A stretch of DNA of 64,000 bases from Rhodospirillales bacterium (GTDB taxonomy: Bacteria; Pseudomonadota; Alphaproteobacteria; Acetobacterales; Acetobacteraceae), in contig CANHKG010000002.1 of the NCBI GenBank assembly GCA_947460455.1, positions 2,004 to 66,003 on the forward strand. The letters are read 5' to 3'. The position numbers were made by a program, and so were the translations under genes. This document shows positions 1-64,000 of this stretch, piece after piece. Under the pieces are notes generated by a model. That model had not been told where the DNA came from, did not search any database, and worked only from the letters and a program-made list of their open reading frames with translations. How positions within the stretch are numbered: position 1 is the stretch's first letter; every line of letters begins with the position of its first letter.

Positions 1-261
1 CGGGTGGCGCCGCCGGGGGAGCGGTTCGCGCTGGCGATCGAGTCTGCCGATGATGCGGGGCCGTTGCTGTATGCGGCGTTCACCGGGCGGCGGGGTGTGC
101 TGGGCGATGCCGGGTTGGCGCGGGCGCTGCTGGGGCATGGGTTGCAGGCGATGCGGGTGGTGGGCGGCATCCATTGGGAGGCGCTGAAGCTGTGGCTGAA
201 GGGGATGCGGTTGCGGCCGCGCCCGGCGCCGCCTTCGGAGCCGGTGACGGTAGGGCGATGA
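1..261 (+). CDS. DUF1365-family protein, C-terminal fragment (5' end outside window)
   Basis: Frame-1 ORF is open at the window edge. The tail ..VVGGIHWEALKLWLKGMRL.. resembles DUF1365 proteins of cfa-type clusters. Its stop overlaps the next start (ATGA at 258-261). Confidence 0.55.
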   Translation, partial: RVAPPGERFALAIESADDAGPLLYAAFTGRRGVLGDAGLARALLGHGLQAMRVVGGIHWEALKLWLKGMRLRPRPAPPSEPVTVGR

Positions 262-647
262 TCAGGCTTTGGGTGACGACGGCGCTGGTGCTGCTGCCGA
301 TCGATGCGGTGTGGCTGACGTTGGCGGCGCAGCCGTTCTATCGGGTGCATATCGGGCATTTGCTGGCGCCGGATTTCGCGGTGGCGCCGGCGGTGGCGTT
401 CTACCTGTTGTATGTGACGGGGATTGTGGCGCTGGCGCAGCGCGGGGCGGCGGATTGGCGCGAGGCGGGGTTGCGCGGGGCGATGCTGGGGCTGGTGGCC
501 TATGGCACCTATGACCTGACCAACCAGGCAACGCTGCTGGGGTGGCCCACGATTGTGACGGTGGTGGACCTGGTATGGGGCACGTTCCTGACCGCCACCG
601 GCGCTGCGCTGGGATATATGCTGTCAGGCCGGAAGCGGGCCGTTTGA
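258..647 (+). CDS. DUF2177-like small integral membrane protein
   Basis: 129 aa and strongly hydrophobic, with about 4 TM segments (LWVTTALVLLPIDAVWLTL.., AVAFYLLYVTGIVALA..). ATG at 258 is coupled to the upstream stop. High GC3. Confidence 0.6.
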   Translation: MIRLWVTTALVLLPIDAVWLTLAAQPFYRVHIGHLLAPDFAVAPAVAFYLLYVTGIVALAQRGAADWREAGLRGAMLGLVAYGTYDLTNQATLLGWPTIVTVVDLVWGTFLTATGAALGYMLSGRKRAV

Positions 648-682
648 CGCGGAGAAGCACCGCCTCTCCGCATCAAATTATT

Positions 683-719
683 GAAGTCTTTTTGCTTCTT
701 TTTCTTCAGAAAAAGAAGA
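683..719. repeat. Low-GC palindromic repeat element, copy 1 (hairpin 695-704/709-718); likely bidirectional terminator between convergent genes
   Basis: The sequence gaagtctttttgcttctttttcttcagaaaaagaaga contains a perfect 10-bp stem with a 4-nt loop. Its reverse complement recurs at 5946-5981 with 36 of 37 nt identical. Confidence 0.7.
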
Positions 720-722
720 CCC

Positions 723-1631
723 TTACTTCCTCGTCAGCCACTTCTTGCTGATCCGGCATCCCACGGTATAGGCCGGGTTGAACACGTTGCCGATATCGTA
801 GCTGACGGTCTGGCCCATGAGGTGCGAGGCGGCGCGGGGGGCAAGCCCGTAGTCCTCCCCGAGCCAGCGCATCATTTCCGTGGTGGCGTGTTGCAGGGCC
901 TGGTCGAGCGGGCGGGCGTTGCCGACGGTGAAGATGTCGTCTTCGGTTTCGCCGCGCGGCCAGGTGATGGTGCGCTTGAGGACCTGGAAAGTGACTTCCA
1001 TTTCGAACGAGGTTTCGATGCCGGTGCCGGTGATTTCACCGTCGCCTTGGCAGGCGTGGCCGTCGCCCAGGTAGAACAGGGCGCCGGGCTGGAAGACGGG
1101 CAGCCAGGCGGTGGTGCCGGGGCGGAACAGGCGGTAGTCCATGTTGCCGCCGTGGTTGGCGCTGGTGGCCGTCGAGATGGCCTGGCCGCGGGCGGGGGCG
1201 GTGCCGAAGCAGCCGATCATGGGCTGGATGGGCGGGGCGAAGTTTTCCAGGCCCTTTGCCGGTTCCCGCAGGTGGACGGTGCCGGCGTTGTTGTCGATCA
1301 CCCAGACGGAGCGTTCGTTGGCCGGGCGCTCGGGGATGGCGGCGGGATCGAGCACCGTCAGTGCCAGGGGGGAGTAGGTCCAGCCGGTGGCGCGGCTGGG
1401 GGTGAGGCGGTTGATGTGGACGGCCAGGGTATCGCCGGGTTCGGCGCCTTCGATGAAGAACGGGCCGGTCATGGGGTTGCCGCGTTCCCAGGCCTGGGCC
1501 TCGTTGGCGTCCAGGCCCGAGGCGTCGATGGTGGCGGCGATGAGCGTGTCGCCGTTGGCGAGGCGGAGCACCGGGTCTGCGGTGCCGATGACGGTGTGGT
1601 AGCGCGTGGGCTGGAAGCGGTGCGTGGCCAT
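723..1631 (-). CDS. Acetamidase/formamidase family protein
   Basis: 302 aa. Motifs ..GNPMTGPFFIEGAEPGDTL.., ..GGNMDYR.., ..YLGDGHACQGDGEI.. are typical of the FmdA/AmdA family. Confidence 0.85.
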   Translation of the reverse strand: MATHRFQPTRYHTVIGTADPVLRLANGDTLIAATIDASGLDANEAQAWERGNPMTGPFFIEGAEPGDTLAVHINRLTPSRATGWTYSPLALTVLDPAAIPERPANERSVWVIDNNAGTVHLREPAKGLENFAPPIQPMIGCFGTAPARGQAISTATSANHGGNMDYRLFRPGTTAWLPVFQPGALFYLGDGHACQGDGEITGTGIETSFEMEVTFQVLKRTITWPRGETEDDIFTVGNARPLDQALQHATTEMMRWLGEDYGLAPRAASHLMGQTVSYDIGNVFNPAYTVGCRISKKWLTRK

Positions 1632-1703
1632 CGGTGGTTCCCTGGGGTGCTGAGGCGGGAACGATAGCGGGGCCGGGCGTGGCTGCGAAGCGGTGGCGGG
1701 GGG

Positions 1704-2537
1704 TTATCCGAGCGCCTGGTTGACCAAGGCGAAGCTGCGCGTGGTGCCTGGCGCGGGTGGGGTGCCGCGGACCATGCGCAGGGCTTCGTCTACCACTGGC
1801 AGGCCGTGGGCGGTGAGCAGGGGGGCGAGGGCGGGGTCGGTGATGTCGATGCGGACGAAGGCGCCGGCGCGGGCGGTGAGGTAGTGGGCGATGAGGGCCC
1901 AGGCGCTGGCGGCATCGGGGGCGGCGACGGGGCCGATGACCTCGCCGCGGCCGAAGGGGCGCAGCATGGCGAAGCCTTCCGGCGTGCCGTTGCGTTCGAG
2001 GAGGATGGCCTGGCCCTGGGCGAGGATGGCGGACAGGGCGCGGGTGCGGTCCATGCCGGTGGCGGTGGTGTCGAGCGCGGCCAGGGCGGGGAGGTCGTGT
2101 GCGGTGGCGGGGCGCAGGGTTTGGCCGGGGGCGAGCGGGGCGGGGGGCGGGGCGATGGCGGGGCCCTGGTGCTGGTGGATGATGCCGGCGGGGGTGAAGC
2201 CGAGGCGGAGGTAGAGGGCCTGGCCGGCCTGGGTGGCGTGGAGTTGCACGGCGCGGGGGCCGAGGGCGGCGAGGGCTGCTTCCATCAGGCGGGCGCCGAG
2301 GCCGCGGCCTTGTTGGTCGTTGGCGACGATGAGCATGCCGAAGCAGCCCCAATCGGGGCCGAAGGGCCAGCTCATGGACGTGCCGAGCAGGCGTTCGCCT
2401 TCCGAGATGGCCCAGCCCTGGCCGAGCCCCAGGGCAAAGCGCCAATCCTGTTCGCGGTGCGGCCAGCGAACGGCCTGGGTGAGGCCGTGGGCCTGGGGGA
2501 GGTCGGCGGGCAGGAGGGGGCGCAGGGGCAGGGGCAT
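1704..2537 (-). CDS. GNAT family N-acetyltransferase
   Basis: The acetyl-CoA motif ..ANDQQGRGLGARLMEAAL.. is present. Start chosen at ATG 2537 (MPLPLRPLL), preceded by GGAGAAAG. Confidence 0.8.
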   Translation of the reverse strand: MPLPLRPLLPADLPQAHGLTQAVRWPHREQDWRFALGLGQGWAISEGERLLGTSMSWPFGPDWGCFGMLIVANDQQGRGLGARLMEAALAALGPRAVQLHATQAGQALYLRLGFTPAGIIHQHQGPAIAPPPAPLAPGQTLRPATAHDLPALAALDTTATGMDRTRALSAILAQGQAILLERNGTPEGFAMLRPFGRGEVIGPVAAPDAASAWALIAHYLTARAGAFVRIDITDPALAPLLTAHGLPVVDEALRMVRGTPPAPGTTRSFALVNQALG

Positions 2538-2679
2538 GATTCTTTCTCCAGGCGTCATATTCACCATTGCCGTGCGCGGCGCAATGTTGCAAACGCCTCG
2601 CAATTGCATTTGTGATGCAGGTCTTTCCCCCTACGCCGGTGGCCCTAGACTGGCCCGGCATGACGACGGAGCGCCCGTG

Positions 2680-3348
2680 ATGACCGCACTGCGGCCCAAG
2701 TATGTGACCTTCGATTGCTACGGCACGCTGACCTGGTTCCAGCCGGGCGAGACGGCGGCGCGGCTGATGGCGGACCGGGTGCCGGCCGAGCGGATGCCGG
2801 CGTTCCTGACCGACTTCATGTGGTACCGCTTCGACGAGGTGCTGGGCGCCTGGCAGCCCTATGTGGATGTGCTGAAGAACTCCCTGGAGCGCACCTGCAA
2901 GAAGCACGGCGTGGTGTTTCGCGAGGCGGATGGGCAGGCGATCTATGATGCGGTGCCGACTTGGGGGCCGCACCCCGATGTGGCGGCGCCGCTGACGCGG
3001 GTGGGGCAGCGCTATCCGCTGGTGGTGCTTTCCAACGCGGCGGACGAGCAGATTCAGCGCAATGTGGATTTGCTGCAGGCGCCGTTCCACAAGGTGTACA
3101 CGGCGCAGCAGGCGCAGGCGTACAAGCCGCGGATGCAGGCCTTTGAATACATGTTCGACATGCTGGGCTGCGCGCCGGAGGAGGTGCTGCATGTGTCCTC
3201 CAGCCTGCGTTACGACCTGATCCCGGCGCATGCGCTGCGGATCGGGCAGCGGCTGTATGTGAACCGGGGCTACGAGGTTTCGGTGCCGTCGTTCGGCTAC
3301 CACGAGACCACCACCATCGAGGGCCTGGCCCAGTTGCTGGGCTGCTGA
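2680..3348 (+). CDS. HAD-superfamily hydrolase (type II haloacid dehalogenase-like)
   Basis: N-terminal ..VTFDCYGTL.. (DxYGT motif), ..VLSNA.. and ..AYKP.. motifs. Start at ATG 2680. Confidence 0.8.
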   Translation: MTALRPKYVTFDCYGTLTWFQPGETAARLMADRVPAERMPAFLTDFMWYRFDEVLGAWQPYVDVLKNSLERTCKKHGVVFREADGQAIYDAVPTWGPHPDVAAPLTRVGQRYPLVVLSNAADEQIQRNVDLLQAPFHKVYTAQQAQAYKPRMQAFEYMFDMLGCAPEEVLHVSSSLRYDLIPAHALRIGQRLYVNRGYEVSVPSFGYHETTTIEGLAQLLGC

Positions 3349-3352
3349 GGCG

Positions 3353-4630
3353 ATGAAGCTCGATTCCTACTGGCTTGATACGTCCACGCGCTTCGCCGGG
3401 GTGGCGCAGGGGCCGGTGGAGGGGCGGGTGGACGTGGCGGTGATCGGCGCCGGATTCACCGGGCTTTCGGCGGCGCTGGCGCTGGCGCGGCGAGGGGCGA
3501 GCGTGGCGGTGCTGGAGGCCGGGCAGGTGGCCGCGGGGGCTTCCGGGCGCAATGGCGGGCATGTGAACAACGGCACGGCGCATGACTATGCCGGGCTCGC
3601 CGACAAGCTGGGCCAGGAGCACGCGCTTTCGCTGTACCGGGCGTTCGACGATGCGGTGGACACGGTGGAACGCATCGTGCGGGAGGAGCAGATTGCCTGC
3701 GACTTCCGGCGCAGCGGCAAGATCAAGCTGGCGGCCAAGCCGGCGCATTACGAGAACATCGCGCGCGGGTTCGAGCGGTTGAACCGGGAATGCGACCCGG
3801 AGACGGAGCTGCTGCCGCGCGCACGGGTGCGGGAGGAAATCGGCTCTGACGCGTTCCACGGAGCGTTGCTGTATCGCAAGAGTGCGATGATGCACATGGG
3901 CAAGTTCGGTGCCGGGATTGCCGATGCGGCGACGCGGGCGGGGGCGCGGATTTTCGAGCAGGCGGGGGTGACGGGGCTGACCCGGCTGGCGGGTGCGGCG
4001 CATCGCGTGACGACGGCGCGCGGCACGTTGGAGGCCGGGCAGGTGCTGGTGGCCACCGGGCCGAGCCGGGAAGGGCCGTTCGCCTGGTTCCGCCGGCGGG
4101 TGGTGCCGGTGGGCAGCTTCATCGTGGTGACGGAGAAGCTGAGCCCGGCGCAGCTCGACAGCATCATGCCGACGCGGCGGACGGCGACGACGACGCAGCA
4201 TATCGGCAACTACTTCCGCATCTCGCCCGACGACCGGCTGATCTGGGGTGGGCGGGCGCGGTTCGCTTTTTCCAACCCCACCGAGGATTCGCGCAGTGGC
4301 GAGGTGCTGCGGGAGCAATTGATGGCGGTGTTTCCGCAATTGGCCGGGGTGCGGTTCGACTATTGCTGGGGCGGGCTGGTGGATATCACCGAGGACCGGC
4401 TGCCGCGGGCGGGCGAGCACGACGGGCTGTTCTACGCCATGGGGCTTTCGGGGCACGGGGCGCAGATGTCGGTGCATCTGGGCCAGCAGATGGCGCGCGT
4501 GATGGGCGGGGAGGCGGAGGCCAATCCGTTCCGCAAGCTGCCGTGGCGGGCCTTGCCGTTCAACTGGGGCACGCCGTGGTTCCTGCCGCTGGTGGGTGCC
4601 TATTACCGCTACAAGGACCGGGTGGGATGA
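3353..4630 (+). CDS. FAD-dependent oxidoreductase (DAO family, PuuB/amine-oxidoreductase-like)
   Basis: 425 aa with the N-terminal dinucleotide fold VDVAVIGAGFTGLSAALALARRG. Typical DAO length. Confidence 0.85.
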   Translation: MKLDSYWLDTSTRFAGVAQGPVEGRVDVAVIGAGFTGLSAALALARRGASVAVLEAGQVAAGASGRNGGHVNNGTAHDYAGLADKLGQEHALSLYRAFDDAVDTVERIVREEQIACDFRRSGKIKLAAKPAHYENIARGFERLNRECDPETELLPRARVREEIGSDAFHGALLYRKSAMMHMGKFGAGIADAATRAGARIFEQAGVTGLTRLAGAAHRVTTARGTLEAGQVLVATGPSREGPFAWFRRRVVPVGSFIVVTEKLSPAQLDSIMPTRRTATTTQHIGNYFRISPDDRLIWGGRARFAFSNPTEDSRSGEVLREQLMAVFPQLAGVRFDYCWGGLVDITEDRLPRAGEHDGLFYAMGLSGHGAQMSVHLGQQMARVMGGEAEANPFRKLPWRALPFNWGTPWFLPLVGAYYRYKDRVG

Positions 4631-5937
4631 GCGCGCTGCCGGGGCATTGGGTTGATCCCGTTGAGGGCGATGCGCGCCCGCCGGCTTCGGCCGATGTGGT
4701 GGTGATCGGGGCGGGAATCGCGGGGACGGCGGCGGCCTATACGCTGGCCAAGGCCGGGCATTCCGTGGCGCTGCTGGAGAAGGGTGTTGTCGCCGGCGAG
4801 CAATCCAGCCGCAACTGGGGCTGGTGCCGGCTGATGAGCCGCGATGAGCGTGAGATTCCGCTGATGCAGCGGGCGCATGCGCTGTGGGACCAGTGGCCGG
4901 GCGAGACCGGGCAGGAGATGGGGTTCCGGCGCAACGGGCTGCTCTACGTGACGAAAGACCCCAAGGAACTGGCGGGCTGGGAAGCCTGGGCCGAGATGGC
5001 GCGGCCGTATCAGGCGCCGGTGCGGATCATCGGGGCGGAGGAGGCGCGGCGCCTGGCGCCGGGGGTGCCGCAGGAGTGGATCGGTGGCGTGGTCTCGCCG
5101 CAGGATGGGCGCGCGGAGCCGGGTTTGGCGGCACCGGCCATTGCGCGGGCGGCGCGGGCGCTGGGGGCTTCCGTGGTGCAGAACTGCGCGGTGCGCGGGC
5201 TGGATACCACCGGGGGGCGGATCAGCGGGGTTTTCACCGAGCATGGGTTGGTGAAGACGAATGCGGTGATCCTGGCCGGGGGGGCGTGGTCTTCCATGTT
5301 CCTGCGGCGGCACGGGATCGACCTGCCGCAGAGCTCCGTACATTCCACGGTGTTCGCCACCACGCCGGCGAAGCAGGTGGTGGAGGGTGGGTTCTATTCC
5401 GCCGATCTGTGCCTGACGCCGCTGCTGGATGGCGGCTACATCGTGGCGGCGAAGGCGCGCACGCGCATCGAGATCACGCCGGCGGCGATCCGCTATGCGG
5501 CGCGATTCGGGCGATCATTGCTGGCCAACCGCAAGGTGGTGGAACTGCGCATGGGGCGCTCCTTCTTCGAAGGGCCAGACACGATCCATCGCAAATGGCG
5601 CTTCGATCGGGAGACGGTGTTTGAGCGCATCCGCGTGCTGAACGCCAAGCCCAACCTGGCGCTGGTGGAGCCGGCGCTGCGCGATATCGTGGCGGCGTGC
5701 CCGGAGCTGGAAGGCATCCAGGCGGCGCGGGTCTGGGCCGGATGGATCGATCTTACGCCCGATGTGGTGCCGGTGATCGATAACCTAGCGGCACTGCCGG
5801 GGCTGACGGTGGCCACGGGGCTGTCCGGGCATGGGTTCGGAATCGGGCCGGCGATCGGGGAGTTGGCGGCGCAGCTGGCGACGGGGGCGACGCCTTTGGT
5901 GGATCCCGGGGCGTTTCGGTTGGCGCGGTTTCAGTAA
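4627..5937 (+). CDS. FAD-dependent oxidoreductase (DAO family), second copy
   Basis: Start ATG 4627 overlaps the upstream stop (ATGA). Dinucleotide fold ADVVVIGAGIAGTAAAYTLAKAG. Confidence 0.85.
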   Translation: MSALPGHWVDPVEGDARPPASADVVVIGAGIAGTAAAYTLAKAGHSVALLEKGVVAGEQSSRNWGWCRLMSRDEREIPLMQRAHALWDQWPGETGQEMGFRRNGLLYVTKDPKELAGWEAWAEMARPYQAPVRIIGAEEARRLAPGVPQEWIGGVVSPQDGRAEPGLAAPAIARAARALGASVVQNCAVRGLDTTGGRISGVFTEHGLVKTNAVILAGGAWSSMFLRRHGIDLPQSSVHSTVFATTPAKQVVEGGFYSADLCLTPLLDGGYIVAAKARTRIEITPAAIRYAARFGRSLLANRKVVELRMGRSFFEGPDTIHRKWRFDRETVFERIRVLNAKPNLALVEPALRDIVAACPELEGIQAARVWAGWIDLTPDVVPVIDNLAALPGLTVATGLSGHGFGIGPAIGELAAQLATGATPLVDPGAFRLARFQ

Positions 5938-5945
5938 GCAAGGAT

Positions 5946-5981
5946 TCTTCTTTTTCTGAAGAAAAAGAAGCAAAAAGACTT
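5946..5981. repeat. Low-GC palindromic repeat element, copy 2 (inverted relative to copy 1)
   Basis: The sequence tcttctttttctgaagaaaaagaagcaaaaagactt is the reverse complement of 683-718. It lies just after the stop of the second FAD oxidoreductase. Confidence 0.7.
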
Positions 5982-6040
5982 TTATGAACTTGCGCCCGAT
6001 TTCCATGGAGAGGCGGGTGCAAGGTCGGAAAAGTTTTTTG

Positions 6041-6062
6041 GTTCTTTTTTTCAAAAAAGAAC
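6041..6062. repeat. Related A/T palindrome (gttctttttttcaaaaaagaac)
   Basis: Near-perfect 22-nt palindrome about 60 nt from repeat copy 2, in the same low-GC spacer upstream of the dienelactone hydrolase gene. Confidence 0.5.
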
Positions 6063-6137
6063 ATGCTTGCTTTCTCAGGGCGTTGCGCGTGGCGGCGGGC
6101 GGGCGAATACTCCCTTTGCAAAATGGGAGGGCGAACC

Positions 6138-6887
6138 ATGGCATTCTATCGGGGCATGACCTGCGAGAACGTGACGCTGACGGGGCATGGCGGGACGGCG
6201 ATCACCGCCTATGTCGCCAAGCCGGAGGGGGCGGGGCCGTTTCCGGGCGTGGTGTTGATCCATCACCTGCCGGGTTGGAGCGAATACTACATCGAGACGA
6301 CGCGGCGGTTCGCGCACCATGGCTACATCGCGATCTGCGCGAACCTGTACGAGCGTGCGGGCGAGGGCCATCCGGACGACGTGGCGGCGAAGGTGCGGGC
6401 GGAGGGTGGCATTCCCGATGCGCAGATGGTGGGCGACACGGCGGCGGCGGTGGCGTGGATGCGGGCGCAGCCGGCGCTGAACGGCAAGGTGGGGCTGATC
6501 GGCTCCTGCTCCGGCGGGCGGCACGCGATGATCTATGCGGCGCAGCGGCATGACGTGGATGCGGTGGTGGACCAGTGGGGCGGGCGCGTGGTGATGGCGC
6601 CCGAGGAACTGAACGCCAAGACCCCTGTGGCGCCGATCGACATGACGGGGGATATCCAGTGCCCGGTGCTGGGCCTGTTCGGCAATGACGACCGCGCGCC
6701 GAGCCCGGAGCAGGTGAACCTGCATGAGGAAGCGCTGAAGAAGCACGGCAAGACCTATGAGTTCCATCGCTACGATGGGGCGGGGCATGGGTTCAACTAC
6801 TGGCATCGGCCATTGTATCGGCCGGAGCAGGCGATGGATGCGTGGGGCAAGACCTGGGCGTTCTTCAAGAAATATCTGGGGGGCTAG
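6138..6887 (+). CDS. Dienelactone hydrolase family protein
   Basis: 249 aa. Nucleophile region ..GLIGSCSGGRHA.. (Cys-type DLH) and ..HRYDGAGHGF.. Start ATG 6138 follows GGGAGGG. Confidence 0.85.
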   Translation: MAFYRGMTCENVTLTGHGGTAITAYVAKPEGAGPFPGVVLIHHLPGWSEYYIETTRRFAHHGYIAICANLYERAGEGHPDDVAAKVRAEGGIPDAQMVGDTAAAVAWMRAQPALNGKVGLIGSCSGGRHAMIYAAQRHDVDAVVDQWGGRVVMAPEELNAKTPVAPIDMTGDIQCPVLGLFGNDDRAPSPEQVNLHEEALKKHGKTYEFHRYDGAGHGFNYWHRPLYRPEQAMDAWGKTWAFFKKYLGG

Positions 6888-6891
6888 GCCC

Positions 6892-7188
6892 GTGTGCACC
6901 TCCATCGTGGAGATCACCGTGGCCGAGGGCATGGCGCGGCGGGACGAGGGCTGGTTCCCGCTGGCGCAGGCGGTGGTGACCTATGACCATGCGCGGCATG
7001 CGCCGTTGGGCGATGTGATCGCGCTGGATTTCCTCAACCCCGCGCTGGGACCTTCGGCGCGGGCGGGGGTGGAGCTGACGCTGGAGTCTGCGATCGCGCT
7101 GCGCGATGCGCTGGAGCGGGCGATCGCGGCGGCGGAGTTCGAGGAGGCCGAGGTGCGCGGCAAGGGTGCCTTGGAGCGGGCGGCCTAG
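6892..7188 (+). CDS. Small conserved hypothetical protein (DUF6295-like, from memory)
   Basis: GTG start 4 nt after the upstream stop. High GC3. (M)CTSIVEITVAEG..GWFPLAQAVVTYDHARHAP.. resembles the MCT..GWF..V.FDH..HAP pattern I recall for DUF6295. Confidence 0.5.
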   Translation: MCTSIVEITVAEGMARRDEGWFPLAQAVVTYDHARHAPLGDVIALDFLNPALGPSARAGVELTLESAIALRDALERAIAAAEFEEAEVRGKGALERAA

Positions 7189-8235
7189 CTACTCCGCGGC
7201 CTGGAGGCGGCCGTCGCGCATGGTCCAGCCGCGGGGCAGGATGCCGTCGCGCCGGCTCCAGCCGGAGTGGGGATCGTGGTCGAGCTGGACGGGGTCCAGC
7301 TTGCGCCAGCCGTGCAGCTTGATCCACAGGCGGAGCATGTGGCGTTCCTGCCCTGGCGCAGGGTTGTCCAGATATTCCGTGCGCGAGTGCATGACGGTGT
7401 AGTTGTTCACCCACTGCATGTCGCCGGGTTCCAGCATCATGGAGAACTTCACGTCCTCGCGCATGGAGATGCTGTCGAAGAAATCGAGCGCGGCCAGTTC
7501 TTCCTCGGTGAACTGCATGCCGAGCTTGGGGCGGGCGGTCTTGATGGCCTGGCGGACGTAGCGCACGGAGATGTCGCCATCCACGTCGCTGAAGATCGGC
7601 AGCTTGTCGGAGACGGGCTGCTGGAAGGGGGTTTCCTCGCCGCGGCGGTCGAACTCGAAGCCGCGCAGGAGGAGGGGGAGGTATTCCGGGTGTTCGGCGA
7701 GCACCGTGTTGTAGATGGTGTGCGCGCTGGAGATGGAGGAGAGGCCGCCCTCCTTCGCGCGGCGCAGGCACATGAGGCCGAGCAGGTCGCCTGAATCGGT
7801 GTGGAATTTCAGCTCGTGGTTGGTCTGGTAACCACGGACGTTCAGCGCCTCGTAGTCCTTGCCCTGGTTGAAGACGTGGCCGAGCTTGTCGCCGCTTGCG
7901 TTCTGGGAGACGCCCTGGCCGAGATGCTGGCCAAGGCCCCAGACGATCATCGCCGCCTCGGCATCCGAGTATTTCGTGATCGGCAGGCCGCGCATGACGT
8001 TGAAGCCGCGGCCCTGGCAGACCTCGCCCCACATGCGGCGGGCGAGTTCCGGGGCGAGGGTGGGCAGCGGGAAATCGTCGCGCGCCATGGTGTCGATGGT
8101 GGCGCCGATGCGGCGGAGGTTGACCACGGCGGTGTCGATCTCGTCGGTCCAGCGCGGCGTGAGCTCGAACAGCCAGGAGGTGTCGGCCTCCACGTCGGCG
8201 CGGTTCCAGGCGCTGCGGCCGGTGATCGGCTTCAT
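7189..8235 (-). CDS. TauD/TfdA-family Fe(II)/2-oxoglutarate dioxygenase
   Basis: ..LKFHTDSGD.. (HxD facial triad), ..NYTVMHSRTEY.., ..RHMLRLW.. Start ATG 8235 (MKPITGRS) follows GGGGAG. Confidence 0.85.
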   Translation of the reverse strand: MKPITGRSAWNRADVEADTSWLFELTPRWTDEIDTAVVNLRRIGATIDTMARDDFPLPTLAPELARRMWGEVCQGRGFNVMRGLPITKYSDAEAAMIVWGLGQHLGQGVSQNASGDKLGHVFNQGKDYEALNVRGYQTNHELKFHTDSGDLLGLMCLRRAKEGGLSSISSAHTIYNTVLAEHPEYLPLLLRGFEFDRRGEETPFQQPVSDKLPIFSDVDGDISVRYVRQAIKTARPKLGMQFTEEELAALDFFDSISMREDVKFSMMLEPGDMQWVNNYTVMHSRTEYLDNPAPGQERHMLRLWIKLHGWRKLDPVQLDHDPHSGWSRRDGILPRGWTMRDGRLQAAE

Positions 8236-8252
8236 GGCGGGCTCCCCGGTGT

Positions 8253-8269
8253 GTTCCATATGTTGGAAC
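8253..8269. promoter_or_regulatory. Palindromic operator candidate GTTCCA-TATGT-TGGAAC
   Basis: Perfect 6-5-6 inverted repeat between the iclR stop and the tauD-like start. A near-identical site lies at 9131-9147. Confidence 0.55.
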
Positions 8270-8327
8270 AATGGTTCGTGATGCGGAAAGCGTATGGGGT
8301 GGGGCCGGGTGGGTCAAGCCGTGGGGA

Positions 8328-9077
8328 TCAGGGGGCGGGGGCGCCGAGCAGGCGGGAGACCTTTTCTGCGGTGGCGGCGACGAGGGGGGCGAGGGTTTTC
8401 ACGCGGGCCGGCTTGAGGCGCTCGGCGGGGCCGGAGAGGCCGATGGCGGCGACGACGCGGCCATGGGCGCCGCGGATCGGGGCGGCGATGGAGTTGATGC
8501 CCGGGCGGAATTCGGCCCGCGTGGTGGCGAAGCCCAGGCGGCGGATCTGGGCCAGGCGGGTGGCCAGGGCCGTGGGGTCGGTGATTGTGGCCGGGGTGTG
8601 GGGTTTCATCTCTGCCAGGGCCTGGGCGAGGGTTTCCTCGGGCGCGTGGGCGAGCAGGGCAAGGCCGGTGCCGGTGCAGTGGGCGGGGTGGCGGTCGCCG
8701 ATACGGTTGTAGCTGCGGATGTAGGTGTCGGTCTCGACCCGGTCGATATAGACCATGAAGGGGCCGTCGAGCACGGAGAGGTTGGCGGTTTCCTGGGTTT
8801 CCGCGACCAGCCGGGCGAGGTGGGGGGCGGCGATGGATTTCACATCCAGCCGGGCGACGATGCGCGCGCCGAGGCGCCAGAGCTTGAGGCTGGAGGCGTA
8901 GCTGCCGCGCGGCTGGGTGGGCTCGGCATAGCCGGTGGCAACCAGGGCGGTGAGCAGGCGGTGGGCGTTGCTTTTGGTGATGCCCATGCGCCCGGCGAGC
9001 GCGGTGACGCCGAGCGGGGCCTCGCTTTCGGCGAGGATCTCCAGGGCCAGGAGGCCTTTGCCGAGGCTTTTGTCCAT
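8328..9077 (-). CDS. IclR-family transcriptional regulator
   Basis: N-terminal wHTH ..LGKGLLALEILAESEAPLGVTALAGRMGITKSNAHRLLTAL.. and a C-terminal IclR effector domain. Start ATG 9077 (MDKSLGKG). Confidence 0.85.
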   Translation of the reverse strand: MDKSLGKGLLALEILAESEAPLGVTALAGRMGITKSNAHRLLTALVATGYAEPTQPRGSYASSLKLWRLGARIVARLDVKSIAAPHLARLVAETQETANLSVLDGPFMVYIDRVETDTYIRSYNRIGDRHPAHCTGTGLALLAHAPEETLAQALAEMKPHTPATITDPTALATRLAQIRRLGFATTRAEFRPGINSIAAPIRGAHGRVVAAIGLSGPAERLKPARVKTLAPLVAATAEKVSRLLGAPAP

Positions 9078-9130
9078 GAGTGGGGTCCGGCGTGACAGGG
9101 TGGCGGCAGCGTGCCACAGTTTTGCACGGT

Positions 9131-9147
9131 TTTCCATATTGTGGAAC
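9131..9147. promoter_or_regulatory. Palindromic operator candidate TTTCCA-TATTG-TGGAAC
   Basis: Lies in the divergent iclR/amidase spacer. It shares TTCCATAT..TGGAAC with the 8253-8269 site. Confidence 0.55.
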
Positions 9148-9160
9148 GGAGCGGGCGGCG

Positions 9161-10564
9161 ATGGCGAGCGAGCTTTGGCGGATGGATGCGGTGGACCAGG
9201 CGCGGTTGATCCGCACCGGGCGGGCTTCGGCGCGCGAGGCGGTGGCGTCCTCGCTGGCGCGGCTGGACGCTGTGAACCCGTATCTGAATGCCGTGGTGCA
9301 GTTCATGGCCGAGGAGGCGCTGGCGGCGGCGGATGCGGCGGATGCGAAGCAGGCGCGCGGCGAGGTGTTGCCGCCGCTGCATGGCGTTCCCGTTACGATC
9401 AAGGTGAACGTGGACCAGGTGGGCTATGCCACCACCAACGGCGTGGTGGCGTTCAAGGATGCGGTGGCGAAGGAGGATGCGCCGGTGGTGGCGAACCTGC
9501 GCGCGGCGGGCGGCATCATCATCGGGCGGACCAATTTGCCGGCGTTCTCGATGCGGGTGTTCTCTGACAACGCGCTGCACGGGCGGACGTTGAACCCGCT
9601 GGACCCCGCGGTTTCCGCCGGCGGGTCTTCCGGTGGGGCGGGCTCGTCGGTGGCGACGGGCATCGGGGCGATTGCGCATGGCAACGATATCGGCGGCTCC
9701 GTTCGCATTCCGGCGATGTACAACGGGGTGGTGGGGCTGCGGCCGAGCCTGGGGCGGGTGGCGGCGTTCAACCCCAGCCAGCAGGTGGCGCGGCCGTTCG
9801 GCTCCCAGATGATGGCGGTGCAGGGGCCGCATACGCGCAGTGTGCGCGATTGCCGCGTGGCGCTGGCGGCGATGGCCAAGGGCGATCCGCGCGACACGCG
9901 CTGGGTGGATGCGCCGCTGGAAGGCCCGGCGCTGCCGAAGCGCGTGGCGCTGGTGGTGGAGAACCCCGGCGGCACGCTGCATCCGGCGCAGGCCGAGGCG
10001 GTGCGGACGGCCGGGAAGCATCTGGCGGCGGCGGGGTACGAGGTGGAGGAGGTGTCGCCGCCGAACCTGAACGACATCGTGGAATGCTGGATGGCGATCG
10101 GGGCGAATGAGCTGTTTCCCGCGCTGCTGCCGCGCATGCGCCAGCTGGGCGACCCCGACGGCATCGCCTCCATGGAAACCTGGAACCAGCTGGTGCCGCC
10201 TTCGGGCATGGCGCGGTTCCTGCAAGCGATTGCCGAACGCGACCTGTTCATTTGGCGTTGGCTGGAGTTCATGCAGACCCGGCCGCTGGTGATCCTGCCG
10301 ACGATGGGCAGCCTGGCGCCGGTGCACGGGCTGGACACCACGCTGGAGGGGCAGAAGCAGGTGCTGGACCAGATCCGGGTGAGCCTGATCGCCCCGGTGC
10401 TGGGGCTGCCCTCGCTGGCGGTGCCGGTGGGCTGGGCCGGGCGGCTGCGGCCGGGGGTGCAGATCATGGCGCCGCGGTTCCGCGAGGATCTGTGCCTGGC
10501 GGCCGGCGAGGTGATCGAGGCGGCGGAGGGCGTGGTGGTTCCGGTGGAGCCGTTCCGGGGTTGA
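9161..10564 (+). CDS. Amidase (amidase-signature family)
   Basis: AS-signature ..GGSSGGAGSSVATGIGAIAHGNDIGGSVRIPA.. Start ATG 9161 (MASELWRMDAV). Confidence 0.85.
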   Translation: MASELWRMDAVDQARLIRTGRASAREAVASSLARLDAVNPYLNAVVQFMAEEALAAADAADAKQARGEVLPPLHGVPVTIKVNVDQVGYATTNGVVAFKDAVAKEDAPVVANLRAAGGIIIGRTNLPAFSMRVFSDNALHGRTLNPLDPAVSAGGSSGGAGSSVATGIGAIAHGNDIGGSVRIPAMYNGVVGLRPSLGRVAAFNPSQQVARPFGSQMMAVQGPHTRSVRDCRVALAAMAKGDPRDTRWVDAPLEGPALPKRVALVVENPGGTLHPAQAEAVRTAGKHLAAAGYEVEEVSPPNLNDIVECWMAIGANELFPALLPRMRQLGDPDGIASMETWNQLVPPSGMARFLQAIAERDLFIWRWLEFMQTRPLVILPTMGSLAPVHGLDTTLEGQKQVLDQIRVSLIAPVLGLPSLAVPVGWAGRLRPGVQIMAPRFREDLCLAAGEVIEAAEGVVVPVEPFRG

Positions 10565-10744
10565 TCGCGCTGCGCGCCAGCGCCGGGCTGCCTTGAAACG
10601 GTTGCATGGCGCGGCCATGTGCCAAGGCCTCAGGGGAGGAAATCGGCGCCGGCCTCAGGGCGGCCCCGGCAACATGGAGAGCGGGGCCATGGAGATCGCC
10701 GTGGGCGGCGCGTGCCGGCCGGCCAGCCGGGCTGTTGGGTGGCG

Positions 10745-13564
10745 ATGACGGCCAGCCTGCTTCTGATCGTGCTCCTGGCGCCCTTCCTGGGCGCGCCGGC
10801 GATGCTGCTGTTGCAGCGTGGGCACCGGCGCTGGGCGGCGTGGGGCGCGGCGGCCGTGATGGCGGCGGCGCTTGGCGTGCTCGCGCCGCTGGTGCCGCGC
10901 GTGCTGGCCGGCGAGGTGCTGGTGGCGCGCTGGGCCTGGCTGCCGGAATGGGGTCTGGATGTCGCGCTGCGGCTGGATGGGCTCGGCCTGCTGTTCTGTG
11001 GGCTGATCCTGGGGATCGGCCTGCTGGTTGTGCTCTACGCCGCCTATTACCTGCCGGACGAGGACAGGCTGGGGCGGTTCTATGCCATGCTGCTGGCCTT
11101 CGCCGGCGGCATGCTGGGCGTGGTGCTGGCCGAGAACCTGCTGCTGCTGGTGGTGTTCTGGGAGGTGACGAGCCTTAGTTCCTTCCTGCTGATTGCCTAC
11201 AAATACGAGGCGCGCGAGGCGCGTGTGGCGGCGCGGATGGCGCTGGCTGTCACCGGGGGTGGCGGGCTGGCGCTGCTGGCCGGGGTGCTGCTGCTGGGGC
11301 AGGTGGCGGGCAGTTTCGAGCTGAGCGAGGTGCTGGCGCGCGGTGATGTGGTGCGGGCCGATCCGCTCTACCCCGTGATCCTGGGGCTGGTGCTGCTGGG
11401 CGCCTTCACCAAGTCGGCGCAGTTTCCGTTCCACGCCTGGCTGCCGGCGGCGATGGCGGCCCCCACGCCGGTGAGCGCCTATCTGCATTCCGCCACCATG
11501 GTGAAGGCCGGCGTGTTCCTGCTGGCGCGGCTGTATCCGGTGCTGGCCGATACCGGGTTGTGGATGGTGGTGGTGGGCGGCGTGGGCGCGCTGACCTTTG
11601 TCTATGGCGCCTACCTGGCGATGCTGAAGGACGACCTGAAGGGGTTGCTGGCCTATTCCACCATCAGCCACTTGGGCCTGGTGACGCTGCTGTTCGGCCT
11701 GGGCACGAAGATGGCGGCGGTGGCGGCGGTGTTCCACATCATCAACCACGCGATCTTCAAGGCCTCCCTGTTCATCGCCGCGGGGATCATCGACCACGAG
11801 GCGGGCACGCGCGACATGCGGCGCATGGGCGGGCTGTTCCGCTTCATGCCCTGGACCGGCGCGCTGGCGATGGTGGCGGCCGGCGCGATGGCGGGGGTGC
11901 CGCTGCTGAACGGGTTCCTCTCCAAGGAGATGTTCTTCGCCGAGACGATCGGCCATCCGGCCCTCGGCGGGGCGGCGAGCTACCTGCTGCCGGCCTTTGC
12001 CGTACTGGGGGGCGTGCTGTCGGTGGCGTATTCCGCGCGCTTCGTGCACGAGGTGTTCTTCGGCGCCGTGCCGCGCGACATGCCGCGCACGCCGCATGAG
12101 CCGCCGCCCTGGATGCGCCTGCCGGTGGATGTGCTGGTGGCGCTGGTGCTGCTGGTGGGGCTGCTGCCGCAAGTGATGGTGGGGGCGATCCTGGGCGCCG
12201 CCGCTGCTGCCGTACTGCATGGCGCGGTGCCGCCATTCACGCTGGCGATGTGGCACGGCTTCAATCTTCCGCTGCTGATGAGCGCGGCCGCGTTGGCGGG
12301 CGGGCTGCTGTACTACCGGTGGCGGCACGTGCTGTTCGCGCTGCATGCCTGCCTGCTGCCGCGGCCGGGCAGCACGGTGGCGTTCGAGCGCGTCTATCGC
12401 GCGGCGGAGCTGGGCGCGATACGGGCGATGGCGTGGCTCGACCGGCGTTCGCTGCCGGCCTATCTCGCGCTGTTCCTGGGCTTCGTGCTGGTGCTGGGCC
12501 TGTGGGCGTGGCGGGGCGGGGCGCCGGCCGCGCTGGCGGGGCCGCTGGGCTGGGGCGAGCTGGACCTGCTGACGGGGTTCGGGCTGCTGGTGCTGGTGGT
12601 GGGTGCCGGCGGCACGGTGCTGCTGCATCGCCGGCCGCTGCCGGCGCTGATGTTCCTGAGCCTGGCGGGGCTGATGGTGTCCTTGGGGTTCCTGCGCTTC
12701 GCCGCACCTGACCTCGCGTTGACGCAGCTTTCGGTGGAGGTGGTGTCGATCGTGCTGCTGCTGCTGGCGCTGCGCTACCTGCCGCAGCTGGCCGCCGCCG
12801 AGAGCGGGGCGGCGCGGCGCTGGCGCGATGCGGTGCTGGCGGGGCTGGGCGGGCTCGGCGTGGCCGGCCTGACCTTCGCCATGCTGACCCGGCCGTTCGA
12901 GACGATTTCCGGCTGGCAGATTTCGCACTCCGTGCCGGGCGGCGGCGGCACCAACGTGGTGAACGTGATCCTGGTGGATATCCGCGGCTTCGACACGATG
13001 GGCGAGATCGCCGTGCTGGCCATGGCGGCGCTGGGGCTGCATGCGCTGCTGCAGGGGCTGCGGCTGCCGCCGGCCGCGGGCGTGGCGTCGGCGGGTGAGG
13101 GCGAGCCCATGCCGGTGATGCTGGCGATGCTGATGCGCCCGTTGCTGCCGCTGGCGCTGGTGGTTTCGGTCTATATCTTCCTGCGCGGCCACAACCTGCC
13201 GGGCGGTGGCTTCATCGCCGGGCTGGTGACGGCGATTGCGCTGATGCTGCAATACGTGGCCGGCGGGATCGACTTCGCGCGGGCGCGGCTGCGTGTGAAC
13301 TATGTGCGGATGCTGGGCGCGGGGCTGGGCGTGGCGGTGGCGACCGGGCTGGGCAGCTGGGTGTTCGGGCGGCCGTTCCTGACCAGCACGCATGGCTACG
13401 TGGATCCGCCGCTGCTGGAGAAGTTCGAGCTTGCCTCGGCCATGGGCTTCGACCTCGGCGTGTACCTGGTGGTGGTGGGCACGGTGATGCTGTGCCTGAC
13501 CGAGCTGGGCGCGATGAGCCAACGCGAGGCTGCGGCCCCGCGCCCTGGCCAGGCGGAGGGCTAG
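10745..13564 (+). CDS. mrpA: Monovalent cation/H+ antiporter subunit A (fused MrpA/B, PhaAB-type)
   Basis: 939 aa polytopic protein with NuoL-like motifs (..WEVTSLSSFLLI.., ..AYSTISHLG..) plus the C-terminal MrpB-like extension. First gene of the A-C-D-E-F-G series. Confidence 0.85.
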   Translation: MTASLLLIVLLAPFLGAPAMLLLQRGHRRWAAWGAAAVMAAALGVLAPLVPRVLAGEVLVARWAWLPEWGLDVALRLDGLGLLFCGLILGIGLLVVLYAAYYLPDEDRLGRFYAMLLAFAGGMLGVVLAENLLLLVVFWEVTSLSSFLLIAYKYEAREARVAARMALAVTGGGGLALLAGVLLLGQVAGSFELSEVLARGDVVRADPLYPVILGLVLLGAFTKSAQFPFHAWLPAAMAAPTPVSAYLHSATMVKAGVFLLARLYPVLADTGLWMVVVGGVGALTFVYGAYLAMLKDDLKGLLAYSTISHLGLVTLLFGLGTKMAAVAAVFHIINHAIFKASLFIAAGIIDHEAGTRDMRRMGGLFRFMPWTGALAMVAAGAMAGVPLLNGFLSKEMFFAETIGHPALGGAASYLLPAFAVLGGVLSVAYSARFVHEVFFGAVPRDMPRTPHEPPPWMRLPVDVLVALVLLVGLLPQVMVGAILGAAAAAVLHGAVPPFTLAMWHGFNLPLLMSAAALAGGLLYYRWRHVLFALHACLLPRPGSTVAFERVYRAAELGAIRAMAWLDRRSLPAYLALFLGFVLVLGLWAWRGGAPAALAGPLGWGELDLLTGFGLLVLVVGAGGTVLLHRRPLPALMFLSLAGLMVSLGFLRFAAPDLALTQLSVEVVSIVLLLLALRYLPQLAAAESGAARRWRDAVLAGLGGLGVAGLTFAMLTRPFETISGWQISHSVPGGGGTNVVNVILVDIRGFDTMGEIAVLAMAALGLHALLQGLRLPPAAGVASAGEGEPMPVMLAMLMRPLLPLALVVSVYIFLRGHNLPGGGFIAGLVTAIALMLQYVAGGIDFARARLRVNYVRMLGAGLGVAVATGLGSWVFGRPFLTSTHGYVDPPLLEKFELASAMGFDLGVYLVVVGTVMLCLTELGAMSQREAAAPRPGQAEG

Positions 13565-13567
13565 GCG

Positions 13568-13909
13568 GTGGCGCTGGTTATCTCGATGGCGGTGGGGCTG
13601 CTGGCTGCCTGCGGCATCTACCTGCTGTTGCGCCCGCGCATCTTCAGCGTGATCCTGGGGCTGACGCTGCTCTCCTACGCCGTGAACGCGCTGATCTTCC
13701 TGGGTGGTCGGCTGGGTGCCACCGCGGCGCCGCTGGCCCTGCCGGGGGCGCGTGGGTTGTCTGACCCTCTGCCGCAGGCGCTGGTGCTGACGGCGATCGT
13801 GATCGGCTTCGGCATGACCGCGTATCTGGTGGCGCTGGCATTGCGCGCGCGGGCGGAAACCGGGACCGACCATGTGGATGGCGCCGATGGGCCGGAGGGC
13901 GAGCGGTGA
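13568..13909 (+). CDS. mrpC: Cation/H+ antiporter subunit C
   Basis: 113 aa, 3 TM, NuoK-like. GTG start 4 nt after the mrpA stop. Confidence 0.8.
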   Translation: MALVISMAVGLLAACGIYLLLRPRIFSVILGLTLLSYAVNALIFLGGRLGATAAPLALPGARGLSDPLPQALVLTAIVIGFGMTAYLVALALRARAETGTDHVDGADGPEGER

Positions 13910-15417
13910 TCCACGCCGTGATCCTGCCGATCCTGCTGCCGCTGGTGGCGGCGGTGGCCATGCTGCTGCGGCCGGCGGCGGGGCGGCCGCTGGCGGTGCT
14001 GTCGGTGGTGGCGCAGGTGGGGCTGGCCGCGGTGCTGCTGGGGCTGGCCGGGGACGATGCGGTGCGCGTGTATCGCCTGGGTGATTGGCCGGCGCCGTAC
14101 GGGATCGTGCTGGTGCTCGACCGGCTGGCGGCGATGATGCTGGCGGTCACGGCGGTGCTGGGCCTTGCGGCGCTGCTGTACGCGATCGGCGGCAACGACC
14201 GGGAGGGGCGGCATTTCCATCCGCTGTTCCAAATGCAGCTGGCCGGGCTGAACGGTGCGTTCCTGACCGGGGACGTGTTCAACCTGTTCGTGTTCTTCGA
14301 GATCCTGCTGCTCGCCTCCTACGGGTTGCTGCTGCATGGCGGCGGGGCGGCGCGGGCGCGGGCGGGCATCGGCTATGTGGTGCTGAACCTGGTGGGCTCG
14401 GCGCTGTTCCTGATTTCGCTGGGGCTGGTGTACGGCACGCTCGGCACGCTGAACCTGGCCGATATCGCGCTGGTGCTGCCCGGCGTGCCGGTGGCGGACC
14501 AGGCGCTGGTGCGCACGGCCGCTGCACTGATGGTGGCGGTGTTCCTGCTGAAGGCGGCGCTGCTGCCGCTGTCGTTCTGGTTGCCGCATGTCTATGCCGC
14601 GGCGGGGGTGCCGGTGGCGGCGCTGTTCGCGGTGATGACCAAGGTGGGCGTGTATGCGCTGCTGCGGGTGGAGGCGATCGGCTTCGCGGGCGCGCCGGCC
14701 ACATCGGGGTTGCTGCAGCCCTGGCTGCCGGTGCTGGCGCTGTTGACCATCGTGGCCGGCACGATCGGCGCCCTGGCGGCGCGGCGGCTGGCCGGGGTGG
14801 TGGCCAACCTGGTGCTGGTCTCCACCGGAACGCTTTTGGCCGCGGTGGCGGCGGGTGGGGCCACGGCGACGGCGGCGGCGCTTTTCTACCTGCCGCACAC
14901 CACGCTGGTGACCGGGGGCATGTTCCTGCTGGCCGGGCATCTGGCGCGCGGGCGCGGCGCGATGGGGGATGCGATCGACAACGGGCCCAGGGTGCCGGGC
15001 GCGTTGCTGCTGGGCGGGGCGTTCCTGGTGCTGGGCGTGGCGGCCACCGGCGTGCCGCCGCTGTCGGGCTTCCTGGCCAAGGTGATGGTGCTGCAGGCGC
15101 TTGGCGGCACACCGCTTGGGCCGTGGCTGTGGGCCGGGATTCTCGCATCCGGCCTGGTGATGGCGCTGGTGCTGGCCCGTGCGGCGAGCGCTTTCTTCTG
15201 GGAGGCGGGGGATGCTGCTCCCCCTGGTGCGCCGGTGCCGCGGCGGATGGTGTTCGCGCTGCTGCTGCTGGCCGCGTCTGGGCCGGTGCTGGCGCTGGCC
15301 GCCGCCCCGGTGGCCGCCTATGCCCGCGCGGCGGCGGAGCAGCTGCATGCCCGCCAGCCCTATATCGAGGCGGTGCTGGGCGCGCGGCCGGACGTGCAGC
15401 GGGAGACCAGGCCATGA
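13906..15417 (+). CDS. mrpD: Cation/H+ antiporter subunit D
   Basis: 503 aa NuoN/M-like polytopic protein. GTGA overlap with mrpC. Confidence 0.85.
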   Translation: MIHAVILPILLPLVAAVAMLLRPAAGRPLAVLSVVAQVGLAAVLLGLAGDDAVRVYRLGDWPAPYGIVLVLDRLAAMMLAVTAVLGLAALLYAIGGNDREGRHFHPLFQMQLAGLNGAFLTGDVFNLFVFFEILLLASYGLLLHGGGAARARAGIGYVVLNLVGSALFLISLGLVYGTLGTLNLADIALVLPGVPVADQALVRTAAALMVAVFLLKAALLPLSFWLPHVYAAAGVPVAALFAVMTKVGVYALLRVEAIGFAGAPATSGLLQPWLPVLALLTIVAGTIGALAARRLAGVVANLVLVSTGTLLAAVAAGGATATAAALFYLPHTTLVTGGMFLLAGHLARGRGAMGDAIDNGPRVPGALLLGGAFLVLGVAATGVPPLSGFLAKVMVLQALGGTPLGPWLWAGILASGLVMALVLARAASAFFWEAGDAAPPGAPVPRRMVFALLLLAASGPVLALAAAPVAAYARAAAEQLHARQPYIEAVLGARPDVQRETRP

Positions 15418-15902
15418 GCCGGATGCTGCCGCAGCCTCTCGTCTCGCTGATGATCCTGGCGCTGTGGATCGCGATCGCCCCGGCGCCGAGCCTGGGGCAG
15501 GTGGTGCTGGGCGGGGTGGTTGCGCTGGCGATCCCGTGGTTCACGCATCCGTTCTGGCCGGATCCGCCGCGGCTGGTGCGGCCCGGGGTGGCGGCGGTGC
15601 TGTTCCTGCGCGTGATGTGGGACATCGTTGTGGCCAACGTGGAGGTGGCACGGCTGGTGCTGGGGCCGGCCGACCGGCTGCACCCGGTGTTCATCGAGCT
15701 GCCGCTGGAGATCGAGGACCCGTTCGTGGCGACGATCCTGGCCAGCATCATCACGCTGACCCCCGGCACGCTTTCAGTCGACATCGACAGCGGGCAGCAC
15801 GTGCTGCTGGTGCATGCGCTGGACGTGACCGACATTCCCGCCACCATCGAGACCATCAAGCGCCGCTACGAGGCCCCGCTGAAGGAGATCTTCGGATGCT
15901 GA
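15414..15902 (+). CDS. mrpE: Cation/H+ antiporter subunit E
   Basis: 162 aa. ATGA overlap with mrpD. ..TLTPGTLSVD.. is typical of MnhE. Confidence 0.8.
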   Translation: MSRMLPQPLVSLMILALWIAIAPAPSLGQVVLGGVVALAIPWFTHPFWPDPPRLVRPGVAAVLFLRVMWDIVVANVEVARLVLGPADRLHPVFIELPLEIEDPFVATILASIITLTPGTLSVDIDSGQHVLLVHALDVTDIPATIETIKRRYEAPLKEIFGC

Positions 15903-16165
15903 CCGTGGCCCTGCATGCGGCACTGGCGATGGTGGTGGTGGCGATGGCGCTGACCGTGGTCCGGCTGGTGCGCGGGCCGCAGGCGGCGGACCGGATCCTG
16001 GCGCTGGACACGCTCTCGATCAACGCGATCGCGCTGCTGCTGCTGGCCGGGATGCTGCTGTCTGGCGCCGTGCTGTTCGAGGCGGCGCTGCTGATCGCCA
16101 TGACCGGCTTTGTTTCCACCGCGGCGCTGTGCCGGTTCCTGCTGCGCGGCGACGTGATCGGATGA
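15896..16165 (+). CDS. mrpF: Cation/H+ antiporter subunit F
   Basis: 89 aa, 3 TM. ..RGPQAADRILALDTL.. is an MnhF-type motif. Overlaps mrpE by 7 nt. Confidence 0.8.
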   Translation: MLTVALHAALAMVVVAMALTVVRLVRGPQAADRILALDTLSINAIALLLLAGMLLSGAVLFEAALLIAMTGFVSTAALCRFLLRGDVIG

Positions 16166-16467
16166 TGGCGATGCTGATCGAGATCATCGCTTCGCTGCTG
16201 GTGCTGCTGGGCGGCGCGTTCACGCTGGTGGGGTCGGTGGGGCTGGTGCGGCTGCCGGATTTCTTCACCCGGCTGCACGCGCCCACCAAGGCCACCACGC
16301 TGGGGGTGGGTGGCATCGTGGCCGCCGGGCTGGTGCAATCGGCCGCGGCCGGCACGATGGGGCTGCGCGAACTGGCGATCGCGCTGTTCCTGTTCATCAC
16401 CGCGCCGGTGAGCGCGCATCTGCTGTCGAAGGCCGTGCTCCGGCACCGCGATCCGCCCGGCAGCTGA
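16162..16467 (+). CDS. mrpG: Cation/H+ antiporter subunit G
   Basis: 101 aa. ..GLVRLPDFFTRLHAPTKATTLG.. is an MnhG motif. ATGA overlap with mrpF. Confidence 0.8.
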   Translation: MMAMLIEIIASLLVLLGGAFTLVGSVGLVRLPDFFTRLHAPTKATTLGVGGIVAAGLVQSAAAGTMGLRELAIALFLFITAPVSAHLLSKAVLRHRDPPGS

Positions 16468-16488
16468 ACTGCCACCGGGCGGGATGGG

Positions 16489-17478
16489 CTAGCGGGCGCC
16501 GAGGCCGAGCTTCTGGATCAGGTCCTGCTGCTCGGCGATCTGCTCCATGGCAAACTTCCGGTAGTCTTCGCTGTCCTTGTAGATGAAGGGCTGCGACAGC
16601 TCCTCCAGCACCTTGCGGTGCATGGGTTCCTCCATGCCTTTCTTGAAGGCATCGTGCAGGATCTTCATGACCTGCGGGTTGATCCCCTTCGGCCCGGCAA
16701 TGCCGTAGGGCGAGGTGGAGATGATGCGCTGGCCGGTTTCCACCAGCGTGGGAACAGTGGGGAAGCGCGGCGAGCGCTCCGGCGTCCACATCACCAGCAT
16801 CCGTACCTCGCCGGCATCCACCAGCGGGCCGAGGCCGGCGCCGGAGGCGGAGGCTTCCACGTGGCCGCCGAGCAGGGCGGCGGTGGCCTCAGCCTCGCCG
16901 CGGAACGGCACCTGGGTCCACTTGATGCCTTCCTGCAGCGCCACCTGTTCCATGGTGATGTGCAGCGTGGTGCCGGCGCCGGGGGTGGAATAGCGGATCT
17001 TGCCGGGGTTCGCCTTGGCGTAGGCGAGGAATTCCTGCCAGGTCTTCCAGGGCGAATCCGCCTTCACCGCGGTGCCGAACGTGTAGCCGGTGACATGGAT
17101 GACGTAGGAGAAATCCGTCTTCGGGTCGAACGACACCTTCTGCATGTAGGGCAGGCGGAACATGGTGATGGGTAGCTGCGCCAGCGTGTAGCCGTCTGGC
17201 CGGGCGGTGGCGGCCATGGTGGCGCCGCCGAGCGTGCCGGAGGCGCCGGGCTTGTTGTCGATGATGATCTGCTGGCCAAGGTGCTTGCTGGTCGCCTCCG
17301 CCAGCACGCGCAAATGCCGGTCTGTGGCGCCGCCGGCGGGCCAGGGCACGATCAGCGTTACCGGCCTGTTGGGAAAGCTCCCCTGTGCGCGTGCCTTGCG
17401 GGCCGGCAGCACCGATGCCGCCGCCAGAAGACCGAGACCTAATCCTCGCCGCGTTGTCCGCTTTACGTTCACGCGCAT
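16489..17478 (-). CDS. tctC: Tripartite tricarboxylate transporter substrate-binding protein (Bug/TctC family)
   Basis: 329 aa with a signal peptide, then ..FPNRPVTLIVPWPAGGATD.. and ..KPGASGTLG.. Bug-family motifs. Confidence 0.85.
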   Translation of the reverse strand: MRVNVKRTTRRGLGLGLLAAASVLPARKARAQGSFPNRPVTLIVPWPAGGATDRHLRVLAEATSKHLGQQIIIDNKPGASGTLGGATMAATARPDGYTLAQLPITMFRLPYMQKVSFDPKTDFSYVIHVTGYTFGTAVKADSPWKTWQEFLAYAKANPGKIRYSTPGAGTTLHITMEQVALQEGIKWTQVPFRGEAEATAALLGGHVEASASGAGLGPLVDAGEVRMLVMWTPERSPRFPTVPTLVETGQRIISTSPYGIAGPKGINPQVMKILHDAFKKGMEEPMHRKVLEELSQPFIYKDSEDYRKFAMEQIAEQQDLIQKLGLGAR

Positions 17479-17661
17479 CCTCCCATTGAATGTGGCCCGC
17501 GCTTCAGGTGGCGCGGTAGCCTGGTTGCCAGGATATGGTTAAGTGCGGGCCGATGTTCAATTCGTTCCGTACCGTCGCGCCGTTTGAACCCGACCGCCGC
17601 GCGTGATACAGGCCCGACCCCAAGTAGACATCGTTCTTTGCTGCCAGGAGGAAATGCACCC

Positions 17662-18639
17662 ATGCGACCCGCATCGACCCCGCTTGCCCGCCGCACACTG
17701 CTGGGTGCCGCCCTGGCGCTGCCCGCCATCGGTTCCGCCCGCGCCCAGGCCTGGCCGGCCCGGCCGGTGACGCTGATCGTGCCCTGGCCGGCCGGCGGCT
17801 CCACCGACGTTTCGATGCGCGCCATGGCGGAAGCGGCGGCCAAGCATTTGGGCCAGCAGGTGGTGGTGGACAACAAGCCCGGTGCGGCCGGCACGCTGGG
17901 CGGCGCCACCATGGCCGCCACGGCCCGGCCGGACGGCTACACCATCGCGCAGATGCCGATCTCGATGTTCCGCCTGCCCTACATGCAGAAGACGTCGTTC
18001 GATCCGCAGAAGGACTTCACCTACATCTCCAATCTCACCGGCTACACCTTCGGCGTGGTGGTGAAGAAGGATTCGAAGTTCCAGACCTTCAAGGAGCTGA
18101 TCGAGGCCGCGCGCGCCGAGCCGGGCAAGATCACCTATGCAACGCCCGGCGCGGGCACCACGCTGCACATCACCATGGAGCAGATCGCCGCCGCCGCCGG
18201 GGTGAAGTGGACGCAGGTGCCGTTCAAGGGCGGGGCCGAAACCTCGGCCGCCGTGATGGGCGGGCATGTCTCCGCCACCGCCGACAGCACCGGCTGGGGC
18301 CCGCTGGTGGATGCCGGCGAGCTGCGGCTGCTGTGCACCTGGGGCGGCGCGCGGACGAAGAAGTGGCCGAACGTGCCCACGCTGACCGAGTTGGGCTTTC
18401 CGATCGTATCCGACTCGCCGTTCGGCATTGCCGGGCCGCGCAACATGAACCCGGTGGCGGTGCAGAAGCTGGACGAGGCGTTCCGCGCGGCCATGCAGGA
18501 CAAGGCGGTGCTGGACACGCTGGAGAAGTTCGACATGGCGCCGCGCTACATGCCGACGGCGGACTACATCAAGTTCGTGAACGAGACGATCGCCGAGCAG
18601 AAGGTGCTGATCGAGCGCCTCGGCCTGAAGACCTCCTGA
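17662..18639 (+). CDS. tctC: Tripartite tricarboxylate transporter substrate-binding protein (Bug/TctC family), paralog
   Basis: ATG 17662 follows AGGAGGA. ..WPARPVTLIVPWPAGGSTD.., ..KPGAAGTLG.. Divergent from the other tctC. Confidence 0.85.
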   Translation: MRPASTPLARRTLLGAALALPAIGSARAQAWPARPVTLIVPWPAGGSTDVSMRAMAEAAAKHLGQQVVVDNKPGAAGTLGGATMAATARPDGYTIAQMPISMFRLPYMQKTSFDPQKDFTYISNLTGYTFGVVVKKDSKFQTFKELIEAARAEPGKITYATPGAGTTLHITMEQIAAAAGVKWTQVPFKGGAETSAAVMGGHVSATADSTGWGPLVDAGELRLLCTWGGARTKKWPNVPTLTELGFPIVSDSPFGIAGPRNMNPVAVQKLDEAFRAAMQDKAVLDTLEKFDMAPRYMPTADYIKFVNETIAEQKVLIERLGLKTS

Positions 18640-18641
18640 TC

Positions 18642-19112
18642 ATGCGCCTGCGCGCAGACACCTTCACCGCGCTGATCGCGCTGGGCATCTCCGCCTTCAT
18701 CCTGTTGCAGGGGCGCGAGCTGGGGCTGGGCCGACCGAACGACCCGGGGTCGGGCTTCATCCTGTTCTGGACGGGCATCATCATGACCGGGCTTTCGGCC
18801 GTGCTGCTGGTGCAGAGCCTGACGGCGAAGGCGGAGGATTCGTCCGGGCTGGGCGATGCCTTTACCGGGCTGCGCTGGGGCAAGGTGATCTACGTGGTGG
18901 GGCTGATGGTGCTGCATTCGGCGGCGATGGAGTATTTCGGCTTCGTCCTTTCCACCGCGGTGCTGCTGCTGGTGCTGTTCAAGACGGTGGAACCGCAGAC
19001 CTGGCGCGTGGCCATCCTGGGATCGGCGCTGACCACGCTGGGCGCCTGGGGCGTGTTCGTGGCCTGGCTGGGCACGCAAATGCCCGTCGGCTCCCTCTTC
19101 CTGCCGGATTGA
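18642..19112 (+). CDS. tctB: Tripartite tricarboxylate transporter small membrane subunit TctB
   Basis: 156 aa, 4 TM, located immediately between tctC and tctA. Confidence 0.75.
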   Translation: MRLRADTFTALIALGISAFILLQGRELGLGRPNDPGSGFILFWTGIIMTGLSAVLLVQSLTAKAEDSSGLGDAFTGLRWGKVIYVVGLMVLHSAAMEYFGFVLSTAVLLLVLFKTVEPQTWRVAILGSALTTLGAWGVFVAWLGTQMPVGSLFLPD

Positions 19113-19121
19113 GTGCACGCC

Positions 19122-20627
19122 ATGGACGTTTTCAATAGCCTATGGCTGGGTCTCGGCGTTGCGATGCAGCCGATGAACCTGCTGTTCTGCTTCGCCGGGG
19201 TGTTCATCGGCACGCTGATCGGCGTGCTGCCGGGGATCGGGCCGGTGGCGGCGATGTCGCTGCTGCTGCCGATCACCTTCAATATCACGCCGGAAGCGGC
19301 AATCATCATGCTGGCCGGCATCTACTACGGTTCCATGTATGGCGGCTCCACCACCTCCATCCTGGTGAACATCCCCGGTGAGGCGGCGAGCGTGATCACC
19401 TGCCTCGATGGCTACCAGATGGCGCGCAACGGCCGCGCGGGCCCGGCGCTGGGCATGGCGGCGATCGGCTCGTTCATCGCCGGCACGCTGGCGGTGGTGG
19501 GGCTGATGCTGCTGGCGCCGACGCTGGCACGGGTGGCGGTGAAATTCGGCCCGGCGGAATATTTCAGCCTGATGGTGCTGGGGCTGACGATCCTGGTCTG
19601 GCTCAGCCAGGGCTCCATCATCAAGGCGCTGATCATGGCCTGCCTGGGCGTGGTGCTGGGGCTGGTGGGGATCGACAGCATCACCGCCATGCCGCGCCTC
19701 ACCTTCGACCAGATGCAGCTGATCGACGGGCTCGGCCTGGTGCCGATCGTGATGGGGCTGTTCGGCATCGCCGAGATCCTGAACAACCTGGAGCAGCGGC
19801 TGGACCGCGAGGTGTTCCAGGCGCGCGTGGAAGGGCTGATGCCCACGAAGGAAGACTGGAAGCGCAGCGCGGGGCCGATCGCGCGCGGCTCCGTGCTCGG
19901 CTTCTTCCTCGGCATCCTGCCGGGCGGTGGCGCGGTGATCTCCTCCTTCCTGTCGTACGCGATGGAGAAGCGGCTTTCGAAGACGCCGGAGCGGTTCGGC
20001 AAGGGCGCGATCGAGGGCGTGGCGGGGCCGGAGACGGCGAACAACGCGGCGGCCGGTGCCGGGTTCATCCCGCTGCTGACGCTGGGCATCCCGCCCAACG
20101 TGGTGATGGCCCTGCTGCTGGGCGCCTTCATCGTGCACGGCGTGCAGCCGGGCCCGCTGATGATGACGCAGAATCCGCAGCTGTTCTGGGGCGTGGTGGC
20201 CAGCATGTATATCGGCAACGTCATGTTGCTGGTGCTCAACATGCCGCTGATCGGGCTGTGGGTGCAGCTGCTGAAGGTGCCCTACAAGATCCTGTTCCCG
20301 ATGATCCTGCTGTTCTGCGTGATCGGCGCCTACAGCGTGTCGAACCAGGTGTTCGACGTGTACCTGATGCTGGGCTTCGGCATCCTGGGCTGGCTGATGA
20401 AGAAATACGGCTACGAGCCGGCGCCGCTGGTGCTGGCTTTCGTGCTGGGGCCGATGCTGGAGAACAACCTGCGCAAGTCGATGATCCTGAGCCAGGGCGA
20501 CTTCATGATGTTCCTGGAACGGCCGATCTCCGCCGTGTGCCTTGCCTGCGCGGTGCTGCTGCTGGTCTCGCCGCTGCTGCCGATCTTCAACAAGCAGCGC
20601 AAGCAGCTGGCGACTGAGGAGAGCTGA
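19122..20627 (+). CDS. tctA: Tripartite tricarboxylate transporter large permease TctA
   Basis: 501 aa polytopic protein. ..[17 protein letters not shown].., ..[14 protein letters not shown].. A GTG at 19113 is an alternative start. Confidence 0.85.
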
Positions 20628-20935
20628 GCTTCAGGTGAAGGTGCTGCGCTTGAGGCCGTGGCGGCGGCAATAGGCCAGCGCGACCGCGCCATGGGCGGTG
20701 ATCATCACGATCTTCGCGGTGGCACCTGCGTGCCGCAGCGCGCCCACGCGGTGCTGGCCCAGATGCTCTGCTGGCCATGCCTGATGGCTGGCGCCAGCGA
20801 CAGTTCGCGCGTTGCGGGAGGCTGGCCAGCCCCTCGGCGACAGGCCGTGCCGGGCTTCAACGCCGATGTTTCGCCATCATGGGGTTGAGGACCTGTCCCG
20901 CTGCCGGATGCCGCGGCACTTTCCTGGCTTTTCGA

Positions 20936-21316
20936 TCACCGGCACGGCCTGGCCGGATCGGCCGCCCAGGCATGGGTCATCGCCGCGGGACGCAGGGTTT
21001 TGGCGACGGATTCAGGATGAAACTGGGCGTGCGGCCATGGCGGGGGCGCGCGGGCGATGTGTGCCGGGCAGGGTACGGGCGCGCGCTGGCCGGACAGGGC
21101 CATGCCTTCGGCGCGGTCGCAGCGCAGGATCCAACCGAGCCAGGCCCGCTGGCGGCGGATCTTGCGCAGGGCGCGGTCGTCCCAAAGGGACTCCGGGTGT
21201 TCGGCGGCGTCGAGTTCGGGGGAGGGGTACCAATCCTTGCGCGGGCGCCGCAGCGTGCGGCGCGTGGCCTGCGCCGCGGACAGCGCGGCGAGAAGGGCCA
21301 GCAGCAGGAGCTTCAT
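20936..21316 (-). CDS. Hypothetical secreted protein (possibly a decayed gene)
   Basis: ATG 21316 gives MKLLLLALLAALSAAQA (signal-peptide-like) with high GC3 over about 100 codons. No family recognised, and it ends abruptly in a region with no clean long frame. Confidence 0.25.
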   Translation of the reverse strand: MKLLLLALLAALSAAQATRRTLRRPRKDWYPSPELDAAEHPESLWDDRALRKIRRQRAWLGWILRCDRAEGMALSGQRAPVPCPAHIARAPPPWPHAQFHPESVAKTLRPAAMTHAWAADPARPCR

Positions 21317-21557
21317 GGCGGCCGGAATCCGGGCGTGCGTGATCGCCCGCGCCAAGGGGCGCAGGGCGTCGGCTTCGACCGGAGCGGCGGCTGAATTTGG
21401 CATTGGCAGGAAAAATAACTAACATCGAGGCCGACGGCAAGGGGTTTGCGGAAAAATTTCATCGCCATGGTGGGGCTGTACGGCCGGGGCGGGGAGACGC
21501 GGTTGGATCGCTTGCGCTGGCCGCAAGGCCCTCCACCGCCAACGGCACAAGGGCGAG

Positions 21558-23057
21558 CTACGCTGCCTGATCGGCCAACACCTGCGCGATGGGGAACGGC
21601 GCATCGAAGCACAGGCCCAGTTCGACCTGGCCATCAGCGGCTGCGACATTGACCACCTTGAACGCGATGGAGCCCGCCGACCAACCGCCGGGCAGTGCGA
21701 ATTGGCCACGCATGCCGTTTCGGACAACGGACCCCTCTGGCACAATGAGCCGCGCGCCGGTCTCGGACAGGTCCTTCGTCATGACATCGCGGATGTCTGA
21801 CGTTTCCAGCGTGATCTGCCAGGGCACCTCCAGGAGTATGCGATCGCTGCGGCGGCGGTTGACCTCGCTCGCCGACGTTCGCACCGCCATCGACACGGAT
21901 TGCCTGAAGCTCAGGATCAATCCATCGGTGACATCGGCCACCTCGTTTGCCGCCATGTGAACATCAGCCGCGCATTCGAAGCTGCTGCCGACATCGCCGG
22001 TCATGGCCAGGATGCGCTCGGAGAGGGCGGCGGCGGCATCAACGGTGCGGCCCACATGGCCCGCGATGTCGGCCGTTGCCTGGCGCTGTTCGGCGACGGC
22101 CTCGGCGATGCCCTGGGCGATCTGGTCGATCGCGACGACGGCATTGGCCATCCGGTCGACCGCCTTCACCACATCCTGGTTGGAGACATCGATGGCGCCG
22201 ATGGTGCCGGCGATCGACTGGGCGGACTGCGTGGTCATCCGCGCCAGTTCCTTGACCTCGTTGGCGACCACGGCGAATCCGCGGCCGGCTTCGCCGGCGC
22301 GGGCCGCCTCGATCATGGCATTGAGGGCGAGCATGTTGGTCTGCCCGGCGATCGTCTGGATCAGGTCGGCCACCGACTGGATTGTGGTGATGTTGCCGGT
22401 CATCGCGGCGATGACCTCCCTGGCATCGGTGGTGGCGCGCATGGCGTTGCCGACCGCGCTCGTTGCCTGCTCCACCTGCGCCGAAATTTCGCGGATCGAT
22501 ATGTTCAGGTGATCGGCCGTTTTGCTGAGCTGGCTGGCACTTTCCACCGAATGGTCGGCCGCCTCGCTGGACATCACCGCATTCTGGCCGGAGCGCTCGG
22601 CCACGGCGGCAATCGAATCCGATATGGCCTTCACCCGCTGCACGCCGTCGCCCAGCTGCTGCACCTTCTCATCGACCTTGTGCTCGATCGCATCGGCCAT
22701 GGCTTGCATCGATCGGATGCGTCGTGCCTCTGCCTCATTATCGAGTTCGGCGAGTTGCGCGCGCAAGGTGTTCGCTTCGATCTCCAGCGCCTGAATTCTG
22801 GCTTCGTGCACGGGCGGGCGGTGCGCGAGGCTTCCGCGGCGGGCGATCAGCAGCAGGGCAAGTGCGCCGAGGCCGGGAAGGGCGGACGCGGCCAGCACCA
22901 TCATCGCGCCATCGCCCCGGCTCGCAACGCCCCAGGACAGCGCGGCGGCCAGGACGCCCGCGCAGAAGGGAGCCGCGGCACCATCGATCAGGCGGGCAGA
23001 AAGCTGCCGTATCCGCTGGGTCCAAACCTGGTTGCCGTTTGACATGCTGGTCACCAT
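21558..23057 (-). CDS. Methyl-accepting chemotaxis protein with C-terminal PilZ domain (no periplasmic sensor or HAMP recognised)
   Basis: MCP hairpin tip ..[38 protein letters not shown].. C-terminal PilZ motifs RRRSDR and DLSETG. N-terminus has two closely spaced TM helices. Alternative starts at 23045 and 23090 (TTG). Confidence 0.85.
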
Positions 23058-23385
23058 TTGCCTCGTCCGCGTCAAATTGAGGAGCTGCAATTACAAAACG
23101 ATGAATTCCCAGAATCGTCGTTTTGGACCGTTGTTACGATTTGTTGTGCGTTGCGAGGCAACGATGGGGGCCCAGTGTTCTCTGCGCGGTATGGCGCGGA
23201 TGTCTGAACATCATGACAGGGAACAGAAATAAGTATAATTACTTAGGTATTTACTGTGTGATTGGCAATTCTGCCGCAAATTTCGCCATTGATTAAGCTC
23301 TTTGTCGAATTCTTCGCCCAGAGCAACGCCTCCCGGTCCCACCGACAGCCCGCCGGACCCGTCTCCGGCCCCGCCCGCCCATCGG

Positions 23386-25224
23386 ATGCGAGGAACCTTC
23401 AAGGTTATGACGATGCGAAACCTGACTGCAGCGCTTCGGAACCAGCCCCCGGCAGAACATGATTATGACTGGGCCCCCATCCAGATGCCGGGCACCATCC
23501 AGCCCTATGGCGCTCTGATCGTGGCGGATCCGCAGACGCGGCGGGTTCAGTTCGTCAGCGACAATGCCGGTGAGATGCTGGGCATCAAGGCGGCCGACCT
23601 GCTGGACAAGAGCTATCTCCAGCTGTGTGGCTCTGACCGGGAGCGGCGCTTCGTCAGCGACGCCATCATGCCGGACACGATCCTGTTCCCCAACCCGGTG
23701 CGGCTTACCATCAACGGCAAGCCTTTCGATGCGGTGTTCCACGCCGAGGGCGGCGCCCATCTGATCCAGCTGGAACCGGCCGATCCGGACGCGCTTTCCT
23801 ATGACGAGATGTCGCTGCGCGCGACCGCCGAGCTGTTCGATCCGCCGACCGTGGAGGAGCTGAACCAGCGCGCCGTGCGGATGATCCGCGAGGTGACGGG
23901 CTTTGACCGCGTGATGCTCTATCGGTTCGACAGCCGCTACAATGGCCAGGTGATCGCCGAAGCCGGACGGCCCGATATCGGGTCTTTTCTTGGGCTGTTC
24001 TTTCCTTCCAGCGACATCGGGGCGCGTGCGCGCAATCTGTATTTGGAGAATTTCACCCGATACATCCCGGATATCGGCGCTGCACCGGTCTCCCTGAGCG
24101 GGATCTATCCCGGTGGCGGCCATGCCGACTCCGCCCACCCCGTGGACATGTCCCACGCCAATCTGCGCAGCGTGGTGCCCTGCCATGTGACCTATCTGCG
24201 TAATATCGGTGTTCAGGCCTCGATGTCGTTCAGCATCAACGTGGACAACCGGCTCTGGGGATTGTTCGCCTGCCACCACTATGAGCCGAAGACGGTCTCC
24301 TTCGAGAAGCGGGTGGTCTGCGAGCAAGCGGCGATGATGTTCATCTTCCGGCTGGCGACCATGACCTCGACCGCCGCCCGCTATGCGCGGCGCCAGGAGG
24401 GCCTGGCCCGCCTGACCACCAGCATTACCGTTGGCGCCGCCTTGCGCCGCCGCCTGGCCGGGCTGGCGCAGGGCTGGGCGGGCGATCCGGCCGCGGACAC
24501 GGCAGAGGCGCTGATCGCCCGGGCCATCGAGGCGGTTGAGGCGGAGACCAGCCTGCTGCTGCCCACCGACCCCTCGCAGCTGCCGGCAAATGCGCCGGTG
24601 ACCGGCAACCAGAAGATCCTGCTGGACCTGGTGGAGGCCGATAGTGCCGCCATCGTGCATCACGGGCGTGTTACCCGCATCGGCGAAGCGCCGTCGGCGA
24701 TGGCGATCTATGCCGTTGCCTCGATGTTCGGGCGCGAGTTGCCGGACCTGCAGAACGCTGCGCCGCATGTCTACGCGACCGACGGGCTGAGCGCCGTTGT
24801 GGCGGCCGCCGACGACATCAAGGATCGCGCGGCCGGGATCATGGCGGCGGCGCTGTCGCTGGAATCGCCAAGCTACATCATCTGGTTCCGGCGCGAGCAG
24901 ATCGTCCATGCGACCTGGGCCGGCAACCCCGCCGCCGATGCCATGTCGGCCGGCAGTGAGGGGCTGAATCCCCGCGCCTCGTTCGAGGCCTGGAAGCAGG
25001 ACATCCGCAACCTTTCCCGCCCGTGGGAGATGGAGGATGTGGTGGTGGCGGACGAACTCGCCGCGGTGCTGCGCAGCGTGGCGGCGCCGGATGGTGCGGC
25101 GCGGCCGGCGAAGCCGGAGCTGCAGCGCCCCATCGTGCCCCCGGCACCGCCGCGGCCCGCCGCCCCGCCGCCGGCGGCGCCGGCGGGCTCCGATCGCAAG
25201 GTCATCCGGATCGGCCATCGCTGA
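23386..25224 (+). CDS. Phytochrome photosensory core (PAS-GAF-PHY) with GAF-domain Cys, no output domain, Pro/Ala-rich tail (Phy1)
   Basis: ..APIQMPGTIQPYGALIV.., ..FPSSDIGARARNLY.., ..LRSVVPCHVTYLRNIGVQASMSFSI..LWGLFACHHY.., PHY tongue ..ATWAGNP.. and ..PRASFEAWK.. The start is uncertain (ATG 23386, 23407 or 23413, or TTG 23302). Confidence 0.85.
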   Translation: MRGTFKVMTMRNLTAALRNQPPAEHDYDWAPIQMPGTIQPYGALIVADPQTRRVQFVSDNAGEMLGIKAADLLDKSYLQLCGSDRERRFVSDAIMPDTILFPNPVRLTINGKPFDAVFHAEGGAHLIQLEPADPDALSYDEMSLRATAELFDPPTVEELNQRAVRMIREVTGFDRVMLYRFDSRYNGQVIAEAGRPDIGSFLGLFFPSSDIGARARNLYLENFTRYIPDIGAAPVSLSGIYPGGGHADSAHPVDMSHANLRSVVPCHVTYLRNIGVQASMSFSINVDNRLWGLFACHHYEPKTVSFEKRVVCEQAAMMFIFRLATMTSTAARYARRQEGLARLTTSITVGAALRRRLAGLAQGWAGDPAADTAEALIARAIEAVEAETSLLLPTDPSQLPANAPVTGNQKILLDLVEADSAAIVHHGRVTRIGEAPSAMAIYAVASMFGRELPDLQNAAPHVYATDGLSAVVAAADDIKDRAAGIMAAALSLESPSYIIWFRREQIVHATWAGNPAADAMSAGSEGLNPRASFEAWKQDIRNLSRPWEMEDVVVADELAAVLRSVAAPDGAARPAKPELQRPIVPPAPPRPAAPPPAAPAGSDRKVIRIGHR

Positions 25225-25290
25225 CGCGGTCCGCGCCTTCTACGTCCACCACCATCGCGATGCCGAACCGCGGCACGACAGGAACCGAGC

Positions 25291-25602
25291 ATGAGCGATT
25301 TTGAAGTCAGCCTCACCGCCACCGATCTCGCGTCGATCCTGGCCACCAAGGGCACCCTGGACAGCAAGGTTGGCCAGGTTTTCAAGAGCAAGAGCGACAA
25401 GGCTCTGGAAATGGAGCCGAAGAACATCAACGTGGACTTCCAGAAGCTGGCGGTTCTGGATGCTTCGGCGGCCGGCATGCTGATGTTCTTCAACTACGCT
25501 GCCAAGACCAAGGGCAAGCAGATCAGCATCACCAATGCCAGCCCGGCGGTCCAGCAGGTGCTCAACCGCGCCAATCTCGGCAAGCTCCTGACGATCCGAT
25601 GA
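25291..25602 (+). CDS. Single-domain STAS protein (anti-sigma-factor-antagonist-like)
   Basis: 103 aa. ..NINVDFQKLAVLDASAAGMLMFFNYAAKTKGKQISITNASPAVQQVLNRANLGKLLTI.. matches the STAS/SpoIIAA C-terminal pattern. AGGAA RBS 6 nt upstream. Confidence 0.7.
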   Translation: MSDFEVSLTATDLASILATKGTLDSKVGQVFKSKSDKALEMEPKNINVDFQKLAVLDASAAGMLMFFNYAAKTKGKQISITNASPAVQQVLNRANLGKLLTIR

Positions 25603-25645
25603 TCCGCCCCGCCGCGCCCATGCCGCGTGCCCCCCTTGTCAGTGG

Positions 25646-26284
25646 ATGGCCCCCCTGATGTCTGAACATCACTCCCGCGTGACCCATTTGCGCACCCATA
25701 CGCGCGCCGCGCACAAGAGCATCGAGACCGTTCCCGCACTGGCCCGGCTGTTGGCGCCGGATCTGGGCCGCGGCGAATACGCCGATGTTCTGCTGGCGAT
25801 GCAGGCCTTCCACGCCGCGGCCGAGCCCGATATCGCCCTGGCGCTGGAGGGGTTGCCGGCTGCCCAATCCCTGCTCGACGGTCGCCGCCTCCGGGCCCTG
25901 TCGGACGACCTTGCCTTTCTCGGCACGGCACCGTGGCCGGCGAGCCCGGCACCCCTCGCCTTGGCGAACCGGGCGGAGGCGATTGGCGCACTCTACGTGA
26001 TCGAGGGGGCCAGCCTCGGCGGGCGGGTGATTGCCCGGCACATTGCCGACAGCCTGGACCTGGCGCCAGGCGCGGGGGCGAGCTTCTACGGTGGATTGTC
26101 GGCCGATGCGGCCCGCGAGCGCTGGGGCCGGCTCAGCGCCGTGCTGGAGGACCCGGCGATCGAGATCGATCTGCACGACCTCGCCCACGGCGCCTGCAAG
26201 ACCTTTGAAAGCCTGGAGCGGTGGATGCGGCGCGTGGCCGTCGCCGAAGCGCCGCACACCCTGGCCGTTTCAGCGGCCGCTTGA
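25646..26284 (+). CDS. Heme oxygenase (biliverdin-producing, BphO/HmuO-like)
   Basis: ..LRTHTRAAHKSIE.. (proximal His region), ..DDLAFLG.., ..GALYVIEGASLGGRVIAR.. ATG 25658 is an alternative start. Confidence 0.8.
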   Translation: MAPLMSEHHSRVTHLRTHTRAAHKSIETVPALARLLAPDLGRGEYADVLLAMQAFHAAAEPDIALALEGLPAAQSLLDGRRLRALSDDLAFLGTAPWPASPAPLALANRAEAIGALYVIEGASLGGRVIARHIADSLDLAPGAGASFYGGLSADAARERWGRLSAVLEDPAIEIDLHDLAHGACKTFESLERWMRRVAVAEAPHTLAVSAAA

Positions 26285-26316
26285 ACCGCTGGACACGTCA
26301 GCGAAAGGACCTGGAC

Positions 26317-27840
26317 ATGCTCGATAAGATGGTCGCTGGCCTGGAAAATCCCTACGCGAACCTGCGCGCGCCGGGCCAGGTCCAAAGCTTCGGTGCCATG
26401 CTGGCACTGCATCCGACGACGCTGCGCGTGCTCAACGCCAGCCAGAATGTCGCGGCGGAACTTGGTGTTGGCCATGCGGACATTCTCGGCAAGCCGTTGT
26501 TCGACCTGCTGGAAGGCGGCGAGGCGATCGCCGAGATCAAGGACGCGCTGCAGCAGGACCAGCCGGTGTTCAACAACCCGATCCTGGCCTCGATCGGTGG
26601 GCAGCGCTTCGATCTGTCGCTGCATTGCCATGACGGGCTGGTGATTGCGGAGTTCGAACGCCTGGCCCCCGGCGCGGCCACGCGGGCCGACATGGACCGG
26701 CTGAGCGACGACGCCATCATGGGGATGATGGTTCCCGGCACCGAGGAGGAGCTGCTCGCCGCCGGCCCCGAGGCCATTCGCAGGGCGACCGGCTTCGATC
26801 GGGTGCTGCTCTATCGCTTCGACGAGGCGTTCCGCGGCCAGGTGGTGGGCGAGGCGCGCCGCACGGGCGTGGAGAGCTTCATGGGGCTGTTCTTTCCCGA
26901 AAGCGACATCGGCGCCCCCGCCCGTGATCTCTACACGCAGAACTTCTCCCGCTACATTCCGCATATCGGCGCGCCCACGGCCAAGATCGAACCGGCCGAC
27001 AACCCGCTGACCAACAAGCCCATCGATCTCTCGCATTCCGTGCTGCGGGCGGTGGCGCCCTGCCACGTCGCCTATCTCGCGAACATGGGCGTGACCGCTT
27101 CGATGTCGTTCTCGATCGTGTCGGAAGGCCGGCTGTGGGGGTTGTTCGCCTGCCATCACTACAGCCCGAGCAATCTCTCCTTCACGCAACGGATGATCTG
27201 CGAGCAGATCGCGATGATGTTCGTGGCCAAGCTGCAGGAAGTGGTCAATCCGCTGGCGCTGGAGGAGGAGATGGAGCAGCGGCGCACGAAGCTGCTTGCC
27301 TCCTCGCCGCTGTTCCGGGGCAATCCGCTGAAGCAGAGCTGGAGCGAGGAGAACGAGCAGGACCTCGTCAGGCTCGTCAATGCCGGTGGCGTTGCCCTCT
27401 ACATCGATGGCCAGGTCGGTGAGATCGGCACCTGCCCGGACCTGAGCGACCTGCACGACTTCATCGAGCATTCGCCGCGGGACTTCGATGCGCTGCTGCG
27501 CCGCTACGACGAGCAGGGGCTGTTCTACACGAGCAGCATCGCCTCCGTCCTGCCGTTCGGCGCGAAGATGCGCGAGCAGGGCAGCGGCGTGATGATCGTT
27601 CCGCTGTCTGCCGAACGGCGCGAGTTCCTGTTGTGGTTCCGCCCCGAACTCGTGGTGACTGCCACCTGGGCCGGCAATCCGTCTGAGACCAAGATCAAGG
27701 ACCTGAACGCCACGTTCAGCCCGCGCCGGTCGTTCGCCGCCTGGAAGGAAGACATCCGCGATCTCTCCGCCCCCTGGACCGCGGCCGAGATCGCCAATGC
27801 CAAGGCCGTTCGCGACCACGTGATGGCCCTGATCAACTGA
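26317..27840 (+). CDS. Phytochrome photosensory core (PAS-GAF-PHY) with GAF-domain Cys, no output domain (Phy2)
   Basis: ..APGQVQSFGAMLAL.., ..FPESDIGAPARDLY.., ..LRAVAPCHVAYLANMGVTASMSFSI..LWGLFACHHY.., ..ATWAGNP.., ..PRRSFAAWK.. Ends 25 aa after the last PHY motif. Confidence 0.85.
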   Translation: MLDKMVAGLENPYANLRAPGQVQSFGAMLALHPTTLRVLNASQNVAAELGVGHADILGKPLFDLLEGGEAIAEIKDALQQDQPVFNNPILASIGGQRFDLSLHCHDGLVIAEFERLAPGAATRADMDRLSDDAIMGMMVPGTEEELLAAGPEAIRRATGFDRVLLYRFDEAFRGQVVGEARRTGVESFMGLFFPESDIGAPARDLYTQNFSRYIPHIGAPTAKIEPADNPLTNKPIDLSHSVLRAVAPCHVAYLANMGVTASMSFSIVSEGRLWGLFACHHYSPSNLSFTQRMICEQIAMMFVAKLQEVVNPLALEEEMEQRRTKLLASSPLFRGNPLKQSWSEENEQDLVRLVNAGGVALYIDGQVGEIGTCPDLSDLHDFIEHSPRDFDALLRRYDEQGLFYTSSIASVLPFGAKMREQGSGVMIVPLSAERREFLLWFRPELVVTATWAGNPSETKIKDLNATFSPRRSFAAWKEDIRDLSAPWTAAEIANAKAVRDHVMALIN

Positions 27841-27900
27841 CCGCAGGGCAGGCGCACCGTTCGCCTTCTGGGCCGATTGCATCGCGAGAAGAGACCTTCC

Positions 27901-28233
27901 ATGAAAATTCGCAATCTCAAGACGGCTTCCGAAACCGGTGACACCACGGTCCAGGCCAGCGTCGCGGAACCGTCACCCGCGATGGCCGACCAGCAGGTGG
28001 TTGCCACCGTGATCGCGGATGGCCCCGTGGACGACGCTGCGCATGACCGCCAGGCGCTTGAGATCGCCCTGCTGCGCGTGCGGGTGCAGCACCTGGAGCT
28101 GGTGGTTGAGACCGCGCGCAGCCTGCTCAACGCCAACCAGGACCGGCTGCTGCGGCGGCTGCACGAGATTCCCCGGGAGATGGCGTCGCTGAGCGCGCAG
28201 CTTCAGCGGGTTGATCCCCAGGCCAGCTGGTGA
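27901..28233 (+). CDS. Small hypothetical coiled-coil protein
   Basis: 110 aa. The C-terminal half is heptad-like (..LEIALLRVRVQHLELVVETARSLLNANQDRLLRRLHEI..). Sits in the operon between Phy2 and paralog A. The start is uncertain (TTG 27877 is possible). Confidence 0.45.
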   Translation: MKIRNLKTASETGDTTVQASVAEPSPAMADQQVVATVIADGPVDDAAHDRQALEIALLRVRVQHLELVVETARSLLNANQDRLLRRLHEIPREMASLSAQLQRVDPQASW

Positions 28234-28274
28234 GCCTGGAGCGCCGTGACAGTTCCCAACGGGAGGATCCCACG

Positions 28275-28814
28275 ATGAACGCATATCCCGGCCCGGCCGA
28301 CGCGCTCGCCGCCAGCGGCGACACCACCTCCTCCGCCGGCGACGAAAGCGCGACCTGCTTCAAGCTGAGGCGCACCGGCCACAAGGCCGTTCGTTTCGAC
28401 GGCTGGCAGCTCGTGGAGGCCTTCGGTGGCGGCCAGGGGAAGGATGTGTGGCACGACCTCAACCTGTATCGCACCGGGCAGGACCGGATCGTGGTTGAGC
28501 TCATCGCCCGGACCACCCTGCCGGACCAGCAGGATCTGCACCGCGTCAACACGTTCGAGACACTGACCGATGCGGCGGCCTGGCTGGAGGCGTATCGTGC
28601 GACTGACGATGCGCCGATCCCGGCCTCCCTCAGCCAGGCCAATACCGCCTTGCCCTGGGCGATGCTGCAGGCCGTTCATCTGCGCCACAACATCGATCGC
28701 ATCGATGCCGATTACCGGACGATGCTGAGTGAGGTGTTCATGGCGCTCGACCTCTCCGACCCGGCCGAGGCGGCCTTGTATACGGCAGCCGCTGCCTCGC
28801 CGCGGGAAGGGTGA
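28275..28814 (+). CDS. Unknown-family protein, paralog A of a four-member family in this window
   Basis: ATG 28275 follows GGGAGGA. ..CFKLRRTGHKAVRFDGWQLVE..DVWHDLNLYRTGQDRIVVELI..FETLTDAAAWLEAY..YRTMLSEVF.. aligns with the ORFs at 30790-32335. Confidence 0.7.
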   Translation: MNAYPGPADALAASGDTTSSAGDESATCFKLRRTGHKAVRFDGWQLVEAFGGGQGKDVWHDLNLYRTGQDRIVVELIARTTLPDQQDLHRVNTFETLTDAAAWLEAYRATDDAPIPASLSQANTALPWAMLQAVHLRHNIDRIDADYRTMLSEVFMALDLSDPAEAALYTAAAASPREG

Positions 28815-28821
28815 TCCCCTG

Positions 28822-29511
28822 ATGAATGCCCTGCCGATGATGCAACGCGCCGCGGTGCAGTTTGCCGATCGCCTGCGGCTGGTGCCGGGTGCGATCGAGC
28901 GCCACGTTCCGGACTACGCGCCTTCGACGGAGACGCTGCAGTGGACGAATGTCTTGCTGGAATCAGGCAGGTTTCGTCATGGCCATGTCGAGACGTTCGT
29001 TGTGGCGGACAGGCTTTCCGTGCTGCATGTGTGCCTGTTCCCGCATCTTGACGATCCCGGCCCGATCTTCGGTTTCGACATGATCGCGGGCCCGGCCAGG
29101 GTGACCGGCATCTTCCTCGACCTGTCGCCGACCACGGGGCAGGCGGACGGCCCGGGCCTGGGTGAGGTTCGCGCGGCGCAGGGCGTTGGAGCGTTCGAGC
29201 ATCCTCGCGTGCTGCCGGAGTGGGGCGATATCTTCTCAGCCGATTGCCTGGCGATCCGTCCGGCTGATCTGGATGAGGTCGCGCGAGCCATCGGGTTTGC
29301 GCAGGCCGCGCTGGATGCCTGCCTGGCCGGGACGCGCGTACGCGCCCCCCACCGCAGCGCCGAGATCAGCGCTGGCCAGGCGCGCTACATCGCAGCGCAG
29401 CGGCGCAACGAACACACCTTCCGGATGCTGGCTGGATTGATCGGACCCGACAAGGCCCGCGGCTTCATTGATCAGGTGCTGTTCCCGGCTGTTCCTGAAC
29501 TGGCGATCTGA
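28822..29511 (+). CDS. pcyA: Ferredoxin-dependent bilin reductase, PcyA-like
   Basis: ..GRFRHGHVETF..LSVLHVCLFP..PIFGFDMIAGP..GIFLDLSPT.. aligns by eye with the PcyA core (..FRKLHLEIA..ILHCVMFP..PLFGCDIVAGP..DLSPT..), including the Glu/His/Asp positions. Confidence 0.75.
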   Translation: MNALPMMQRAAVQFADRLRLVPGAIERHVPDYAPSTETLQWTNVLLESGRFRHGHVETFVVADRLSVLHVCLFPHLDDPGPIFGFDMIAGPARVTGIFLDLSPTTGQADGPGLGEVRAAQGVGAFEHPRVLPEWGDIFSADCLAIRPADLDEVARAIGFAQAALDACLAGTRVRAPHRSAEISAGQARYIAAQRRNEHTFRMLAGLIGPDKARGFIDQVLFPAVPELAI

Positions 29512-29518
29512 TATCGGC

Positions 29519-29551
29519 CCGCGTTGACCATAGGGATGGGTCGACGCGGGC
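29519..29551. terminator. Stem-loop between convergent pcyA-like and HhH genes
   Basis: cccgcgttgacc / ggtcgacgcggg form a 12-bp stem with one G-U position and a 9-nt loop, followed by a T-containing tract on the + strand. Confidence 0.5.
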
Positions 29552-29583
29552 TGGTATGATTTGGCGTTCTGCTCGGGCCCGAC

Positions 29584-30225
29584 TCAGCGGTCCTCGTCGG
29601 CTCCGGCTGCCAGCCTGCGCTTCGCGCTGCCGATCCACGCCTCCACGTCCACCAGGCGGCTGATGTCGCCGAGTGCGGCGCGCAGCTCGCCGAGATCTGA
29701 ATGTGCGAGTTGGCGTGTGGTCCTGACACCGATCTGGCTCATTCGGATCAGCATGCCGGGACCGAAGCCGATTTCAGCGAGCGGGGGATCGAATTCGGGG
29801 CTGTCAGGCATGGCCGGGGTTGCAGGTGCATCTGCTTCGGCGGTGGGTTCATCCTGGCTGGCTGCGACGGGCGCAGCGCCGGGATCGTCCTCTGCTGGCG
29901 GGCCTGCCGGCACCGGCGCTTCATCGATGGCAGCGGCTGCTTCGGGCGCCGTTTCCTCCGCCATGATGTGGGAATAGCTGGCAAAAACCGAACCGGACTG
30001 GAGCGGCTGTGCGGCGGCGGGATGGCGTTCTTCGGGCGGCAATGCCGGTTCGGGGGCGGCCGCCGGCGGCTCCGGCTTGGCGGCACCTTCCCGTTCGAGG
30101 CGGCGCGCCTCGTGCGACTCTCGCAGGCTGCTGCGCAAGATCGGCCGCTGGCGGAGACGCTCCTGGCGATAGGCTGCGATCATCATCATGCCTTTGGAGG
30201 CCGGCGGATCTGACCGAGAGCTCAT
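29584..30225 (-). CDS. Hypothetical protein with acidic/Pro-rich centre and C-terminal helix-hairpin-helix-like domain
   Basis: 213 aa. The C-terminus ..LAEIGFGPGMLIRMSQIGVRTTRQLAHSDLGELRAALGDISRLVDVEAWIGSAK.. resembles the HhH/DUF4332-like module common in alphaproteobacteria. Lies downstream of gvpA. Confidence 0.55.
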   Translation of the reverse strand: MSSRSDPPASKGMMMIAAYRQERLRQRPILRSSLRESHEARRLEREGAAKPEPPAAAPEPALPPEERHPAAAQPLQSGSVFASYSHIMAEETAPEAAAAIDEAPVPAGPPAEDDPGAAPVAASQDEPTAEADAPATPAMPDSPEFDPPLAEIGFGPGMLIRMSQIGVRTTRQLAHSDLGELRAALGDISRLVDVEAWIGSAKRRLAAGADEDR

Positions 30226-30285
30226 GTTCTATCCTGTGGGATGTGCGCGCGCCGCGGCATTGGGGGGGCGACCCTCAAGGGGAGG

Positions 30286-30335
30286 GGATCATGCGCTGCC
30301 CGGCACCGCGAGCAGTGCTGGGCGACGCATGATCC
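30286..30335 (-). terminator. Strong compound stem-loop 8 nt downstream of the gvpA stop
   Basis: Outer stem ggatcatgcg/cgcatgatcc (10 bp) encloses inner stem gcccggcac/gtgctgggc (9 bp with one G-U) and an 8-nt loop. Confidence 0.55.
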
Positions 30336-30342
30336 ACGCAAC

Positions 30343-30561
30343 CTAGGCTGCTGCCGCCACCGGATCGGTCGTGAGGCCGACGGCTTCGGCATAGCGCAGA
30401 TAGGTCTCCACCGATGCCACGACGACGCGGATCTCGATGGCAATCAGCTCGATGCCGACCAGCGCGATGCGGATGAACGCATCAACCACCACACCCTTAT
30501 CCAGGATGCGATCGATGACTTCGGCCAGGCTGCTCGAAGCAAGGCTTTTATTGATCGTCAT
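30343..30561 (-). CDS. gvpA: Gas vesicle major structural protein GvpA
   Basis: [63 protein letters not shown] is a near-canonical GvpA sequence. Start ATG 30561 lies 7 nt after GAAGGGA (an ATG at 30567 is too close to the RBS). Confidence 0.92.
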
Positions 30562-30703
30562 AGCCATTCCCTTCAATAAAATCGTCAACCCTCGAACGGG
30601 CAAACTGTGCAATTCGAGCGCCACTGGCCGAACTTCACCCCATCAACATAGGAATTTTGGATAAACTGACTATGACCGCTTATTATTATTTATATTCAGA
30701 CTT

Positions 30704-30724
30704 TGGAATATGTTATTCTGGAAT
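30704..30724. promoter_or_regulatory. Direct repeat TGGAAT-N9-TGGAAT in the AT-rich gvpA upstream region
   Basis: tggaatatgttattctggaat sits within the visibly AT-rich 30640-30725 tract, about 145-160 nt upstream of the gvpA start. Confidence 0.3.
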
Positions 30725-30789
30725 GCGCAGTTTGCGCAGCCTAGGCGGGTTCAGCAGAACAGCCGCACCGGCTTGGCCATGTGCGGCAG

Positions 30790-31356
30790 CTACGCCAGCC
30801 TGGGGTGTGGTGGGTTGGCGCGATGCACGGCTGCGCGGGCGCTGGCCAGGGCGATCTGGTACAGCAAGGCACCGGCCAGGGCGCGATACCTGGCTTCGAC
30901 AGTGCCGGAGAACATGGCGAGGATGTGGCTGTACCTGGAGTGCGCAAGCCAATCGAAACCCGATGGCTGCTCCGCAAACGCGGCACTCAACACGCTCGGG
31001 CAGATATCCGCGGTTGGGTCGTGGCCTTCGATGGCACCGAGTGCGTCATCCAGGGCTTCGAATGCAAGGGCGTGGCATCGAACGCGGCGTGCCAGCCCGG
31101 CGCGGTCCTTCGACCACGCGACGATCTCCACGACAAACAGGCCCTCGACGGTCTGGTACAGGCCGAGCTCGTGCCAGAAGCAGGCCGGCGCCACAACGAT
31201 GGATGGCGCTCCGAGCTGGGCCTGCAGCAGCCAGCCGACGAAACGCAGCGGTGATTCACCATGCCGCCGCAACCGGAAAGGCCGCCGCAGGTCTGCATGC
31301 GCGCCTGGCAGGTGCGGCTGCAGATGTGTGGGCGCATCTTGGAGGGCGCCCGTCAT
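30790..31356 (-). CDS. Unknown-family protein, paralog B
   Basis: ..PFRLRRHGESPLRFVGWLLQA..CFWHELGLYQTVEGLFVVEIV..FEALDDALGAIEGH..ARYRALAGALL.. The start overlaps the paralog C stop (ATGA at 31353-31356). Confidence 0.65.
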   Translation of the reverse strand: MTGALQDAPTHLQPHLPGAHADLRRPFRLRRHGESPLRFVGWLLQAQLGAPSIVVAPACFWHELGLYQTVEGLFVVEIVAWSKDRAGLARRVRCHALAFEALDDALGAIEGHDPTADICPSVLSAAFAEQPSGFDWLAHSRYSHILAMFSGTVEARYRALAGALLYQIALASARAAVHRANPPHPRLA

Positions 31357-31859
31357 CGCGGTTCGTTGCCAAAGAGGGCACGCACCATGCCGAACCAGGC
31401 GCCGCGGAACAGTCCGGCCAGCGCGATATCTTCGCCGGCCTGGCGGCAGCTTTCGCCTGGCACGACAAGATCCGCGCAGGGGAGGACCAAGGCGATCATC
31501 GGGTCGTGGGCCTGGATCGCCCGCGGGAGTGCAGGCGCGTTCGCGTGCAGCGCGGAGTCTCGCCAGACGCCACCGAGGCTCTCCGTCAGGTGATGCGTCA
31601 GCGTGGAGGCGAGGCCACTGGTGCGGGTTTCGAACAGCGTGAGCTCGGACCATGCGGGCAGGCCGACGCAGCGATTGCTGACATGCAGCAGGGCGCGCCC
31701 GCAGATGTGGAGCGGCCGCAGCCCGTGGCGCGGCAGGATGACCGGGTGGAAGTGGTGGTCCGCGCTCTCGATGGCCGGTGAGGCCCGATCGGGAGCGGCC
31801 GGCTCATGCGCGCAGAACGGATTGGCCGCAATCGGTGCCATCGCGCTGCGCCGGGTCAT
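31353..31859 (-). CDS. Unknown-family protein, paralog C (most divergent)
   Basis: ..PVILPRHGLRPLHICGRALLH..PAWSELTLFETRTSGLASTLT.. ATG 31859 overlaps the paralog D stop by 1 nt (TGATG). Confidence 0.6.
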   Translation of the reverse strand: MTRRSAMAPIAANPFCAHEPAAPDRASPAIESADHHFHPVILPRHGLRPLHICGRALLHVSNRCVGLPAWSELTLFETRTSGLASTLTHHLTESLGGVWRDSALHANAPALPRAIQAHDPMIALVLPCADLVVPGESCRQAGEDIALAGLFRGAWFGMVRALFGNEPR

Positions 31860-32335
31860 CAGCCAATGTCGAACTGGAACAGCAGTTCGCCGATCATCGA
31901 TCGGTACTGCATCTCGACCCAATCGGCACGCTGGCGCAGTGATGCCGCGCGCAGCGCGATCTCGGTGGCGCTGATGCGCCGGTCTGACGCGTCGAGGTCG
32001 GCAAAGAGATCGGCTGCCGGATCGAAGGCCTGCAGCCAGGCCAGGGCCTTCTCCAGCGAGTCGAACCGATGGGCGTGGAAGACGTCGCTTTCGCACTGGT
32101 TGTCCCGGCAGGTTCGCAGGGCCACGGCAACCTGCCCGTCGTCGCACCGGAAGATCTGCAGGTCCTGCCAGGCCGGTGCGGCCGGCGTTCGGCTCGTGCA
32201 TTCGGCCAGCAATTCCCCACGGACGCGCAGCGGCTTTCCGCCGGACTGGCGCAGCAGGTACCCGCCCTCGCTGATGGCGGGGGCGGTCGATGGCGACGAC
32301 GGGATGCCGGTTTCAAGGCTGAGCATCGCGGACAT
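31859..32335 (-). CDS. Unknown-family protein, paralog D
   Basis: ..GYLLRQSGGKPLRVRGELLAE..PAWQDLQIFRCDDGQVAVALR..FDSLEKALAWLQAF..QYRSMIGELL.. ATG 32335 follows CTGGAG. Confidence 0.65.
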   Translation of the reverse strand: MSAMLSLETGIPSSPSTAPAISEGGYLLRQSGGKPLRVRGELLAECTSRTPAAPAWQDLQIFRCDDGQVAVALRTCRDNQCESDVFHAHRFDSLEKALAWLQAFDPAADLFADLDASDRRISATEIALRAASLRQRADWVEMQYRSMIGELLFQFDIG

Positions 32336-32406
32336 GACAGCGCTCCAGGAATTTACGGCAGAGTGGACGGGAAGCCTTACCAATCCCCGAAAGATCAAGC
32401 GTGAGA

Positions 32407-34956
32407 CTACGCGGCCTGGCTGCGACCGGGCGGGCAATTCCCCGCATCGCTGGCGATCGCCACCGCGGTTGCGACGGATTGCAGCTGGCGGATGACCCTG
32501 TCGACGGCGCTCAGAATCTCCGGCGCGCGGCCGGTGATCCAATCCTCGCCCAGGCCGGTCCGGCCGGAGACGGCAGCCTCGGCAAGGGCCGCGCTGGAAT
32601 GCATGAGGACGGCCGCCTCCACCCCAACACCGGCGAGCTTCGCGACCGGATCGGTTGTGGGCACGGGGCGTGCCGGCGCATGGGCGGCCTCGGCGCAGGC
32701 CTTCGCACTCTCCATCATCTGATCGGCGACGAGCTGCACCTTGTCGATCGTGCCGGTGAGGATTGTGCCCGACTGTTCGACGGCGGAACAGGTCTGCGCG
32801 ACGCGGCCGAGGCCGTGCGAAAGCTCGCCTGTTGTGGCGGCCATGTCGCTTTGCAGCCGCGCAAGGACGGTGACCTGTTCGGCGAGGTTTTCGCGCCATT
32901 CAGTCGCAGCATCCACTTCGGCATCCGTAAGCTGCTCGGCGGAGGCGTGGAGCGCCGCCAGGCTGCCTTCGATCCGCGCGCAGGTGCCGGCCAACTCATG
33001 CAGCAGTGCTTCCGTGAGTGCCGGCGCGGCCGGCGCCTGGATGTCGTGCACGAGGCTTTCGAAGCGGTGCAGCATCGGCGGGACGCTGCCGATCATGCCG
33101 GCAATCTCCCGCAGCCTTTCGTTCGCCTCGGCGCGGAATTCGCCGGCGAGAGTGTCCAGGCGTTGGCCTGTGGACAGCCCGGCTTCGGAGAACAGGCTGA
33201 CGCGCTGTTGCACAGTGGCCAGCACCCGGTCGATCTCCTGCGCCCGGGCGCTCAGCACTTCCGCATCGCCGCGCAGGCTCGCGCCGGCCTCGGCCAGCGT
33301 TCCCGACACGAAACCAGCGTGATCGCGCAGGCTTGTCACGGCCTCCGCGCCAACCTGTGCGAGCTGGTCGCCGGCATCCTGCAGGGTCGCCTGCATATCG
33401 TCGGTGCGATGGCGCAGCGCGTCCAGCAGCGCGCCCAGCGACGCGTTGCCGGTGGTGTAGGCGGTGTCGATCGTGCCGCCCAGATGGGCGATGGAGGCCG
33501 CAAGCTCGCCGCCCGCACCGGACATCTCGGCGACTTTCTGGTCGATGCGATCTACCTCGCCACGAATTCGGCCGGCGGACGCGGAGGCGCTGGCGATCAT
33601 CTGTGCCGTTGCGGCACAGAGCTGCTGCGCTTCGTCATTCAAGGCCCGCACGCCGGCGTCGGCGGCGGTGTTCAGGGTGGGGATGGCGGCGAGCAAGGCC
33701 TCCGTTGCGTGCACGATGTCGCTGCCCACCGCCTCGCCGGCGGCAAGGCAGGCGCCGGCGGCCTCTCGCGCACGGCCGCTTTCCGCCTCTACCGCGCGGG
33801 CCGCGGCTTCGATCTGCTCGACGCCGGCGAACAACGCCTGGCTTGCGGCCGTGCCCGCATGCGTGGCCGTGGCGATCTCTGCGGCGGCCGCCTCCAGCGC
33901 CTGCGCGCCGGTGCCGAGCTCGACGACAAGCGCCGGAAGGGCCTCGGCATGGGCCAGCAATCCGGCGGAGGCGGATGCCATCATTTCGGCATGATCGCGC
34001 CCGGCCTGGGTGAGGTCGTTCACCCGCATCTGGAGATCTGTGCTGCCGTTGATGACCGCGTCGCGCATTTCGGCGTGCACCTGCGTGCTCTGCTGCAGGG
34101 CCAGGGCAGCGTCGTCGAGGGTCTGCAGGGCGCGGTCGGCCTGGGTTGTGATGGCGGCAGCAAGTTCCGGCAGGGTGGCCACGCCGGTCTCCACGCGACC
34201 CACAGCCTCGTGGGCGCGGGCAACCACGCCGGCACCCGCCGCGGCGATCTCTCGGCAGGCCTGATCCAGGGAGGCCGCGTCCCGTTCCATGCGGCCCGAG
34301 GCGTCGCCCATGGCGGCGATCCGCACAACGATGCCGGAGGTCGCGCGCTCCAGCGCGTGGGCCGCCGCGTCGGCTGCCGCCGTCAAGGTTTGCAATGGCA
34401 GGGACATCGCGGCGCCGGCCTCTTGCGGATAGGACGGCTCGATGCCGCGGGCTGCGAGGTCGCTTGCGATCCGCTCCAACCGATCTGCGATCGTGACGGC
34501 GCCTTCGAGTGTGGTCACCGTGTCGCGCAGGCACAGTTCCGCGTGTTCGGTGCTCTCGGACAGGCGTTTCTCCGCATCCATCGCGAAGCCTGCCAGGTTG
34601 GCGCCCACCACCATGGACTCCCGCGCCGCGGCATTGCCGGCGTCGCGCAGGTCGCTCCATTGCCGGCGCTCATCGTGCATCAGGGCACGCATATCCTCGA
34701 TCGCCGCGCGCAAGTCGGCGTGTTCGGGCGTGTGTGCGTGCGCGGCGTTGGATCCCGCACGTGCGGCTGTCGCCTGCGATCGCAGCACGATCACGGCGGC
34801 GGCGCAGCCGAGCGCGGCCGAGAGGAACGGCAGCAGCGTCCAGCCATGGGTGCCGATATCAGCCAGCAGCTGCGGCCCCCGCGCGGCGATGCCGGCCAGA
34901 CCGGCCAGGACTGCGAGGGCGAGGCACAGCCAGCCAAGCTTGTTCTGCCATTCCAT
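32407..34956 (-). CDS. Large (849 aa) Ala-rich, predicted all-helical protein with two N-terminal TM segments; unknown function
   Basis: N-terminus LGWLCLALAVLAGLAGIA / WTLLPFLSAALGCAAAVIVL, then about 750 aa of A/E/L/Q/T-rich helix-type sequence. Starts 12 nt after the gvpK stop. No MCP tip motif and no 33-aa GvpC repeat. Confidence 0.75.
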   Translation of the reverse strand: MEWQNKLGWLCLALAVLAGLAGIAARGPQLLADIGTHGWTLLPFLSAALGCAAAVIVLRSQATAARAGSNAAHAHTPEHADLRAAIEDMRALMHDERRQWSDLRDAGNAAARESMVVGANLAGFAMDAEKRLSESTEHAELCLRDTVTTLEGAVTIADRLERIASDLAARGIEPSYPQEAGAAMSLPLQTLTAAADAAAHALERATSGIVVRIAAMGDASGRMERDAASLDQACREIAAAGAGVVARAHEAVGRVETGVATLPELAAAITTQADRALQTLDDAALALQQSTQVHAEMRDAVINGSTDLQMRVNDLTQAGRDHAEMMASASAGLLAHAEALPALVVELGTGAQALEAAAAEIATATHAGTAASQALFAGVEQIEAAARAVEAESGRAREAAGACLAAGEAVGSDIVHATEALLAAIPTLNTAADAGVRALNDEAQQLCAATAQMIASASASAGRIRGEVDRIDQKVAEMSGAGGELAASIAHLGGTIDTAYTTGNASLGALLDALRHRTDDMQATLQDAGDQLAQVGAEAVTSLRDHAGFVSGTLAEAGASLRGDAEVLSARAQEIDRVLATVQQRVSLFSEAGLSTGQRLDTLAGEFRAEANERLREIAGMIGSVPPMLHRFESLVHDIQAPAAPALTEALLHELAGTCARIEGSLAALHASAEQLTDAEVDAATEWRENLAEQVTVLARLQSDMAATTGELSHGLGRVAQTCSAVEQSGTILTGTIDKVQLVADQMMESAKACAEAAHAPARPVPTTDPVAKLAGVGVEAAVLMHSSAALAEAAVSGRTGLGEDWITGRAPEILSAVDRVIRQLQSVATAVAIASDAGNCPPGRSQAA

Positions 34957-34968
34957 CGTGCCGCTCCG

Positions 34969-35277
34969 CTACATCAGCCGGCCCAAGGGTCCGAGATCCA
35001 GATTGAGGCTGTCTGGTGGGACGCCGAGCTTTTCGCACAGCGACACCACCGCATCGCGCGATCGCAGCAGGGTCAGGCCCAGCCGCTCGGCCTCCTCCGG
35101 CGTGATCGTCTCGGCCTCCATCCGGCGGACGGCCTGTGCCTCCATGAGGCGGCGGAGGAACTCGACCAGGGTCAGCACGAGCCGGGCCAGATCCTGCTCG
35201 ACCCGGTCGGGATCGATGCTGATGCGGCCCAGCACCGGGGGGGACGACGACGACGCATCAAGGTCCAGGACGCTCAT
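34969..35277 (-). CDS. gvpK: Gas vesicle protein GvpK
   Basis: ..RISIDPDRVEQDLARLVLTLVEFLRRLMEAQAVRRME..ITPEEAERLGLTLL..LNLDLGPLG.. is the GvpK signature. ATGA overlap with the upstream gene. Confidence 0.88.
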   Translation of the reverse strand: MSVLDLDASSSSPPVLGRISIDPDRVEQDLARLVLTLVEFLRRLMEAQAVRRMEAETITPEEAERLGLTLLRSRDAVVSLCEKLGVPPDSLNLDLGPLGRLM

Positions 35278-35489
35278 GCCTGCGGCCCTGCGCTGGGCAG
35301 CAGCGTCATGCGCGAGGCGGTGTCGACCGAGGCGAGCAACGCGCGCACGCCGAGATAGACCAGGTCCACGCCGGCGACGGTCAGCACGATCTGCCCATCG
35401 GCGACGACGCCGGTATCCAACAGGCGGTCCAGCACATCGACCAGCGTGGCCGGTTGGGCGCCGTCGGTGAGGGGGATGCGGTCAGACAT
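35274..35489 (-). CDS. gvpS: GvpA/J/M/S-family small gas vesicle protein (GvpS-like)
   Basis: 71 aa. ..ATLVDVLDRLLDTGVVADGQIVLTVAGVDLVYLGVRALLASVDTA.. is the GvpA-fold core. Confidence 0.8.
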   Translation of the reverse strand: MSDRIPLTDGAQPATLVDVLDRLLDTGVVADGQIVLTVAGVDLVYLGVRALLASVDTASRMTLLPSAGPQA

Positions 35490-36288
35490 GGGCGGCCTCC
35501 GCCTGCAGCGCCGCCCGGGCGAAGGCATAGGCGGGCCAGGGGCCGGTCAGCCGCACGGCAAGCCCGGACGGTGCCAGTTCCTCGGTGAGGGCGGCGAGCC
35601 ATGCCTGGACGAGGGGCGAGGCGCCGGCATCGGTGGGGGCGAGCACGCTCCAGCAGGGCGATCCATCCCGCTGGCGCTCGACCAGCACCGGCCAGCCAGC
35701 CGCCTGCAGCAGCGCGGTGATGCGCGCCTCCACGCTCGCCAGATGCTCGACGCGCGCGGCGACTTGCGCCTTGTCGATCCGTTTCGCCATCAGGAAGGCG
35801 GTGCCGGCGCCGGCATTCTCGGCCTGGCGGGTGAGGCGTTGCAGTTCGGCGTCGTGATGGGCAAGCCAGGCGGCGTGGCGGGCCGGGTCGGCGCAGATGG
35901 AGAGGCACCACTCCGCATGACCTGCCATGCGTGCGATCCCGTCGCGCATGGCGGCGGCGCGCGGTCGCAGCCACCCTGACAGCCGGTCGAGGCTCGAAAA
36001 CAGGGTTCCGAAACCGAGTGGCAGGCAGGCCTGCCGCGACGCGGCCGCGGCGACCACGGCGTGATGCGCGGCGGCGCGTTCCGCCATCCAGTCGGGATCG
36101 TCGGTGCGGTTGCCGTCCTGCCCGTCCTCGAACAGCGCGCGGGGCACCAGGGTGGCCAGGACATCGACCGTCCCGAAGGAAATCGCGTCCACCGTGGTGC
36201 CCGGAAGCAGGCCTGGAACATCCGGCGCCGGCTGGCCCGGGGCGATGACGGCATAGACATACCAGGCGCGGTCGGTGTGCGCGGTCAT
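35482..36288 (-). CDS. gvpL: GvpL/GvpF-family gas vesicle assembly protein
   Basis: ..AWYVYAVI.. start, ..HHAVVAAAASRQACLPLGFGTLF.., ..LTGPWPAYAF.. ATGA overlap with the upstream gene. Confidence 0.85.
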   Translation of the reverse strand: MTAHTDRAWYVYAVIAPGQPAPDVPGLLPGTTVDAISFGTVDVLATLVPRALFEDGQDGNRTDDPDWMAERAAAHHAVVAAAASRQACLPLGFGTLFSSLDRLSGWLRPRAAAMRDGIARMAGHAEWCLSICADPARHAAWLAHHDAELQRLTRQAENAGAGTAFLMAKRIDKAQVAARVEHLASVEARITALLQAAGWPVLVERQRDGSPCWSVLAPTDAGASPLVQAWLAALTEELAPSGLAVRLTGPWPAYAFARAALQAEAAHV

Positions 36289-37316
36289 GCCGCATGCTCC
36301 ACAACCTGCCCCGCCACCGGCGCCAACTCGGGCAGAACAAGGCGGTAGCCGGCCTGCCGCACCAGGCTGCGCAAGGTCCTCGGCGCGGCCCGCAGCAGCG
36401 GGCGGAGCAGGCGATAGGCCTCGGTGATCTCGGTGAAGGCCTCGGTGGACGCCGGCTGGCCGGGGCGACGGTCTGGATGGGCGGACGCGGCGAGGGCCCG
36501 CCACTGGCGATGCAGCAGGGTGATATCCACCTTCTCCGGCAGGCCGAGCACGCGCCAGCTTCGGGCGATGTCCCCAGCCTCAACGCGGGTGAGCCGGACC
36601 GGGTGAAAGCTGACCGGCGGCATCGGCCCGCGCAGATCGGCACTGGCCCCCGCCACCTGGGCCGGCGGCAACTGGCCGAGCGCGGCCTCGATCAGGTTCT
36701 CCCGGCCGCGGGGGACCAGAACGGTGGTGGTGATCTCGGTCTCCCCGCCCGCAGTGGACCCTGGCGCGATGGCCAGGACATGGCGGCTGAGCGCCTGCAG
36801 CACGACGGCCGAGCGGGCGGCGTGCTCGGCGCGCAGCAGCGCCTGGACGGCCTGCGCCAACAGGGCCGGATCACCCTTCGCGGCGGCTTCCTGCAGGGTC
36901 TCGCGCTGCGTCGCCAGCACCGCCTCGGGCGGCCAGCTGATCACCAGATCCCATTGATGCACGGCCCCGAGCTGGGCGAGCCTGGCGCCCAGATCCTCCC
37001 AGGACAGCTCCAGCAGCGCGTCGATCGCGCTGGTTGGGCAGCAGGCAGCGCCTGGGTCCATCGGCAGGAACGGTCCGAACTGGCAGGCAATCTCCAGCCG
37101 GCGGTGCACCGCCTGCAGCCCGCTGAGCAGGGCCTTGCGGCCGCGGCGGGCAAGGGGCGTCGTCGGCTCATCCTGGATCAGGGCAGCGACCGTCGGGCCG
37201 TACACCGCGCGCAGCGACGGACCCGGCACGGCGGACATCGCCGCGCACAGGCCTTCGATATCCGCGAGGCCGGCAAAGCCCAACAGCCGCGTCGGTGCCA
37301 TGTTCACATCCGCCAT
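36285..37316 (-). CDS. GvpL/GvpF-like protein fused to a C-terminal J-domain
   Basis: The N-terminal 270 aa are GvpF/L-like (..HRRLEIACQFGPFLPM.., ..LRGPMPPVSF). The C-terminus ..WRVLGLPEKVDITLLHRQWRALAASAHPDRRPGQPASTEAFTEITEAYRLL.. matches a J-domain including HPD. AGGAGG RBS. Confidence 0.8.
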   Translation of the reverse strand: MADVNMAPTRLLGFAGLADIEGLCAAMSAVPGPSLRAVYGPTVAALIQDEPTTPLARRGRKALLSGLQAVHRRLEIACQFGPFLPMDPGAACCPTSAIDALLELSWEDLGARLAQLGAVHQWDLVISWPPEAVLATQRETLQEAAAKGDPALLAQAVQALLRAEHAARSAVVLQALSRHVLAIAPGSTAGGETEITTTVLVPRGRENLIEAALGQLPPAQVAGASADLRGPMPPVSFHPVRLTRVEAGDIARSWRVLGLPEKVDITLLHRQWRALAASAHPDRRPGQPASTEAFTEITEAYRLLRPLLRAAPRTLRSLVRQAGYRLVLPELAPVAGQVVEHAA

Positions 37317-39400
37317 GATCGTCCTCCTGAGTGTTCTTGCAGTGCCACATCGAAATCGGCCGGGGAGACCACCGGCTCCGCCGCTGCCGGATCGCGCGAG
37401 AGCGACGCGAGGGCTGCCAGGCGGCAAATGCCGGCGATATCTGCGCCCACGCAGCCTTCGGTGCGGGCCGCGAGGGCCGGGATGTCCACGCCCGCCGCCA
37501 GTGGCATCGGGCGGGTGTGGACCGCGAACAGGGCGGCGCGGCCGGCCTCGTCCGGCACCGGCATTTCCAGCACCAGATCGAACCGGCCGGGCCGCAGCAG
37601 GGCGGGGTCGATCAGGTCGGGGCGGTTGGTGGCGGCGAGCACGACGAGGCCGCCGGGTTGGGTGATGCCGTCCATCTCCGTCAGCAACTGGGCGACCATG
37701 CGTTCCACCGTGGCGCCGGCGCCACTGCCGCGGCGCCCGGCGATGGAATCGATCTCGTCGAAGAACACCACGCAGGGCTGCGCCATCCTGGCGCGGGCGA
37801 AAATCTCCCGCAGCGCCCGTTCGCTCGCCCCCTGCCATTCCGCCAGCAGCTCCGGGCCGCGCACCGAGATGAACCCCGCCTGCGCCGCACTTGCGAGTGC
37901 CCGGGCGAGCAGTGTTTTGCCGGTGCCCGGCCGGCCGTGCAGCAGCACGCCGCGCGGCGGCTTCACGCCGAGCCGGGCGAACCGGCTGGGCTCGGCCAGC
38001 GGCAGCTGCACCGCGCGGATCAGCGTGTCGCGCAGATGGTCGATGCCGGCGACCTCGGCCCAGCTGACATCCGGGATCTCGACGAATACCTCGCGCAGTG
38101 CCGTGGGCGTCACCTCGCGCAGCGCCGTCTCGAAGTCGCCTGCCTCCACCTGCAACGAGCCGAGGTCAGGCGTCCGTCCGGCCGCCATCGCGCCGTCGCG
38201 CCGCAGTGCAGCCATGCCGGCTTCCCGGCACAGGGCCGCCAGATCGGCGCCGACATGGCCATGCGTGGCGGTGGACAGCAGGGCGAGATCGACATCGCCG
38301 GCCAGCGGCATGCCGCGGGTGTGCACGGCCAGGATCTCCCGCCGCCCCTCCCGGTCTGGCGGATCGACGCGGATTTCGCGGTCGAACCGACCGGGGCGAC
38401 GCAGGGCGGGATCGATGCCGTCGGGCAGGTTGGTTGCCGCCAGCACCATCACCTCGCCGCGCTCGGCCAGCCCGTCCATCAAGGTCAGCAACTGGGCGAC
38501 GATCCGGCGTTCGACCTGCTTCTCGCTGGACAGCGCATCGCGCTTCTGGGCGATGGCGTCGATCTCGTCGATGAAGATGATCGAGGGTGCCTGCTTGCGG
38601 GCGGTCTCGAAGGTGGCGCGCAGCTGCTGTTCGGAGGCACCGTAGTATTTGTCGACGATCTCCGGCGCGTTGATGGTGATGAAGTGCGAGCCGGTCTCGG
38701 CCGCCACGGCGCGGGCGATCATGGTCTTGCCGGTGCCGGGGGGGCCGACCAGCAGCACGCCCTTCGGCGGCGCGATGCCGAGATGGGCGAACACCTCGCG
38801 GTTGCGCAGCGGCCATTCCACCACTTCGCGCACCCGCTGCACAACGCGGCCGAGGCCGCCGACATCCTCGTAGCGCGGGCCGGCGCCGGGTTCGCGGGCG
38901 GCTTCACGCGGGCGGACGCTGATCTCCACCGCGGTGGCCTCCGCCAGCACGCACGGACCGTCTGGTGCGATGGCGAGCACGCGCAGCTCGGCCTCGCGCC
39001 CGTTGGTCAGGGCCAGGCGAAACCGCTCGCCGAGGCAGAGCGGCACGCCCGCGAGACCGCGCTGCACCATCGCGGCGGTGATCCCCGCCGGCGCCTCAAT
39101 CCGCAGTCGCTCGGCCGCTTCCGGCGGCGCGTGGAGAGCAATCTGCGCCTGCCCGCCCACGACCAGGCCGGCATTCGCGCGCGTTGCCGTGTCGATGTGC
39201 AGCAGGCCCTGGCCGCGCAGGGCCGGGCGCTGCGGTAGGGCGCGCACGAAACTGGTGCTCTTCCCCGTTACCGCCAGCAGGGTGCCGGTGCTGCCGCCGA
39301 GCGCCTGCAGGGCCGCCGGGTCGATGCGTGCCACGCCGCGGCCGGCATCCTCGGCGGTGGCCTGGGCCACGGCGAGGCTGAGGGCGGGCTCAGGCCGCAT
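37304..39400 (-). CDS. CDC48/VCP-like double AAA+ ATPase
   Basis: 698 aa. Two Walker A boxes (GPPGTGKT, GRPGTGKT), two Walker B boxes (IIFIDEID, VVFFDEID) and an N-terminal CDC48-N-like region. Confidence 0.88.
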   Translation of the reverse strand: MRPEPALSLAVAQATAEDAGRGVARIDPAALQALGGSTGTLLAVTGKSTSFVRALPQRPALRGQGLLHIDTATRANAGLVVGGQAQIALHAPPEAAERLRIEAPAGITAAMVQRGLAGVPLCLGERFRLALTNGREAELRVLAIAPDGPCVLAEATAVEISVRPREAAREPGAGPRYEDVGGLGRVVQRVREVVEWPLRNREVFAHLGIAPPKGVLLVGPPGTGKTMIARAVAAETGSHFITINAPEIVDKYYGASEQQLRATFETARKQAPSIIFIDEIDAIAQKRDALSSEKQVERRIVAQLLTLMDGLAERGEVMVLAATNLPDGIDPALRRPGRFDREIRVDPPDREGRREILAVHTRGMPLAGDVDLALLSTATHGHVGADLAALCREAGMAALRRDGAMAAGRTPDLGSLQVEAGDFETALREVTPTALREVFVEIPDVSWAEVAGIDHLRDTLIRAVQLPLAEPSRFARLGVKPPRGVLLHGRPGTGKTLLARALASAAQAGFISVRGPELLAEWQGASERALREIFARARMAQPCVVFFDEIDSIAGRRGSGAGATVERMVAQLLTEMDGITQPGGLVVLAATNRPDLIDPALLRPGRFDLVLEMPVPDEAGRAALFAVHTRPMPLAAGVDIPALAARTEGCVGADIAGICRLAALASLSRDPAAAEPVVSPADFDVALQEHSGGRSWRM

Positions 39401-39665
39401 CCGCCGGCTCCTCGGCTGCCGTGCCGGCCTGGATGGCGCGCATTTCCATGAGCTCCTCCAGCAAGCGGGATTCCTCGGCCTCGAACGCCTCCTCGGTGAT
39501 CTCACCGTTGTCGAGCTGGCGTTCCAGCAGCCGCAGCGCCTGCTCGATGCGGGCGGGATCCAGCATCTTCTGCAGTGCCTGCTCGGCCACCTGGCGGGCG
39601 ATCCATTGCAGCGCGCCCAGCGGGCCGGCCACGGGCAAGGCGATGAGGGAGCCGAGGATGCTCAT
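39390..39665 (-). CDS. gvpG: Gas vesicle protein GvpG
   Basis: 91 aa. ..PVAGPLGALQWIARQVAEQA.. then ..LERQLDNGEITEEAFEAEESRLLEEL.. is typical GvpG. ATGA overlap with gvpF. Confidence 0.85.
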   Translation of the reverse strand: MSILGSLIALPVAGPLGALQWIARQVAEQALQKMLDPARIEQALRLLERQLDNGEITEEAFEAEESRLLEELMEMRAIQAGTAAEEPADAA

Positions 39666-40435
39666 GCCTGCGCCGCCCCCATCTGCCAATCGGCGCGCAG
39701 CTGGACGAAGTTGTAGGGCGGCACCGGGCCGACATAGCGGAACACCATGCGGCCTTCCCGGCTCTCTGACAGGCTGCGCATCCGCGCGTCGAACTGCGGT
39801 TCGTTCGCGCGGGACACCAGGAAGGCGCGGTTGAGCACCATGTCGTCGTCCAGCGTCTTGAGCTCGGCTTCGCGGTCGGCCAGGGGAGCGAGCTCGGCCA
39901 GGATCGCCTCGGCATCGGCGGTGCGGCGCTTGGCCAGCGCCTGCTCGATCTGGCGACCGAGCTCCACCCGCTCGTAGTAGGTTTCGCTGGCCGGGCGGTC
40001 GCGCAGGCGATTGCGCAGCCGGGCCAGATTGGCGTCGGAGGCGATGATCTCCGCGAACACCACGCCTTCGCGCCAGCTTGCCTTCACGCCAAGTTCCACC
40101 TTGCCGTCGATCGCGGCCATCGCCGCGGTGAAGGCGGCCTGGTTGGTGGTGATGCAGGCATTCAGCGCCGCCTCGCCAGGCGCCACCGTGCCGAAGCGGA
40201 CGGGCAGCACCGTCGCCTGCGTCATCACGCGCTCCAGCAGGGCGGTGTGCGCCAGCAGGTTGCGGCGGGTCTGCGCGACCTCGCCCGGCTCGACGGCGCT
40301 GACCAGCGCCTGCAGGGCACCTTCGCCGCGCAGGGTCACGGCCGCACCGCCGACGCCGGTGCCCCAGGCGGTGGGGTCGAGACGCTGGCCGGCGGCGACG
40401 AGGCCATAGACGTAGAAGCGTTCCGGGGTGGTCAT
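39662..40435 (-). CDS. gvpF: Gas vesicle assembly protein GvpF
   Basis: ..RFYVYGLV.., ..NLLAHTALLERVMTQATVLPVRFGTV.., ..MVLNRAFLV.., ..YVGPVPPYNF.. ATGA overlap with the Hsp20 gene. Confidence 0.88.
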   Translation of the reverse strand: MTTPERFYVYGLVAAGQRLDPTAWGTGVGGAAVTLRGEGALQALVSAVEPGEVAQTRRNLLAHTALLERVMTQATVLPVRFGTVAPGEAALNACITTNQAAFTAAMAAIDGKVELGVKASWREGVVFAEIIASDANLARLRNRLRDRPASETYYERVELGRQIEQALAKRRTADAEAILAELAPLADREAELKTLDDDMVLNRAFLVSRANEPQFDARMRSLSESREGRMVFRYVGPVPPYNFVQLRADWQMGAAQA

Positions 40436-41028
40436 GCGCGCGTGCTCCGGGCCAGTCGCACTTCGAGGATGCCGTTCTGGAAGCTGGTCTGCAGGCTTTC
40501 GGGCGCAACCGTGGCCGGGAGCACCAGCGACTTGCGATAGGCCCGTGCACCGGCGGCCTCGATCAGCAGCGACAGCCCGTCCAACGTGCAGCGAACCGTG
40601 GCGGGGTCGGCGCCGGGCAGTTCGGCGACGACGATGATGGCGTCCGCCTCCTCGAAGATGTCGGTGATCGGCTGGCGGGAGGCCGGTTGGCTCGCCTCCG
40701 GCGATGGCTTGGCGGTGCTGTCCGGCACATCGCCGAAGCGCTCGGCAGAGACACCGTCCGCGCCCATGCGCAGGGTGTAGCCGAACACCATCCGGGCATC
40801 CTTGCCGCCGACCGAGAAGCCCTGCTCCGTACGGCCGTCGCCGCTTGCGCTTTTGGCGGCGTCGGCGAGTTTTTCCACCATGGATTGCAATGCCTCGACG
40901 ATGCCGCCGACGCCGGCGAAACCGCTGGTGTCCTTCATCGCGGCGGGGTCGGAGGGTTGCTCGGCGCGGTCGCGTTCCGAAAGCCGGCGCGCCACGCTGA
41001 AGCCGTGTCGGGGGGGGCGAAGTGCCAT
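40432..41028 (-). CDS. Hsp20/alpha-crystallin-domain protein (GvpH-like)
   Basis: C-terminal ACD ..DIFEEADAIIVVAELPGADPATVRCTLDGLSLLIEA..YRKSLVLPATV..SFQNGILEVRL.. AGGAGG RBS. Confidence 0.8.
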   Translation of the reverse strand: MALRPPRHGFSVARRLSERDRAEQPSDPAAMKDTSGFAGVGGIVEALQSMVEKLADAAKSASGDGRTEQGFSVGGKDARMVFGYTLRMGADGVSAERFGDVPDSTAKPSPEASQPASRQPITDIFEEADAIIVVAELPGADPATVRCTLDGLSLLIEAAGARAYRKSLVLPATVAPESLQTSFQNGILEVRLARSTRA

Positions 41029-41037
41029 GCCGACCTC

Positions 41038-41340
41038 CTATTGCCGCGCCGTGGCGGCGATGGTGTGCTCGAGCTTGGCGATCCGTTCGAGCAGGGCGGC
41101 ATTGTCGGCCTGCAGCTTGGCGGAGCCGGCGCCGTTCAAGGCGGCATCGTTCTCCCACCAGCGGATGCCCATTTCGAGGGCGCGATCGACCGAGGCCACC
41201 ACCAGGCGGATGCGCACGGTGAGCAGTTCGACGCCCACCAGGCTCACCGAAATGTCGCCCGCGACGACGATCCCCTTGTCGAGGATGCGCTCCAGGATAT
41301 CCGCCAGGCCGGAGCCGCCGACGCTGTGTTGCAAGGCCAT
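41038..41340 (-). CDS. gvpJ: Gas vesicle protein GvpJ (GvpA family)
   Basis: ..GLADILERILDKGIVVAGDISVSLVGVELLTVRIRLVVASVDRALEMG.. plus a C-terminal extension. Confidence 0.88.
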   Translation of the reverse strand: MALQHSVGGSGLADILERILDKGIVVAGDISVSLVGVELLTVRIRLVVASVDRALEMGIRWWENDAALNGAGSAKLQADNAALLERIAKLEHTIAATARQ

Positions 41341-41393
41341 AATGGGTCCCCTTTTGGGAATGGCGCGTGGATGAGGCGCGGTGGTGCCGCGCG

Positions 41394-41648
41394 TCAGCCC
41401 TGGCCGCGAATGAAGCGGCCGGTGCGGTGCCAGCCGGTGACCTGGCCATCATCGGCGAGCGTCACCTCGTAGCTCGCCAGCAGGTCTTGCGTGCGGGGGA
41501 TGGAGCGGTGTTCCAGCATGTCCATGCTGACCGTCCAGCCGCCTTCCGACCGGTCCAGCCGGCTGATCGCGTCTGGGCTGAGGCCGGTGATGGCGGTCAT
41601 CTGCCGTTTGGCCTCTTCAACCAGATTCACCAGCGCGTTCGTGCTCAT
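41394..41648 (-). CDS. gvpO: Gas vesicle protein GvpO
   Basis: 84 aa. ..AKRQMTAITGLSPDAISRLDRSEGGWTVSMDMLE..YEVTLADDGQVTGWHRTGRFIRGQ matches the GvpO pattern. Confidence 0.75.
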   Translation of the reverse strand: MSTNALVNLVEEAKRQMTAITGLSPDAISRLDRSEGGWTVSMDMLEHRSIPRTQDLLASYEVTLADDGQVTGWHRTGRFIRGQG

Positions 41649-41666
41649 CGTCTGTCTCCCTGTTGA

Positions 41667-42119
41667 TCAGCCGCGCCACTTGCCGGGTTGCGGCCGCAGG
41701 CCGGTCCGGCTTTGCAGGGCCGCCCATTGCCGCCCGGCCTGCGGTGCCGGCAGGGGAAGGTCGGCGGCGGCCACACGCGACGGGGCGGTGCGCCCGGTGC
41801 GCGCCACTGCCGGCGCCGGTGCCGGCGGCTGGATCGGTTCGGGCGGCGCTTCCAGCCCGGGGCGCAGGCTTGGGTCGAGCGCGTCTATCTGCTCCACCAG
41901 CCAGGACAGGCGGCGCTGGAGCTTGGCGAAGCTGCTTGTGGCCGCCTGCAATTGCTGCTCCAGCAGCTCGATCTGATGGGACTGGCGCGCGCGCCGCTGC
42001 GCCAGCAGGGCGAACTCCGCCGCGAGGCTTTCGATTTGCCGCTGCCGGGTGTCCTTGCGGGAGGTGCGCGTGCCAGGCGGGCGGCTGGCCATGCTGCGCG
42101 CGACGGGGCGGGGCATCAT
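41667..42119 (-). CDS. Hypothetical coiled-coil / Pro-rich protein within the gvp operon
   Basis: 150 aa. Basic N-terminus, heptad region ..QIESLAAEFALLAQRRARQSHQIELLEQQLQAATSSFAKLQRRLSWLVEQIDAL.., Pro-rich tail. The start overlaps the gvpN stop. Confidence 0.55.
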   Translation of the reverse strand: MMPRPVARSMASRPPGTRTSRKDTRQRQIESLAAEFALLAQRRARQSHQIELLEQQLQAATSSFAKLQRRLSWLVEQIDALDPSLRPGLEAPPEPIQPPAPAPAVARTGRTAPSRVAAADLPLPAPQAGRQWAALQSRTGLRPQPGKWRG

Positions 42120-43117
42120 GCCGCGACTCCTTGCCGGCTGCGGGCGAAGGCGGGGTCGGCGCCGCAGAAGTGATCGATCAACTGGATCAGCAATTGGCGC
42201 TGCTGCGGATCGGGCAGCCCGTCCCCGTCCGGCTTCAGCTTGCTGCCCAGCACATCGAGGCAGAGTTGAACAAAGCGCGGCTCGTCGGAGGCCACGCGCA
42301 GCTTCATCTCGCCGGCGATGCGCGCGATCATGATGGAGGCGCGCAGCGTTGGCCGATGCGCGTAGGAGCGCGAGGCGCGGAAGTCGCGCACCGTGTCGAC
42401 GATTCGCCCGGCATCGCGCGGCGTGAGGCCGGAGCGGGCGGCGACGATGGCAATTTCCGTGTCACGATCGAAGCTTTCCAGATCGAGCGTAATCATCCGG
42501 TCGGTCAGCGCGTCCTGCGCCAGATTGGTGCCGACGTGATCGGTGGGGTTGGAGGTGAAGATGGCGCGGAACTGCGGGTGCACCGGCAGGTAGCTCTCGC
42601 CCCGTCCGGCCTTGGCCAGCACCAGCAGCCGCTCTTCCAGCACTGTCAGCAGCACGTTGTTGGCACTCGGCGGGGCACGGTTGAACTCGTCGTAGACGAG
42701 GGTGCCGCCCTCCATGCAGGCCACGGTCAGCGCCCGGTCGAGCCAGACGGCATCGGTGTGGCTCTCTACCTTCGTGACGCTGCTGATGTAGCGGTCCACC
42801 ACGCGCTTGGTACGCTTGATCTCGTCACCGCCGACAAGCCGGCGGGTGTCGAAGCTGGCATCGCCGACCAGCAGCACGATCGGCCGCTTGAGCTGCTCTG
42901 CCACCCGCAACGCCAGGCTGGTCTTGCCGCTGCCGGCCGGGCCGCGCAGATGCAGGGGGTAGCCGGCGCTGAGATAGCTCAGGGCGCGGCGCTCCAGATC
43001 GGCAATCGCCTCCGAGGTTGCGATCTCTGGATTCTGTACGAGATGCCGCAGGGCCGGGTCTGTTTCGTCGGCCGGGATGGCGGGCGGGCGATCCGCCGGG
43101 GTGGTGAGCCGCGCCAT
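42116..43117 (-). CDS. gvpN: Gas vesicle AAA+ ATPase GvpN (CbbQ/NirQ/NorQ/GvpN family)
   Basis: 333 aa. Walker A LRGPAGSGKTSLA, Walker B ..GTLVYDEFNRA.. Typical GvpN length and position. Confidence 0.88.
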   Translation of the reverse strand: MARLTTPADRPPAIPADETDPALRHLVQNPEIATSEAIADLERRALSYLSAGYPLHLRGPAGSGKTSLALRVAEQLKRPIVLLVGDASFDTRRLVGGDEIKRTKRVVDRYISSVTKVESHTDAVWLDRALTVACMEGGTLVYDEFNRAPPSANNVLLTVLEERLLVLAKAGRGESYLPVHPQFRAIFTSNPTDHVGTNLAQDALTDRMITLDLESFDRDTEIAIVAARSGLTPRDAGRIVDTVRDFRASRSYAHRPTLRASIMIARIAGEMKLRVASDEPRFVQLCLDVLGSKLKPDGDGLPDPQQRQLLIQLIDHFCGADPAFARSRQGVAA

Positions 43118-43121
43118 GCTG

Positions 43122-43841
43122 TCAGCCTCCGTTCATGTCGATGGAGAAGCCGCGCTTCCAGGCGGAGCGCAGGGATGTGAGGCTGGCGGGGTCATCCGCC
43201 CAACCGAGAAACAGGTCGCGCGCCGCCCGCAACTGCGGACCCGCGCTCGACAGAAACGCCTCGCCCAGAACGCCACCGGATGCGCCCAAGCGTTCGGCCG
43301 CAAAGCCGGGGCGCTGCGTGGCATCGAGGGAGGCGGCGACGAGGTCGCACGTTCGCTGCGCATCGGCGCTGGGATGCACGCCGGTGGCGAGATAGCCGCA
43401 GGACGCCCCGAAATCCGTTGCCAGCGCGTCCCCGATGCCGAGTTCCCCCGCCATCGCCTGGCACATCGCAGCCAGGGTGCGGGAGACACACGCAGGGTCA
43501 TGCGGCGCGGGGGCGGCGATGGCGACGCCATCGCGCCAGCACAGGAACGGGATCTGGCTCTGGCCGAAGCGTGGCTGCAATCCGAAGGCGAAGACATCGA
43601 GCGGCAGCGGCCAGTGCCGTGCGCCATCCACAAGGACGCTGAGAACGGATTGCCACAAGGCCTGGAACGCACCCAGCGCACCGCGGAGGTCCGGCTGAAG
43701 CACGATGTCCGGGCGGCTGCCGTCTCGCAGCAGGATGCGACAGGGGAGCCCCACGAGATCGCGAAGGTCGGAAGGAAGCGTCAGCTCAATGCTTCCGCTG
43801 CCCTTCCCGGATGTTCTGATCTGTCGAGTGCCGAGCAACAT
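43122..43841 (-). CDS. Hypothetical protein with AbrB/SpoVT-like N-terminus; first gene of the gvp operon
   Basis: 239 aa. ..GKGSGSIELTLPSDLRDLVGLPCRILLRDG.. resembles a swapped-hairpin AbrB-type motif. The remainder is unrecognised. Stops 4 nt before the gvpN start. Confidence 0.5.
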   Translation of the reverse strand: MLLGTRQIRTSGKGSGSIELTLPSDLRDLVGLPCRILLRDGSRPDIVLQPDLRGALGAFQALWQSVLSVLVDGARHWPLPLDVFAFGLQPRFGQSQIPFLCWRDGVAIAAPAPHDPACVSRTLAAMCQAMAGELGIGDALATDFGASCGYLATGVHPSADAQRTCDLVAASLDATQRPGFAAERLGASGGVLGEAFLSSAGPQLRAARDLFLGWADDPASLTSLRSAWKRGFSIDMNGG

Positions 43842-44271
43842 CTGGTTCGATAACCTCGTTGGCTAGCACGGAACCTAGCAGCCAAAGATTAATCAAACCT
43901 CGCCAAAGCCTGATGCATTCACGGTTGTTAAGACTCAAACTTTGAAATCGGCTGCGGCCGACGCAGATCGACAGACCATTGATATTGCATATGGTCGATA
44001 AAATGTGAGGGTATACAGGCCTGGGTGCGGCGAGCCCTTGGGTGGTGAGGACAAGGTGGCTTTGTTTACGTCTATTTACTTAATATTAACAAATCGATAA
44101 AAAATGAGATTTTGCCGATCATGCCCAACCGGCCGCCTGCCGCCTGTCGAAAACAGACAGCCAGTTGAGCCGGATCAAAAATGAACGCTGGTGAGGGCCA
44201 CGTCCCTCTGGACCATGCGGCCTGGGGGCAGGAGGCACTGCATCTCCCCGGTGCGATCCAGGGGCTCGGCC

Positions 44272-44306
44272 CCTGGTGGGTCTGGGCGGAGTCCAGACCC
44301 ACCAGG
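44272..44306. terminator. Perfect 14-bp stem-loop downstream of the minus-strand SBP gene
   Basis: cctggtgggtctgg-gcggagt-ccagacccaccagg, 40 nt past the stop at 44346. There is no clear U-tract. Confidence 0.5.
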
Positions 44307-44345
44307 AGGTAAGATCACGGCGGCCTGAAATGGCAGCCTGTGGGT

Positions 44346-45581
44346 TCAGTTCTGCGCGTAGGGGCAGCCAGCTTCCTTCACGGTACGCCAGATCGAATCC
44401 GGCGCGACGGTCGCGGTGATCTTGTAGACGTCGTAGGGCTCCTTGGATTCCGCAGGCGACTTCACCTGCACCAGATGCATCGGCCGCAACACGTGGCCGT
44501 CGGCGCGGATGGGGACGTTCTTCATCTGGAAGTCGTTGATCGGCGTGGCCTTCATCTTGGCCATCACCGCCTCACCTTCCGTGGTGCCGGCGGCCTTGAT
44601 GGCGTTGAGGTAGTGCCAGGTGGCGCTGTAGGCGCCGGATTGCAGGAAGGTGGGCGCCTTGTTGCCGAAGCGGGCCATGAAGCGGCGCGACCAGGTGCGG
44701 GTTTCCTCGTTCATGTCCCAGTAGAACGGCACGGTGAACTGCATGCCCTGGGCGGCATCCAGCCCCACCGCCACGATGGTGTTGATGGTGGTGCCGGTGG
44801 AAGCGAGCGTTTGGCCGCGCTTGGCCAGGCCGAACTCGCCGGCCTGCTTCAGCGCGTTGGTGAAGTCTGCGCCGGCATTGGCGAAGGCGACGACCTTGGC
44901 GCCGCTGGCCTGGGCCTGGAGCAGCTGGGAGGCAAAATCGGTGGTGCCCAGCGGGTGCTTGGCGGTGCCGAGGACGCGTCCGCCGGCTTCGCGCACGAAC
45001 TGGGTGGCGGCGGCTTCCATGGCGGCGCCGAAGGCGTAGTCCACCGTGATGAAGAACCAGGTGTCCTTGCCCTCTGCCACCAGGGCGCGGGCGATGGCCT
45101 TGGGCATGACATAGGTGTCGTAGACGAAGTTGATCGCCATCGGCGAGCACGCGCGGCCGGTGAGGTCCGCGGTGCCGGTGCCGGCGATGAGGTGGGGCTT
45201 CTTCGCCTCCGTCATCAGCGACTGCACGCCCAGCGCCGTGGGCGAGATGGTGAAGGTGAGGATGGCATCCACCTTGTCGTCGTTCAGCCATTTGCGGGCC
45301 ATGGCCACGCCGATGTCGGGCTTGTTCTGGTCGTCGCCGACCAGGAGCTGGATCGGGCGGCCGAGCACGGTCTTGCCGAAATCCTCGATCGCCATGGTGG
45401 CGGCGAGAACGGAGCCGGGCCCGCCATTGTCGGCATAGGGGCCTGACTGGTCGCCCATGACGCCGATCTTGACCGGGGCCGGCGTTTGTGCGGCGGCGGG
45501 TGCGGCGAAGCCCGTTGCTGCGTAGGAGGCGGCGGCGAGCAGGGCGGCCAGCATGGGCCTGCGGCGATGGTTCGGCAGCAT
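44346..45581 (-). CDS. ABC transporter substrate-binding protein (LivK/branched-chain amino acid/amide type)
   Basis: Signal peptide MLPNHRRRPMLAALLAAASYAATGFAAPAAAQ, then ..VKIGVMGDQSGPYADNGG.. typical of family-4 periplasmic binding proteins. Confidence 0.85.
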   Translation of the reverse strand: MLPNHRRRPMLAALLAAASYAATGFAAPAAAQTPAPVKIGVMGDQSGPYADNGGPGSVLAATMAIEDFGKTVLGRPIQLLVGDDQNKPDIGVAMARKWLNDDKVDAILTFTISPTALGVQSLMTEAKKPHLIAGTGTADLTGRACSPMAINFVYDTYVMPKAIARALVAEGKDTWFFITVDYAFGAAMEAAATQFVREAGGRVLGTAKHPLGTTDFASQLLQAQASGAKVVAFANAGADFTNALKQAGEFGLAKRGQTLASTGTTINTIVAVGLDAAQGMQFTVPFYWDMNEETRTWSRRFMARFGNKAPTFLQSGAYSATWHYLNAIKAAGTTEGEAVMAKMKATPINDFQMKNVPIRADGHVLRPMHLVQVKSPAESKEPYDVYKITATVAPDSIWRTVKEAGCPYAQN

Positions 45582-45670
45582 GGAAATCCCCCGGCGTTTC
45601 TTTCGTTCTGGTGCCAGTTGGCCGCAAGCGCGCGCGCGGCGGGAGGGGGGGAGCCGTCGTGCGGCCAGAA

Positions 45671-46453
45671 TCACGGATGTGATATCGGCGGCGCGTCTGG
45701 CTGCTCCAGCGTGGCGCAATACGCGGCCAGTGCTTGCTGCACGATGGCGACGATACGGGTGCGGTTGCGGGCGATGCGGCTGCGCGCGCCGCCCACGCCG
45801 ATGGTGAGCGGGATGCCGTGCGGCGCATCGGGCATGGGCAGGGAGATGGTGGCGGCTTCCGGGAAGGGAATGCCGGCCAGGAAGCAGTGGCCGTGCTCGC
45901 GGATCCAGCGCAGCTGTTCGATCAGCTGCGGCAGGTCCGTCCGCGGCGCGGTGCCGCGGGCCTGGATGTCGATATGGCGCACCAGCCGGGCCACGGTGCG
46001 GTCCTGCATGCGGCTGAGCAGCACCAGCCCGGCGCCGGATTGGGTGAGCAGGCGCATCCCGCCCTCGGGGACCGGATAGGTGTGCGGGTGGTCCGGCACG
46101 ATCACGCGCAGGTACTGCACGTAGAGGTCGTTCTGCGAGACCAGGGCGACGGTTTCGTCTGTCTCCTCATGGATGCGGCGCATCATCTCCATGAGCTGGC
46201 CGGAGCCGTAGGTGTAGTGGTTGATCCAGTCGCCCACCGCGGCCACGCGCGTGGTGGGGAAGTAGGTGCGGCTGGCGCGGTGGTAGTTGAGGTAGCCGAG
46301 CGCCACGAGGCTTTTCAGCAGGCCGGTGGTGCTGGATTGCGGATAGGCGAGCCGCTCCACCACCGCCTTCTGGCGCAGCGGGGTGCGGCTGTCGGCGAAC
46401 AGCTCCAGCACCTCCAGCACGCGGGCGGCGGACTTGATCGGGCTGCGGGCCAT
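45671..46453 (-). CDS. IclR-family transcriptional regulator
   Basis: ..IKSAARVLEVLELFADSRTPLRQKAVVERLAYPQSSTTGLLKSLVALGYL.. wHTH plus an IclR effector domain. Divergent from the LLM gene. Confidence 0.85.
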   Translation of the reverse strand: MARSPIKSAARVLEVLELFADSRTPLRQKAVVERLAYPQSSTTGLLKSLVALGYLNYHRASRTYFPTTRVAAVGDWINHYTYGSGQLMEMMRRIHEETDETVALVSQNDLYVQYLRVIVPDHPHTYPVPEGGMRLLTQSGAGLVLLSRMQDRTVARLVRHIDIQARGTAPRTDLPQLIEQLRWIREHGHCFLAGIPFPEAATISLPMPDAPHGIPLTIGVGGARSRIARNRTRIVAIVQQALAAYCATLEQPDAPPISHP

Positions 46454-46501
46454 GTCCTCCCCCCTTCGGTGTTGCCCCGTGGTAGCAGGGTGGGCGGCGG
46501 T

Positions 46502-46526
46502 GGAAAATCGCCATGGTGATATTTCC
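46502..46526. promoter_or_regulatory. Imperfect palindrome GGAAAATCG-CCATGG-TGATATTTCC in the divergent iclR/LLM spacer
   Basis: GGAAA/TTTCC arms flank a central CCATGG, with one indel and one mismatch. The position fits an operator for the adjacent IclR. Confidence 0.3.
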
Positions 46527-46608
46527 CGGCGGCGCCGGTGGGGCTTTGACAGGGTGGGGGTGCCGTTCCCAGGCTGTGGCTGACGTTCCAACCTCCGCGA
46601 GGCCCGCC

Positions 46609-47919
46609 ATGAAGTTCGGCATCTTCTACGAGCACCAGCTGCCCCGGCCCTGGACCGAGGACAGCGAATACAACCTGGTGCAGGAGGCGCTGGACCAGGT
46701 GGAGCTGGCGGACAAGCTCGGCTTCGATTGCGCGTGGGAGGTGGAGCACCACTTCCTGGAGGAATACTCCCATTCCTCCGCGCCGGAGGTGTTCCTGGCG
46801 GCGGCATCGCAGCGCACCAAGAACATCCGGCTGGGGCATGGCATTTGCCTGACGGCGCCGAAATACAACCATCCGGCGCGGGTGGCGGAGCGGTTGGGGA
46901 TGCTCGACCTCGTCTCTGGCGGGCGGGTGGAATGGGGCTCGGGCGAATCCGGCTCCTTGATGGAGATGGCGGGGTTCGGGATCGACCCGCCGCAGAAGCA
47001 CCCGATGTGGCGCGAGGCGACCGAGCAGATCGCCAACATGATGACGATGGCGCCGTATCCGGGCTTCGCGGGCGAGCATTTCAGCATGCCGGCGCGCAAC
47101 GTGCTGCCGAAGCCGAAGCAGAAGCCGCACCCGCCGATGTGGCTGGCGTGTTCGCGGCGCGACAGCATCCTGCGCGCGGCGCGCTACGGCATGGGCGCGC
47201 TGGTGTTCGGCTTCGTGACGCCCGAGCAGGCGGGCGAGTGGGTGAAGGAATACTACGACATCATCCGCTCCGAGGAGTGCGTGCCGATCGGGCATACGGT
47301 GAATGCCAATTTCGCCTGCCTGGCCGGGATGAGCGTGCATCCCGATCGCGCCGTGGCGATGGAGCGGGGGATCGATGGGTTCCGGTTCTTCGGCTACTCG
47401 CTGGCGCATTATGCGATCTTCGGCATGCACAAGCCGGGCGTGACCAATGTGTGGGATGCCTATGAGAAGGTGCGCGACCAGATGCCGCCGACGCCGGGCG
47501 AAAGCTGCATCGGCACGCCGGAGGAGGTGCTGGCCAACCTGAAGCCCTATGGCGACGCGGGGGTGGACCAGATGATCTTCATCCAGCAATGCGGCAAGAA
47601 CCGGCATGCCGATATCTGTGAATCCATGGAGCGCTTCGCCGAGGGCGTGATGCCCTGGTTCAAGGAGCGCGAGGCCGAACGCGAGGCGAAGAAGCAGGCG
47701 GGGCTGGCGCCGTATTTTGCCGCCGCGCTGGCGCGCAAGCCGCGCATGGCGCCGCTGGCGGCCGAGGACGTGCCGGAGGTGATCTCCTTGGGGCGCAAGC
47801 TGCAGCAGGAGAAGGGGCTCGATTATTCCAACGCCGGCGGGGTGTATTCCGACAAGACGCGCGGTGGCTCCATCCCGGTGCCGATGGTGGATCCGGCGCT
47901 GATGAAGGCGCGCGGGTGA
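46609..47919 (+). CDS. LLM-class (luciferase-like) flavin-dependent monooxygenase
   Basis: MKFGIFYEHQLPRPW..LGFDCAWEVEHHFLEEYSHSSAPEVFL.. is the typical LLM N-terminus. 436 aa. Confidence 0.85.
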   Translation: MKFGIFYEHQLPRPWTEDSEYNLVQEALDQVELADKLGFDCAWEVEHHFLEEYSHSSAPEVFLAAASQRTKNIRLGHGICLTAPKYNHPARVAERLGMLDLVSGGRVEWGSGESGSLMEMAGFGIDPPQKHPMWREATEQIANMMTMAPYPGFAGEHFSMPARNVLPKPKQKPHPPMWLACSRRDSILRAARYGMGALVFGFVTPEQAGEWVKEYYDIIRSEECVPIGHTVNANFACLAGMSVHPDRAVAMERGIDGFRFFGYSLAHYAIFGMHKPGVTNVWDAYEKVRDQMPPTPGESCIGTPEEVLANLKPYGDAGVDQMIFIQQCGKNRHADICESMERFAEGVMPWFKEREAEREAKKQAGLAPYFAAALARKPRMAPLAAEDVPEVISLGRKLQQEKGLDYSNAGGVYSDKTRGGSIPVPMVDPALMKARG

Positions 47920-48689
47920 TGCCGATGCAGCTGACCCCGGCGCAGGAGGCGTTCAAGCAGGACTACATCAGGAAGCGTGGCTACTGGGTGACGTTCAACG
48001 ACGGGCTGCTGCAGTACAGCCAGGCCTTCCTGGAAACCTACATGAAGTATGCCGCACTGCCGGCGGCCGAGGGGCCGCTGAGCCCGCGCATGGTGGAGCT
48101 GGTGTATGTGGCCGCCGATGCCTCTGCCACGCACATGTTCGGCGAGGGGTTGCTGATCCATACCAAGCTGGCGCTGGCGCGCGGTGCCAGCCCGACGGAT
48201 GTGGTGGAGACCCTGCAGATCGCCACGGCCGAAGGGCTGGAGGGCGTGACGATGGGGGTGGAGATCCTGGTGGAGGAGCTGCAGGCGGCCGGGCAGGATA
48301 CCGGGTTCCTGGAGGCGGCGCTGTCGGCCGAGCAACTGGCGTTGAAGGCTGCGTATCAGGCGCGGTTTGGGGATTGGCCGCGCTTTGCCGATTATCTGCT
48401 GCGGCTGCATCCCAGCTATTTCGCGGTGATGACGGAGCTGGTGGCGGCGCCGGAGGTGACCGGGTCGCTTTCGGCCAAGGAGCGGTGCCTGATCGCGGTG
48501 GCGCTGAATGCGGCCTTTACCCATCAGAACCCCGCTGGTACGCGTCTGCACGTGGCCCGCGCCATCCGCGCTGGGGCGACGAAAGAGGAGATCCTGCAGG
48601 TGATGCAACTGACCGCGCATCTCGGCGTGCATGCCTGCGTGATCGGGGTGCCGATGCTGATGAAGGCGGTGGAGGCGGCAAGCGCATGA
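47916..48689 (+). CDS. Carboxymuconolactone decarboxylase (AhpD-like) family protein, two-repeat
   Basis: 257 aa. Two CMD-like halves (..LSPRMVELVYVAADASATH.., ..LSAKERCLIAVALNAAFTH..). ATGA-type overlap with the LLM gene. Confidence 0.75.
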   Translation: MMPMQLTPAQEAFKQDYIRKRGYWVTFNDGLLQYSQAFLETYMKYAALPAAEGPLSPRMVELVYVAADASATHMFGEGLLIHTKLALARGASPTDVVETLQIATAEGLEGVTMGVEILVEELQAAGQDTGFLEAALSAEQLALKAAYQARFGDWPRFADYLLRLHPSYFAVMTELVAAPEVTGSLSAKERCLIAVALNAAFTHQNPAGTRLHVARAIRAGATKEEILQVMQLTAHLGVHACVIGVPMLMKAVEAASA

Positions 48690-49864
48690 ACCTGGCGTTC
48701 TCCGCGGCCGAGGAGGCGTTTCGGCAGGAGGTGCGCGCCTTCCTGGCCGCCAACGTGGATGGGCCCATGCGCGAGATGGTGCGCACGGGCATGCGGCCGG
48801 AGCCGGCGGAGATCCAGGCCTGGCAGCGCCGGATGCATGCCCAGGGCTGGAGCGCGCCGACCTGGCCGCGTGAGCATGGCGGCACCGGCTGGTCGCCGAC
48901 GCAGTATTTCATCTACGAAACGGAGGCGGCGCGTGCCTATGCGCCGGTGCAGCCGCATCAGGGGTTGGAGCTGATCGGGCCGATCATCTTCACCTATGGG
49001 TCCGAGGCGCAGAAGGCGAAGTATCTGCCGCGCATCCTCTCTGGCGAGGCGTGGTGGTGCCAGGGCTATTCCGAGCCTGGGGCCGGGAGCGACCTTGCCT
49101 CGCTCAAGACGCGGGCGGTGCGGGATGGCGACCACTACGTGGTGAACGGGCAGAAGATCTGGACCAGCTATGCCCAGGCGGCGACGAACATCTTCTGCCT
49201 GGTGCGCACGGAGGTGAAGCCGCGCAAGCAGGAGGGAATCTCGCTGCTGCTGATCGACATGGACACGCCGGGCATTCGCGTGCGGCCGATCATCACGCTG
49301 GATGAGCGCCACCATGTGAACGAGGTGTTCTTCGACGAGGTGCGGGTTCCGGCGGAGAACCTGGTGGGCGAGGAAGGCAAGGGCTGGGGCTACGGCAAGG
49401 TTCTGCTGGATCGGGAGCGCGGCATCTCGGCGGCCGGGGCGCTGCGGCTGGCGCAGTTCGTGCGCGTGGTGAAGGAACGGGCGGCGGCGGTGCGGGCGGC
49501 TGGTGGCGCCTTGCTGGCGGAGCCGGATTTCCGCACCAAGCTGGCGCAGATCGAAGTGGAGATGCTGGCGCTGGAGGGCATGAGCCTGCGCACGCTGGCC
49601 GATGCCGAGGCGGGGGTGGATTCCGGGCCGCGCGGCTCCATGCTGAAGATCCGCTGGTCCGAGCTGGTGCAGCGCATCACCGAGCTGTGGGCGGAGGCGC
49701 TCGGGACGGATGCGGCGCTGATGGAGCCCTATGCCGGCGTGGAAGCGGCGGACGACATGCCGCATGCCACGGCCGCCTATCTGCACATGCGGGTCACCAC
49801 GATCTATGGCGGTGCCAACGAGGTGCAGCGCAACATCATCGCCCGGCGCGCGCTGGGGCTGTAG
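48686..49864 (+). CDS. Acyl-CoA dehydrogenase
   Basis: ..WWCQGYSEPGAGSDLASLKTRAVRDGDHYVVNGQKIWTS.. and the C-terminal ..IYGGANEVQRNII.. ACAD motifs. Confidence 0.88.
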   Translation: MNLAFSAAEEAFRQEVRAFLAANVDGPMREMVRTGMRPEPAEIQAWQRRMHAQGWSAPTWPREHGGTGWSPTQYFIYETEAARAYAPVQPHQGLELIGPIIFTYGSEAQKAKYLPRILSGEAWWCQGYSEPGAGSDLASLKTRAVRDGDHYVVNGQKIWTSYAQAATNIFCLVRTEVKPRKQEGISLLLIDMDTPGIRVRPIITLDERHHVNEVFFDEVRVPAENLVGEEGKGWGYGKVLLDRERGISAAGALRLAQFVRVVKERAAAVRAAGGALLAEPDFRTKLAQIEVEMLALEGMSLRTLADAEAGVDSGPRGSMLKIRWSELVQRITELWAEALGTDAALMEPYAGVEAADDMPHATAAYLHMRVTTIYGGANEVQRNIIARRALGL

Positions 49865-49874
49865 GAGCGAAGCG

Positions 49875-50993
49875 GTGGATTTCAGCCTGAGCCCGGAGCA
49901 GCAAATGCTTCGCGACAGCGTGGAGCGGTTCGCCGCCGAGCATGGCGACTTTCCCGCCTGGCGGCGGCGCGTGGCGGCGGGCGAGGCGTTCGATGCCGCG
50001 GCCTGGGCGCAGATGGCGCAGCTGGGCTGGCTGGGCATCGCGGTGCCGGAAGCGGCCGGCGGGATGGGGTTCGGGCCGGTGGAGACGATGCTGGTGGCCG
50101 AGGGGCTCGGGCGTTCGCTGTGCCGCGTGCCTTACGCCGGAAGCTGCGTGCTGGCCCCGGCGCTGCTGGCGGAGAGTGATCCGCTGCTGGGCGGTATCGT
50201 GGCTGGCACGGGGCAGGTGGCGGCCGCGGTGAGCGAGGCGGAGGGGCGTTATGACCTCGCGCATGTCGCCACCCGTGCGGTGCGGTTGGGCGGCGGTTGG
50301 GTGCTGGAGGGGGCCAAGAGCTTCGTGCCGGATGGGGCCACGGCGGATTGGTTCATCGTGCCGGCGCGCACCACAGGCGGCGTGGCGGATGCGGCGGGGA
50401 TCACCCTGTTCCTGGTGCCGGCAACGGCACAGGGGCTGGAGGTGCAGCGGCATCGCGGGCCGGACCATCACCATCATGCGCGGCTGGTGTTGCGGCAGGT
50501 GGAGGCGACGGTGCTTGGGGAGGTGGATGGCGGGCTCGCGCCGTTGGAGGCGGCGGTGGACCGGGCGATCGTGGCGCATCTGGCCGAGGCAATGGGCAGC
50601 ATGGAGGCGCTGCGCGACACGACGCTGGCCTATCTGAAAACCCGCGAGCAGTTCGGCGCCACGCTGGGCAGCTTCCAGGCGCTGCAGCACCGCATGGTGG
50701 ATATGGCGATCGCCTGCGAGGAGGCGCGGTCGCTGCTGTATCTCGCGGCGTTGCAGCTGGACGCCCCGGTGATGGCACGACGGCGGGCGGTTTCCGGTGC
50801 CAAGGCGCGGGTGGGGCAGTGCGCGGCGTTCGTGGCGCACCAGGCGGTGCAGCTGCATGGCGGCGTGGGAACCTCTGATGAGCTGGCGGTGAGCCACCAT
50901 CTGCGCCGGCTGCGGGTGATCGACGTGCTGTACGGCGATTCCGCGCATCACCTGCGGCGCTTTGCCGCCGCGACGGATGCGATGGCGGCTTGA
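49875..50993 (+). CDS. Acyl-CoA dehydrogenase (second subunit or paralog)
   Basis: GTG start gives (M)DFSLSPEQQMLRDSVERF.., ..QFGATLGSFQALQHRMVDM.., ..HGGVGTSDE.. Probably pairs with the upstream ACAD. Confidence 0.85.
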   Translation: MDFSLSPEQQMLRDSVERFAAEHGDFPAWRRRVAAGEAFDAAAWAQMAQLGWLGIAVPEAAGGMGFGPVETMLVAEGLGRSLCRVPYAGSCVLAPALLAESDPLLGGIVAGTGQVAAAVSEAEGRYDLAHVATRAVRLGGGWVLEGAKSFVPDGATADWFIVPARTTGGVADAAGITLFLVPATAQGLEVQRHRGPDHHHHARLVLRQVEATVLGEVDGGLAPLEAAVDRAIVAHLAEAMGSMEALRDTTLAYLKTREQFGATLGSFQALQHRMVDMAIACEEARSLLYLAALQLDAPVMARRRAVSGAKARVGQCAAFVAHQAVQLHGGVGTSDELAVSHHLRRLRVIDVLYGDSAHHLRRFAAATDAMAA

Positions 50994-50994
50994 G

Positions 50995-52413
50995 CTAGGC
51001 GCTAAGCGGTGATGGCGGTGCCGTGGGCATGGTGGCCAGCTGGGCTGCGATGGTGGCCGGGCCGGTGGCTTGCACGTGGTGCCAGATGCCGCCGCGCCAG
51101 CGCGGGAAGCCCAGCTGCAGGGACAGCGCATCGGCGGCGAGTGGCGCCAGGCCCCGGTCGATCAAACGGGCGGCCTCGCTGGCCAGGGCGGCGATGCAGC
51201 GGGCGGTGATCTCGGCCTCTTCCACCTGGCGGCGGCGGCAGGCGGCGCGGGCACTTTCGGCGAGCAGCGGCGCCAGGGCCGGGTCGGGCAAAGGGCGCGG
51301 GTCAGCGGGGGCATAGCGGTACCAGCCGGCGCCAGCCGCGCGCCCGGTGCGGCCGGCATCCAGCAGCAGGTCGAGCAGCGGGGAGTATTGGTGCCAGGCG
51401 TCTGGGCGCGGGTCCACACAGGCTTGGGCGACATGGTCCAGCCCGTCCTGGTCGGCGGCGGCCAGTGGCGGCGTGCGGAAGCCGAAGCGGCGCAGGGCGA
51501 GGTCCACCGCCTGTGGCGTGGCGCCCTCGTCCATCAGGTGGATTGCCTCCCGCAATAGGGCCCAGCGCAGGGCGGGCGCGGCCGTGCCGGGTGGGGGTGT
51601 GGCCTCGGCAAGGGTGGCGTGGCGCACTGCGAGGCCTTGGGGGGAGGCGGCGAGCGTGGCGGCGAGGTGTTTTGCCTCGGCCAGGGCGCGTTGGGGTGGC
51701 TGGCTGAGGGCCTGCATGAGGGACTGCAGCGCAGCCTGGGGGGCGGCCTCGCCGGGGGCTCGGCGGCGCAGGATGGCGTGCAGCGGGCGTGGATCCAGAT
51801 GGGGCGGCGGCCCTGCCGGTGCCGGCTGGGCTAAGAGCGCGATGCCCACAGGGTCCATGGCCACGGCATCGAGCAGGCCCAGCCGCTGGGCCAGGGGGGC
51901 CAGAAGCGGGGTGCCGAATGCCAGCATCTCCAGCGCCGCCTCGGGCGCCAGCAGGCGTGCCAGCCGGGCGATGCCACCGTTCAGCGGTAGGGTGCCGCGC
52001 AGGATGCCGGGAAAGCCCAGCCGCCCGGCCGGGGTGGCGGTGCGGGCGTGGCAGGCGAGCGCCAGCTCCAGCCCGGTGCCCATGGCATTGCCTGGAATGG
52101 CCGCGACGACAAAACGGCCCGGTGCGGCGATGGCAGCGAGCAGGGGGGTGATGTCCGCCTGGCCGGCCGTGTCCTCGAACAGGCGCGGCCCGGTCAACAC
52201 CACGGTGCTGGCGCGGGCATCGGCGCGGCAATGGCTCAGCAGCCCTGCCACCGCGGTGGTGAAGGCGCCGCTCCACTCGCCGGGGCTCGGCGTGCCGAAA
52301 CGCAGCACGATGGCCCCGGAGACGTGCTCCAGGTCGATGCCCGGCAACACCGCGGACGGGCGGCGGCGCGCGGCTGTGTGGCGACGTATGGCGCCCGGTG
52401 CGCTGGGCGGCAT
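50995..52413 (-). CDS. FadB-like protein: crotonase domain + 3-hydroxyacyl-CoA dehydrogenase C-terminal repeats, no NAD-binding domain recognised
   Basis: Crotonase ..VVAAIPGNAMGTGLELALACH.. and 3HCDH_C-like ..EAIHLMDEGATPQAVDLALRRFGF..GRAAGAGWYRY.. No GxGxxG Rossmann segment lies between them. ATG 52413 follows GGAGGA. Confidence 0.7.
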   Translation of the reverse strand: MPPSAPGAIRRHTAARRRPSAVLPGIDLEHVSGAIVLRFGTPSPGEWSGAFTTAVAGLLSHCRADARASTVVLTGPRLFEDTAGQADITPLLAAIAAPGRFVVAAIPGNAMGTGLELALACHARTATPAGRLGFPGILRGTLPLNGGIARLARLLAPEAALEMLAFGTPLLAPLAQRLGLLDAVAMDPVGIALLAQPAPAGPPPHLDPRPLHAILRRRAPGEAAPQAALQSLMQALSQPPQRALAEAKHLAATLAASPQGLAVRHATLAEATPPPGTAAPALRWALLREAIHLMDEGATPQAVDLALRRFGFRTPPLAAADQDGLDHVAQACVDPRPDAWHQYSPLLDLLLDAGRTGRAAGAGWYRYAPADPRPLPDPALAPLLAESARAACRRRQVEEAEITARCIAALASEAARLIDRGLAPLAADALSLQLGFPRWRGGIWHHVQATGPATIAAQLATMPTAPPSPLSA

Positions 52414-52504
52414 GCGTGGTTTCCTCCGGCGGCAGGACGCCGCTTCATTCATTGTTCCGCAAGGCTATGGGGGGGGCGGAACGCGGTCAAGCAAGGCGCG
52501 CGGG

Positions 52505-53257
52505 CTAGGCGAAGGAGTGCGTCACCCCGCCATCCACCAGCATGGTGGTGCCGGTGACCCAGCTGCTTTCGTCGGACGCCAGGAACAGGGCGGCGCGAGC
52601 GATGTCCTCCACCTCGCCCAGCCGGCGCAGCGGGGTGCGGGCCAGGCGCTTTTCCACCATCTCCGGCGTCAGCATCGAGACCACCTGCTCGGTTTGCGTG
52701 GAGCCCGGCGCGATGGCGTTCACGCGGATGCCGCGCGGGCCCAATTCCACCGAGGCGGCGCGGGTGAGGCCCGTCACACCGGCCTTGATCCCGCAATAGA
52801 TCATCGCGTTCTCCATGCCGAGAAAGGCGGCCGAGGAGGCGATGTTGATGATCGAGCCGCCCTTGGCCATGGCCTCCGCTGCGGCCTGGATCGACCAGAC
52901 GATGCCGCCGAAGCCGATGCCGGTCATGCGGTCGTAGCTTTTCTGGCTGATGCCGAGGATCGGTTCGTAGCGCACCCAGGCGGCGTTGTTCACCACGATG
53001 TCGAATCGGCCGTGGCGGGCGGCCAAGCCCAGGACCAGATCGCGCACCGTTTCGCGCGCGGAGGCGTCGCCGGGCAGGATCTCGGCCCGGCCGCCGGCGG
53101 CTTCGATCGCCGCCACGGTGGCGGCGGCGGCCTCGCCCTTGAAGTCGTTGACGCCGACGATGGCGCCCTCGGCGGCGAATTTCATCGCGATGCCGCGGCC
53201 GATGCCGTTGCCTGCGCCGGTGACAAGCGCCACGCGCCCTTCGAGCTTTCCGGCCAT
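52505..53257 (-). CDS. SDR-family oxidoreductase (FabG-like)
   Basis: ..ALVTGAGNGIGRGIA.., ..NNAA.., ..YCGIKAG.. (YxxxK). Confidence 0.88.
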   Translation of the reverse strand: MAGKLEGRVALVTGAGNGIGRGIAMKFAAEGAIVGVNDFKGEAAAATVAAIEAAGGRAEILPGDASARETVRDLVLGLAARHGRFDIVVNNAAWVRYEPILGISQKSYDRMTGIGFGGIVWSIQAAAEAMAKGGSIINIASSAAFLGMENAMIYCGIKAGVTGLTRAASVELGPRGIRVNAIAPGSTQTEQVVSMLTPEMVEKRLARTPLRRLGEVEDIARAALFLASDESSWVTGTTMLVDGGVTHSFA

Positions 53258-53275
53258 GATGCTGGTCTCCGTGCG

Positions 53276-53842
53276 TTACTGGCGGCGGGATTCGGACAGG
53301 CGCATGGAGCGCATTCCGTCGAGCAGAAGCGTCTGGCCGTTCATCAGCGCCATGCCGGGGCGGGCCAGGAAGGCGGCGGCTTCGGCCACCTCGGCGCGGG
53401 ATTTCGGCGTGTCCCAGCGCTCGCCGGCGAAATCCGGCGCGAGCAGGTTGGCGCGCAGGCCGCGTTCGCTCAGTTCCAGCGCGATGGAGCGGATGAAGCC
53501 GGCCAGTGCGGCGTTGGCGGCCATCAGATGCGCGCCGCCCCAGGCGCCGAGATGGCCGCGTGCCGCCACGGCGACGATGCGCGCGCCAGGGGCGAAGAGC
53601 GGCAGTGCCGATTGCACGGCGGCCACCACGTCGAACACCATCGTGTCCAGCGCTTCGGCCAGTTGCGCGTCGGTCACCTCGGCGAAGCGGGTGCCTTCGC
53701 GGACCACGGGCACGTTCAGGACCAGCGCGTCGATCGGGCCTTCGTGGGGCAGGGTGGTTTCCACCTCGCCCTCATGGGCCAGGCGGGTGGCGATCTCGGC
53801 GCCGAAGGGGCGGTCGGCGCCCAGGAGGATGATGCGGCTCAC
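53276..53842 (-). CDS. Truncated or atypical SDR-like protein lacking the canonical cofactor and catalytic motifs
   Basis: 188 aa. GTG start overlaps the upstream SDR stop (GTGA). ..IILLGADRPFGAEIA.. replaces TGxxxGxG, and ..HLMAANAALAGF.. sits where YxxxK is expected. Confidence 0.6.
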   Translation of the reverse strand: MSRIILLGADRPFGAEIATRLAHEGEVETTLPHEGPIDALVLNVPVVREGTRFAEVTDAQLAEALDTMVFDVVAAVQSALPLFAPGARIVAVAARGHLGAWGGAHLMAANAALAGFIRSIALELSERGLRANLLAPDFAGERWDTPKSRAEVAEAAAFLARPGMALMNGQTLLLDGMRSMRLSESRRQ

Positions 53843-54570
53843 AGCGGTGGCACTCCGATGCACTTGCCGCCATCGGCGAGGATCACCTGGCCGTTGACGA
53901 AGGCGGCGCCGGGGGAAGCGAGGAAGGCCACGGCGGCGGCGATGGCGCTGGGGTCCGCCGCGGCGCCGCTGGGTTCGCGGGCTTCCATGGCGCGGCGCAT
54001 TTCGGGCGAGTAGCCATCGAGCATGCGGGTATCGACCATGCCGGGGGCCACCGCGTTCACGGTGATGCCGGCCCAGCGCAGTTCCACGGCCATGGCGCGG
54101 GTGAGGCCCACCACCGCGGCCTTGCTGGCGACGTAGTGCGGCATGCCGGCGCCGCCGAGATAGCCGCGCGAGGCGATGTTCACGATGCGCCCGCCCTCGC
54201 TCATGCGGCGCGCGCCTTCCTGCGCCACGATGAACACGCCCTGGACGTTCACCGCGAAGATACGGCGCCAATCGGCCAGCGATACATCGGCCACGCCCTC
54301 CATGGTGGCGGCGATGCCGGCATTGTTCACCACCACGGCGAGGTCTTCGATGCCGTCCAGTAGTGCTGCGACCTCGGCGCGGCTGGTGACATCGAGGGGG
54401 GCGGCGCGTGCGGCGAACCCTTCGGTGCGCAGCGTGGCGGCAGTGTCCTCCGCCGCCGCGCCGTCGATGTCGGTGGCCAGGACGGTGAAGCCATCCTGTG
54501 CCAGGCGTGTGGCGATCGCGCGGCCGATGCCGCGCCCCGCGCCGGTAACCACGGCGGTGCCGCCTGCCAT
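53839..54570 (-). CDS. SDR-family oxidoreductase (FabG-like)
   Basis: ..AVVTGAGRGIGRAIA.., ..NNAG.., ..YVASKAAVVGL.. Confidence 0.88.
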   Translation of the reverse strand: MAGGTAVVTGAGRGIGRAIATRLAQDGFTVLATDIDGAAAEDTAATLRTEGFAARAAPLDVTSRAEVAALLDGIEDLAVVVNNAGIAATMEGVADVSLADWRRIFAVNVQGVFIVAQEGARRMSEGGRIVNIASRGYLGGAGMPHYVASKAAVVGLTRAMAVELRWAGITVNAVAPGMVDTRMLDGYSPEMRRAMEAREPSGAAADPSAIAAAVAFLASPGAAFVNGQVILADGGKCIGVPPL

Positions 54571-54731
54571 GCTGGAACTCCTCCACCCCTGCCATACCCT
54601 CCGGCGCCGGGGTGGCGCGGGTCAAGCGCCCGGCGCAATATCATCGCCGTGATAATCGCCCGCGCCCGGCCGGGGGCTCGCCCCGCGCGGGCGGACCGCG
54701 CAGTCTGGGCCGGCCAGGAGGAGACCAGACC

Positions 54732-55499
54732 ATGCCCATGATCCGCACCGAGATCAGCGACCACATCGCCGTCATCACCATGGATTCGCCGCCGGTGAAC
54801 GCGGTGAACCAGCAGTTCATGGAAGAGCTGATCGCCGCGGTGGACCGGCTGAACGACCTGGACGATGTGCGCGTGGCCGTGATCACCGGTGCCGGCAAGT
54901 GCTTCTCCGCCGGCGCGGATATCAAGGGCCGGCTTTCGATGAAGGAGGAGCCCGGCAGCTACTGGGCGCATGCCAGGCGGGCGCGCGAGATGAGCTGGTG
55001 CATGATCGAGTGCAAGAAGCCGCTGATCGCCGCCATCAACGGGCCGGCGCTCGGCGCGGGGCTGGGCATCGCGGTTTCCTGCGACATCCTGATGGCGGCC
55101 GAGACCGCCCGTGTGGGGCTGCCGGAGGTGGATGTTGGCCTGATGGGCGGCGGGCGCCACACCATGCGCGTGTTCGGCCATTCGCTGACGCGGCGGATGA
55201 TGCTCACCGGCTATCGCGTGCCGGGCGCCGAGCTGTATCGCCTGGGGATCGTGGAATGCTGCGTGCCGCCGGAGCAGCTGATGGACGAGGCGATGAAGAT
55301 GGCCGCCACCATCGCGGCGAAGAGCCCGCTGGCCACGGCCATGGCCAAGAACGCCGCCCAGACCATCGAGTTCATGACCCTGCGCGACGGCTACCGCTAC
55401 GAGCAGAACCTGACGCGGCAGCTGAGCCAGAGCGAGGATGCGCGCGAGGCGATGACGGCGTTCGTGGAAAAGCGCGCGCCGACGTTCAAGGGCCGCTGA
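54732..55499 (+). CDS. Enoyl-CoA hydratase/isomerase (crotonase) family protein
   Basis: ..VITGAGKCFSAGADIK.., ..LIAAINGPALGAGLGIAVSCD.. AGGAGGAGA RBS. Confidence 0.88.
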   Translation: MPMIRTEISDHIAVITMDSPPVNAVNQQFMEELIAAVDRLNDLDDVRVAVITGAGKCFSAGADIKGRLSMKEEPGSYWAHARRAREMSWCMIECKKPLIAAINGPALGAGLGIAVSCDILMAAETARVGLPEVDVGLMGGGRHTMRVFGHSLTRRMMLTGYRVPGAELYRLGIVECCVPPEQLMDEAMKMAATIAAKSPLATAMAKNAAQTIEFMTLRDGYRYEQNLTRQLSQSEDAREAMTAFVEKRAPTFKGR

Positions 55500-56391
55500 G
55501 GCGCGGCGCGCTGTCGTATTCCGGGTTGGTGGAACGCGACAGCACCAGCTCCGGGTCGGTGTAGCCAGGCTGGGCGGAGGGGCCGAAGCCGCCGCTGATG
55601 GCGGCGAAGCGCGCCTCCACCAGCGGCCGGTATTCCGGGTGCGTCATGATGTAGAGGTGGTTGGCGCGCACCCCCTGCACCACGTGCTCGCCCACGCTGC
55701 GCGGGTCCATGCGCGCGGCGCTGTCGGTGCGGCCGGGGGCGAAGGCCTGGGTGGCTTCCTCGCCCATGATCGCATCCCGCCGCACCGCGGAGGTGACGTA
55801 GAAATTGGTGGAGACGGCGCCGGGGCACAGCACGGAGACGCCGATGCCCTGCGGCGCCAGCTCCGCACGCAGCGCTTCCGACAGGCCGACCACGGCATAT
55901 TTGGAGGCGGCATAGGCGGTGAGCCCGGCCGGCGCGATCAGCCCGGCCATGGAGGCGGTGTTGACCACATGCCCGCCGCGCCCGGCGGCGATCATGCGCG
56001 GCACGGCGGCGCGGATGCCGAGATAGGTGCCGTGCAGGTTGGTGTCGATCACCAGCTTCCACACCTCCTCCGGCATCTCCGCCATCAGCACCGGGCCGCC
56101 ATCGGCGCGGCGCCCCTGGCCGAGGCCGGCGTTGTTGCAGAGCAGGGCGACGGGGCCCAGCTTTGCCTCCACTGCATCCAGCGCCGCCTGCCAGGCCGCG
56201 GCGCTGGTGATGTCCAGCACCACCGGCATTGCGCCGGCGCCGAGGCTGGCGGCGGCTTCCGCCAGCGCCGTTTGGTTGATGTCGGCGATCGCCACCTTCA
56301 TGCCTGCCGCGAGCAGGGCCTGTGCCATGCCCAGGCCGATGCCGCTGGCGCCGCCGGTAACGAAGGCGACGCGGCCGGAAAGCTCATCCAT
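55486..56391 (-). CDS. SDR-family oxidoreductase, about 300 aa type, paralog 1
   Basis: ..AFVTGGASGIGLGMA.., ..YAASKYAVVGLSE.. Alignable end to end with the 57640-58542 product. Confidence 0.85.
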   Translation of the reverse strand: MDELSGRVAFVTGGASGIGLGMAQALLAAGMKVAIADINQTALAEAAASLGAGAMPVVLDITSAAAWQAALDAVEAKLGPVALLCNNAGLGQGRRADGGPVLMAEMPEEVWKLVIDTNLHGTYLGIRAAVPRMIAAGRGGHVVNTASMAGLIAPAGLTAYAASKYAVVGLSEALRAELAPQGIGVSVLCPGAVSTNFYVTSAVRRDAIMGEEATQAFAPGRTDSAARMDPRSVGEHVVQGVRANHLYIMTHPEYRPLVEARFAAISGGFGPSAQPGYTDPELVLSRSTNPEYDSAPRLSGP

Positions 56392-56402
56392 GGCAGATCT
56401 CC

Positions 56403-57527
56403 TTACGCGAGGGTCTTGAAGGCATCGGGGGTGAAGGGGCGCCATTCGGCGGTGCGGCCCTGGCACAGCTTGGCGAACCAGTCGGGGTCGCCCAGCAGGG
56501 CGCGGCCGATGGCGATGAGGTCGAACTCGTCCTGCGCCATGCGTTCCAGCAACGCCTCCACCCCGGCCACGCCGGCGCTCTGGCCCTGGCGCAGGGAGGC
56601 GATGGCGTCGTTGTCCAGGCCCACCGAGCCCACGGACATGGTTGGCACGCCGAGCAGCTTGCGGGCCCAGCCGGCGAGGTTGAGGGGGGAGCCCGGGAAT
56701 TCCGGCTCCCAGAAGCGGCGGGTGGAGCAGTGCAGGATGTCGGTGCCGGCCTCCACCAATGGCGTGAGCAGGGCGGCGAGGGCCTGGGGCGTTTCTGCCA
56801 GGCGGGCGGCGTAGTCCTGCTGCTTCCATTGGCTGATGCGGAAGGCAATGGGGTAGCCAGGGCCGGCGCCTTCGCGGCAGGCGCGTACCACCGCGGCGGC
56901 GAAGCGCGTGCGCGCCACGGCGTCGCCGTTCCAGATGTCGTCGCGGCGGTTGGTGGCGGACCAGAGGAACTGGTCGATCAAATAGCCGTGCGCGCCGTGG
57001 ATCTCGATGCCGTCGAACCCGGCGGCGCGGGCGGCGGCGGCGCTGCGGCGATAGGCGGTGAGCACCTCGGCGATCTCCGCCTCCGTGGCCGGTTCGCCCA
57101 CCTGCTCCTCCGCCCCGCGCAGGCCGGAGGGTGAGAGTGGTGGCAGCTGCGCATTCGGCTGGCTGCCCGGCAGGCGCCAGCCGCCGACATGCCAGAGCTG
57201 GGCGAAGATCGCCGCGCCTGCCCCCTGCACGGCCTGCACCACCTGCTGCCAGCCGGCGAAGGCGGCGCCGGTGAGGGTGGGGATGTCGGCATGGTCCACC
57301 GCCACGGGATGGTCGATGGCGATCCCTTCCGTGATGATCAGCCCCACGCCGCCGGCGGCACGGCGGCGGTAGTATTCGGCGTTGGCCGGGCCCGGCACGC
57401 CGCCGGGGCAGGCGCGCCGCGTCATGGGGGCCATGGCCACGCGGTTTGGCAGGGTGAGCGCGCCCAGCCGGAACGGGCGCAGCAACGGGGCCAGCGCTTC
57501 GGCTTCTGCGAGGGGGTGCGGCGGCAT
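56403..57527 (-). CDS. NADH:flavin oxidoreductase (Old Yellow Enzyme family)
   Basis: ..LPNRVAMAPMTR.., ..GFDGIEIHGAHGYLIDQFL.. OYE motifs. Confidence 0.88.
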   Translation of the reverse strand: MPPHPLAEAEALAPLLRPFRLGALTLPNRVAMAPMTRRACPGGVPGPANAEYYRRRAAGGVGLIITEGIAIDHPVAVDHADIPTLTGAAFAGWQQVVQAVQGAGAAIFAQLWHVGGWRLPGSQPNAQLPPLSPSGLRGAEEQVGEPATEAEIAEVLTAYRRSAAAARAAGFDGIEIHGAHGYLIDQFLWSATNRRDDIWNGDAVARTRFAAAVVRACREGAGPGYPIAFRISQWKQQDYAARLAETPQALAALLTPLVEAGTDILHCSTRRFWEPEFPGSPLNLAGWARKLLGVPTMSVGSVGLDNDAIASLRQGQSAGVAGVEALLERMAQDEFDLIAIGRALLGDPDWFAKLCQGRTAEWRPFTPDAFKTLA

Positions 57528-57639
57528 GGGTTTACCCCCTTTCGGCCGTGGGCGTTTCGGACCGCCCGACGAGAGGCGCGCGGCGGCGCTGCGTCAAATG
57601 CCGCTTTGCTGCCGCCGGTTTATTGCATCGGTGATATCG

Positions 57640-58542
57640 CTATCGCGCTGCCTTGGCGTATTCGGGGTTGCGGAACCGCTCGAACGTCACGTCGGTATCG
57701 TGGTACCCGGGCTGCGCGGAGTCCCCGAACGCAGCCACCAGGGCGGCGTGCCTTTCGTCGACATGCCCGCGATATTCGGGATGGGGGATGATGTACATGG
57801 CATTCCCCGCGATCGCCCGCAGCACCATCTCGCCCACGCGAACCGGGTCCATCCGCTTGGACTGCTCGGTCCGCAGCGCCTCCGTGCCGATGGTCGCCAA
57901 TCCGTCGAACGAATCGGGGGCTTTTGCCCGCACAGCGACGGAACTGGCGAACAGGTTGCTGCGCACGCCGCCCGGGCACAGCACGCTCACCCCGATGCCG
58001 GCCGGGGCGAGTTCGGCGCGCATCGATTCCGACAGCCCCACAACGGCGAATTTCGATGCGCAGTACGCGGCGATCCCCGCGGGCGCCATCAGGCCGCCGG
58101 TGGAGGCGGTATTCACGATATGGCCCCATTGGCCGCGCGCGAGCATGCGCGGCACCAGCGTGCGTGCGCCCAGGAAGGTGCCGGTGGCATTCACCTCCAT
58201 CACCAGGCGCCACAGTGCCTCCGGCATCTCCGCCACGTTGGTGTTCCGGCCATCGGCGAAGCGACCCTGGGCGACGCCTGCGTTGTTGCAGAGGATCTCG
58301 ATCGGCCCCAGCGCGGCCTCTACCTTATCCACCGCCTCTTCCCATTCCGCGGCGCGCGTTACGTCCAGCTTCACCGCGGCCGCGAGGCCCGGCAGCGCGG
58401 AGCGCGCTGCATCCAGCGCCGTTTCGTTCACATCCGCGATTGCCACCCGCAGCCCGGCCGCGACGAAGGCGGTGGCCATGCCCAACCCGATGCCGCTGGC
58501 ACCGCCGGTGATCAAGGCTGTCTTGCCTGCGAGGCTTGGCAT
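57640..58542 (-). CDS. SDR-family oxidoreductase, about 300 aa type, paralog 2
   Basis: ..ALITGGASGIGLGMA.., ..YCASKFAVVGLSE.. AGGAGA RBS. Confidence 0.85.
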   Translation of the reverse strand: MPSLAGKTALITGGASGIGLGMATAFVAAGLRVAIADVNETALDAARSALPGLAAAVKLDVTRAAEWEEAVDKVEAALGPIEILCNNAGVAQGRFADGRNTNVAEMPEALWRLVMEVNATGTFLGARTLVPRMLARGQWGHIVNTASTGGLMAPAGIAAYCASKFAVVGLSESMRAELAPAGIGVSVLCPGGVRSNLFASSVAVRAKAPDSFDGLATIGTEALRTEQSKRMDPVRVGEMVLRAIAGNAMYIIPHPEYRGHVDERHAALVAAFGDSAQPGYHDTDVTFERFRNPEYAKAAR

Positions 58543-58770
58543 GGCGTTCTCCTGGTTGCAGGCCGGCACGGCCCGGGCCACGCAGCTAAGCCGCTCTCCG
58601 GGCGGTTCGCAACGCGCCCTGCGCGCCCGGCATGGCATCCGCGATGCCCACTGGATTTGACCGGCTCCACCGTTCATATGCTTATGCGATAGTGATACCG
58701 GCTGCGATGACCGGCTCGATTCGGGCATATGCAGGCAGGAAACGTGATCAAGATCAGTGAGGACATCGCG

Positions 58771-59139
58771 ATGCCCCCTTCGAAGAAGCCCGCTGCCGCG
58801 GCGAAGCCCGCAGCGAAAGCCCCGGCTGCGAAAGCCCCGGCAGCGAAGCCTGCCGTGGTGCAGGCCACCGTCACCCTCAAGCAGCTCGCCGCGCAGCTCG
58901 CTGAAAGCCAGCAGCTGACCAAGAAGCAGGCCGAGGCGCTGATGGGCGAGTTCGTCTCGACGGTGACCGAACACCTGAAGAAGGGCGACAAGCTCCGCCT
59001 CACCGGTCTCGGCACGCTGCAGGTGCGTGCGCGCCCGGCCCGCACGGGCCGGAACCCCGCCACCGGCGCGACGATCCAGATTGCCGCGAGCAAGAAGATC
59101 GCGTTCCAGCCCGCCAAGGAACTCAAGGAGAGCGTCTAG
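58771..59139 (+). CDS. HU/IHF-family DNA-binding protein with N-terminal Ala/Lys/Pro-repeat extension
   Basis: Core ..LTKKQAEALMGEFVSTVTEHLKKGDKLRLTGLGTLQVRARPARTGRNPATGATIQIAASKKIAF.. preceded by PPSKKPAAAAKPAAKAPAAKAPAAKPA. ATG 58729 is an alternative start. Confidence 0.8.
   Translation: MPPSKKPAAAAKPAAKAPAAKAPAAKPAVVQATVTLKQLAAQLAESQQLTKKQAEALMGEFVSTVTEHLKKGDKLRLTGLGTLQVRARPARTGRNPATGATIQIAASKKIAFQPAKELKESV
58813..58842 (+). repeat. 15-nt tandem repeat (gcgaaagccccggcN x2, with degenerate flanking units) encoding the AKAPA repeats
   Basis: gcgaaagccccggct gcgaaagccccggca, with related units on both sides (gcgaagcccgca, gcgaagcctgcc). Confidence 0.7.
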
Positions 59140-59354
59140 CTCTCCACGCGCTGGGCGAAGCCGGCGCAAGCCCTTCGCCCGCGCGCCAGCGTGGTTTTGA
59201 ACGTCCCCCCTTGCGCGCCAAGCGGGGGGCGCTACGCGTTGGTACTCCAACGGTATCCTCGATCTCGTGGTTCGGGCGGCTGAGGCCCCTGCCGCATGCC
59301 ATTGGATGGCGGACAACCATGGAACCCAGGTCCACAGCGGTCGGGCAACAGGCG

Positions 59355-60179
59355 ATGCGGGTGCTGGTGCTGGGCAGCAGCGGGCTGGTTGGCGCCGCGG
59401 TGGTGGATTGTCTGCGTGCCGAGGCGATCGAGGTGGTGCCGTTCGATATCGGCGCCGGGCAGGACGTGCTGGACCCATCGGCCGTGCGTGCCGCCGCCGA
59501 GGGCTGCCACGCGATCGTGAACGCCGCCGGCGGCAGCATGCCGGGGGTGGAGCCGGGGCGCGGCACCCTTACCCTGAACGTCACCGGCAACTGGAACGTG
59601 CTGCAGGCCGCCCGCGCGGTAGGGGCGCGCCGCGTTGTCACTTTCAGCAGCGTCAACGCCCTCGGCATCTTCCGTGGCGAGGCCACGCCCGACTACCTGC
59701 CGATCGACGACGACCATCCCATCCGCCCCCCCACCACCTACGGGCAGGCCAAGCGCCTGGTGGAGGAGCTGTGCCGCTGCTTCAGCGAAACCTCCGATAT
59801 CGCCACCATCGTCTTCCGTCCGCCGGCCGTTGTCGGGCCAGAGCGCCATGCCGGGATGCAGGCCCTGCGCAGCGCCGATCCGGCGGCGGAATGGACCCCG
59901 TTCTGGGAATACGGCGCCTGGATCGACACGCGCGACCTCGCCCGCGCCGTGCTGGCGGCACTGACCGTCCCCGGCATCCGCCACCTCACCGGGCTTGTGT
60001 GTGCCGATGACACATCCTCGCCGGTGCCGGTGCGGGATCTGGCGCGCAGGCTGCTGCCCGGCGTGCCCTGGCGTGGCCCGGAGCCGGAGGACCCCACCCG
60101 CGTGCTGGTGCGGTGCGATCGCGTGAAGCAGGCCCTTGGCTGGGCGCCGATCTACCGCTGGTCGGATGGGGGGATGTGA
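59355..60179 (+). CDS. NAD-dependent epimerase/dehydratase family protein
   Basis: MRVLVLGSSGLVGAAVV.. Rossmann start and ..YGQAKRLVE.. (YxxxK). Confidence 0.8.
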   Translation: MRVLVLGSSGLVGAAVVDCLRAEAIEVVPFDIGAGQDVLDPSAVRAAAEGCHAIVNAAGGSMPGVEPGRGTLTLNVTGNWNVLQAARAVGARRVVTFSSVNALGIFRGEATPDYLPIDDDHPIRPPTTYGQAKRLVEELCRCFSETSDIATIVFRPPAVVGPERHAGMQALRSADPAAEWTPFWEYGAWIDTRDLARAVLAALTVPGIRHLTGLVCADDTSSPVPVRDLARRLLPGVPWRGPEPEDPTRVLVRCDRVKQALGWAPIYRWSDGGM

Positions 60180-60181
60180 CC

Positions 60182-61231
60182 ATGCGCTGGCTCGTCGGCA
60201 CCTACGCGGATGTGATCGGGGATTTCGTGCTGGATCCCAAGGCCGGGCGCCTCTCCGCTGCCACGCTGCACCCCAGCCCACCGCGGCCCTCTTTCCTCGC
60301 GCTGCATCCGCATCAGCCGGTGATCTACGCGGTGCATGAGCTGCAAACCTGGCAGGGCGGCTTTGGCGGCGCGGCCGCGGCCTACCGGCTGGAAGCCGAT
60401 GGGACGCTGGCCCCGCTCGGGGCGCAGGGAACCGGCGGCAGCGACCCCTGCCACCTCGCCACCGATGCCGACGGGCGCTGGCTGGTGGTGGCGAACTACA
60501 GCTCCGGCCACGTCACCAGCCTGCCGATCGGCGCCGATGCAGCGCTGGGTCCGCCCGCCGAGATCCGCGCCCATTCTGGCGCCAGCATCGATCCCGTCCG
60601 GCAAACCCATCCCCACCCGCACCACGTTGCCTGGCGCGGCGGGCGCCTGCTGGTCTCCGATCTCGGGATGGATCGCCTGGTGGGCTATCGCCTGACCGCT
60701 GCCGGCCATTTCGCCCCGGCAGGCCACGACGTGGTGACGCCGCCGGGTGGCGGGCCGCGGCGCATCGTCTTCCATCCCTGCCTCCCATGCGGCTGGGTGC
60801 TCAACGAACTGCACGCCAGCCTGACGCGGATCGCCTTCGCCCCAGATGGCTCTGCCACCGTGGCCGAGACGGTCCCGATGCTGCCGGTGGGCCATGAAGG
60901 GCGGATCAGCGGCGCGGAGCTGCAGGTGACGCCGGATGGCCATTTCCTCTACGCCTCCAATCGCGGCCACGACTGCATCGCCCGCTTCGCCGTGGATGCG
61001 GCAACCGGCGCGCTCACGCCCCTGGGCCACACCCCGGCCGGCGGCGCGGAGCCGCGCCATTTCGCCATCAGCCCCTGCGGCGATTGGCTGCTGGCGGCCC
61101 ATCAGAACAGCGCGAGCGTGGTGCTCTTCGCCATAAGCCGCAGCAATGGTGCGCTGGCCCCCACGGGGCAGTCCGTTGCCATCCCGAAGCCCGTATGCCT
61201 GCTGGCCATTGGCGACGTGCCGCGCACGTGA
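60182..61231 (+). CDS. Lactonase, 7-bladed beta-propeller (6-phosphogluconolactonase-like)
   Basis: ..GGSDPCHLATDADGRWLVVANYSSG.., ..HPHHV.., ..LYASNRGHDCIARF.., ..PRHFAISPCGDWLLAAHQNS.. Confidence 0.8.
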   Translation: MRWLVGTYADVIGDFVLDPKAGRLSAATLHPSPPRPSFLALHPHQPVIYAVHELQTWQGGFGGAAAAYRLEADGTLAPLGAQGTGGSDPCHLATDADGRWLVVANYSSGHVTSLPIGADAALGPPAEIRAHSGASIDPVRQTHPHPHHVAWRGGRLLVSDLGMDRLVGYRLTAAGHFAPAGHDVVTPPGGGPRRIVFHPCLPCGWVLNELHASLTRIAFAPDGSATVAETVPMLPVGHEGRISGAELQVTPDGHFLYASNRGHDCIARFAVDAATGALTPLGHTPAGGAEPRHFAISPCGDWLLAAHQNSASVVLFAISRSNGALAPTGQSVAIPKPVCLLAIGDVPRT

Positions 61232-61307
61232 TGCGTCAAGCAGGCCGGGGCGAGTCGTTTCGCAGCGGCGTTGCGCGCACGGTTTTCGCCGCCTGCAAGC
61301 GACTGGC

Positions 61308-61595
61308 CTAGGAACGCGGCCGATCGGGTGATTCCAGCGATGCGGCGGCTGCCTTGGCTTCCGGTTGCTGTGCCACCCCAAAGGCGGCGTCGCGCAGGTC
61401 CCGCAAGACCCGGGCCTCGATCTCGTGCCGTCGCACTTCGTCATTCAGCTTTGCCACGTGCAGCAACGGGTCGCGGTCCCAGCCAATTGCCGCGAACTCG
61501 CGCCGCAGATGATGCTCCGTGGCGGCCGATATGGTGCCGTTCCGGACTTCCCGCTTCAGTGCCGCAATCAGGCCTCGAATGGGGCTCTCGGTCAT
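61308..61595 (-). CDS. Small hypothetical protein
   Basis: 95 aa from ATG 61595 (MTESPIRGLIAALKREV..). Reasonable GC3 but no family recognised. Confidence 0.35.
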   Translation of the reverse strand: MTESPIRGLIAALKREVRNGTISAATEHHLRREFAAIGWDRDPLLHVAKLNDEVRRHEIEARVLRDLRDAAFGVAQQPEAKAAAASLESPDRPRS

Positions 61596-62134
61596 GATGC
61601 GCGCTTCCTGAAATGCCTGGCGCACGATAGCACACCCACGGCGCTTCCCGGTCAGCCCGTGGGGCCGTGCCCGACCCATCCAAACCCACGCGCCCCCCTA
61701 GATATCCTGTGGTTCTGAATGGCTTGTTCGCCTGGACAGAAGAGTGGGGTGGGGGCCATGGGAGTAGGAGTCGGAGTCAGGGAACAAAATTCGCAGGCCG
61801 CCGGCCGGATCCAATACGGAAGACGAAAATACCACGGCCCATTCCGGTGAAGCGAGGCGCAAGGCCCGGCGGCACTGTCCAGGGCAGCCTGGAACATCAG
61901 CGCCGCGGTCGTCGGCTAGGCGACATTTCAGATATGAAATTGTGTGTCGACCGCCATCGCCCACTCGCTGTCTCCGCGCGTGCGGCCGGCAGCGGCGGTG
62001 GCATGCAGGCCACGGGTGGGATTGTCGACCACGACAACAGCGTGGCGGACAGTGCCCCCGCCCTCGCCGAATGAGAGCAGCGCGGCGATCCACCTGCGTC
62101 CGGAGGGGAGCGGCGCCTGGCGCGGGCGTCTGCT

Positions 62135-63118
62135 TCAGCCGCGCGGCCAGTTGCCGGCAGCAACGATGCGGTCGTGCAGCCGGCCGGGCGCCATGGCGCA
62201 GGCCTGGGCCATGGCCGGCTCGGTGCCGTAATGGCCACCCCCGGGCACCACAACGAGCCTGGCTTCGGGCAGGCAGCGCGCAAGGTCGTAGGAGTTGTCG
62301 GGCGTGCAGCAGCAGTCGTAGCGGCCCACCACCATCTCAACCGGCAGGTGGGCGATGCGGTGGGCTTCGTCGAGCAGCTGGGTATCGCGCAGGAAGAAGT
62401 CGTTGATCGCGTAGTGGATGAAGATCCGGCCGTAGCGGGCCCCGCGCGCCGGGTCCCACTCCGCCAGCGGGGTGTCGAAATGCATGAAGCCCTGCTCGTA
62501 GGCATAGAGCTGGAACGCAAAGCGATCGGCCTCCGCTTTGTCTGGGCCGAGGATGCGGCTTGCATAGGCGCTGCGCAGATCACCGCGCTCCTCCGGGCCG
62601 ACCAGGCTCGCGAATTGTTCCCATAGCTCGGGGAACATCGACCGCACGTCCTGGAACCACCAGGCGAGGTCCTTGGCGCGGCCGAGCCAGGTGCAGGTGA
62701 GGTTGATGCCGAGGCAGCGCTCGGGATGGGCTTGGGCATAGGCGAGCGCGACGATGCTGCCCCAGGAACCGCCGGCGACCACCCAGCTTGTGATGCCAAG
62801 CCTCTCCCGCAGTGCCTCCATGTCGGCGATCGTGGCCTGGAGCGAATTGCCTTCGAGCCGCCCGGTCGGCGTGGACTGGCCGCAGCCGCGCTGGTCGAAG
62901 CGGATGATGCGGAAGCGTGCCGGATCCCAGAAACGACGCCGGCTGGCGTTGCTCGCCCCGCCTGGTCCGCCATGACAGAGGATGACCGGCATGAGGCTGG
63001 GGTCGCCGGCATCCTCCCAGAAGATGGCGTGACCATCCGCACGATCCAGCATGCCGCTCGCGCGGGCCGGGCCGGTGGGATGAAAGGGGTCGTCAAGCCG
63101 CCGGATCGTTTGCATCAT
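62135..63118 (-). CDS. pip: Proline iminopeptidase (alpha/beta hydrolase)
   Basis: ..VILCHGGPGG.., ..IRFDQRGCGQS.., nucleophile elbow ..VVAGGSWGS.., ..GRYDCCCTP.. Confidence 0.85.
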   Translation of the reverse strand: MMQTIRRLDDPFHPTGPARASGMLDRADGHAIFWEDAGDPSLMPVILCHGGPGGASNASRRRFWDPARFRIIRFDQRGCGQSTPTGRLEGNSLQATIADMEALRERLGITSWVVAGGSWGSIVALAYAQAHPERCLGINLTCTWLGRAKDLAWWFQDVRSMFPELWEQFASLVGPEERGDLRSAYASRILGPDKAEADRFAFQLYAYEQGFMHFDTPLAEWDPARGARYGRIFIHYAINDFFLRDTQLLDEAHRIAHLPVEMVVGRYDCCCTPDNSYDLARCLPEARLVVVPGGGHYGTEPAMAQACAMAPGRLHDRIVAAGNWPRG

Positions 63119-63373
63119 GCTTCTTTCGACATCAACGGTGCGTGTGTGACGCAGAATGTATCCCCCGCCGGGGCGTCGCTGTCGTGCGCTTCGGCGATTT
63201 CGGTGCCGAAGTCGCTGTTGCGCGGGCGGTTGAAGTCTCCAGCGGCAACACGGCGTGGCGTCCTCAGACGTTATAACAAAATGGCTTGCGAACTTAGCGA
63301 ATTCGGGAATACTGGCAACAAGCATGCGTAGAGAGCGTCTCCGAATCATATAACATTCCGCATGGAGGCTGAA

Positions 63374-64000
63374 ATGAGGCGACGCCAGATGATGGCCGGC
63401 ATGGCAGCCGGGATCGCGGCCCCCTCGGTGGTGGGCGCCCAGGGCGCGCAGGTCCTGCGCTTCGTGCCCTCGGTCGACCTCACCGTGACCGATCCGATCT
63501 ACGGCACCTCGTTCACCACGCGAAACCACGCCGCGATGGTGTTCGACACCCTCTACGGCGTGGACGAGCAGATGCGTGCCCATCCGCAAATGGCCGCTGG
63601 CCACGTCGTGGAGAATGACGGACTCACCTGGCGCATCACCCTGCGCGACGGCTTGCGCTTCCACGACGGCGAGCCGGTTCTGGCGCGCGACTGCGTCGCC
63701 AGCCTGCAGCGCTGGGGCAGGCGCGACACGTTCGGCAGCACGCTGTTCGCGGCCACCAACGAGGTCGTCGCCGAATCCGACAAGGTGATCGTCTGGCGGC
63801 TGAAGCGGCCGTTCCGCATGCTGCCCGATGCGCTGGGCAAGATGCTCACCAACGTGCCGGTGATCATGCCCGCGCGGCTGGCGCAGACCGATCCGTATAA
63901 GGCGACGCCAGAGATCATTGGCAGCGGCCCCTATCGCTTCCTGGCGTCCGAGCACAACCTCGGCCACCGCGCCGCCTATGCGAAGTTCGACCGCTACGTG
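63374..64000 (+). CDS. ABC transporter substrate-binding protein, family 5 (peptide/nickel type), N-terminal part (3' end outside window)
   Basis: GGAGG RBS. Tat-like signal MRRRQMMAGMAAGIAAP, then ..LRFVPSVDLTVTDPI..TRNHAAMVFDTLYG..LTWRITLRDGLRFHDGEPV.. The frame is open to the window end. Confidence 0.8.
   Translation, partial: MRRRQMMAGMAAGIAAPSVVGAQGAQVLRFVPSVDLTVTDPIYGTSFTTRNHAAMVFDTLYGVDEQMRAHPQMAAGHVVENDGLTWRITLRDGLRFHDGEPVLARDCVASLQRWGRRDTFGSTLFAATNEVVAESDKVIVWRLKRPFRMLPDALGKMLTNVPVIMPARLAQTDPYKATPEIIGSGPYRFLASEHNLGHRAAYAKFDRYV

Follow-up and report, generated by a model that had tools for sequence, protein, structure and literature searches.

Gas-vesicle (gvp) genes have been described beside photoreceptor genes in several bacteria. 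In Bradyrhizobium sp. ORS278, the bacteriophytochrome BRADO1262 (BrBphP3) is accompanied by genes for phycocyanobilin (PCB) synthesis and by gvp genes (Jaubert et al. 2007, as cited in PMC3899966, PMC13446030 and PMC10151467), and the region is regarded as an island gained by horizontal transfer (PMC3899966). PYP-linked gas-vesicle clusters are reported for Rhodobacter capsulatus SB1003 and Loktanella sp. SE-62 (Kyndt et al. 2004, as cited in PMC3646047). The idea of light-controlled buoyancy was previously raised for two other bacteria; in the literature we found no report of light-responsive gas vesicles in ORS278 or R. capsulatus.

We examined a 64-kb stretch of DNA (the window) from a freshwater bacterium of the Acetobacteraceae, using gene calls from identical metagenome contigs and domains from Pfam. 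A first-pass annotation had described a block of three units at 21558-43841, and every gene it named was recovered in place. In our gene calls the block consists of an MCP-PilZ receptor, a 7-gene photosensory operon, and a gvp operon of 17 genes with gvpA and a gene for a 213-aa protein behind it. The AT-rich spacers that the annotation had pointed out were also borne out, with GC of 0.48-0.54 at 22950-23400, 30450-30750 and 43800-44100 in a window that averages 0.69. We propose from these sequences that the cluster joins gas-vesicle genes to a self-sufficient photoreceptor cassette, which probably governs gas-vesicle production by light.

The photosensory operon and its chromophore

The operon runs on the plus strand (23302-29511) in the order Phy1-STAS-HO-Phy2-u110-X179-PcyA, divergent from the MCP-PilZ gene and convergent with the gvpA unit.

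21558..23090, minus strand: membrane-anchored MCP with C-terminal PilZ, 510 aa (Pfam MCPsignal 9.7e-24, PilZ 5e-7)
23091..23301, no strand: AT-rich divergent spacer between MCP-PilZ and Phy1 (GC 0.54, window mean 0.69)
23302..25224, plus strand: Phy1, PAS2-GAF-PHY phytochrome, no output domain (Pfam, PDB alignment)
25291..25602, plus strand: single-domain STAS protein, 103 aa (Pfam STAS_2 1.8e-10)
25646..26284, plus strand: heme oxygenase, HO (Pfam Heme_oxygenase 1.5e-10)
26317..27840, plus strand: Phy2, 507-aa PAS2-GAF-PHY-only phytochrome, GAF Cys249-His (Pfam, PDB alignment)
27901..28233, plus strand: u110, 110-aa protein with a conserved C-terminal helical region of ~55 aa (gene call; 23-ortholog alignment)
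28275..28814, plus strand: X179, X-family member
28822..29511, plus strand: PcyA, AX-clade phycocyanobilin:ferredoxin oxidoreductase (Pfam Fe_bilin_red 7.7e-26)

Both phytochromes carry the Cph1-type GAF Cys, which in Phy1 is Cys294-His within a 'PCH' motif visible in the PDB alignment, and inspection of the two sequences revealed no N-terminal Cys. The start codon of Phy1 is uncertain (23302 to about 23413; the true start may be near 23407-23413), and about 80 aa are inserted between its GAF and PHY domains. Phy2 orthologs form about 100 clusters, all of around 507 aa and none with an output domain. In PcyA, residues E57/H69/D86 align to E76/H88/D105 of the Synechocystis enzyme, leaving the Glu/His/Asp triad needed for phycocyanobilin intact; Glu76 is specific to PcyA enzymes, and AX-clade PcyA makes PCB (PMC10151467). 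The GAF Cys in both proteins, the missing N-terminal Cys and the triad sustain the earlier argument for a phycocyanobilin-type chromophore, and PCB is the predicted chromophore of Phy1 and Phy2. The accompanying call of red/orange light found no support: the window phytochromes are canonical Cys-His proteins, whereas the ORS278 protein is of the Cys-Asp kind. The ORS278 protein also has the N-terminal Cys that the window proteins lack.

Neither phytochrome has an enzymatic output, so signalling would have to go through binding partners, which may be encoded beside them; the candidates are the 103-aa STAS protein, and the 110-aa helical protein with X179. STAS is paired with Phy1 in all forms of the cassette, of which it is the most conserved gene (73-98% identity across 7-gene loci), with homologs in ORS278 and Falsiroseomonas at 33-35% identity. 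u110 and X179 always occur together with Phy2. u110 has no Pfam or NCBIfam match, and the searches turned up no DNA-binding domain among the cassette genes.

The classical role of single-domain STAS proteins is to antagonise anti-sigma factors. The phytochromes and STAS might act by partner switching on the sigma factor of a broad light or stress regulon (pigments, photosystem), with gvp not a specific target, and a Ser does stand at the SpoIIAA phospho-serine position when the STAS sequences of 7-gene loci are read. The aligned residue is, however, Ala in ORS278 and Falsiroseomonas; neither the block nor the whole window holds an anti-sigma kinase, PP2C phosphatase or sigma factor; and the conserved neighbours are gvp rather than pigment genes. 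We consider this mechanism improbable.

The gas-vesicle operon and the X family

The gvp operon occupies 13.05 kb of the minus strand, from 43841 down to 30790, and its 17 genes include those for GvpN, GvpO, two GvpJ/M-like proteins, three GvpF/L proteins (one J-domain-fused), GvpG, GvpK, a CDC48-type protein and an Hsp20-like GvpH. The first-pass annotation had taken gvpA and an operon of about 13 kb as one unit; both are present, but gvpA lies downstream of the operon, behind its own AT-rich spacer. The features are given in the direction of transcription.

43863..43881, minus strand: direct repeat CTGCTAG-N5-GTGCTAG, 22 nt upstream of the u239 ATG
43122..43841, minus strand: u239, first gene of the gvp operon, N-terminal 50 aa very conserved
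42116..43117, minus strand: GvpN, AAA_5 ATPase (Pfam 3.1e-18)
41667..42119, minus strand: 150-aa coiled-coil protein between GvpN and GvpO
41394..41648, minus strand: GvpO (Pfam 7.1e-21)
41038..41340, minus strand: GvpJ-like (Pfam Gas_vesicle 4.6e-16)
40432..40995, minus strand: Hsp20-like GvpH (Pfam GvpH 2.7e-4; NCBIfam Hsp20 1e-25, below curated cut-off)
39662..40435, minus strand: GvpF/L (Pfam 4.2e-64)
39390..39665, minus strand: GvpG (Pfam 2.2e-17)
37304..39400, minus strand: CDC48-type double AAA+ ATPase (Pfam CDC48_N and two AAA domains)
36285..37316, minus strand: GvpL/F with C-terminal J domain (Pfam GvpL_GvpF 5.4e-13, DnaJ 4.8e-9)
35482..36288, minus strand: GvpF/L (Pfam 3e-35)
35274..35489, minus strand: GvpJ/M-like, Gas_vesicle domain (Pfam 3.8e-13)
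34969..35277, minus strand: GvpK (Pfam 6.1e-30)
32407..34956, minus strand: u849, two N-terminal hydrophobic segments and a long Ala-rich helical region
31859..32335, minus strand: X158, X-family paralog (blastp vs X179 E 4e-10; hhalign probability 99.5%)
31353..31859, minus strand: X168, most divergent X-family paralog (hhalign probability 92-97.5%; X-profile 1.3e-16)
30790..31356, minus strand: X188, X-family paralog (blastp vs X179 E 2e-13; hhalign probability 100%)
30562..30789, no strand: AT-rich spacer upstream of gvpA (GC 0.49)
30343..30561, minus strand: gvpA, major gas-vesicle shell protein, 72 aa (Pfam Gas_vesicle 4.1e-15)
29584..30225, minus strand: u213, 213 aa, Pro/Ala-rich, with a C-terminal domain (conserved in related loci)

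Much of this gene set recurs in related loci, where gvpA is 88-99% and GvpN 59-68% identical, and where u213 comes after gvpA wherever the region is visible. u239 is 45-62% identical in six other loci, Falsiroseomonas included. Small genes occupy the GvpN-GvpO position of the 150-aa protein in ORS278 and locus L047, and large helical proteins follow gvpK, as u849 does, in L041, L042 and L048 (881-1362 aa). Pfam and NCBIfam assigned no family to u239 or u213. Alignment of eight gvpA upstream regions revealed a partly conserved block in the spacer. Upstream of the gvp operon, a direct repeat with the conserved form CTGCTAG-N5-CTGCTAG is found in one copy per locus, always upstream of u239, in all seven of seven loci. 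The copy at 43863-43881 is the sole zero-mismatch match in the window, and none was found elsewhere in 348 kb of related sequence. The repeat looks like a candidate operator of the gvp operon.

A four-member paralog family spanning both operons had been claimed, and it is real (blastp E 2e-13 to 8e-3; hhalign probability 92-100%). The AlphaFold model of X179 (pLDDT 86.9) gave no significant fold match in the PDB, the best local one being PUR-alpha (E 0.1, target-normalised TM 0.52). In a small hand-picked sample of X-family contexts (n=7), clusters hold 3-4 members. Distant members flank a PYP gene accompanied by TAL-like and pCL-like genes, with no phytochromes, in homologous colinear gvp clusters (GvpA 78%, GvpN 59% and CDC48 54% identical to the window). 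There a PYP cassette takes the place of the phytochrome cassette and the X genes are kept, so the type of photoreceptor is exchanged between clusters that retain the X proteins. The retrieved portion of the ORS278 island contains no X gene, so the X proteins cannot be a universal relay.

Conserved linkage and the output of the cassette

Whether the two operons adjoin in this genome alone was checked across relatives. Of 17 informative loci, which come from Acetobacteraceae and Rhodospirillales and are not phylogenetically independent, about 14 have the 7-gene operon beside gvp genes. Its gene order is retained in about 20 loci, even where identity falls to 40-60%. Linked loci fall into three arrangements, with the cassette convergent on gvpA (window, L010, L019), downstream of gvpA and co-directional (L006, L007, L009, L040, L041), or divergent from u239-gvpN (L021, L025, L027, L030, L032). 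On one 106-kb contig the operon stands apart from gvp genes, none of which lies in the 5 kb upstream or the 9 kb downstream of it, and L014 and L008 show none on the visible side of the cassette. The recurrence of the pairing in many relatives fits light-controlled buoyancy.

Cassette and gvp cluster might instead merely share a mobile island without any regulatory link, as the island description of the ORS278 region, the integrase 4 kb upstream in it, and the occurrence of the cassette without gvp neighbours would allow. Against this, no integrase, tRNA or other mobility gene is present in the window, the linkage persists through three different rearrangements, the unrelated photoreceptor PYP occupies the same place in homologous clusters, and one X paralog sits inside the photosensory operon with its relatives in the gvp cluster. 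Such hitch-hiking is, in our judgement, very doubtful.

For light-controlled gas-vesicle production, we envisage that heme oxygenase and AX-clade PcyA would yield phycocyanobilin, which would attach to the GAF Cys of the sensor-only Phy1 and Phy2. The most likely output of their partners would be gas-vesicle production, via the u239-gvpN operon with its CTGCTAG repeat and/or the separate gvpA promoter. The three X paralogs whose genes lie between the gvp operon and gvpA may take part in this control, and the colour or intensity of light would then set buoyancy; MCP proteins encoded nearby may supply a second, motility-related output. The gene content, the chromophore-related residues, the X paralogy, the conserved linkage and the exchange of photoreceptor type are seen in the sequences, whereas the identity of the chromophore, each contact between proteins and any influence on gvp expression are inferred.

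The window MCP-PilZ protein has two N-terminal hydrophobic segments, and its counterpart in L005 is 87% identical. Its position alone would tie it to light or gas vesicles. Nearby MCP genes recur among the loci and point to an output different from gas-vesicle control.

The phytochromes could feed a chemotaxis-type pathway (phototaxis/Che-like), with Phy and STAS modulating a neighbouring MCP and hence CheA, and gvp genes adjacent merely since both systems serve vertical positioning; this is compatible with our main explanation. Cassette-adjacent MCP genes vary in architecture and position: TM-MCP-PilZ in the window and L005, multi-PAS-MCP in L019, L041 and ORS278, TM-MCP in L025 and L026, an MCP gene inside the Falsiroseomonas operon (Phy-STAS-MCP-HO-PcyA), and MCP genes beside X genes in L042 and L048. 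The PilZ c-di-GMP motifs, read from the sequence, are intact (RxxxR, R413-R417; DxSxxG, D440-G445). However, the 64-kb window contains no cheA, cheW, cheY or flagellar genes, and most loci have no MCP neighbour and carry gvp genes on both flanks. MCP genes are numerous in alphaproteobacterial genomes, so some adjacency by chance is expected. We regard this pathway as unlikely.

Comparison with described systems

The ORS278 precedent, named in the first-pass annotation, is real (PMC3899966; locus L037). There a shorter Phy-STAS-HO-PcyA cassette lies directly upstream of a gvp cluster colinear with that of the window. Both loci encode a PAS2-GAF-PHY phytochrome that is sensor-only and has a GAF Cys, with a 103-aa STAS gene immediately behind it, as well as a heme oxygenase and an AX-clade PcyA (PcyAs 48% identical), although Phy1 shares only 32% identity with the ORS278 phytochrome. 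The ORS278 gvp order is GvpN, small gene, GvpO, GvpJ, Hsp20-like, GvpF, GvpG, CDC48, GvpL-DnaJ, GvpF, GvpJ, GvpK, with a CDC48 gene 50% identical to that of the window and the same GvpL-DnaJ fusion. A multi-PAS-MCP gene lies two genes upstream of its phytochrome, whereas the window MCP is PilZ-fused. The window adds Phy2, absent from ORS278, together with u110 and X179 between HO and PcyA, and has four X paralogs and the u239 gene with its CTGCTAG repeat; it lacks the aminotransferase, GerE regulator and integrase of ORS278.

The PYP-linked clusters resemble the window in that a homologous, colinear set of gvp genes houses a photoreceptor together with the genes for making its chromophore. Metagenomic loci L045 and L047 appear to be of this kind, and the metagenomic examples also have X-family genes. 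In PYP-linked clusters the photoreceptor is a PAS protein that senses blue light through p-coumaric acid and is accompanied by TAL and pCL genes, instead of bilin phytochromes with HO and PcyA, and a STAS gene is missing. With Cph1 (PDB 2VEA) the window phytochromes share the knotted PAS2-GAF-PHY module, the GAF Cys-His pair and an intact PRxSF tongue motif; they lack the histidine-kinase output, their DIP motif reads DIG, and Phy1 has the GAF-PHY insertion. MCPs with a C-terminal PilZ domain exist, such as Azospirillum brasilense Tlp1. Tlp1-type proteins have, like the window protein, an MCP signalling domain and then PilZ with RxxxR and DxSxxG, whereas the window protein has a short loop between its hydrophobic segments and no periplasmic sensor domain.

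The basic phytochrome-gvp linkage is thus already known from the ORS278 island. Among the features listed earlier as not covered by that precedent, Phy2, the X family and the PilZ fusion stand, whereas STAS, a (PAS-)MCP neighbour and the CDC48, J-domain and Hsp20-like genes occur in the island and are therefore not new. The window goes beyond ORS278 only in Phy2, u110, the X family and the PilZ fusion. What is new is Phy2 together with its companions u110 and X179, the conserved CTGCTAG-N5-CTGCTAG repeat upstream of the gvp operon, and the four-member X family.

Gene organization and predicted chromophore of the sensors

Because the window is 69% G+C, raw ORF lists were noisy. Genes were called from codon-position GC, compared with those predicted on metagenome contigs of identical sequence, and assigned domains by Pfam. 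The map of the block is as follows (u, proteins without a family, named by length in aa; X, members of one paralog family).

21558-23090, minus strand: MCP-PilZ, 510 aa, MCP signalling domain and C-terminal PilZ domain
23091-23301: AT-rich spacer
23302-25224, plus strand: Phy1, PAS2-GAF-PHY only
25291-25602, plus strand: STAS protein, 103 aa
25646-26284, plus strand: heme oxygenase (HO)
26317-27840, plus strand: Phy2, PAS2-GAF-PHY only
27901-28233, plus strand: u110, 110 aa
28275-28814, plus strand: X179, 179 aa
28822-29511, plus strand: ferredoxin-dependent bilin reductase (PcyA)
29584-30225, minus strand: u213, a 213-aa gene after gvpA
30343-30561, minus strand: gvpA
30562-30789: AT-rich spacer of 228 nt between the gvp operon and gvpA
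43841 to 30790, minus strand: gvp operon of 17 genes, in the order u239, GvpN, 150-aa coiled-coil protein, GvpO, GvpJ-like, Hsp20-like GvpH, GvpF/L, GvpG, CDC48-type double AAA ATPase, GvpL/F fused to a J domain, GvpF/L, GvpJ/M-like, GvpK, 849-aa helical protein, X158, X168, X188

The gvp operon, gvpA and u213 converge on the photosensory operon. Genes within the operons mostly overlap or lie less than 75 nt apart, and GC is 0.48-0.54 at the three spacers. The first-pass annotation had described a single block of receptor, photosensory and gas-vesicle genes; the map confirmed those genes and corrected the placement of gvpA, which is downstream of the 17-gene operon and set off from it by a separate spacer. 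Outside the block lie ordinary genes for transport and metabolism (TctABC, Mrp antiporter, amidases, acyl-CoA enzymes, IclR regulators). No integrase, tRNA, che, sigma-factor or photosynthesis gene was found in the 64-kb window, nor any Rfam family, and scans of 21000-45000 for sigma-70-type promoters and intrinsic terminators gave results no better than chance.

Eight genes, GvpA plus F, G, J, K, L, M and O, have been reported as essential in Halobacterium (cited in PMC3646047). Pfam searches found homologs of all eight classes in the window, namely GvpA, two J/M-class Gas_vesicle-domain genes, three GvpF/L-family genes, GvpG, GvpK and GvpO, where J and M, or F and L, are not separable by sequence alone; GvpN was also present. 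In clusters of this kind that were compared, a very large Ala-rich helical protein of 849-1362 aa is always encoded 3' of gvpK (window 32407-34956, minus strand; compared loci L041 35-2680, L042 4403-8491 and L048 12630-16049). The 849-aa version in the window has two N-terminal hydrophobic segments and faint apolipoprotein-like matches only, without a family. The N-terminus of u239 had been read as an AbrB-like DNA binder, which was supported neither by Pfam at E up to 10 with three N-terminal fragments nor by a six-sequence profile against PDB sequences, and stays a guess.

Both phytochromes consist of PAS2-GAF-PHY without a kinase or other output domain; solved phytochromes align across the full photosensory module of each, and the PDB alignments stop at PHY. 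The 'PCH' motif of Cph1-type proteins occurs in both GAF domains (Cys294 in Phy1, Cys249 in Phy2). This Cys column is invariant in an alignment with the phytochromes of Bradyrhizobium sp. ORS278 and Falsiroseomonas selenitidurans, and the Cys-His pair is retained in nearly all Phy1 and Phy2 orthologs. Biliverdin-binding bacteriophytochromes attach their chromophore at a Cys ahead of the PAS domain, and this N-terminal Cys is absent from both Phy1 and Phy2. HO and an AX-clade PcyA are encoded in the same operon. Residues E57, H69 and D86 of this PcyA align to Glu76, His88 and Asp105 of the Synechocystis enzyme (phmmer alignment with PDB 2D1E). According to Rockwell et al. (PMC10151467), Glu76 is found in PcyA enzymes only and is needed for 18-vinyl reduction, and PcyA of the alphaproteobacterial 'AX' clade makes phycocyanobilin. 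The presence of the Glu76 equivalent ruled out a pre-PcyA reductase. It is therefore well supported, by inference, that phycocyanobilin is made and attached to both phytochromes.

Additional phytochrome genes were seen in compared loci. L040 carries a 1033-aa Phy-HisKA-HATPase-receiver-Hpt hybrid convergent on PcyA (11355-14456, minus strand), and L025 has a third phytochrome after u213 (14266-15738, plus strand). A 262-aa protein on a 32-kb metagenome contig (P0253) contains PAS_2 and Fe_bilin_red Pfam domains; this is a fusion of phytochrome and PcyA or else an artefact of gene calling.

Conserved linkage of the cassette to gas-vesicle genes

Homologs of X179 formed only 48 clusters, nearly all metagenomic. 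Scans built on their alignment yielded 5 MAG loci (Acetobacteraceae, Rhodopila, Rhodospirillales) and 27 metagenome loci, and more contexts were obtained by exact-protein look-ups; the genome-contig scan used narrow peptide patterns and reached 5 species only, which under-samples taxonomic breadth. When every window protein was compared by tblastn, the order Phy1-STAS-HO-Phy2-u110-X179-PcyA was conserved in about 20 loci, even where identity falls to 40-60%. The gvp genes adjoin this cassette in three arrangements.

PcyA convergent on u213-gvpA: window, L010, L019
Whole gvp cluster, gvpA and u213 5' of Phy1 on the same strand: L006, L007, L009, L040, L041
Phy1 and the u239-gvpN operon transcribed divergently, X genes, gvpA and u213 beyond PcyA: L021, L025, L027, L030, L032, partly L024

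The first-pass annotation had regarded adjacency confined to this one genome, with no conserved linkage, as fatal to its light-steered buoyancy proposal. We found the linkage kept through rearrangement in about 14 of the 17 loci with enough visible flank, a count that does not represent independent events because the loci are related to one another. One 106-kb contig carries the cassette without any gvp gene in the 5 kb upstream or the 9 kb downstream of it, and none were present on the visible side of L014 and L008. Pure hitch-hiking of the cassette with the gvp genes is a less likely explanation of this pairing, which recurs widely among Acetobacteraceae and Rhodospirillales of fresh water and peat, outlasts rearrangement, and occurs with interchangeable versions of the sensor.

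Inspection of the upstream regions revealed a direct repeat, CTGCTAG-N5-(C/G)TGCTAG, ahead of u239. The window copy (43863-43881, minus strand), 22 nt before the ATG, is the sole zero-mismatch match within the window. Across 348 kb of related loci the repeat occurred once per locus, just 5' of u239, in 7/7 loci including that of Falsiroseomonas, with no copy at any other position. The other copies are listed here.

L021, 4817-4835
L025, 4786-4804
L027, 1128-1146
L030, 2197-2215
L032, 4648-4666
L039 (Falsiroseomonas), 441-459

Where the u239-gvpN operon is divergent from Phy1, the repeat falls in the intergenic region shared with Phy1. Its position makes it a candidate operator of the gvp operon. 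A more weakly conserved block lies upstream of gvpA, with a T-rich TTTAYC-like element followed about 20-30 nt on by GGC(A/G)GCGATCG (compared in window 30562-30789, L006, L007, L009, L019, L040 and L041); the window copy is the most divergent.

The X family, the PYP link and possible signalling routes

Pairwise blastp and profile-profile comparison demonstrated that X179, X158, X168 and X188 are paralogs, and that u110, u213 and u239 fall outside their family. The X proteins, of about 160-180 aa, had no match in Pfam or NCBIfam. When 1.84 billion representative proteins were searched with a family profile, 817 members were recovered at E <= 1e-3, and an HMM scan found 3-4 X genes per cluster. 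The genomic contexts of seven members were inspected, with the following results.

L047, 8578-13623: pCL-like ligase; X, PYP, X, X; TAL-like lyase; gvpA, 172-aa gene, GvpN ... CDC48
L045, 10001-10910, and L046, 9160-10486: X gene paired with a PYP homolog
L042 and L048: X genes beside gvpK, the large helical protein, AMP-binding enzymes and MCPs
L044: X gene in an unrelated context

The 124-aa PAS protein of L047 matches Halorhodospira PYP at E 1e-42 and keeps the chromophore Cys, and the gvp genes of this locus are colinear with those of the window and 54-78% identical. PYP beside X genes, with TAL-like and pCL-like genes, fills the phytochrome slot in gvp clusters colinear with the window's. 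The PYP-gvp link itself is already known, since PMC3646047 (citing Kyndt 2004) notes that R. capsulatus and Loktanella have gvp clusters near a PYP gene. What is new is that a single gvp-cluster lineage bears a phytochrome cassette in some loci and a PYP cassette in others, and that X proteins occur with both.

The model of X179 predicted from a 122-sequence alignment (pLDDT 86.9, pTM 0.75) combines a sheet of five strands with one short and one long helix; an earlier model from 22 close orthologs was poor (pLDDT 58). Foldseek searches of PDB with both models gave nothing below E 0.08. The best local resemblance, to a PUR-alpha repeat (E 0.1, target-normalised TM 0.52), is not significant, and nucleic-acid binding by X179 is only a lead. 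The predicted sheet-plus-helix fold, with no globin among the fold matches, ruled out the X proteins as BBAG/globin-type bilin binders of the kind found in pre-PcyA clusters. The family could be the downstream partner that couples output-less, unrelated photoreceptors (bilin phytochromes and PYP) to gas-vesicle formation, a tentative proposal that we regard as rather doubtful. If true, it would provide one conserved relay for interchangeable light sensors, and the long-unknown output of PYP would here be buoyancy control.

The 103-aa protein matches the Pfam STAS domain. Across the 7-gene loci its identity is 73-98%, versus 56-95% for either phytochrome, and conservation above that of the phytochromes suggests several binding partners. 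Ser59 is kept in the 7-gene loci and replaced by Ala in ORS278 and Falsiroseomonas. Output by sigma-factor partner-switching (SpoIIAA/RsbV type) is a less likely route; no anti-sigma kinase or PP2C phosphatase for it is encoded in the window.

The main rival explanation is that phytochrome output runs through MCPs. Eight loci have MCP-domain genes of varied architecture next to the cassette, and in Falsiroseomonas such a gene is part of the operon itself. The PilZ domain of MCP-PilZ (Pfam, 5e-7) has intact RxxxR (R413-R417) and (D/N)xSxxG (D440-G445) motifs in the translated sequence, and is predicted to be of the c-di-GMP-binding type. However, che genes are absent from the window and most loci have no MCP neighbour. 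Such a route could also act alongside the explanation we favour, that the cassette makes gas-vesicle production light-dependent, which we consider fairly probable. In that case the phytochromes would signal via STAS, u110 and the X proteins to the gvp promoters. The observed linkage is real, and light-controlled buoyancy is a reasonable functional reading of it. If true, it would explain light-set depth in non-cyanobacterial plankton, and engineered gas vesicles (acoustic reporters) would gain compact switches operated by light.

Comparison with the ORS278 island and Falsiroseomonas

Location of gvp clusters beside photoreceptor genes was noted around 2004-2007 in two cultured alphaproteobacteria (PMC3899966, PMC3646047). 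In the literature searched, we found neither a signalling route from output-less sensors to vesicle genes nor later functional work on the link. Candidates for such a route are the STAS protein, the 110-aa protein, the X family, u239 and the CTGCTAG repeat; the X family as a candidate shared relay and the repeat as a candidate operator make the old hypothesis testable.

In ORS278, BRADO1262 encodes a bacteriophytochrome that binds PCB, and the horizontally acquired island on which it lies also contains genes for PCB synthesis and gas vesicles (PMC3899966). Atypical spectral properties have been reported for this phytochrome. The island (L037) reads integrase, multi-PAS-MCP, GerE regulator, Phy (620 aa, no output domain), STAS (103 aa), HO, PcyA, aminotransferase, GvpN, 91-aa gene, GvpO, GvpJ, 175-aa Hsp20-like gene, GvpF, GvpG, CDC48, GvpL-DnaJ, GvpF, GvpJ, 217-aa gene, GvpK. 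Like it, the window has an output-less PAS2-GAF-PHY phytochrome with a GAF Cys, HO and an AX-clade PcyA (48% identical to that of ORS278), and an adjacent gvpN...cdc48...gvpK-type cluster. The first-pass annotation had placed the STAS protein, MCP neighbour and chaperone set outside this precedent; all are present in the island, and therefore are not new in the window. Unlike the island, the window has no integrase within its 64 kb; it also has no tRNA, and the flanks hold ordinary metabolic and transport genes.

In the cultured Falsiroseomonas selenitidurans (L039; GCA_012103215.1, JAAVNE010000053.1) the cassette reads Phy-STAS-MCP(307 aa)-HO-PcyA; upstream of it are the CTGCTAG repeat and a u239-like gene truncated by the contig end. 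This species is a possible experimental host. The HMM scan found no X genes in L037, covered up to gvpK, or in the examined part of L039.

The phytochromes of ORS278 (L037 6866-8728) and Falsiroseomonas (L039 714-2558) have Cys-Asp and the N-terminal Cys, whereas the window pair (23302-25224 and 26317-27840) has Cys-His, as Cph1 does, and DIG instead of DIP. Spectral properties may differ between these two groups; with these pocket residues different, the ORS278 data assign no colour to the window phytochromes. Beyond the ORS278 island, the window has Phy2, u110 and X179, which always occur together, three further X paralogs, and u239. The window block is a two-phytochrome cassette in a different bacterial family, and the core idea is about twenty years old.

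Follow-up and report, generated by a model that had tools for sequence, protein, structure and literature searches.

The window analysed here, a 64,000-nucleotide stretch of DNA, carries a seven-gene operon in the order Phy1-STAS-HO-Phy2-X-Y-PcyA that encodes two phytochromes without an enzymatic output domain. A complete gas-vesicle cluster on the minus strand (29584-43841) converges on this operon (Table 1). On balance, we consider it probable that the locus works as a kinase-free module for sensing red light, complete in itself and joined to the gas-vesicle genes, with buoyancy as its likeliest target. The same gene order was found in loci L001-L006 and L034-L036, and the Phy1 and Phy2 genes occurred together in all nine Phy1-type loci with sufficient sequence.

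Table 1. Position of the phytochrome operon, its key sites and the neighbouring genes in the window
Feature	Position	Strand	Description and basis
MCP-PilZ chemoreceptor	21558..23090	-	Divergent from Phy1; Pfam and sequence
Phy1	23386..25224	+	PAS_2-GAF-PHY phytochrome of the BrBphP3 clade, without output domain
Phy1 Asp-Ile-Gly (aa 210-212)	24013..24021	+	Replaces DIP; alignment, family statistics
Phy1 Cys266	24181..24183	+	Predicted phycocyanobilin thioether site, column of Cph1 Cys259
Phy1 C-terminal peptide RKVIRIGHR	25195..25221	+	Predicted docking motif
STAS	25291..25602	+	103 aa, single-domain; Pfam STAS and STAS_2
Heme oxygenase (HO)	25646..26284	+	212 aa; Pfam PF01126; biliverdin from heme
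Phy2	26317..27840	+	507 aa, bare PAS_2-GAF-PHY photosensory core
Phy2 Asp-Ile-Gly (aa 197-199)	26905..26913	+	Alignment, family statistics
Phy2 Cys249	27061..27063	+	Column of Cph1 Cys259
X	27901..28233	+	110 aa, no known family; invariably 3' of Phy2
Y	28275..28814	+	179 aa, uncharacterised family; invariably 3' of X
PcyA	28822..29511	+	229 aa, alpha-proteobacterial 'AX' type; Pfam PF05996
Distal gvp operon	29584..32290	-	tblastn synteny
Y-like paralog	31862-32290	-	First in distal gvp operon
u149	31368-31751	-	Second in distal gvp operon
Y-like paralog	30850-31305	-	Third in distal gvp operon
GvpA	30343-30561	-	72 aa; Pfam PF00741; 91% identical to GvpA of L034/L035
213-aa protein	29584-30225	-	Last in distal gvp operon
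Main gas-vesicle cluster	32407..43841	-	Pfam and tblastn against annotated loci; some starts approximate

Phy1 and Phy2 end after the PHY domain

The initial annotation had described two PAS-GAF-PHY proteins whose reading frames stop after PHY. A Pfam search (threshold E<=0.01) detected PAS_2, GAF and PHY in both Phy1 and Phy2 and nothing beyond them, confirming this description and revealing no cryptic domain. Phy1 carries the motifs IQMPGTIQPYG, SDIG (aa 209-212), PCH, LWGLFACHHY, WAGNP and PRASF, and Phy2 carries APGQVQSFG, SDIG (aa 196-199), PCH, LWGLFACHHY, WAGNP and PRRSF. The best PDB E-values for the photosensory core lay between 1e-72 and 1e-80, and the solved structure that best matched Phy2 was FiDCB (PDB 9JRY, E=7e-80). 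Phy2 terminates ~10 aa beyond PHY. Phy1 comprises 612 aa when read from 23386 and 603 aa when read from 23413; the latter is probably the true start because the Phy1-family consensus begins at Met10 of the window ORF.

A sequencing or assembly frameshift that conceals a kinase or other output domain is extremely improbable. The Phy1 stop is followed by a 66-nt gap and then STAS, the Phy2 stop by a 60-nt gap and then X, and HisKA, HATPase, GGDEF, EAL and REC domains had no match in any neighbouring ORF. The lengths of ~600 aa for Phy1 and ~507 aa for Phy2 recur in ~78 and ~87 independent 90%-identity clusters, respectively, and in at least nine assemblies, with the same gene order. We exclude a frameshift because the downstream DNA consists of conserved genes and the protein lengths recur across these clusters and assemblies. 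Phy1 and Phy2 are without an enzymatic output domain and therefore their light state must be read by partner proteins. Signalling through protein contacts, as proposed in the initial annotation, follows from this absence together with the tightly conserved small partner genes. The light state is likewise read via protein-protein interaction in the RpBphP1-PpsR2 pair and in the LOV-STAS protein YtvA. RpBphP1 differs from Phy1 and Phy2 in having a C-terminal PAS/PAC plus two-helix output-sensor (HOS) module and in binding biliverdin.

The AF2 model of Phy1 (pLDDT 79.7) shows the fold of a photosensory core, into which a helical segment (306-388) is inserted. Its tail (residues 575-612, pLDDT <50) is Pro/Ala-rich and, as modelled, disordered and flexible. 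Such a tail had been noted from the sequence, but it is not featureless, since it ends in a conserved motif: the Phy1-family consensus at the extreme C-terminus, behind a variable Pro/Ala-rich linker, is RRVIR(I/V)GQ(R/L). A motif of this type closes ~74 of the 79 Phy1-family tails and within the loci occurs solely at the Phy1 C-terminus. The peptide is predicted to be a docking motif. Both the helical insertion and the tail are absent from Phy2.

The GAF Cys and the DIG motif are family traits

To place the chromophore site, the proteins were aligned in MAFFT with a Cph1 sequence 100% identical to PDB 2VEA. The GAF Cys of Phy1 and that of Phy2 lined up with Cys259 of Cph1; the Gly of their DIG motifs fell in the Pro209 column. 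This bears out the Cys position assigned by eye and the DIG reading in the initial annotation. Neither protein has a Cys upstream of the PAS motif, even when the ORFs are extended to upstream TTG/GTG starts. The GAF Cys is kept in 78 of 79 Phy1-family and in all 88 Phy2-family members, and an N-terminal Cys was found in one member of each family, compared with 21/21 canonical BphPs. Pro209 is missing from 74/79 Phy1-family and 77/88 Phy2-family sequences (Gly in 73 and Pro in 11 of the latter), whereas 140 of the 144 other representatives at 50% identity retain the DIP Pro. Judged by this conservation, the GAF Cys, the missing N-terminal Cys, DIG and the missing output domain are traits of two families and no artefact.

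The loss of the near-invariant DIP Pro could be taken to mean that Phy1 and Phy2 are not phycocyanobilin (PCB) photoreceptors at all, but bind biliverdin non-covalently, serve as carriers or sensors of bilin that are photochemically inert, or derive from genes in decay. We regard this as very unlikely. The remaining pocket and tongue residues are strongly conserved over ~170 sequences; Y176, D207, R222, R254, H260, Y263, H290 and PRxSF show little or no variation in either family. The Cys does not vary, and the operon has its own dedicated PcyA, in which the catalytic triad is intact: Glu76, His88 and Asp105 of Synechocystis PcyA correspond to E57, H69 and D86. The sole Phy1-family member without the GAF Cys (P0039) has an N-terminal Cys in its place, a switch of position that argues for selection for covalent attachment. 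The window's PcyA is 48% identical to that of Bradyrhizobium ORS278, which is active according to the literature. With the triad kept and this level of identity, the neighbouring HO and PcyA would be able to supply a phytobilin, as had been suggested. The place of HO in the cluster is conserved across loci.

Phy1 is related to BrBphP3 and distinct from Phy2

Relationships were assessed in a bootstrapped NJ tree (100 replicates). Phy1 grouped with BrBphP3 in 95/100 replicates, and neither Phy1 nor Phy2 grouped with Cph1/DCB in any (0/100). The label 'cyanobacterial-type' therefore holds for the position of the Cys but not for the phylogeny. Phy2 formed a clade separate from that of Phy1; recent tandem duplication was rejected, with sister pairing in 0/100 replicates.

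BrBphP3 of ORS278 (BRADO1262; Jaubert et al. 2007, J Biol Chem 282:7320, as cited in PMC3899966 and PMC11480375) is described in these two papers as binding PCB, which also speaks against Phy1 and Phy2 being other than PCB photoreceptors, and as part of an island that also carries genes for PCB synthesis and gas vesicles. Like Phy1 and Phy2, BrBphP3 is an alpha-proteobacterial PAS-GAF-PHY protein that has the Cph1-259 position occupied by Cys; like Phy1, it has a short C-terminal region without known domain and an insertion in the GAF-PHY linking helix. Its locus runs phytochrome (620 aa)-STAS (103 aa)-HO-PcyA-...-gvp and so shares with the window the 103-aa STAS, HO, an AX-clade PcyA and gvp linkage. 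BrBphP3 is 33% identical to Phy1 and 26% to Phy2, and differs in having Asp at His260, a retained DIP, an additional N-terminal Cys and another tail ending. Its locus, within 10-kb flanks, is without Phy2, X, Y and Y-like paralogs, and has alaS (PMC11480375).

Cph1 (Synechocystis sp. PCC 6803), taken as the representative of phytobilin-type phytochromes from cyanobacteria and plants, shares the GAF Cys column, the lack of an N-terminal Cys, a PcyA to supply PCB, and H260, Y176, Y263, R254, H290 and PRxSF with Phy1 and Phy2. It is 30-32% identical to them and has a histidine kinase and DIP; the Cys context of Phy1 and Phy2 is SVxPCH, as in bacteriophytochromes, versus AYHCH in Cph1. Because His260 is retained and DIG replaces DIP, unlike in BrBphP3, the photocycle of Phy1 and Phy2 is, from their sequences, likely closer to a Cph1-like red/far-red than to an orange/red cycle. 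The BrBphP3 cycle is reportedly of the latter kind (about 610/670 nm), and no light-dependent gas-vesicle phenotype is said to have been shown in ORS278. Canonical BphPs (RpBphP2/3, PDB 4R70 and 4R6L; HWE/HisKA P0100-P0120) have a similar photosensory core but differ in the N-terminal Cys, Ile/Val at 259, DIP (21/21) and a kinase or other output. FiDCB (PMC11880981) shares the SPCH context of the GAF Cys with Phy2; DCBs, however, are cyanobacterial, also retain the N-terminal Cys, and keep DIP.

The initial annotation had further suggested that Phy1 and Phy2 act as a heterodimer or a two-colour comparator. An obligate pair would fit their constant co-occurrence, the retention of all photochemical residues in both proteins, and the structural difference created by the Phy1 insertion and tail. 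We nevertheless hold this reading to be doubtful. The two families hardly differ in their bilin-pocket residues, which are BphP-like; this gives no basis for different colours and leaves the comparator without sequence support. Moreover, the two are not sister paralogs, BrBphP3-type loci work without Phy2, and each phytochrome has its own small neighbour genes, which suggests two parallel modules.

STAS, X and Y are conserved partner genes

STAS accompanies phytochromes of the Phy1 and BrBphP3 types as a conserved partner gene: a 103-aa STAS gene lies 3' of the phytochrome also in ORS278 and Falsiroseomonas, and identity across loci is 77-83%. The protein is closest to SpoIIAA-type antagonists, and its Ser59 aligns with Ser58, the phosphorylated residue of SpoIIAA. 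STAS might thus be an anti-sigma antagonist in partner switching: light-activated Phy1 would steer its availability or phosphorylation and, through it, an alternative sigma factor with a general transcriptional response, gvp being one regulon member or unrelated. The Acetobacteraceae loci conserve the D(A/S)S motif, and phytochromes fused to PP2C (SpoIIE) domains were present among the matches, indicating that this logic of signalling from phytochrome to STAS is in use elsewhere. Light input reaches the sigma-B stressosome through YtvA, although in that protein STAS is an output element fused to the sensor, whereas here it is a separate protein with no stressosome genes nearby. This reading is unlikely: no RsbW/SpoIIAB-type kinase, PP2C phosphatase or sigma factor was found in or beside the operon in the window and L034-L036, and the Ser is replaced by Ala in ORS278 and Falsiroseomonas, so that phosphorylation cannot be the shared mechanism.

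Phy2, X and Y constitute a separate module, added relative to the BrBphP3 island. X has a conserved amphipathic helix (EIALLRxRIQHLELVxETARSL...RLLRRLHEIPRE) and no significant match in Pfam or NCBIfam. Y had no match in Pfam, NCBIfam or PDB; its AF2 model was of low confidence, and Foldseek with this model returned nothing. Two paralogs of Y lie close upstream of gvpA.

The operon is linked to gas-vesicle genes

The main gas-vesicle cluster encodes, in transcription order, u238, GvpN, u150, GvpO, GvpA/J, an HSP20/GvpH-like protein, GvpF/L and GvpG, followed by a CDC48-type AAA+ protein, GvpL/F-DnaJ, GvpF/L, GvpJ/S, GvpK and an 849-aa protein of unknown family. Gas-vesicle genes adjoin the operon in the window, L003, L004, L034, L035, L036 and L030, and every related Phy1-type locus whose flanks extend far enough shows the linkage. 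Gene linkage alone does not prove regulation, and for a path from STAS, X and Y to gvp the operon contains no recognisable DNA-binding regulator, anti-sigma kinase or PP2C phosphatase.

A chemoreceptor gene also borders the operon; its PilZ domain carries RRRSDR and DLSETG motifs, and it may belong to the phytochrome system. Instead of or besides buoyancy, the output could then be motility, with Phy1-STAS and perhaps Phy2 modulating the MCP in phototaxis or photokinesis. MCP-PilZ is divergent from Phy1 in the window, L001 and L002 and lies directly 3' of PcyA in L036; an MCP is found at the edge of L035, the Falsiroseomonas operon has a soluble MCP gene placed between STAS and HO, and ORS278 has a PAS-MCP gene upstream of BrBphP3. 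Against this, the flanking sequence available for L003-L006 and L034 showed no MCP gene, the cluster has no CheA/CheW genes, and alpha-proteobacterial genomes carry many MCP genes, which makes some chance adjacency expected. We consider motility a rather unlikely output.

A proposed kinase-free light-sensing module

In the favoured reading, a light-sensing module attached to the gas-vesicle cluster, HO and PcyA would turn heme into PCB, as suggested by homology and conserved catalytic residues. Phy1 Cys266 and Phy2 Cys249 would attach PCB, and pocket and tongue conservation suggests that the proteins would photoconvert. Partner proteins would then read out the light state in two modules. The first would consist of Phy1 and the 103-aa STAS, a pairing common to BrBphP3 of ORS278, and in the Phy1 family may also involve the flexible tail with its terminal peptide. 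The second would consist of Phy2, X and Y and be specific to this Acetobacteraceae lineage. The likeliest target, acting via STAS, X and Y, would be gas-vesicle formation or assembly and hence buoyancy in the water column, because of the invariant gene linkage and the Y paralogs in the gvpA operon; MCP-based taxis would be a possible second output.

Relative to the BrBphP3 island, the second phytochrome, DIG, the retained His260 and the conserved Phy1 C-terminal peptide are new. A single Bradyrhizobium strain is the known carrier of this kind of system; the locus represents an undescribed version of it that has two phytochromes and is common among Acetobacteraceae.

Phy1 and Phy2 carry a GAF cysteine and end after the PHY domain

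Pfam identified PAS_2, GAF and PHY, in that order and well above curated cut-offs, in both Phy1 and Phy2, and found no further domain in either protein. The window has a G+C content of ~68%, and the two reading frames were located by ORF scan. Relatives of Phy1 begin at the window's Met10, so its true start is probably 23413, giving 603 aa. PHY is followed by ~10 residues in Phy2 and by a tail of ~46 residues in Phy1, and the DNA directly downstream of the stop codons is filled by conserved genes, STAS after 66 nt (Phy1) and the small gene X after 60 nt (Phy2). A Pfam/profile search revealed no kinase, GGDEF/EAL or REC domain in any neighbouring ORF. Together, these results bear out the earlier proposal that neither protein has an output domain.

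Phy1 and Phy2 were aligned using MAFFT with Cph1, BrBphP3 (the phytochrome of the Bradyrhizobium sp. ORS278 island) and canonical bacteriophytochromes (BphPs). The Cph1 reference was 100% identical to PDB 2VEA over residues 1-514, and the residue numbers used here are Cph1 columns unless a protein is named. The column of Cys259 holds Phy1 Cys266 and Phy2 Cys249, the Gly of 'SDIG' in both proteins occupies the column of Pro209, and the Cys upstream of PAS that is present in every canonical BphP aligned is absent from both. The initial annotation had placed a GAF Cys at the Cph1 chromophore position, read DIG for DIP and seen no N-terminal Cys; all of this held in the formal alignment, and the motifs that it quoted were all found. 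Canonical BphPs have an N-terminal Cys, DIP and an enzymatic C-terminal output, whereas Phy1 and Phy2 lack all three. The GAF Cys at 259 and the lack of an N-terminal Cys are common to Phy1/Phy2 and the Cph1/plant-type proteins, as is a supply of A-ring-reduced bilin (from PcyA or HY2), which is predicted here from the PcyA gene in the operon. The match to the NCBIfam BphP equivalog scored 292 bits, below its cut-off of 1040.

Positions in the window of the phytochrome operon, gas-vesicle (gvp) genes and neighbouring features
Feature	Position	Strand	Remark
MCP-PilZ	21558-23090	-	divergent from Phy1
Phy1 ORF	23302/23386-25224	+	ORF scan
Phy1 C-terminal peptide	25195-25221	+	RKVIRIGHR
STAS	25291-25602	+	103 aa
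Heme oxygenase (HO)	25646-26284	+	
Phy2 ORF	26221/26317-27840	+	ORF scan
X	27901-28233	+	110 aa
Y	28275-28814	+	179 aa; uncharacterised family
FDBR (PcyA)	28822-29511	+	
213-aa protein	29584-30225	-	after gvpA
Y paralog	30850-31305	-	uncharacterised family
Y paralog	31862-32290	-	uncharacterised family
849-aa protein	32407-34956	-	inside gvp cluster
GvpL/F paralog	36285-37439	-	C-terminal DnaJ (J-domain) match
First gvp-cluster gene	43122-43841	-	239 aa
Complete gvp cluster	43841 to 29584	-	Pfam, tblastn
Main gvp cluster, transcription order, first half		-	u238, GvpN, u150, GvpO, GvpA/J, HSP20/GvpH-like, GvpF/L
Main gvp cluster, second half		-	GvpG, CDC48-type AAA+, GvpL/F-DnaJ, GvpF/L, GvpJ/S, GvpK, 849-aa protein
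Distal gvp operon, transcription order		-	Y-like, u149, Y-like, GvpA (72 aa), 213-aa protein

The GAF cysteine and DIG are conserved in two protein families

Protein searches returned ~78 full-length Phy1-type proteins (~600 aa, 54-95% identity) and ~87 Phy2-type proteins (~507 aa, 55-96% identity), nearly all from metagenomes and MAGs and none with an output domain. Y176, D207, R222, R254, H260, Y263, H290, W(A/G)G and PRxSF show little or no variation across the 79 Phy1-type and 88 Phy2-type sequences compared.

Diagnostic residues in the two families and in canonical BphPs
Residue	Phy1-type	Phy2-type	Canonical BphP
Cys at Cph1 position 259	78/79	88/88	0/21
N-terminal Cys	1/79	1/88	21/21
Gly at position 209	55/79	73/88	0/21
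Pro at position 209	5/79	11/88	21/21

An exhaustive HMMER search over 1.84 billion 50%-identity representatives, at which level the Phy1-type and Phy2-type families collapse to one full-length representative each, found Pro209 in 140 of the 144 next representatives, and three of the four exceptions were fragments of these same families. Since Pro is so widely kept elsewhere and the exceptions are mostly own-family fragments, the comparison indicates that DIG is a real signature of the two lineages, a family trait and not an accident. The sole Phy1-type sequence without the GAF Cys, the metagenomic protein P0039, has Pro in its place and an N-terminal Cys (AEHACDWDPIH). This resembles a natural reversion to the biliverdin-type attachment site, and this gain of an N-terminal Cys where the GAF Cys is lacking argues that covalent bilin attachment is under selection.

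The initial annotation also suggested that Phy1 and Phy2 could act as a heterodimer or as a two-colour comparator, which we treat as a rival reading. Both families have the same complement of pocket hallmarks, and a comparison of chromophore-contacting positions showed no systematic difference between them; the pockets are nearly identical, so the sequences give no support to two colours.

Phy1-type proteins group with BrBphP3, and Phy2-type proteins form a separate clade

A neighbour-joining (NJ) tree of 452 columns with 100 bootstraps, a rough test, grouped the Phy1-type proteins with BrBphP3 and its ortholog from the Acetobacteraceae isolate Falsiroseomonas selenitidurans (bootstrap 95) and recovered the Phy2-type proteins as their own clade (100). 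The two families as sisters had a bootstrap of 0, as did those groupings of either family with Cph1/FiDCB that were examined. The label 'cyanobacterial-type' given earlier to the Cys therefore holds for its position only.

BrBphP3 is 33% identical to Phy1 over 565 residues and 26% identical to Phy2. Phy1 and BrBphP3 share ~45 extra residues in the GAF-PHY linker helix (84-93 aa vs 38-39 aa), which in the AF2 model of Phy1 (pTM 0.72) form helices at 306-388; Phy2 lacks this insertion. His260 is kept in 79/79 Phy1-type and 88/88 Phy2-type proteins, whereas Asp replaces it (CDNGY) in BrBphP3 and the Falsiroseomonas ortholog, which keep DIP or DVP. The replacement of His260 may go with the orange-absorbing dark state of BrBphP3. 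A more distant protein, P0096, from a MAG of Candidatus Kapaibacterium (Bacteroidota), is 617 aa long and output-less, with an N-terminal Cys, no GAF Cys, 'TDIT' for DIP and a long GAF-PHY helix insertion; it falls loosely with the Phy2 clade in the NJ tree.

The ORS278 chromosome carries phytochrome (620 aa)-STAS (103 aa)-HO-PcyA-aminotransferase-gvp, so that phytochrome-STAS-HO-PcyA beside gvp is common to the BrBphP3 island and the window. The Falsiroseomonas locus (L033) reads Phy-STAS-MCP-HO-PcyA, its phytochrome being 54% identical to BrBphP3. Both loci lack Phy2, X and Y, and this trio resembles a second module that has been inserted between HO and PcyA. The literature describes the ORS278 phytochrome as binding phycocyanobilin (PCB) with atypical spectra and places it on an acquired island together with genes for PCB synthesis and gas vesicles (PMC3899966; PMC11480375).

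The operon encodes a predicted phycocyanobilin supply

Phy1-STAS-HO-Phy2-X-Y-PcyA form one tightly packed operon with gaps of 7-66 nt. The product of the FDBR gene is 48% identical to PcyA of Bradyrhizobium sp. ORS278, and alignment to 2D1E showed that Glu76, His88 and Asp105 of Synechocystis PcyA are all conserved, Glu76 being specific to PCB-forming PcyA according to Rockwell et al. (PMC10151467). On these grounds the operon is assigned a PCB supply, with PcyA activity predicted. A promoter/terminator scan of 22900-30700 gave a terminator-like count within the shuffled background and two uninformative promoter-like matches.

Bilin-binding globins occur in pre-PcyA clusters (PMC10151467), and we considered whether X and Y might be such globins (the pre-PcyA/BBAG reading). 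This was rejected because FDBR is a true AX-type PcyA and no globin match was found. X contains a conserved amphipathic helix by alignment, and neither X nor Y matched Pfam, NCBIfam or PDB sequences. An AF2 model of Y built from the three window paralogs reached a pLDDT of 52, and Foldseek against PDB returned no match at E<=0.001. Two of these paralogs lie immediately upstream of gvpA and the third in the phytochrome operon; the minus-strand ORFs overlap spurious long ORFs in other frames.

The Phy1 tail and STAS are candidate signalling elements

The tails of Phy1-type proteins are ~30-80 residues long, Pro/Ala-rich and variable in sequence and length, and almost all close with the peptide RRVIR(I/V)GQ(R/L), including those of the related loci L003, L004, L006, L034 and L035. 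The peptide was found nowhere else in the loci, and BrBphP3 (…PRLAGSL…) and its Falsiroseomonas ortholog (…RTAGSL…) end differently. A variable linker with a conserved terminal peptide resembles a tethering or docking peptide, by analogy with the chemoreceptor pentapeptide and cargo-targeting peptides, and we consider it a candidate for this role. The AF2 monomer leaves residues 575-612 disordered and so gives no evidence that the tail docks back onto the core. A role of RRVIR as a PilZ-like c-di-GMP motif (RxxxR) complementing MCP-PilZ was rejected, since that PilZ domain carries its own RRxxxR and DxSxxG.

STAS is the best-conserved small gene of the cluster (77-83% identity between loci). 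A rival to its acting as a direct reader of Phy1 is a classical partner switch, in which STAS would relay the signal to a sigma factor. Ser59 of the window STAS aligns with phospho-Ser58 of SpoIIAA; the orthologs from ORS278 and Falsiroseomonas carry Ala at this site, and no anti-sigma kinase or phosphatase gene was found in the ORFs neighbouring STAS. Separately, in the protein-search matches P0101, P0104 and P0111 a phytochrome is fused to a PP2C/SpoIIE phosphatase domain (PF07228), and its targets there would be STAS-type partner-switching proteins.

A gas-vesicle cluster adjoins the phytochrome operon in related loci

A complete gvp cluster on the minus strand converges on the phytochrome operon. 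The product of its first gene has no Pfam match, lies beside gvpN in L035 and L036, and has an N-terminus (IELTLPSDLRDLVGLPCRILLRDGSRPDIVLQP) that by eye resembles a DNA-binding domain of the AbrB/SpoVT type; it could be the missing transcriptional regulator. The 213-aa protein, which adjoins the phytochrome operon in L003-L005, L034 and L035, has a long disordered N-terminal part and a C-terminus (LAEIGFGPGMLIRMSQIGVRTTRQLA) that appears helix-hairpin-helix-like by eye. The 849-aa protein belongs to no Pfam family, and its position in L034-L036 is held by large, weakly similar proteins of 745 to 1076 aa (25% over 441 aa). The GvpL/F-DnaJ combination also occurs in the ORS278 cluster.

The order Phy1-STAS-HO-Phy2-X-Y(-PcyA) is unchanged in L001-L006 and L034-L036, and wherever the flank of a Phy1-type locus is long enough, gvp genes adjoin the operon, whether collinear (L034), divergent (L035, L036) or upstream (L003, L004). 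An 8.4-kb contig from an Acetobacteraceae MAG with the label 'Asaia bogorensis' has a gene 100% identical to the window's Phy1; Acetobacteraceae, Rhodopila and Rhodospirillales MAGs of lake, pond and peat origin are further carriers. In L033, no gvp genes were found within 10 kb downstream.

MCP-based phototaxis is a rival output. An MCP-PilZ gene lies near the cluster in several lineages, not all. The window MCP-PilZ is membrane-anchored, and its C-terminal PilZ domain has intact RRxxxR and DxSxxG c-di-GMP motifs; L036 has a homolog directly after PcyA, and L033 encodes, at 2901-3818 between STAS and HO, a soluble 305-aa protein consisting of the MCP signalling domain alone. Elsewhere the window holds ordinary genes (Mrp antiporter, amidase, Tct transporter and others) unrelated to the phytochrome locus. 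Over window positions 1-16000, where the gene content is likewise ordinary (amidase, Mrp antiporter subunits, oxidoreductases), GC skew is +0.15 to +0.24 and AT skew negative; skew is near zero at ~22-44 kb, a stretch that includes the phy-gvp genes.

Proposed mechanism and significance

The sequences establish the domain architecture, the lack of an output domain, where the Cys and DIG lie, the catalytic residues of PcyA and the synteny. Collectively, these results make it very probable that Phy1 and Phy2 are PCB-type photoreceptors without enzymatic output. HO and PcyA would make PCB, and both phytochromes would attach it at the GAF Cys and photoconvert. Partners would then read the light-dependent conformation: STAS, aided by the tail peptide, for Phy1, and X and Y for Phy2. 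The output would be gas-vesicle formation, that is, vertical positioning in the water column, possibly with chemotaxis input; we put control of gas vesicles by Phy1/Phy2 at even odds.

A bolder reading, which we think improbable, combines a proteobacterial origin or first existence of phytobilin-type attachment with PcyA and a light-switchable buoyancy free of kinases and transcription factors. Two independent alpha-proteobacterial phytochrome lineages would carry the GAF Cys with an early-branching 'AX' PcyA, and neither would descend from cyanobacterial Cph1, so that this attachment may have arisen or first existed in proteobacteria alongside PcyA. Each output-less phytochrome would have dedicated small partners (STAS and the C-terminal tether peptide for Phy1, X and Y for Phy2), and, because Y paralogs are encoded beside gvpA, these partners might directly control gas-vesicle assembly at the protein level.

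The kind of system is not new: BrBphP3 was reportedly recognised in 2007 as an output-less proteobacterial PCB-binding phytochrome linked to HO, PcyA and gvp. Searchable literature on gas vesicles, PCB phytochromes and STAS yielded no description of the Acetobacteraceae families. As far as that literature shows, what is new is the two large Acetobacteraceae families, the second phytochrome with its X-Y module, DIG, the retention of His260, the conserved C-terminal peptide and the breadth of distribution. In a 2024 paper ORS278 was still counted as the sole alpha-proteobacterium to have an island of this kind (PMC11480375). The two Acetobacteraceae families are relevant to the proposed evolution of PcyA in proteobacteria (PMC10151467) and to the question of how the chromophore Cys shifted from an N-terminal position into the GAF domain (PMC11880981).

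With the rest of the pocket intact, the replacement of DIP by DIG amounts to a natural experiment on a motif regarded as invariant, and Phy1 and Phy2 are candidate parts for red/far-red optogenetic dimerisers. Both sensors are compact (507 and 603 aa) and output-less; with what appear to be dedicated small partners and a conserved tether peptide, they make kinase-free phytochrome signalling open to test. The locus adds two uncharacterised proteobacterial phytochrome families, probably PCB-binding. A related HO-PcyA-phytochrome-gas-vesicle supercluster is widespread in lake, pond and peat Acetobacteraceae (~80-90 protein clusters at 90% identity), a distribution that points to these bacteria as the lineage from which the ORS278 island probably came.

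Follow-up and report, generated by a model that had tools for sequence, protein, structure and literature searches.

A large, unnamed protein family encoded beside photoreceptors and gvpA in alphaproteobacterial gas-vesicle clusters

When a bacterium encodes light sensors next to its gas vesicles, what carries the signal from one to the other? This question is raised by a 64,000-nt stretch of DNA from a Rhodospirillales bacterium (GCA_947460455.1 CANHKG010000002.1:2004-66003; 'the window'), where two PAS_2-GAF-PHY proteins, a heme oxygenase and a PcyA-like reductase are encoded beside a complete gas-vesicle (gvp) operon, the whole locus forming a photoreceptor-plus-gvp island. A phytochrome without enzymatic output can signal by binding the product of a separate gene in a light-dependent way, as RpBphP1 of Rhodopseudomonas palustris does with the HTH transcription repressor PpsR2. 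Gas-vesicle clusters can also contain their own regulators of gvpA expression, namely the P-loop/bZIP-like pair GvpD/GvpE in haloarchaea and the two-component/NtrC system GvrA/B/C in Serratia.

Since co-location of photoreceptor and gvp genes has already been published for the photoactive yellow protein (PYP) of Rhodobacter capsulatus, reported to adjoin gas-vesicle genes, and for the BphP of Bradyrhizobium ORS278 (PMC3646047, PMC3899966), what is new here is a family of small proteins encoded within such loci. The Bradyrhizobium sp. ORS278 BrBphP3 island (BRADO1262; Jaubert et al. 2007, cited in PMC3899966), whose overall design the window shares, is described as horizontally acquired and as combining a PCB-binding bacteriophytochrome with PCB synthesis and gas-vesicle genes; the published work is on the photoreceptor, and the passages considered here mention no small paralog family. 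The PYP of R. capsulatus has a small neighbour, PBP (RCAP_rcc01067; Kim et al. 2021, bioRxiv 10.1101/2021.06.01.446672), a 142-aa acidic protein with N-terminal helices followed by strands. As PBP binds light-activated PYP only, such cassettes signal through small binding partners.

Four coupled or operon-embedded genes in the window

The genes relevant to this question are as follows; L numbers denote individual loci, L001 being the identical contig in public databases.

23302..25224, plus strand: Phy1, PAS_2-GAF-PHY only, no output domain; GAF Cys-His (VVPCHVTYL), no N-terminal Cys
25291..25602, plus strand: STAS-domain protein, 103 aa, ~77-80% identical in L009 and L011
25658..26284, plus strand: heme oxygenase (domain search, gene call)
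26317..27840, plus strand: Phy2, PAS_2-GAF-PHY only, no output domain; GAF Cys-His (VAPCHVAYL)
27901..28233, plus strand: orf110, 110 aa, no domain; conserved (46-48% identical in L009 and L011), between Phy2 and A
28275..28814, plus strand: paralog A, 179 aa, pI 4.8; A-type member, part of the photosensory operon; Shine-Dalgarno GGGAGGA ahead of its start
28822..29511, plus strand: PcyA-like ferredoxin-dependent bilin reductase (Pfam Fe_bilin_red 8e-26)
29584..30225, minus strand: orf213, acidic, conserved, no Pfam domain; downstream of gvpA, with homologues after gvpA in L007 and L009-L012
30343..30561, minus strand: gvpA, major gas-vesicle shell protein, 72 aa (Pfam Gas_vesicle 4e-15; gene call in L001)
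30562..30789, minus strand: gvpA upstream region, AT-rich against a genomic GC of 67%; 12-nt inverted repeat 30600-30611 / 30724-30735
30790..31356, minus strand: paralog B, 188 aa, pI 7.9; final gene before the gvpA upstream region
31353..31859, minus strand: paralog C, 168 aa; C-terminal half divergent
31859..32335, minus strand: paralog D, 158 aa, pI 4.9; heads the coupled trio D-C-B
32407..34956, minus strand: 849-aa Ala-rich acidic protein, repetitive, between gvpK and D; position conserved, length not (counterparts of 276-735 aa in L015/L031, L018, L022 and L026)
34969..43117, minus strand: remaining gvp operon, with gvpN, orf150, gvpO, gvpJ, Hsp20/GvpH-like, gvpF, gvpG, CDC48-type double AAA ATPase, GvpF/L-DnaJ, gvpL, gvpS and gvpK (Pfam)

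ATG is the start codon of all four ORFs and none is interrupted by a stop, GC3 in the coding frame (0.77-0.84) is like that of neighbouring genes, and the public gene calls on L001 give the same four lengths. The start of C overlaps the stop of D (TGATG in ggcTGATGacc) and that of B overlaps the stop of C (ATGA in cgcgATGAcg), so the translational coupling of D, C and B proposed in a preliminary description of the locus is correct. The ORF coordinates given there hold exactly, with all four frames intact, and every motif quoted from the proteins is found in A-D. Its placement of A between Phy2 and the PcyA-like gene needs a minor amendment, as orf110 separates Phy2 from A.

A paralogous family and its predicted fold

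That description had also proposed that the four proteins are paralogs. Pairwise blastp gives significant similarity for A-B (E 2.7e-14), A-D (6e-11), B-D (5e-8) and C-D (3.7e-6), with B-C at 1e-3 and no significant similarity for the A-C pair alone. C was placed by a profile test with an HMM trained on A-, B- and D-type sequences, all C-type sequences being excluded: C scores 38.9 bits (E 2.6e-14), and six unrelated neighbouring proteins score ~0 bits against the same HMM. Judged by sequence, the similarity is well beyond chance and identifies A, B, C and D as true paralogs, the first claim being borne out by pairwise alignment for A, B and D and by profile for C. Relative to the L006/L007 orthologues, D has a dN/dS of 0.05-0.22, C one of 0.30-0.41 and B one of 0.40, values (0.05-0.41 overall) that indicate a conserved family under purifying selection. 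Of the types, that of D is conserved best and occurs most widely.

The family is far from the four members first envisaged: clustering at 50% identity gives 1,243 clusters or more, all public records of its members are labelled 'hypothetical protein', and the family is large, uncurated and unnamed. The suspicion that its pattern lies outside known families was well founded. A, B, C and D have no match in Pfam-A or NCBIfam at E<=1, 139 diverse relatives have none in Pfam, and a PDB sequence search returned no match to the family. Models of the named Gvp accessory families (GvpA/J/M/S Gas_vesicle, GvpF/L, GvpG, GvpH, GvpK, GvpO and others) likewise fail to match A-D at that threshold, unlike the neighbouring genes, which match their Gvp models strongly, and no source calls any family member a Gvp protein. 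The GvpD/GvpE and GvrA/B/C regulators belong to unrelated families. The WGR domain was rejected as well (no match to Pfam PF05406; Foldseek to PARP-3 WGR, E 0.97 and 0.72).

AlphaFold predicts a confident fold for the typical protein of ~160 aa (pLDDT 82.6 and pTM 0.73 for paralog A): an N-terminal five-strand antiparallel sheet, mildly basic (median net charge +2), followed by an acidic helical part (median -5) with one long helix. Two natural proteins (P0103 and P0110), encoded between PYP and pCL, each fuse two family domains; in the fusion model the two halves share one fold, and at a pTM of 0.48 their mutual placement is not fixed. Foldseek searches with two AlphaFold models gave no significant match (every E >= 0.037). 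The only geometrically tight matches were to the PUR repeat of Borrelia burgdorferi Pur-alpha (PDB 3nm7/3n8b), whose antiparallel strands and following helix superpose, over 62-63 residues and with an rmsd of 3.3-3.5 A, on the sheet of the family and its first helix (Foldseek probability 0.75-0.92, identity 6-11%, E 0.087-0.44); the best of these has E 0.087, probability 0.90 and a TM to target of 0.52 over 63 columns, the other model reaching E 0.14 and probability 0.92, and neither is significant. PUR works as paired repeats, and the tandem fusion suggests the same for the A-D family, which differs in having five strands, a long extra helical part and no Pfam PUR match. We treat this model-based resemblance as a lead on fold and not as evidence of homology.

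The resemblance bears on one alternative for function, in which the proteins would be regulators that bind nucleic acids through a sheet like that of PUR/Whirly or phage-coat proteins, act at the promoter of gvpA or at its mRNA leader, and receive light input indirectly, e.g. via PBP, STAS or c-di-GMP. A target for such regulators would be available: a 150-220-nt spacer precedes gvpA in all related loci, following a B-type gene, in L017 a terminator-like hairpin separates the two, and the AT-rich region with its inverted repeat in the window is likely gvpA's own promoter and leader. The gvpA strand of this region has no match to a sigma-70-type consensus. One family member and gvpA are divergently transcribed in L021/22, genes for MCP-PilZ and PAS-GGDEF proteins turn up repeatedly near family loci, and ssRNA-phage coat proteins are also among the top Foldseek matches. 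However, the coat-protein alignments have an rmsd of ~14 A, Pfam searches with A-D and the 139 relatives found neither an HTH nor any other motif known to bind nucleic acids, Rfam has no element in the gvpA leader, and DNA binding is not indicated by neutral-to-acidic proteins (pI 4.8-7.9) whose sheet carries only ~+2 and whose helical part is acidic. We consider such regulators quite improbable.

Photoreceptors and gvpA around family genes

In nearly all loci with enough flank, family members lie within the gas-vesicle cluster. Acetobacterales conserve the trio D-C-B immediately upstream of gvpA, and the order D-C-B-gvpA is kept in 9/12 GTDB loci, the remaining three being two that are cut short and one (L016) without gvp genes; B-type genes precede gvpA in L007, L009-L015, L017 and L023. 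The phytochrome operon with its A-type paralog recurs in L009 and L011, there too after Phy2 and orf110. Elsewhere the photoreceptor is PYP: D-type orthologues lie directly upstream of it in L012-L014, L016, L017 and L028-L030, and among sister lineages a PYP with its chromophore Cys sits between the D-type and C-type genes (L012/L028, L013, L014, L017, L029 and L030). The gene order is PBP-like, PYP, family, family, pCL in L018, L021/22 and L026; three family members surround PYP, TAL and pCL in L024/25; and in L033 and L034 a member is divergent from TAL with gvp genes adjoining. By gene order, the family in many alphaproteobacteria adjoins both light sensors (phytochromes or PYP) and the main gas-vesicle gene. 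The link between light sensing and vesicles first drawn from the window alone gains support from this context, with PYP flanking the family in other gvp clusters and lying inside D-C-B; it is a link of gene neighbourhood and not a biochemical one.

It is possible, if on the doubtful side, that the family members help to assemble gas vesicles or act as structural accessories (e.g. GvpA chaperones, nucleators or shell binders) with no part in signalling, the photoreceptors being nearby through island co-inheritance and co-regulation. At its distal end the gvp operon has the translationally coupled genes D, C and B, which follow gvpK and the large repetitive protein and precede gvpA, the near-constant presence of gvp genes points the same way, an acidic composition, unlike that of DNA binders, would fit, and in Falsiroseomonas (L015/L031) the trio accompanies gvpA with no photoreceptor on the 9.6-kb contig. 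Against this, A belongs to the phytochrome operon (Phy2/orf110 to PcyA) and not to the gvp operon, a PYP gene interrupts the trio in sister lineages, the same family has been recruited by two photoreceptor classes that are unrelated to each other, and none of the modelled Gvp families matches it. In L016, moreover, a D-type gene and PYP lie beside a PAS-GGDEF gene, and 10 kb of flank to each side contains no gvp gene, which shows that the family can be tied to a photoreceptor with gvp absent.

The presence of members amid chromophore-synthesis genes (Phy2-PcyA here, PYP-pCL or beside TAL elsewhere) would also suit factors that mature or stabilise cysteine-linked photoreceptors (PYP and PCB-phytochromes), e.g. 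apoprotein chaperones or chromophore-loading helpers. This we regard as highly improbable: the Falsiroseomonas trio has no photoreceptor to mature on its contig, three to four paralogs per locus are too many for such a factor, and PYP and phytochromes load their chromophore autocatalytically or with pCL alone.

Family members resemble PBP in being small acidic proteins encoded beside a stand-alone photoreceptor. In this comparison PBP was stood in for by PBP-like proteins adjoining PYP (131-146 aa, 186 matches), equated with it by length, acidity and position. These have no profile similarity to the A-D family (hhalign probability 0.15%), they differ from it in the order of secondary structure, they co-occur with it in the same cassettes, and their HMM finds no match in the window; by this proxy, the family is distinct from PBP.

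A candidate output for stand-alone photoreceptors

Since its genes lie beside light sensors and gvpA, the family is the leading candidate for the step that is missing between light sensing and buoyancy, its biochemical role being what we infer. We propose, and hold to be about evenly balanced between right and wrong, that its members form hetero-oligomers, serve stand-alone photoreceptors as output partners and control how GvpA is produced or assembled, and thus are the output side of these receptors in alphaproteobacterial gas-vesicle clusters. Translational coupling and the natural two-domain fusion suggest that the paralogs would assemble into hetero-oligomers. One member (A here, the D-type next to PYP elsewhere) would bind the photoreceptor in one light state only, and its binding or release would alter the action of the D/C/B complex at gvpA. 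This complex may use the AT-rich upstream region or the leader to influence gvpA expression, or it may handle the GvpA protein during vesicle assembly; either way, light quality would set buoyancy.

An output role is supported by the two phytochromes of the window, PCB-type sensor modules neither of which has any output domain, and by the precedent of PBP, a small neighbour protein that binds light-activated PYP (bioRxiv 10.1101/2021.06.01.446672). Counting against it, the PBP-like family is the likely direct PYP binder in PYP cassettes, the STAS protein is another possible phytochrome partner in the window, Falsiroseomonas keeps trio and gvpA on a contig without photoreceptor, the charge is acidic to neutral, and the fusion model leaves the domain arrangement loose. 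The proposed partnership would resemble RpBphP1-PpsR2 in starting from an output-less phytochrome and differ from it in that the A-D family has no recognisable DNA-binding domain.

In a more far-reaching form of this proposal, which we think unlikely, the family would be an unseen class of photoreceptor output module: hetero-oligomers of a new fold, contacted directly by PYP and by output-less PCB-phytochromes, that gate vesicles post-translationally by holding or releasing GvpA, and not by a signalling chemistry already known, such as phosphorylation, c-di-GMP or DNA binding. If true, such a module would also provide single-domain PYPs with a long-sought physiological output pathway.

Four paralogous genes in two convergent operons

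The preliminary description had proposed that four small ORFs, A to D, are paralogs divided between a photosensory operon and a gas-vesicle (gvp) operon. All four are present exactly as proposed, each with an ATG start and no internal stop, and the public gene calls on the identical contig have the same four lengths:

28275-28814, plus strand: A, 179 aa
30790-31356, minus strand: B, 188 aa
31353-31859, minus strand: C, 168 aa
31859-32335, minus strand: D, 158 aa

The overlaps proposed within the D-C-B trio are likewise there (cgcgATGAcg at C/B and ggcTGATGacc at D/C). The third-position GC of the four ORFs (0.77-0.84) is similar to that of the neighbouring genes, and comparison with orthologues from two related assemblies yields dN/dS values of 0.05-0.22 (D), 0.30-0.41 (C) and 0.40 (B). 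A-D are real, constrained protein genes. Their kinship also held up. Pairwise blastp connects A with B (E = 2.7e-14), A with D (6e-11), B with D (5e-8), C with D (3.7e-6) and B with C (1e-3); A compared with C alone gave no significant similarity. We tested C non-circularly, using an HMM made from A-, B- and D-type sequences with all C-type sequences left out. C scored 38.9 bits (E = 2.6e-14) against this C-free HMM, aligning mostly in its N-terminal half, with the C-terminal half diverged. Six other products of the two operons (PcyA, GvpK, STAS, orf110, orf150 and orf213) scored about 0 bits against the same HMM and were rejected as hidden family members.

The plus-strand photosensory operon runs Phy1, STAS protein, heme oxygenase, Phy2, a 110-aa ORF (orf110), A and a PcyA-like bilin reductase. 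The gvp operon, on the minus strand and convergent with it, runs gvpN, orf150, gvpO, gvpJ, an Hsp20/GvpH-like gene, gvpF, gvpG, a CDC48-type double AAA ATPase, a GvpF/L-DnaJ fusion, gvpL, gvpS, gvpK, an 849-aa protein, D, C and B, followed by a 228-nt AT-rich spacer, gvpA and orf213. The following features accompany the paralogs:

21558-23090, minus strand: protein with an MCP signalling domain and a C-terminal PilZ (c-di-GMP-binding) domain, divergent from Phy1
23302-25224, plus strand: Phy1, PAS_2-GAF-PHY only
25291-25602, plus strand: STAS protein, between Phy1 and Phy2
26317-27840, plus strand: Phy2, PAS_2-GAF-PHY only
27901-28233, plus strand: orf110, small protein between Phy2 and A
29584-30225, minus strand: orf213, downstream of gvpA
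30562-30789, minus strand: gvpA upstream spacer, AT-rich in a 67% GC genome
32407-34956, minus strand: 849-aa acidic Ala-rich protein, between gvpK and D
36285-37316, minus strand: GvpF/L fused to a DnaJ domain, gvp operon
37304-39505, minus strand: CDC48-type double AAA ATPase, gvp operon

Both phytochromes are bare sensor modules: no output domain was found in either Phy1 or Phy2. Each has the GAF Cys-His (VVPCHVTYL in Phy1, VAPCHVAYL in Phy2) and lacks the N-terminal Cys. This is the pattern of Cph1-type attachment and fits a phycocyanobilin chromophore, as does the adjacent PcyA. The STAS protein, 77-80% conserved in two related loci (L009 and L011), is another candidate phytochrome partner. 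In the same two loci orf110, which has no domain match, is 46-48% identical; the preliminary description had not listed this ORF, which is a conserved part of the photosensory operon.

On the gvp side, the double AAA ATPase and the GvpF/L-DnaJ fusion are kept in every related cluster examined (L009-L011, L013, L018, L026 and L034). The 849-aa protein has no Pfam domain and, by eye, a hydrophobic N-terminus; proteins of 276 to 735 aa occupy its position in related clusters (L015/L031, L018, L022 and L026), and by analogy it may be a GvpC-like scaffold. Orf213 is conserved in L007 and L009-L012, and its C-terminal ~50 residues, judged by eye, presumably resemble a helix-hairpin-helix motif. In one database entry, P0185, the C-terminal half of a D-type protein continues into a C-terminus like that of orf213; the fusion may be genuine or an artefact of assembly.

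A large family, its predicted fold and the gvpA upstream region

The proposal that A-D belong to no known family is borne out by every database searched. At a cutoff as loose as E ≤ 1, A, B, C and D have no match in Pfam-A or NCBIfam, 139 diverse relatives have none in Pfam, and the family profile found only noise (E ≥ 0.28) among PDB sequences. A second, word-indexed homologue search with the 139 diverse members returned 23 proteins, none of them named, and PLSDB plasmids gave no match by megablast or tblastn. All public copies of the family are labelled 'hypothetical protein', and our literature search found no paper that mentions it. The family is large, since an exhaustive HMMER search over 1.84 billion cluster representatives recovered 1,243 clusters at E ≤ 1e-3 (275 at E ≤ 1e-10). 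Within it, D-type sequences outnumber the other types and are conserved best.

The AlphaFold2 model of A (85-sequence alignment; pLDDT 82.6, pTM 0.73) has a disordered N-terminus followed by five antiparallel strands (27-33, 36-50, 58-67, 72-80 and 88-94), a helix (97-106), two short helices, a 32-residue helix (126-157) and a final helix. In the AlphaFold model of a natural two-domain fusion both halves adopt this same fold (pLDDT about 78 and 97). With a disordered linker and a pTM of 0.48, the model does not fix the mutual arrangement of the two domains, and a pseudo-dimer is unproven. Foldseek found nothing at E ≤ 0.001 for the A model against PDB and BFVD or for the fusion model against PDB, and thus no recognisable fold relative. 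The single tight superposition was on the PUR repeat of Borrelia Pur-alpha (62-63 residues, rmsd 3.3-3.5 Å), with a Foldseek probability of up to 0.92 but E-values of 0.09-0.14; we treat this predicted resemblance as a lead only. Matches to levivirus coat, SNX-PX, serpin and WGR folds were rejected on rmsd or E-value.

A PUR-like sheet would suit a nucleic-acid-binding regulator that receives light input indirectly, and so would the separate AT-rich region upstream of gvpA and the divergent transcription of one family member. A classical transcription factor is disfavoured by the acidic composition and the lack of a DNA-binding motif. Across 245 members, the median net charge is +2 (mildly basic) for the sheet domain and -5 (acidic) for the helical part. 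Overall, we consider a nucleic-acid-binding regulator with indirect light input distinctly unlikely.

Between the B-type gene and gvpA one locus (L017) carries a terminator-like hairpin which, together with the spacer, suggests that gvpA is transcribed on its own. A sigma-70 consensus scan found no site on the gvpA strand, and Rfam recognised neither a riboswitch nor any other known RNA between 21 and 44 kb. The spacer also contains a 12-nt inverted repeat, GCAAACTGYGCA, 11/12 complementary, with arms at 30600-30611 and 30724-30735 that lie 112 nt apart on either side of an AT-rich core. By our own rough estimate, about 0.06 such arm pairs are expected by chance in 241 nt; the repeat could be an operator pair or a leader structure.

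Family neighbourhoods in other genomes

Scanning genomes with the D-type alignment and profile identified 12 loci, in Acetobacterales/Acetobacteraceae MAGs or similar and in Falsiroseomonas selenitidurans BU-1. Wherever the contig extends far enough, D-C-B is followed by a 150-220-nt spacer and gvpA. L009 and L011 also contain Phy1-STAS-HO-Phy2-orf110-A, there co-oriented with and downstream of gvpA. The phytochrome is absent from GTDB loci L012-L014, L016 and L017 and from metagenome contigs L028-L030 (L028 being the same contig as L012); there a 124-aa photoactive yellow protein (PYP) carrying the chromophore cysteine ('APC' motif) directly follows the D-type gene. The full order in L028-L030 is pCL (minus strand), then D-type, PYP, C-type, B-type and gvpA. 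Two unrelated classes of photoreceptor are thus connected to one and the same trio.

More distant members, sampled from the exhaustive search, lie in similar company. L018, L021/22 and L026 contain gvpK, a large protein, a gene resembling that of the published PYP-binding protein (PBP) of Rhodobacter capsulatus, PYP, two family genes and pCL; L018 and L021/22 have a third family member on the opposite strand, followed in L021/22 by gvpA. In L019 the PBP-like gene and PYP precede a single 350-aa protein of two family domains and pCL. Three family members surround PYP, TAL and pCL in L024/25, a member divergent from TAL lies beside gvp genes in L033 and L034, and C-type and B-type genes stand ahead of gvpA in L023. 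The proposed link between light sensing and vesicles is thus supported by the conserved co-location of the family with stand-alone photoreceptors and gvpA, the gene context from which we infer its role.

Two loci matter for the choice among explanations. L016 has only a D-type gene and PYP, adjoining a PAS-GGDEF gene, and its flanks are free of gvp genes for 10 kb in both directions, so the tie to the photoreceptor is possible without gvp genes; that the family has a purely structural or assembly role in gas vesicles, as its place beside gvpA might suggest, seems rather unlikely. The 9.6-kb Falsiroseomonas contig has the trio and gvpA and no photoreceptor, so the tie to gvpA is possible without a visible photoreceptor; a role in photoreceptor maturation, for which adjacency to Phy2 or PYP could speak, is very improbable.

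Weak homologues of the MCP-PilZ protein adjoin the PYP/family modules in L012/L028 and L016, and a PAS/MCP gene lies at the end of L034. Together with the PAS-GGDEF gene, these neighbours may indicate that the circuit also receives signals of the c-di-GMP or chemotaxis type.

Known photoreceptor-gas vesicle islands and a proposed role

That light sensors and gas vesicles are linked in genomes was known before: PYP has been reported beside gvp clusters in Rhodobacter capsulatus and in Loktanella (Kyndt 2004, as cited in PMC3646047), and in Bradyrhizobium ORS278 an island has been reported that groups PCB and gas-vesicle genes with a bacteriophytochrome that binds PCB (Jaubert 2007, as cited in PMC3899966). 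Among partner proteins only PBP (RCAP_rcc01067) has been characterised, a 142-aa acidic, dimeric protein that binds Rc-PYP after UV activation and that blue light releases again (bioRxiv 10.1101/2021.06.01.446672). Directly upstream of PYP in gvp cassettes L018, L019, L021/22 and L026 we found a separate acidic family of 131-146 aa (186 database matches; one member, in Rhodoblastus acidophilus, carries the wrong name 'xanthine dehydrogenase subunit A'), which by length, acidity and gene position is most likely the family of PBP. It is absent from the window and unrelated to the A-D family (hhalign probability 0.15%). Since this distinct, probable PBP family occupies the other side of PYP, we rejected the identification of A-D with PBP. 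What appears to be undescribed is the large family at the junction.

Three observations are consistent with the following explanation: the family is found near stand-alone photoreceptors and gvpA in conserved arrangements, its paralogs are translationally coupled, and two of its domains occur naturally fused. The paralogs would work as hetero-oligomers, one member of which (A in the window, a D-type protein in the PYP clusters) would touch the photoreceptor in a light-state-dependent way; this contact would change the action of the D/C/B complex at gvpA, on either expression or handling of the GvpA protein. Taken jointly, we regard these steps as evenly poised between right and wrong. It is unlikely that the family represents a photoreceptor output module of a genuinely new kind.

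Single-domain PYP is among the most studied photoreceptors, yet according to the literature its downstream partners and physiological outputs are largely unknown, and the same gap exists for phytochromes without an output domain. Standing between both receptor types and gvpA, the family offers concrete, small, soluble candidates. Engineering of gas-vesicle clusters into acoustic reporters is also under way, and if the family works as proposed, it may open a route to light-switchable gas-vesicle expression. At a minimum, it should be given a name and a curated family model.
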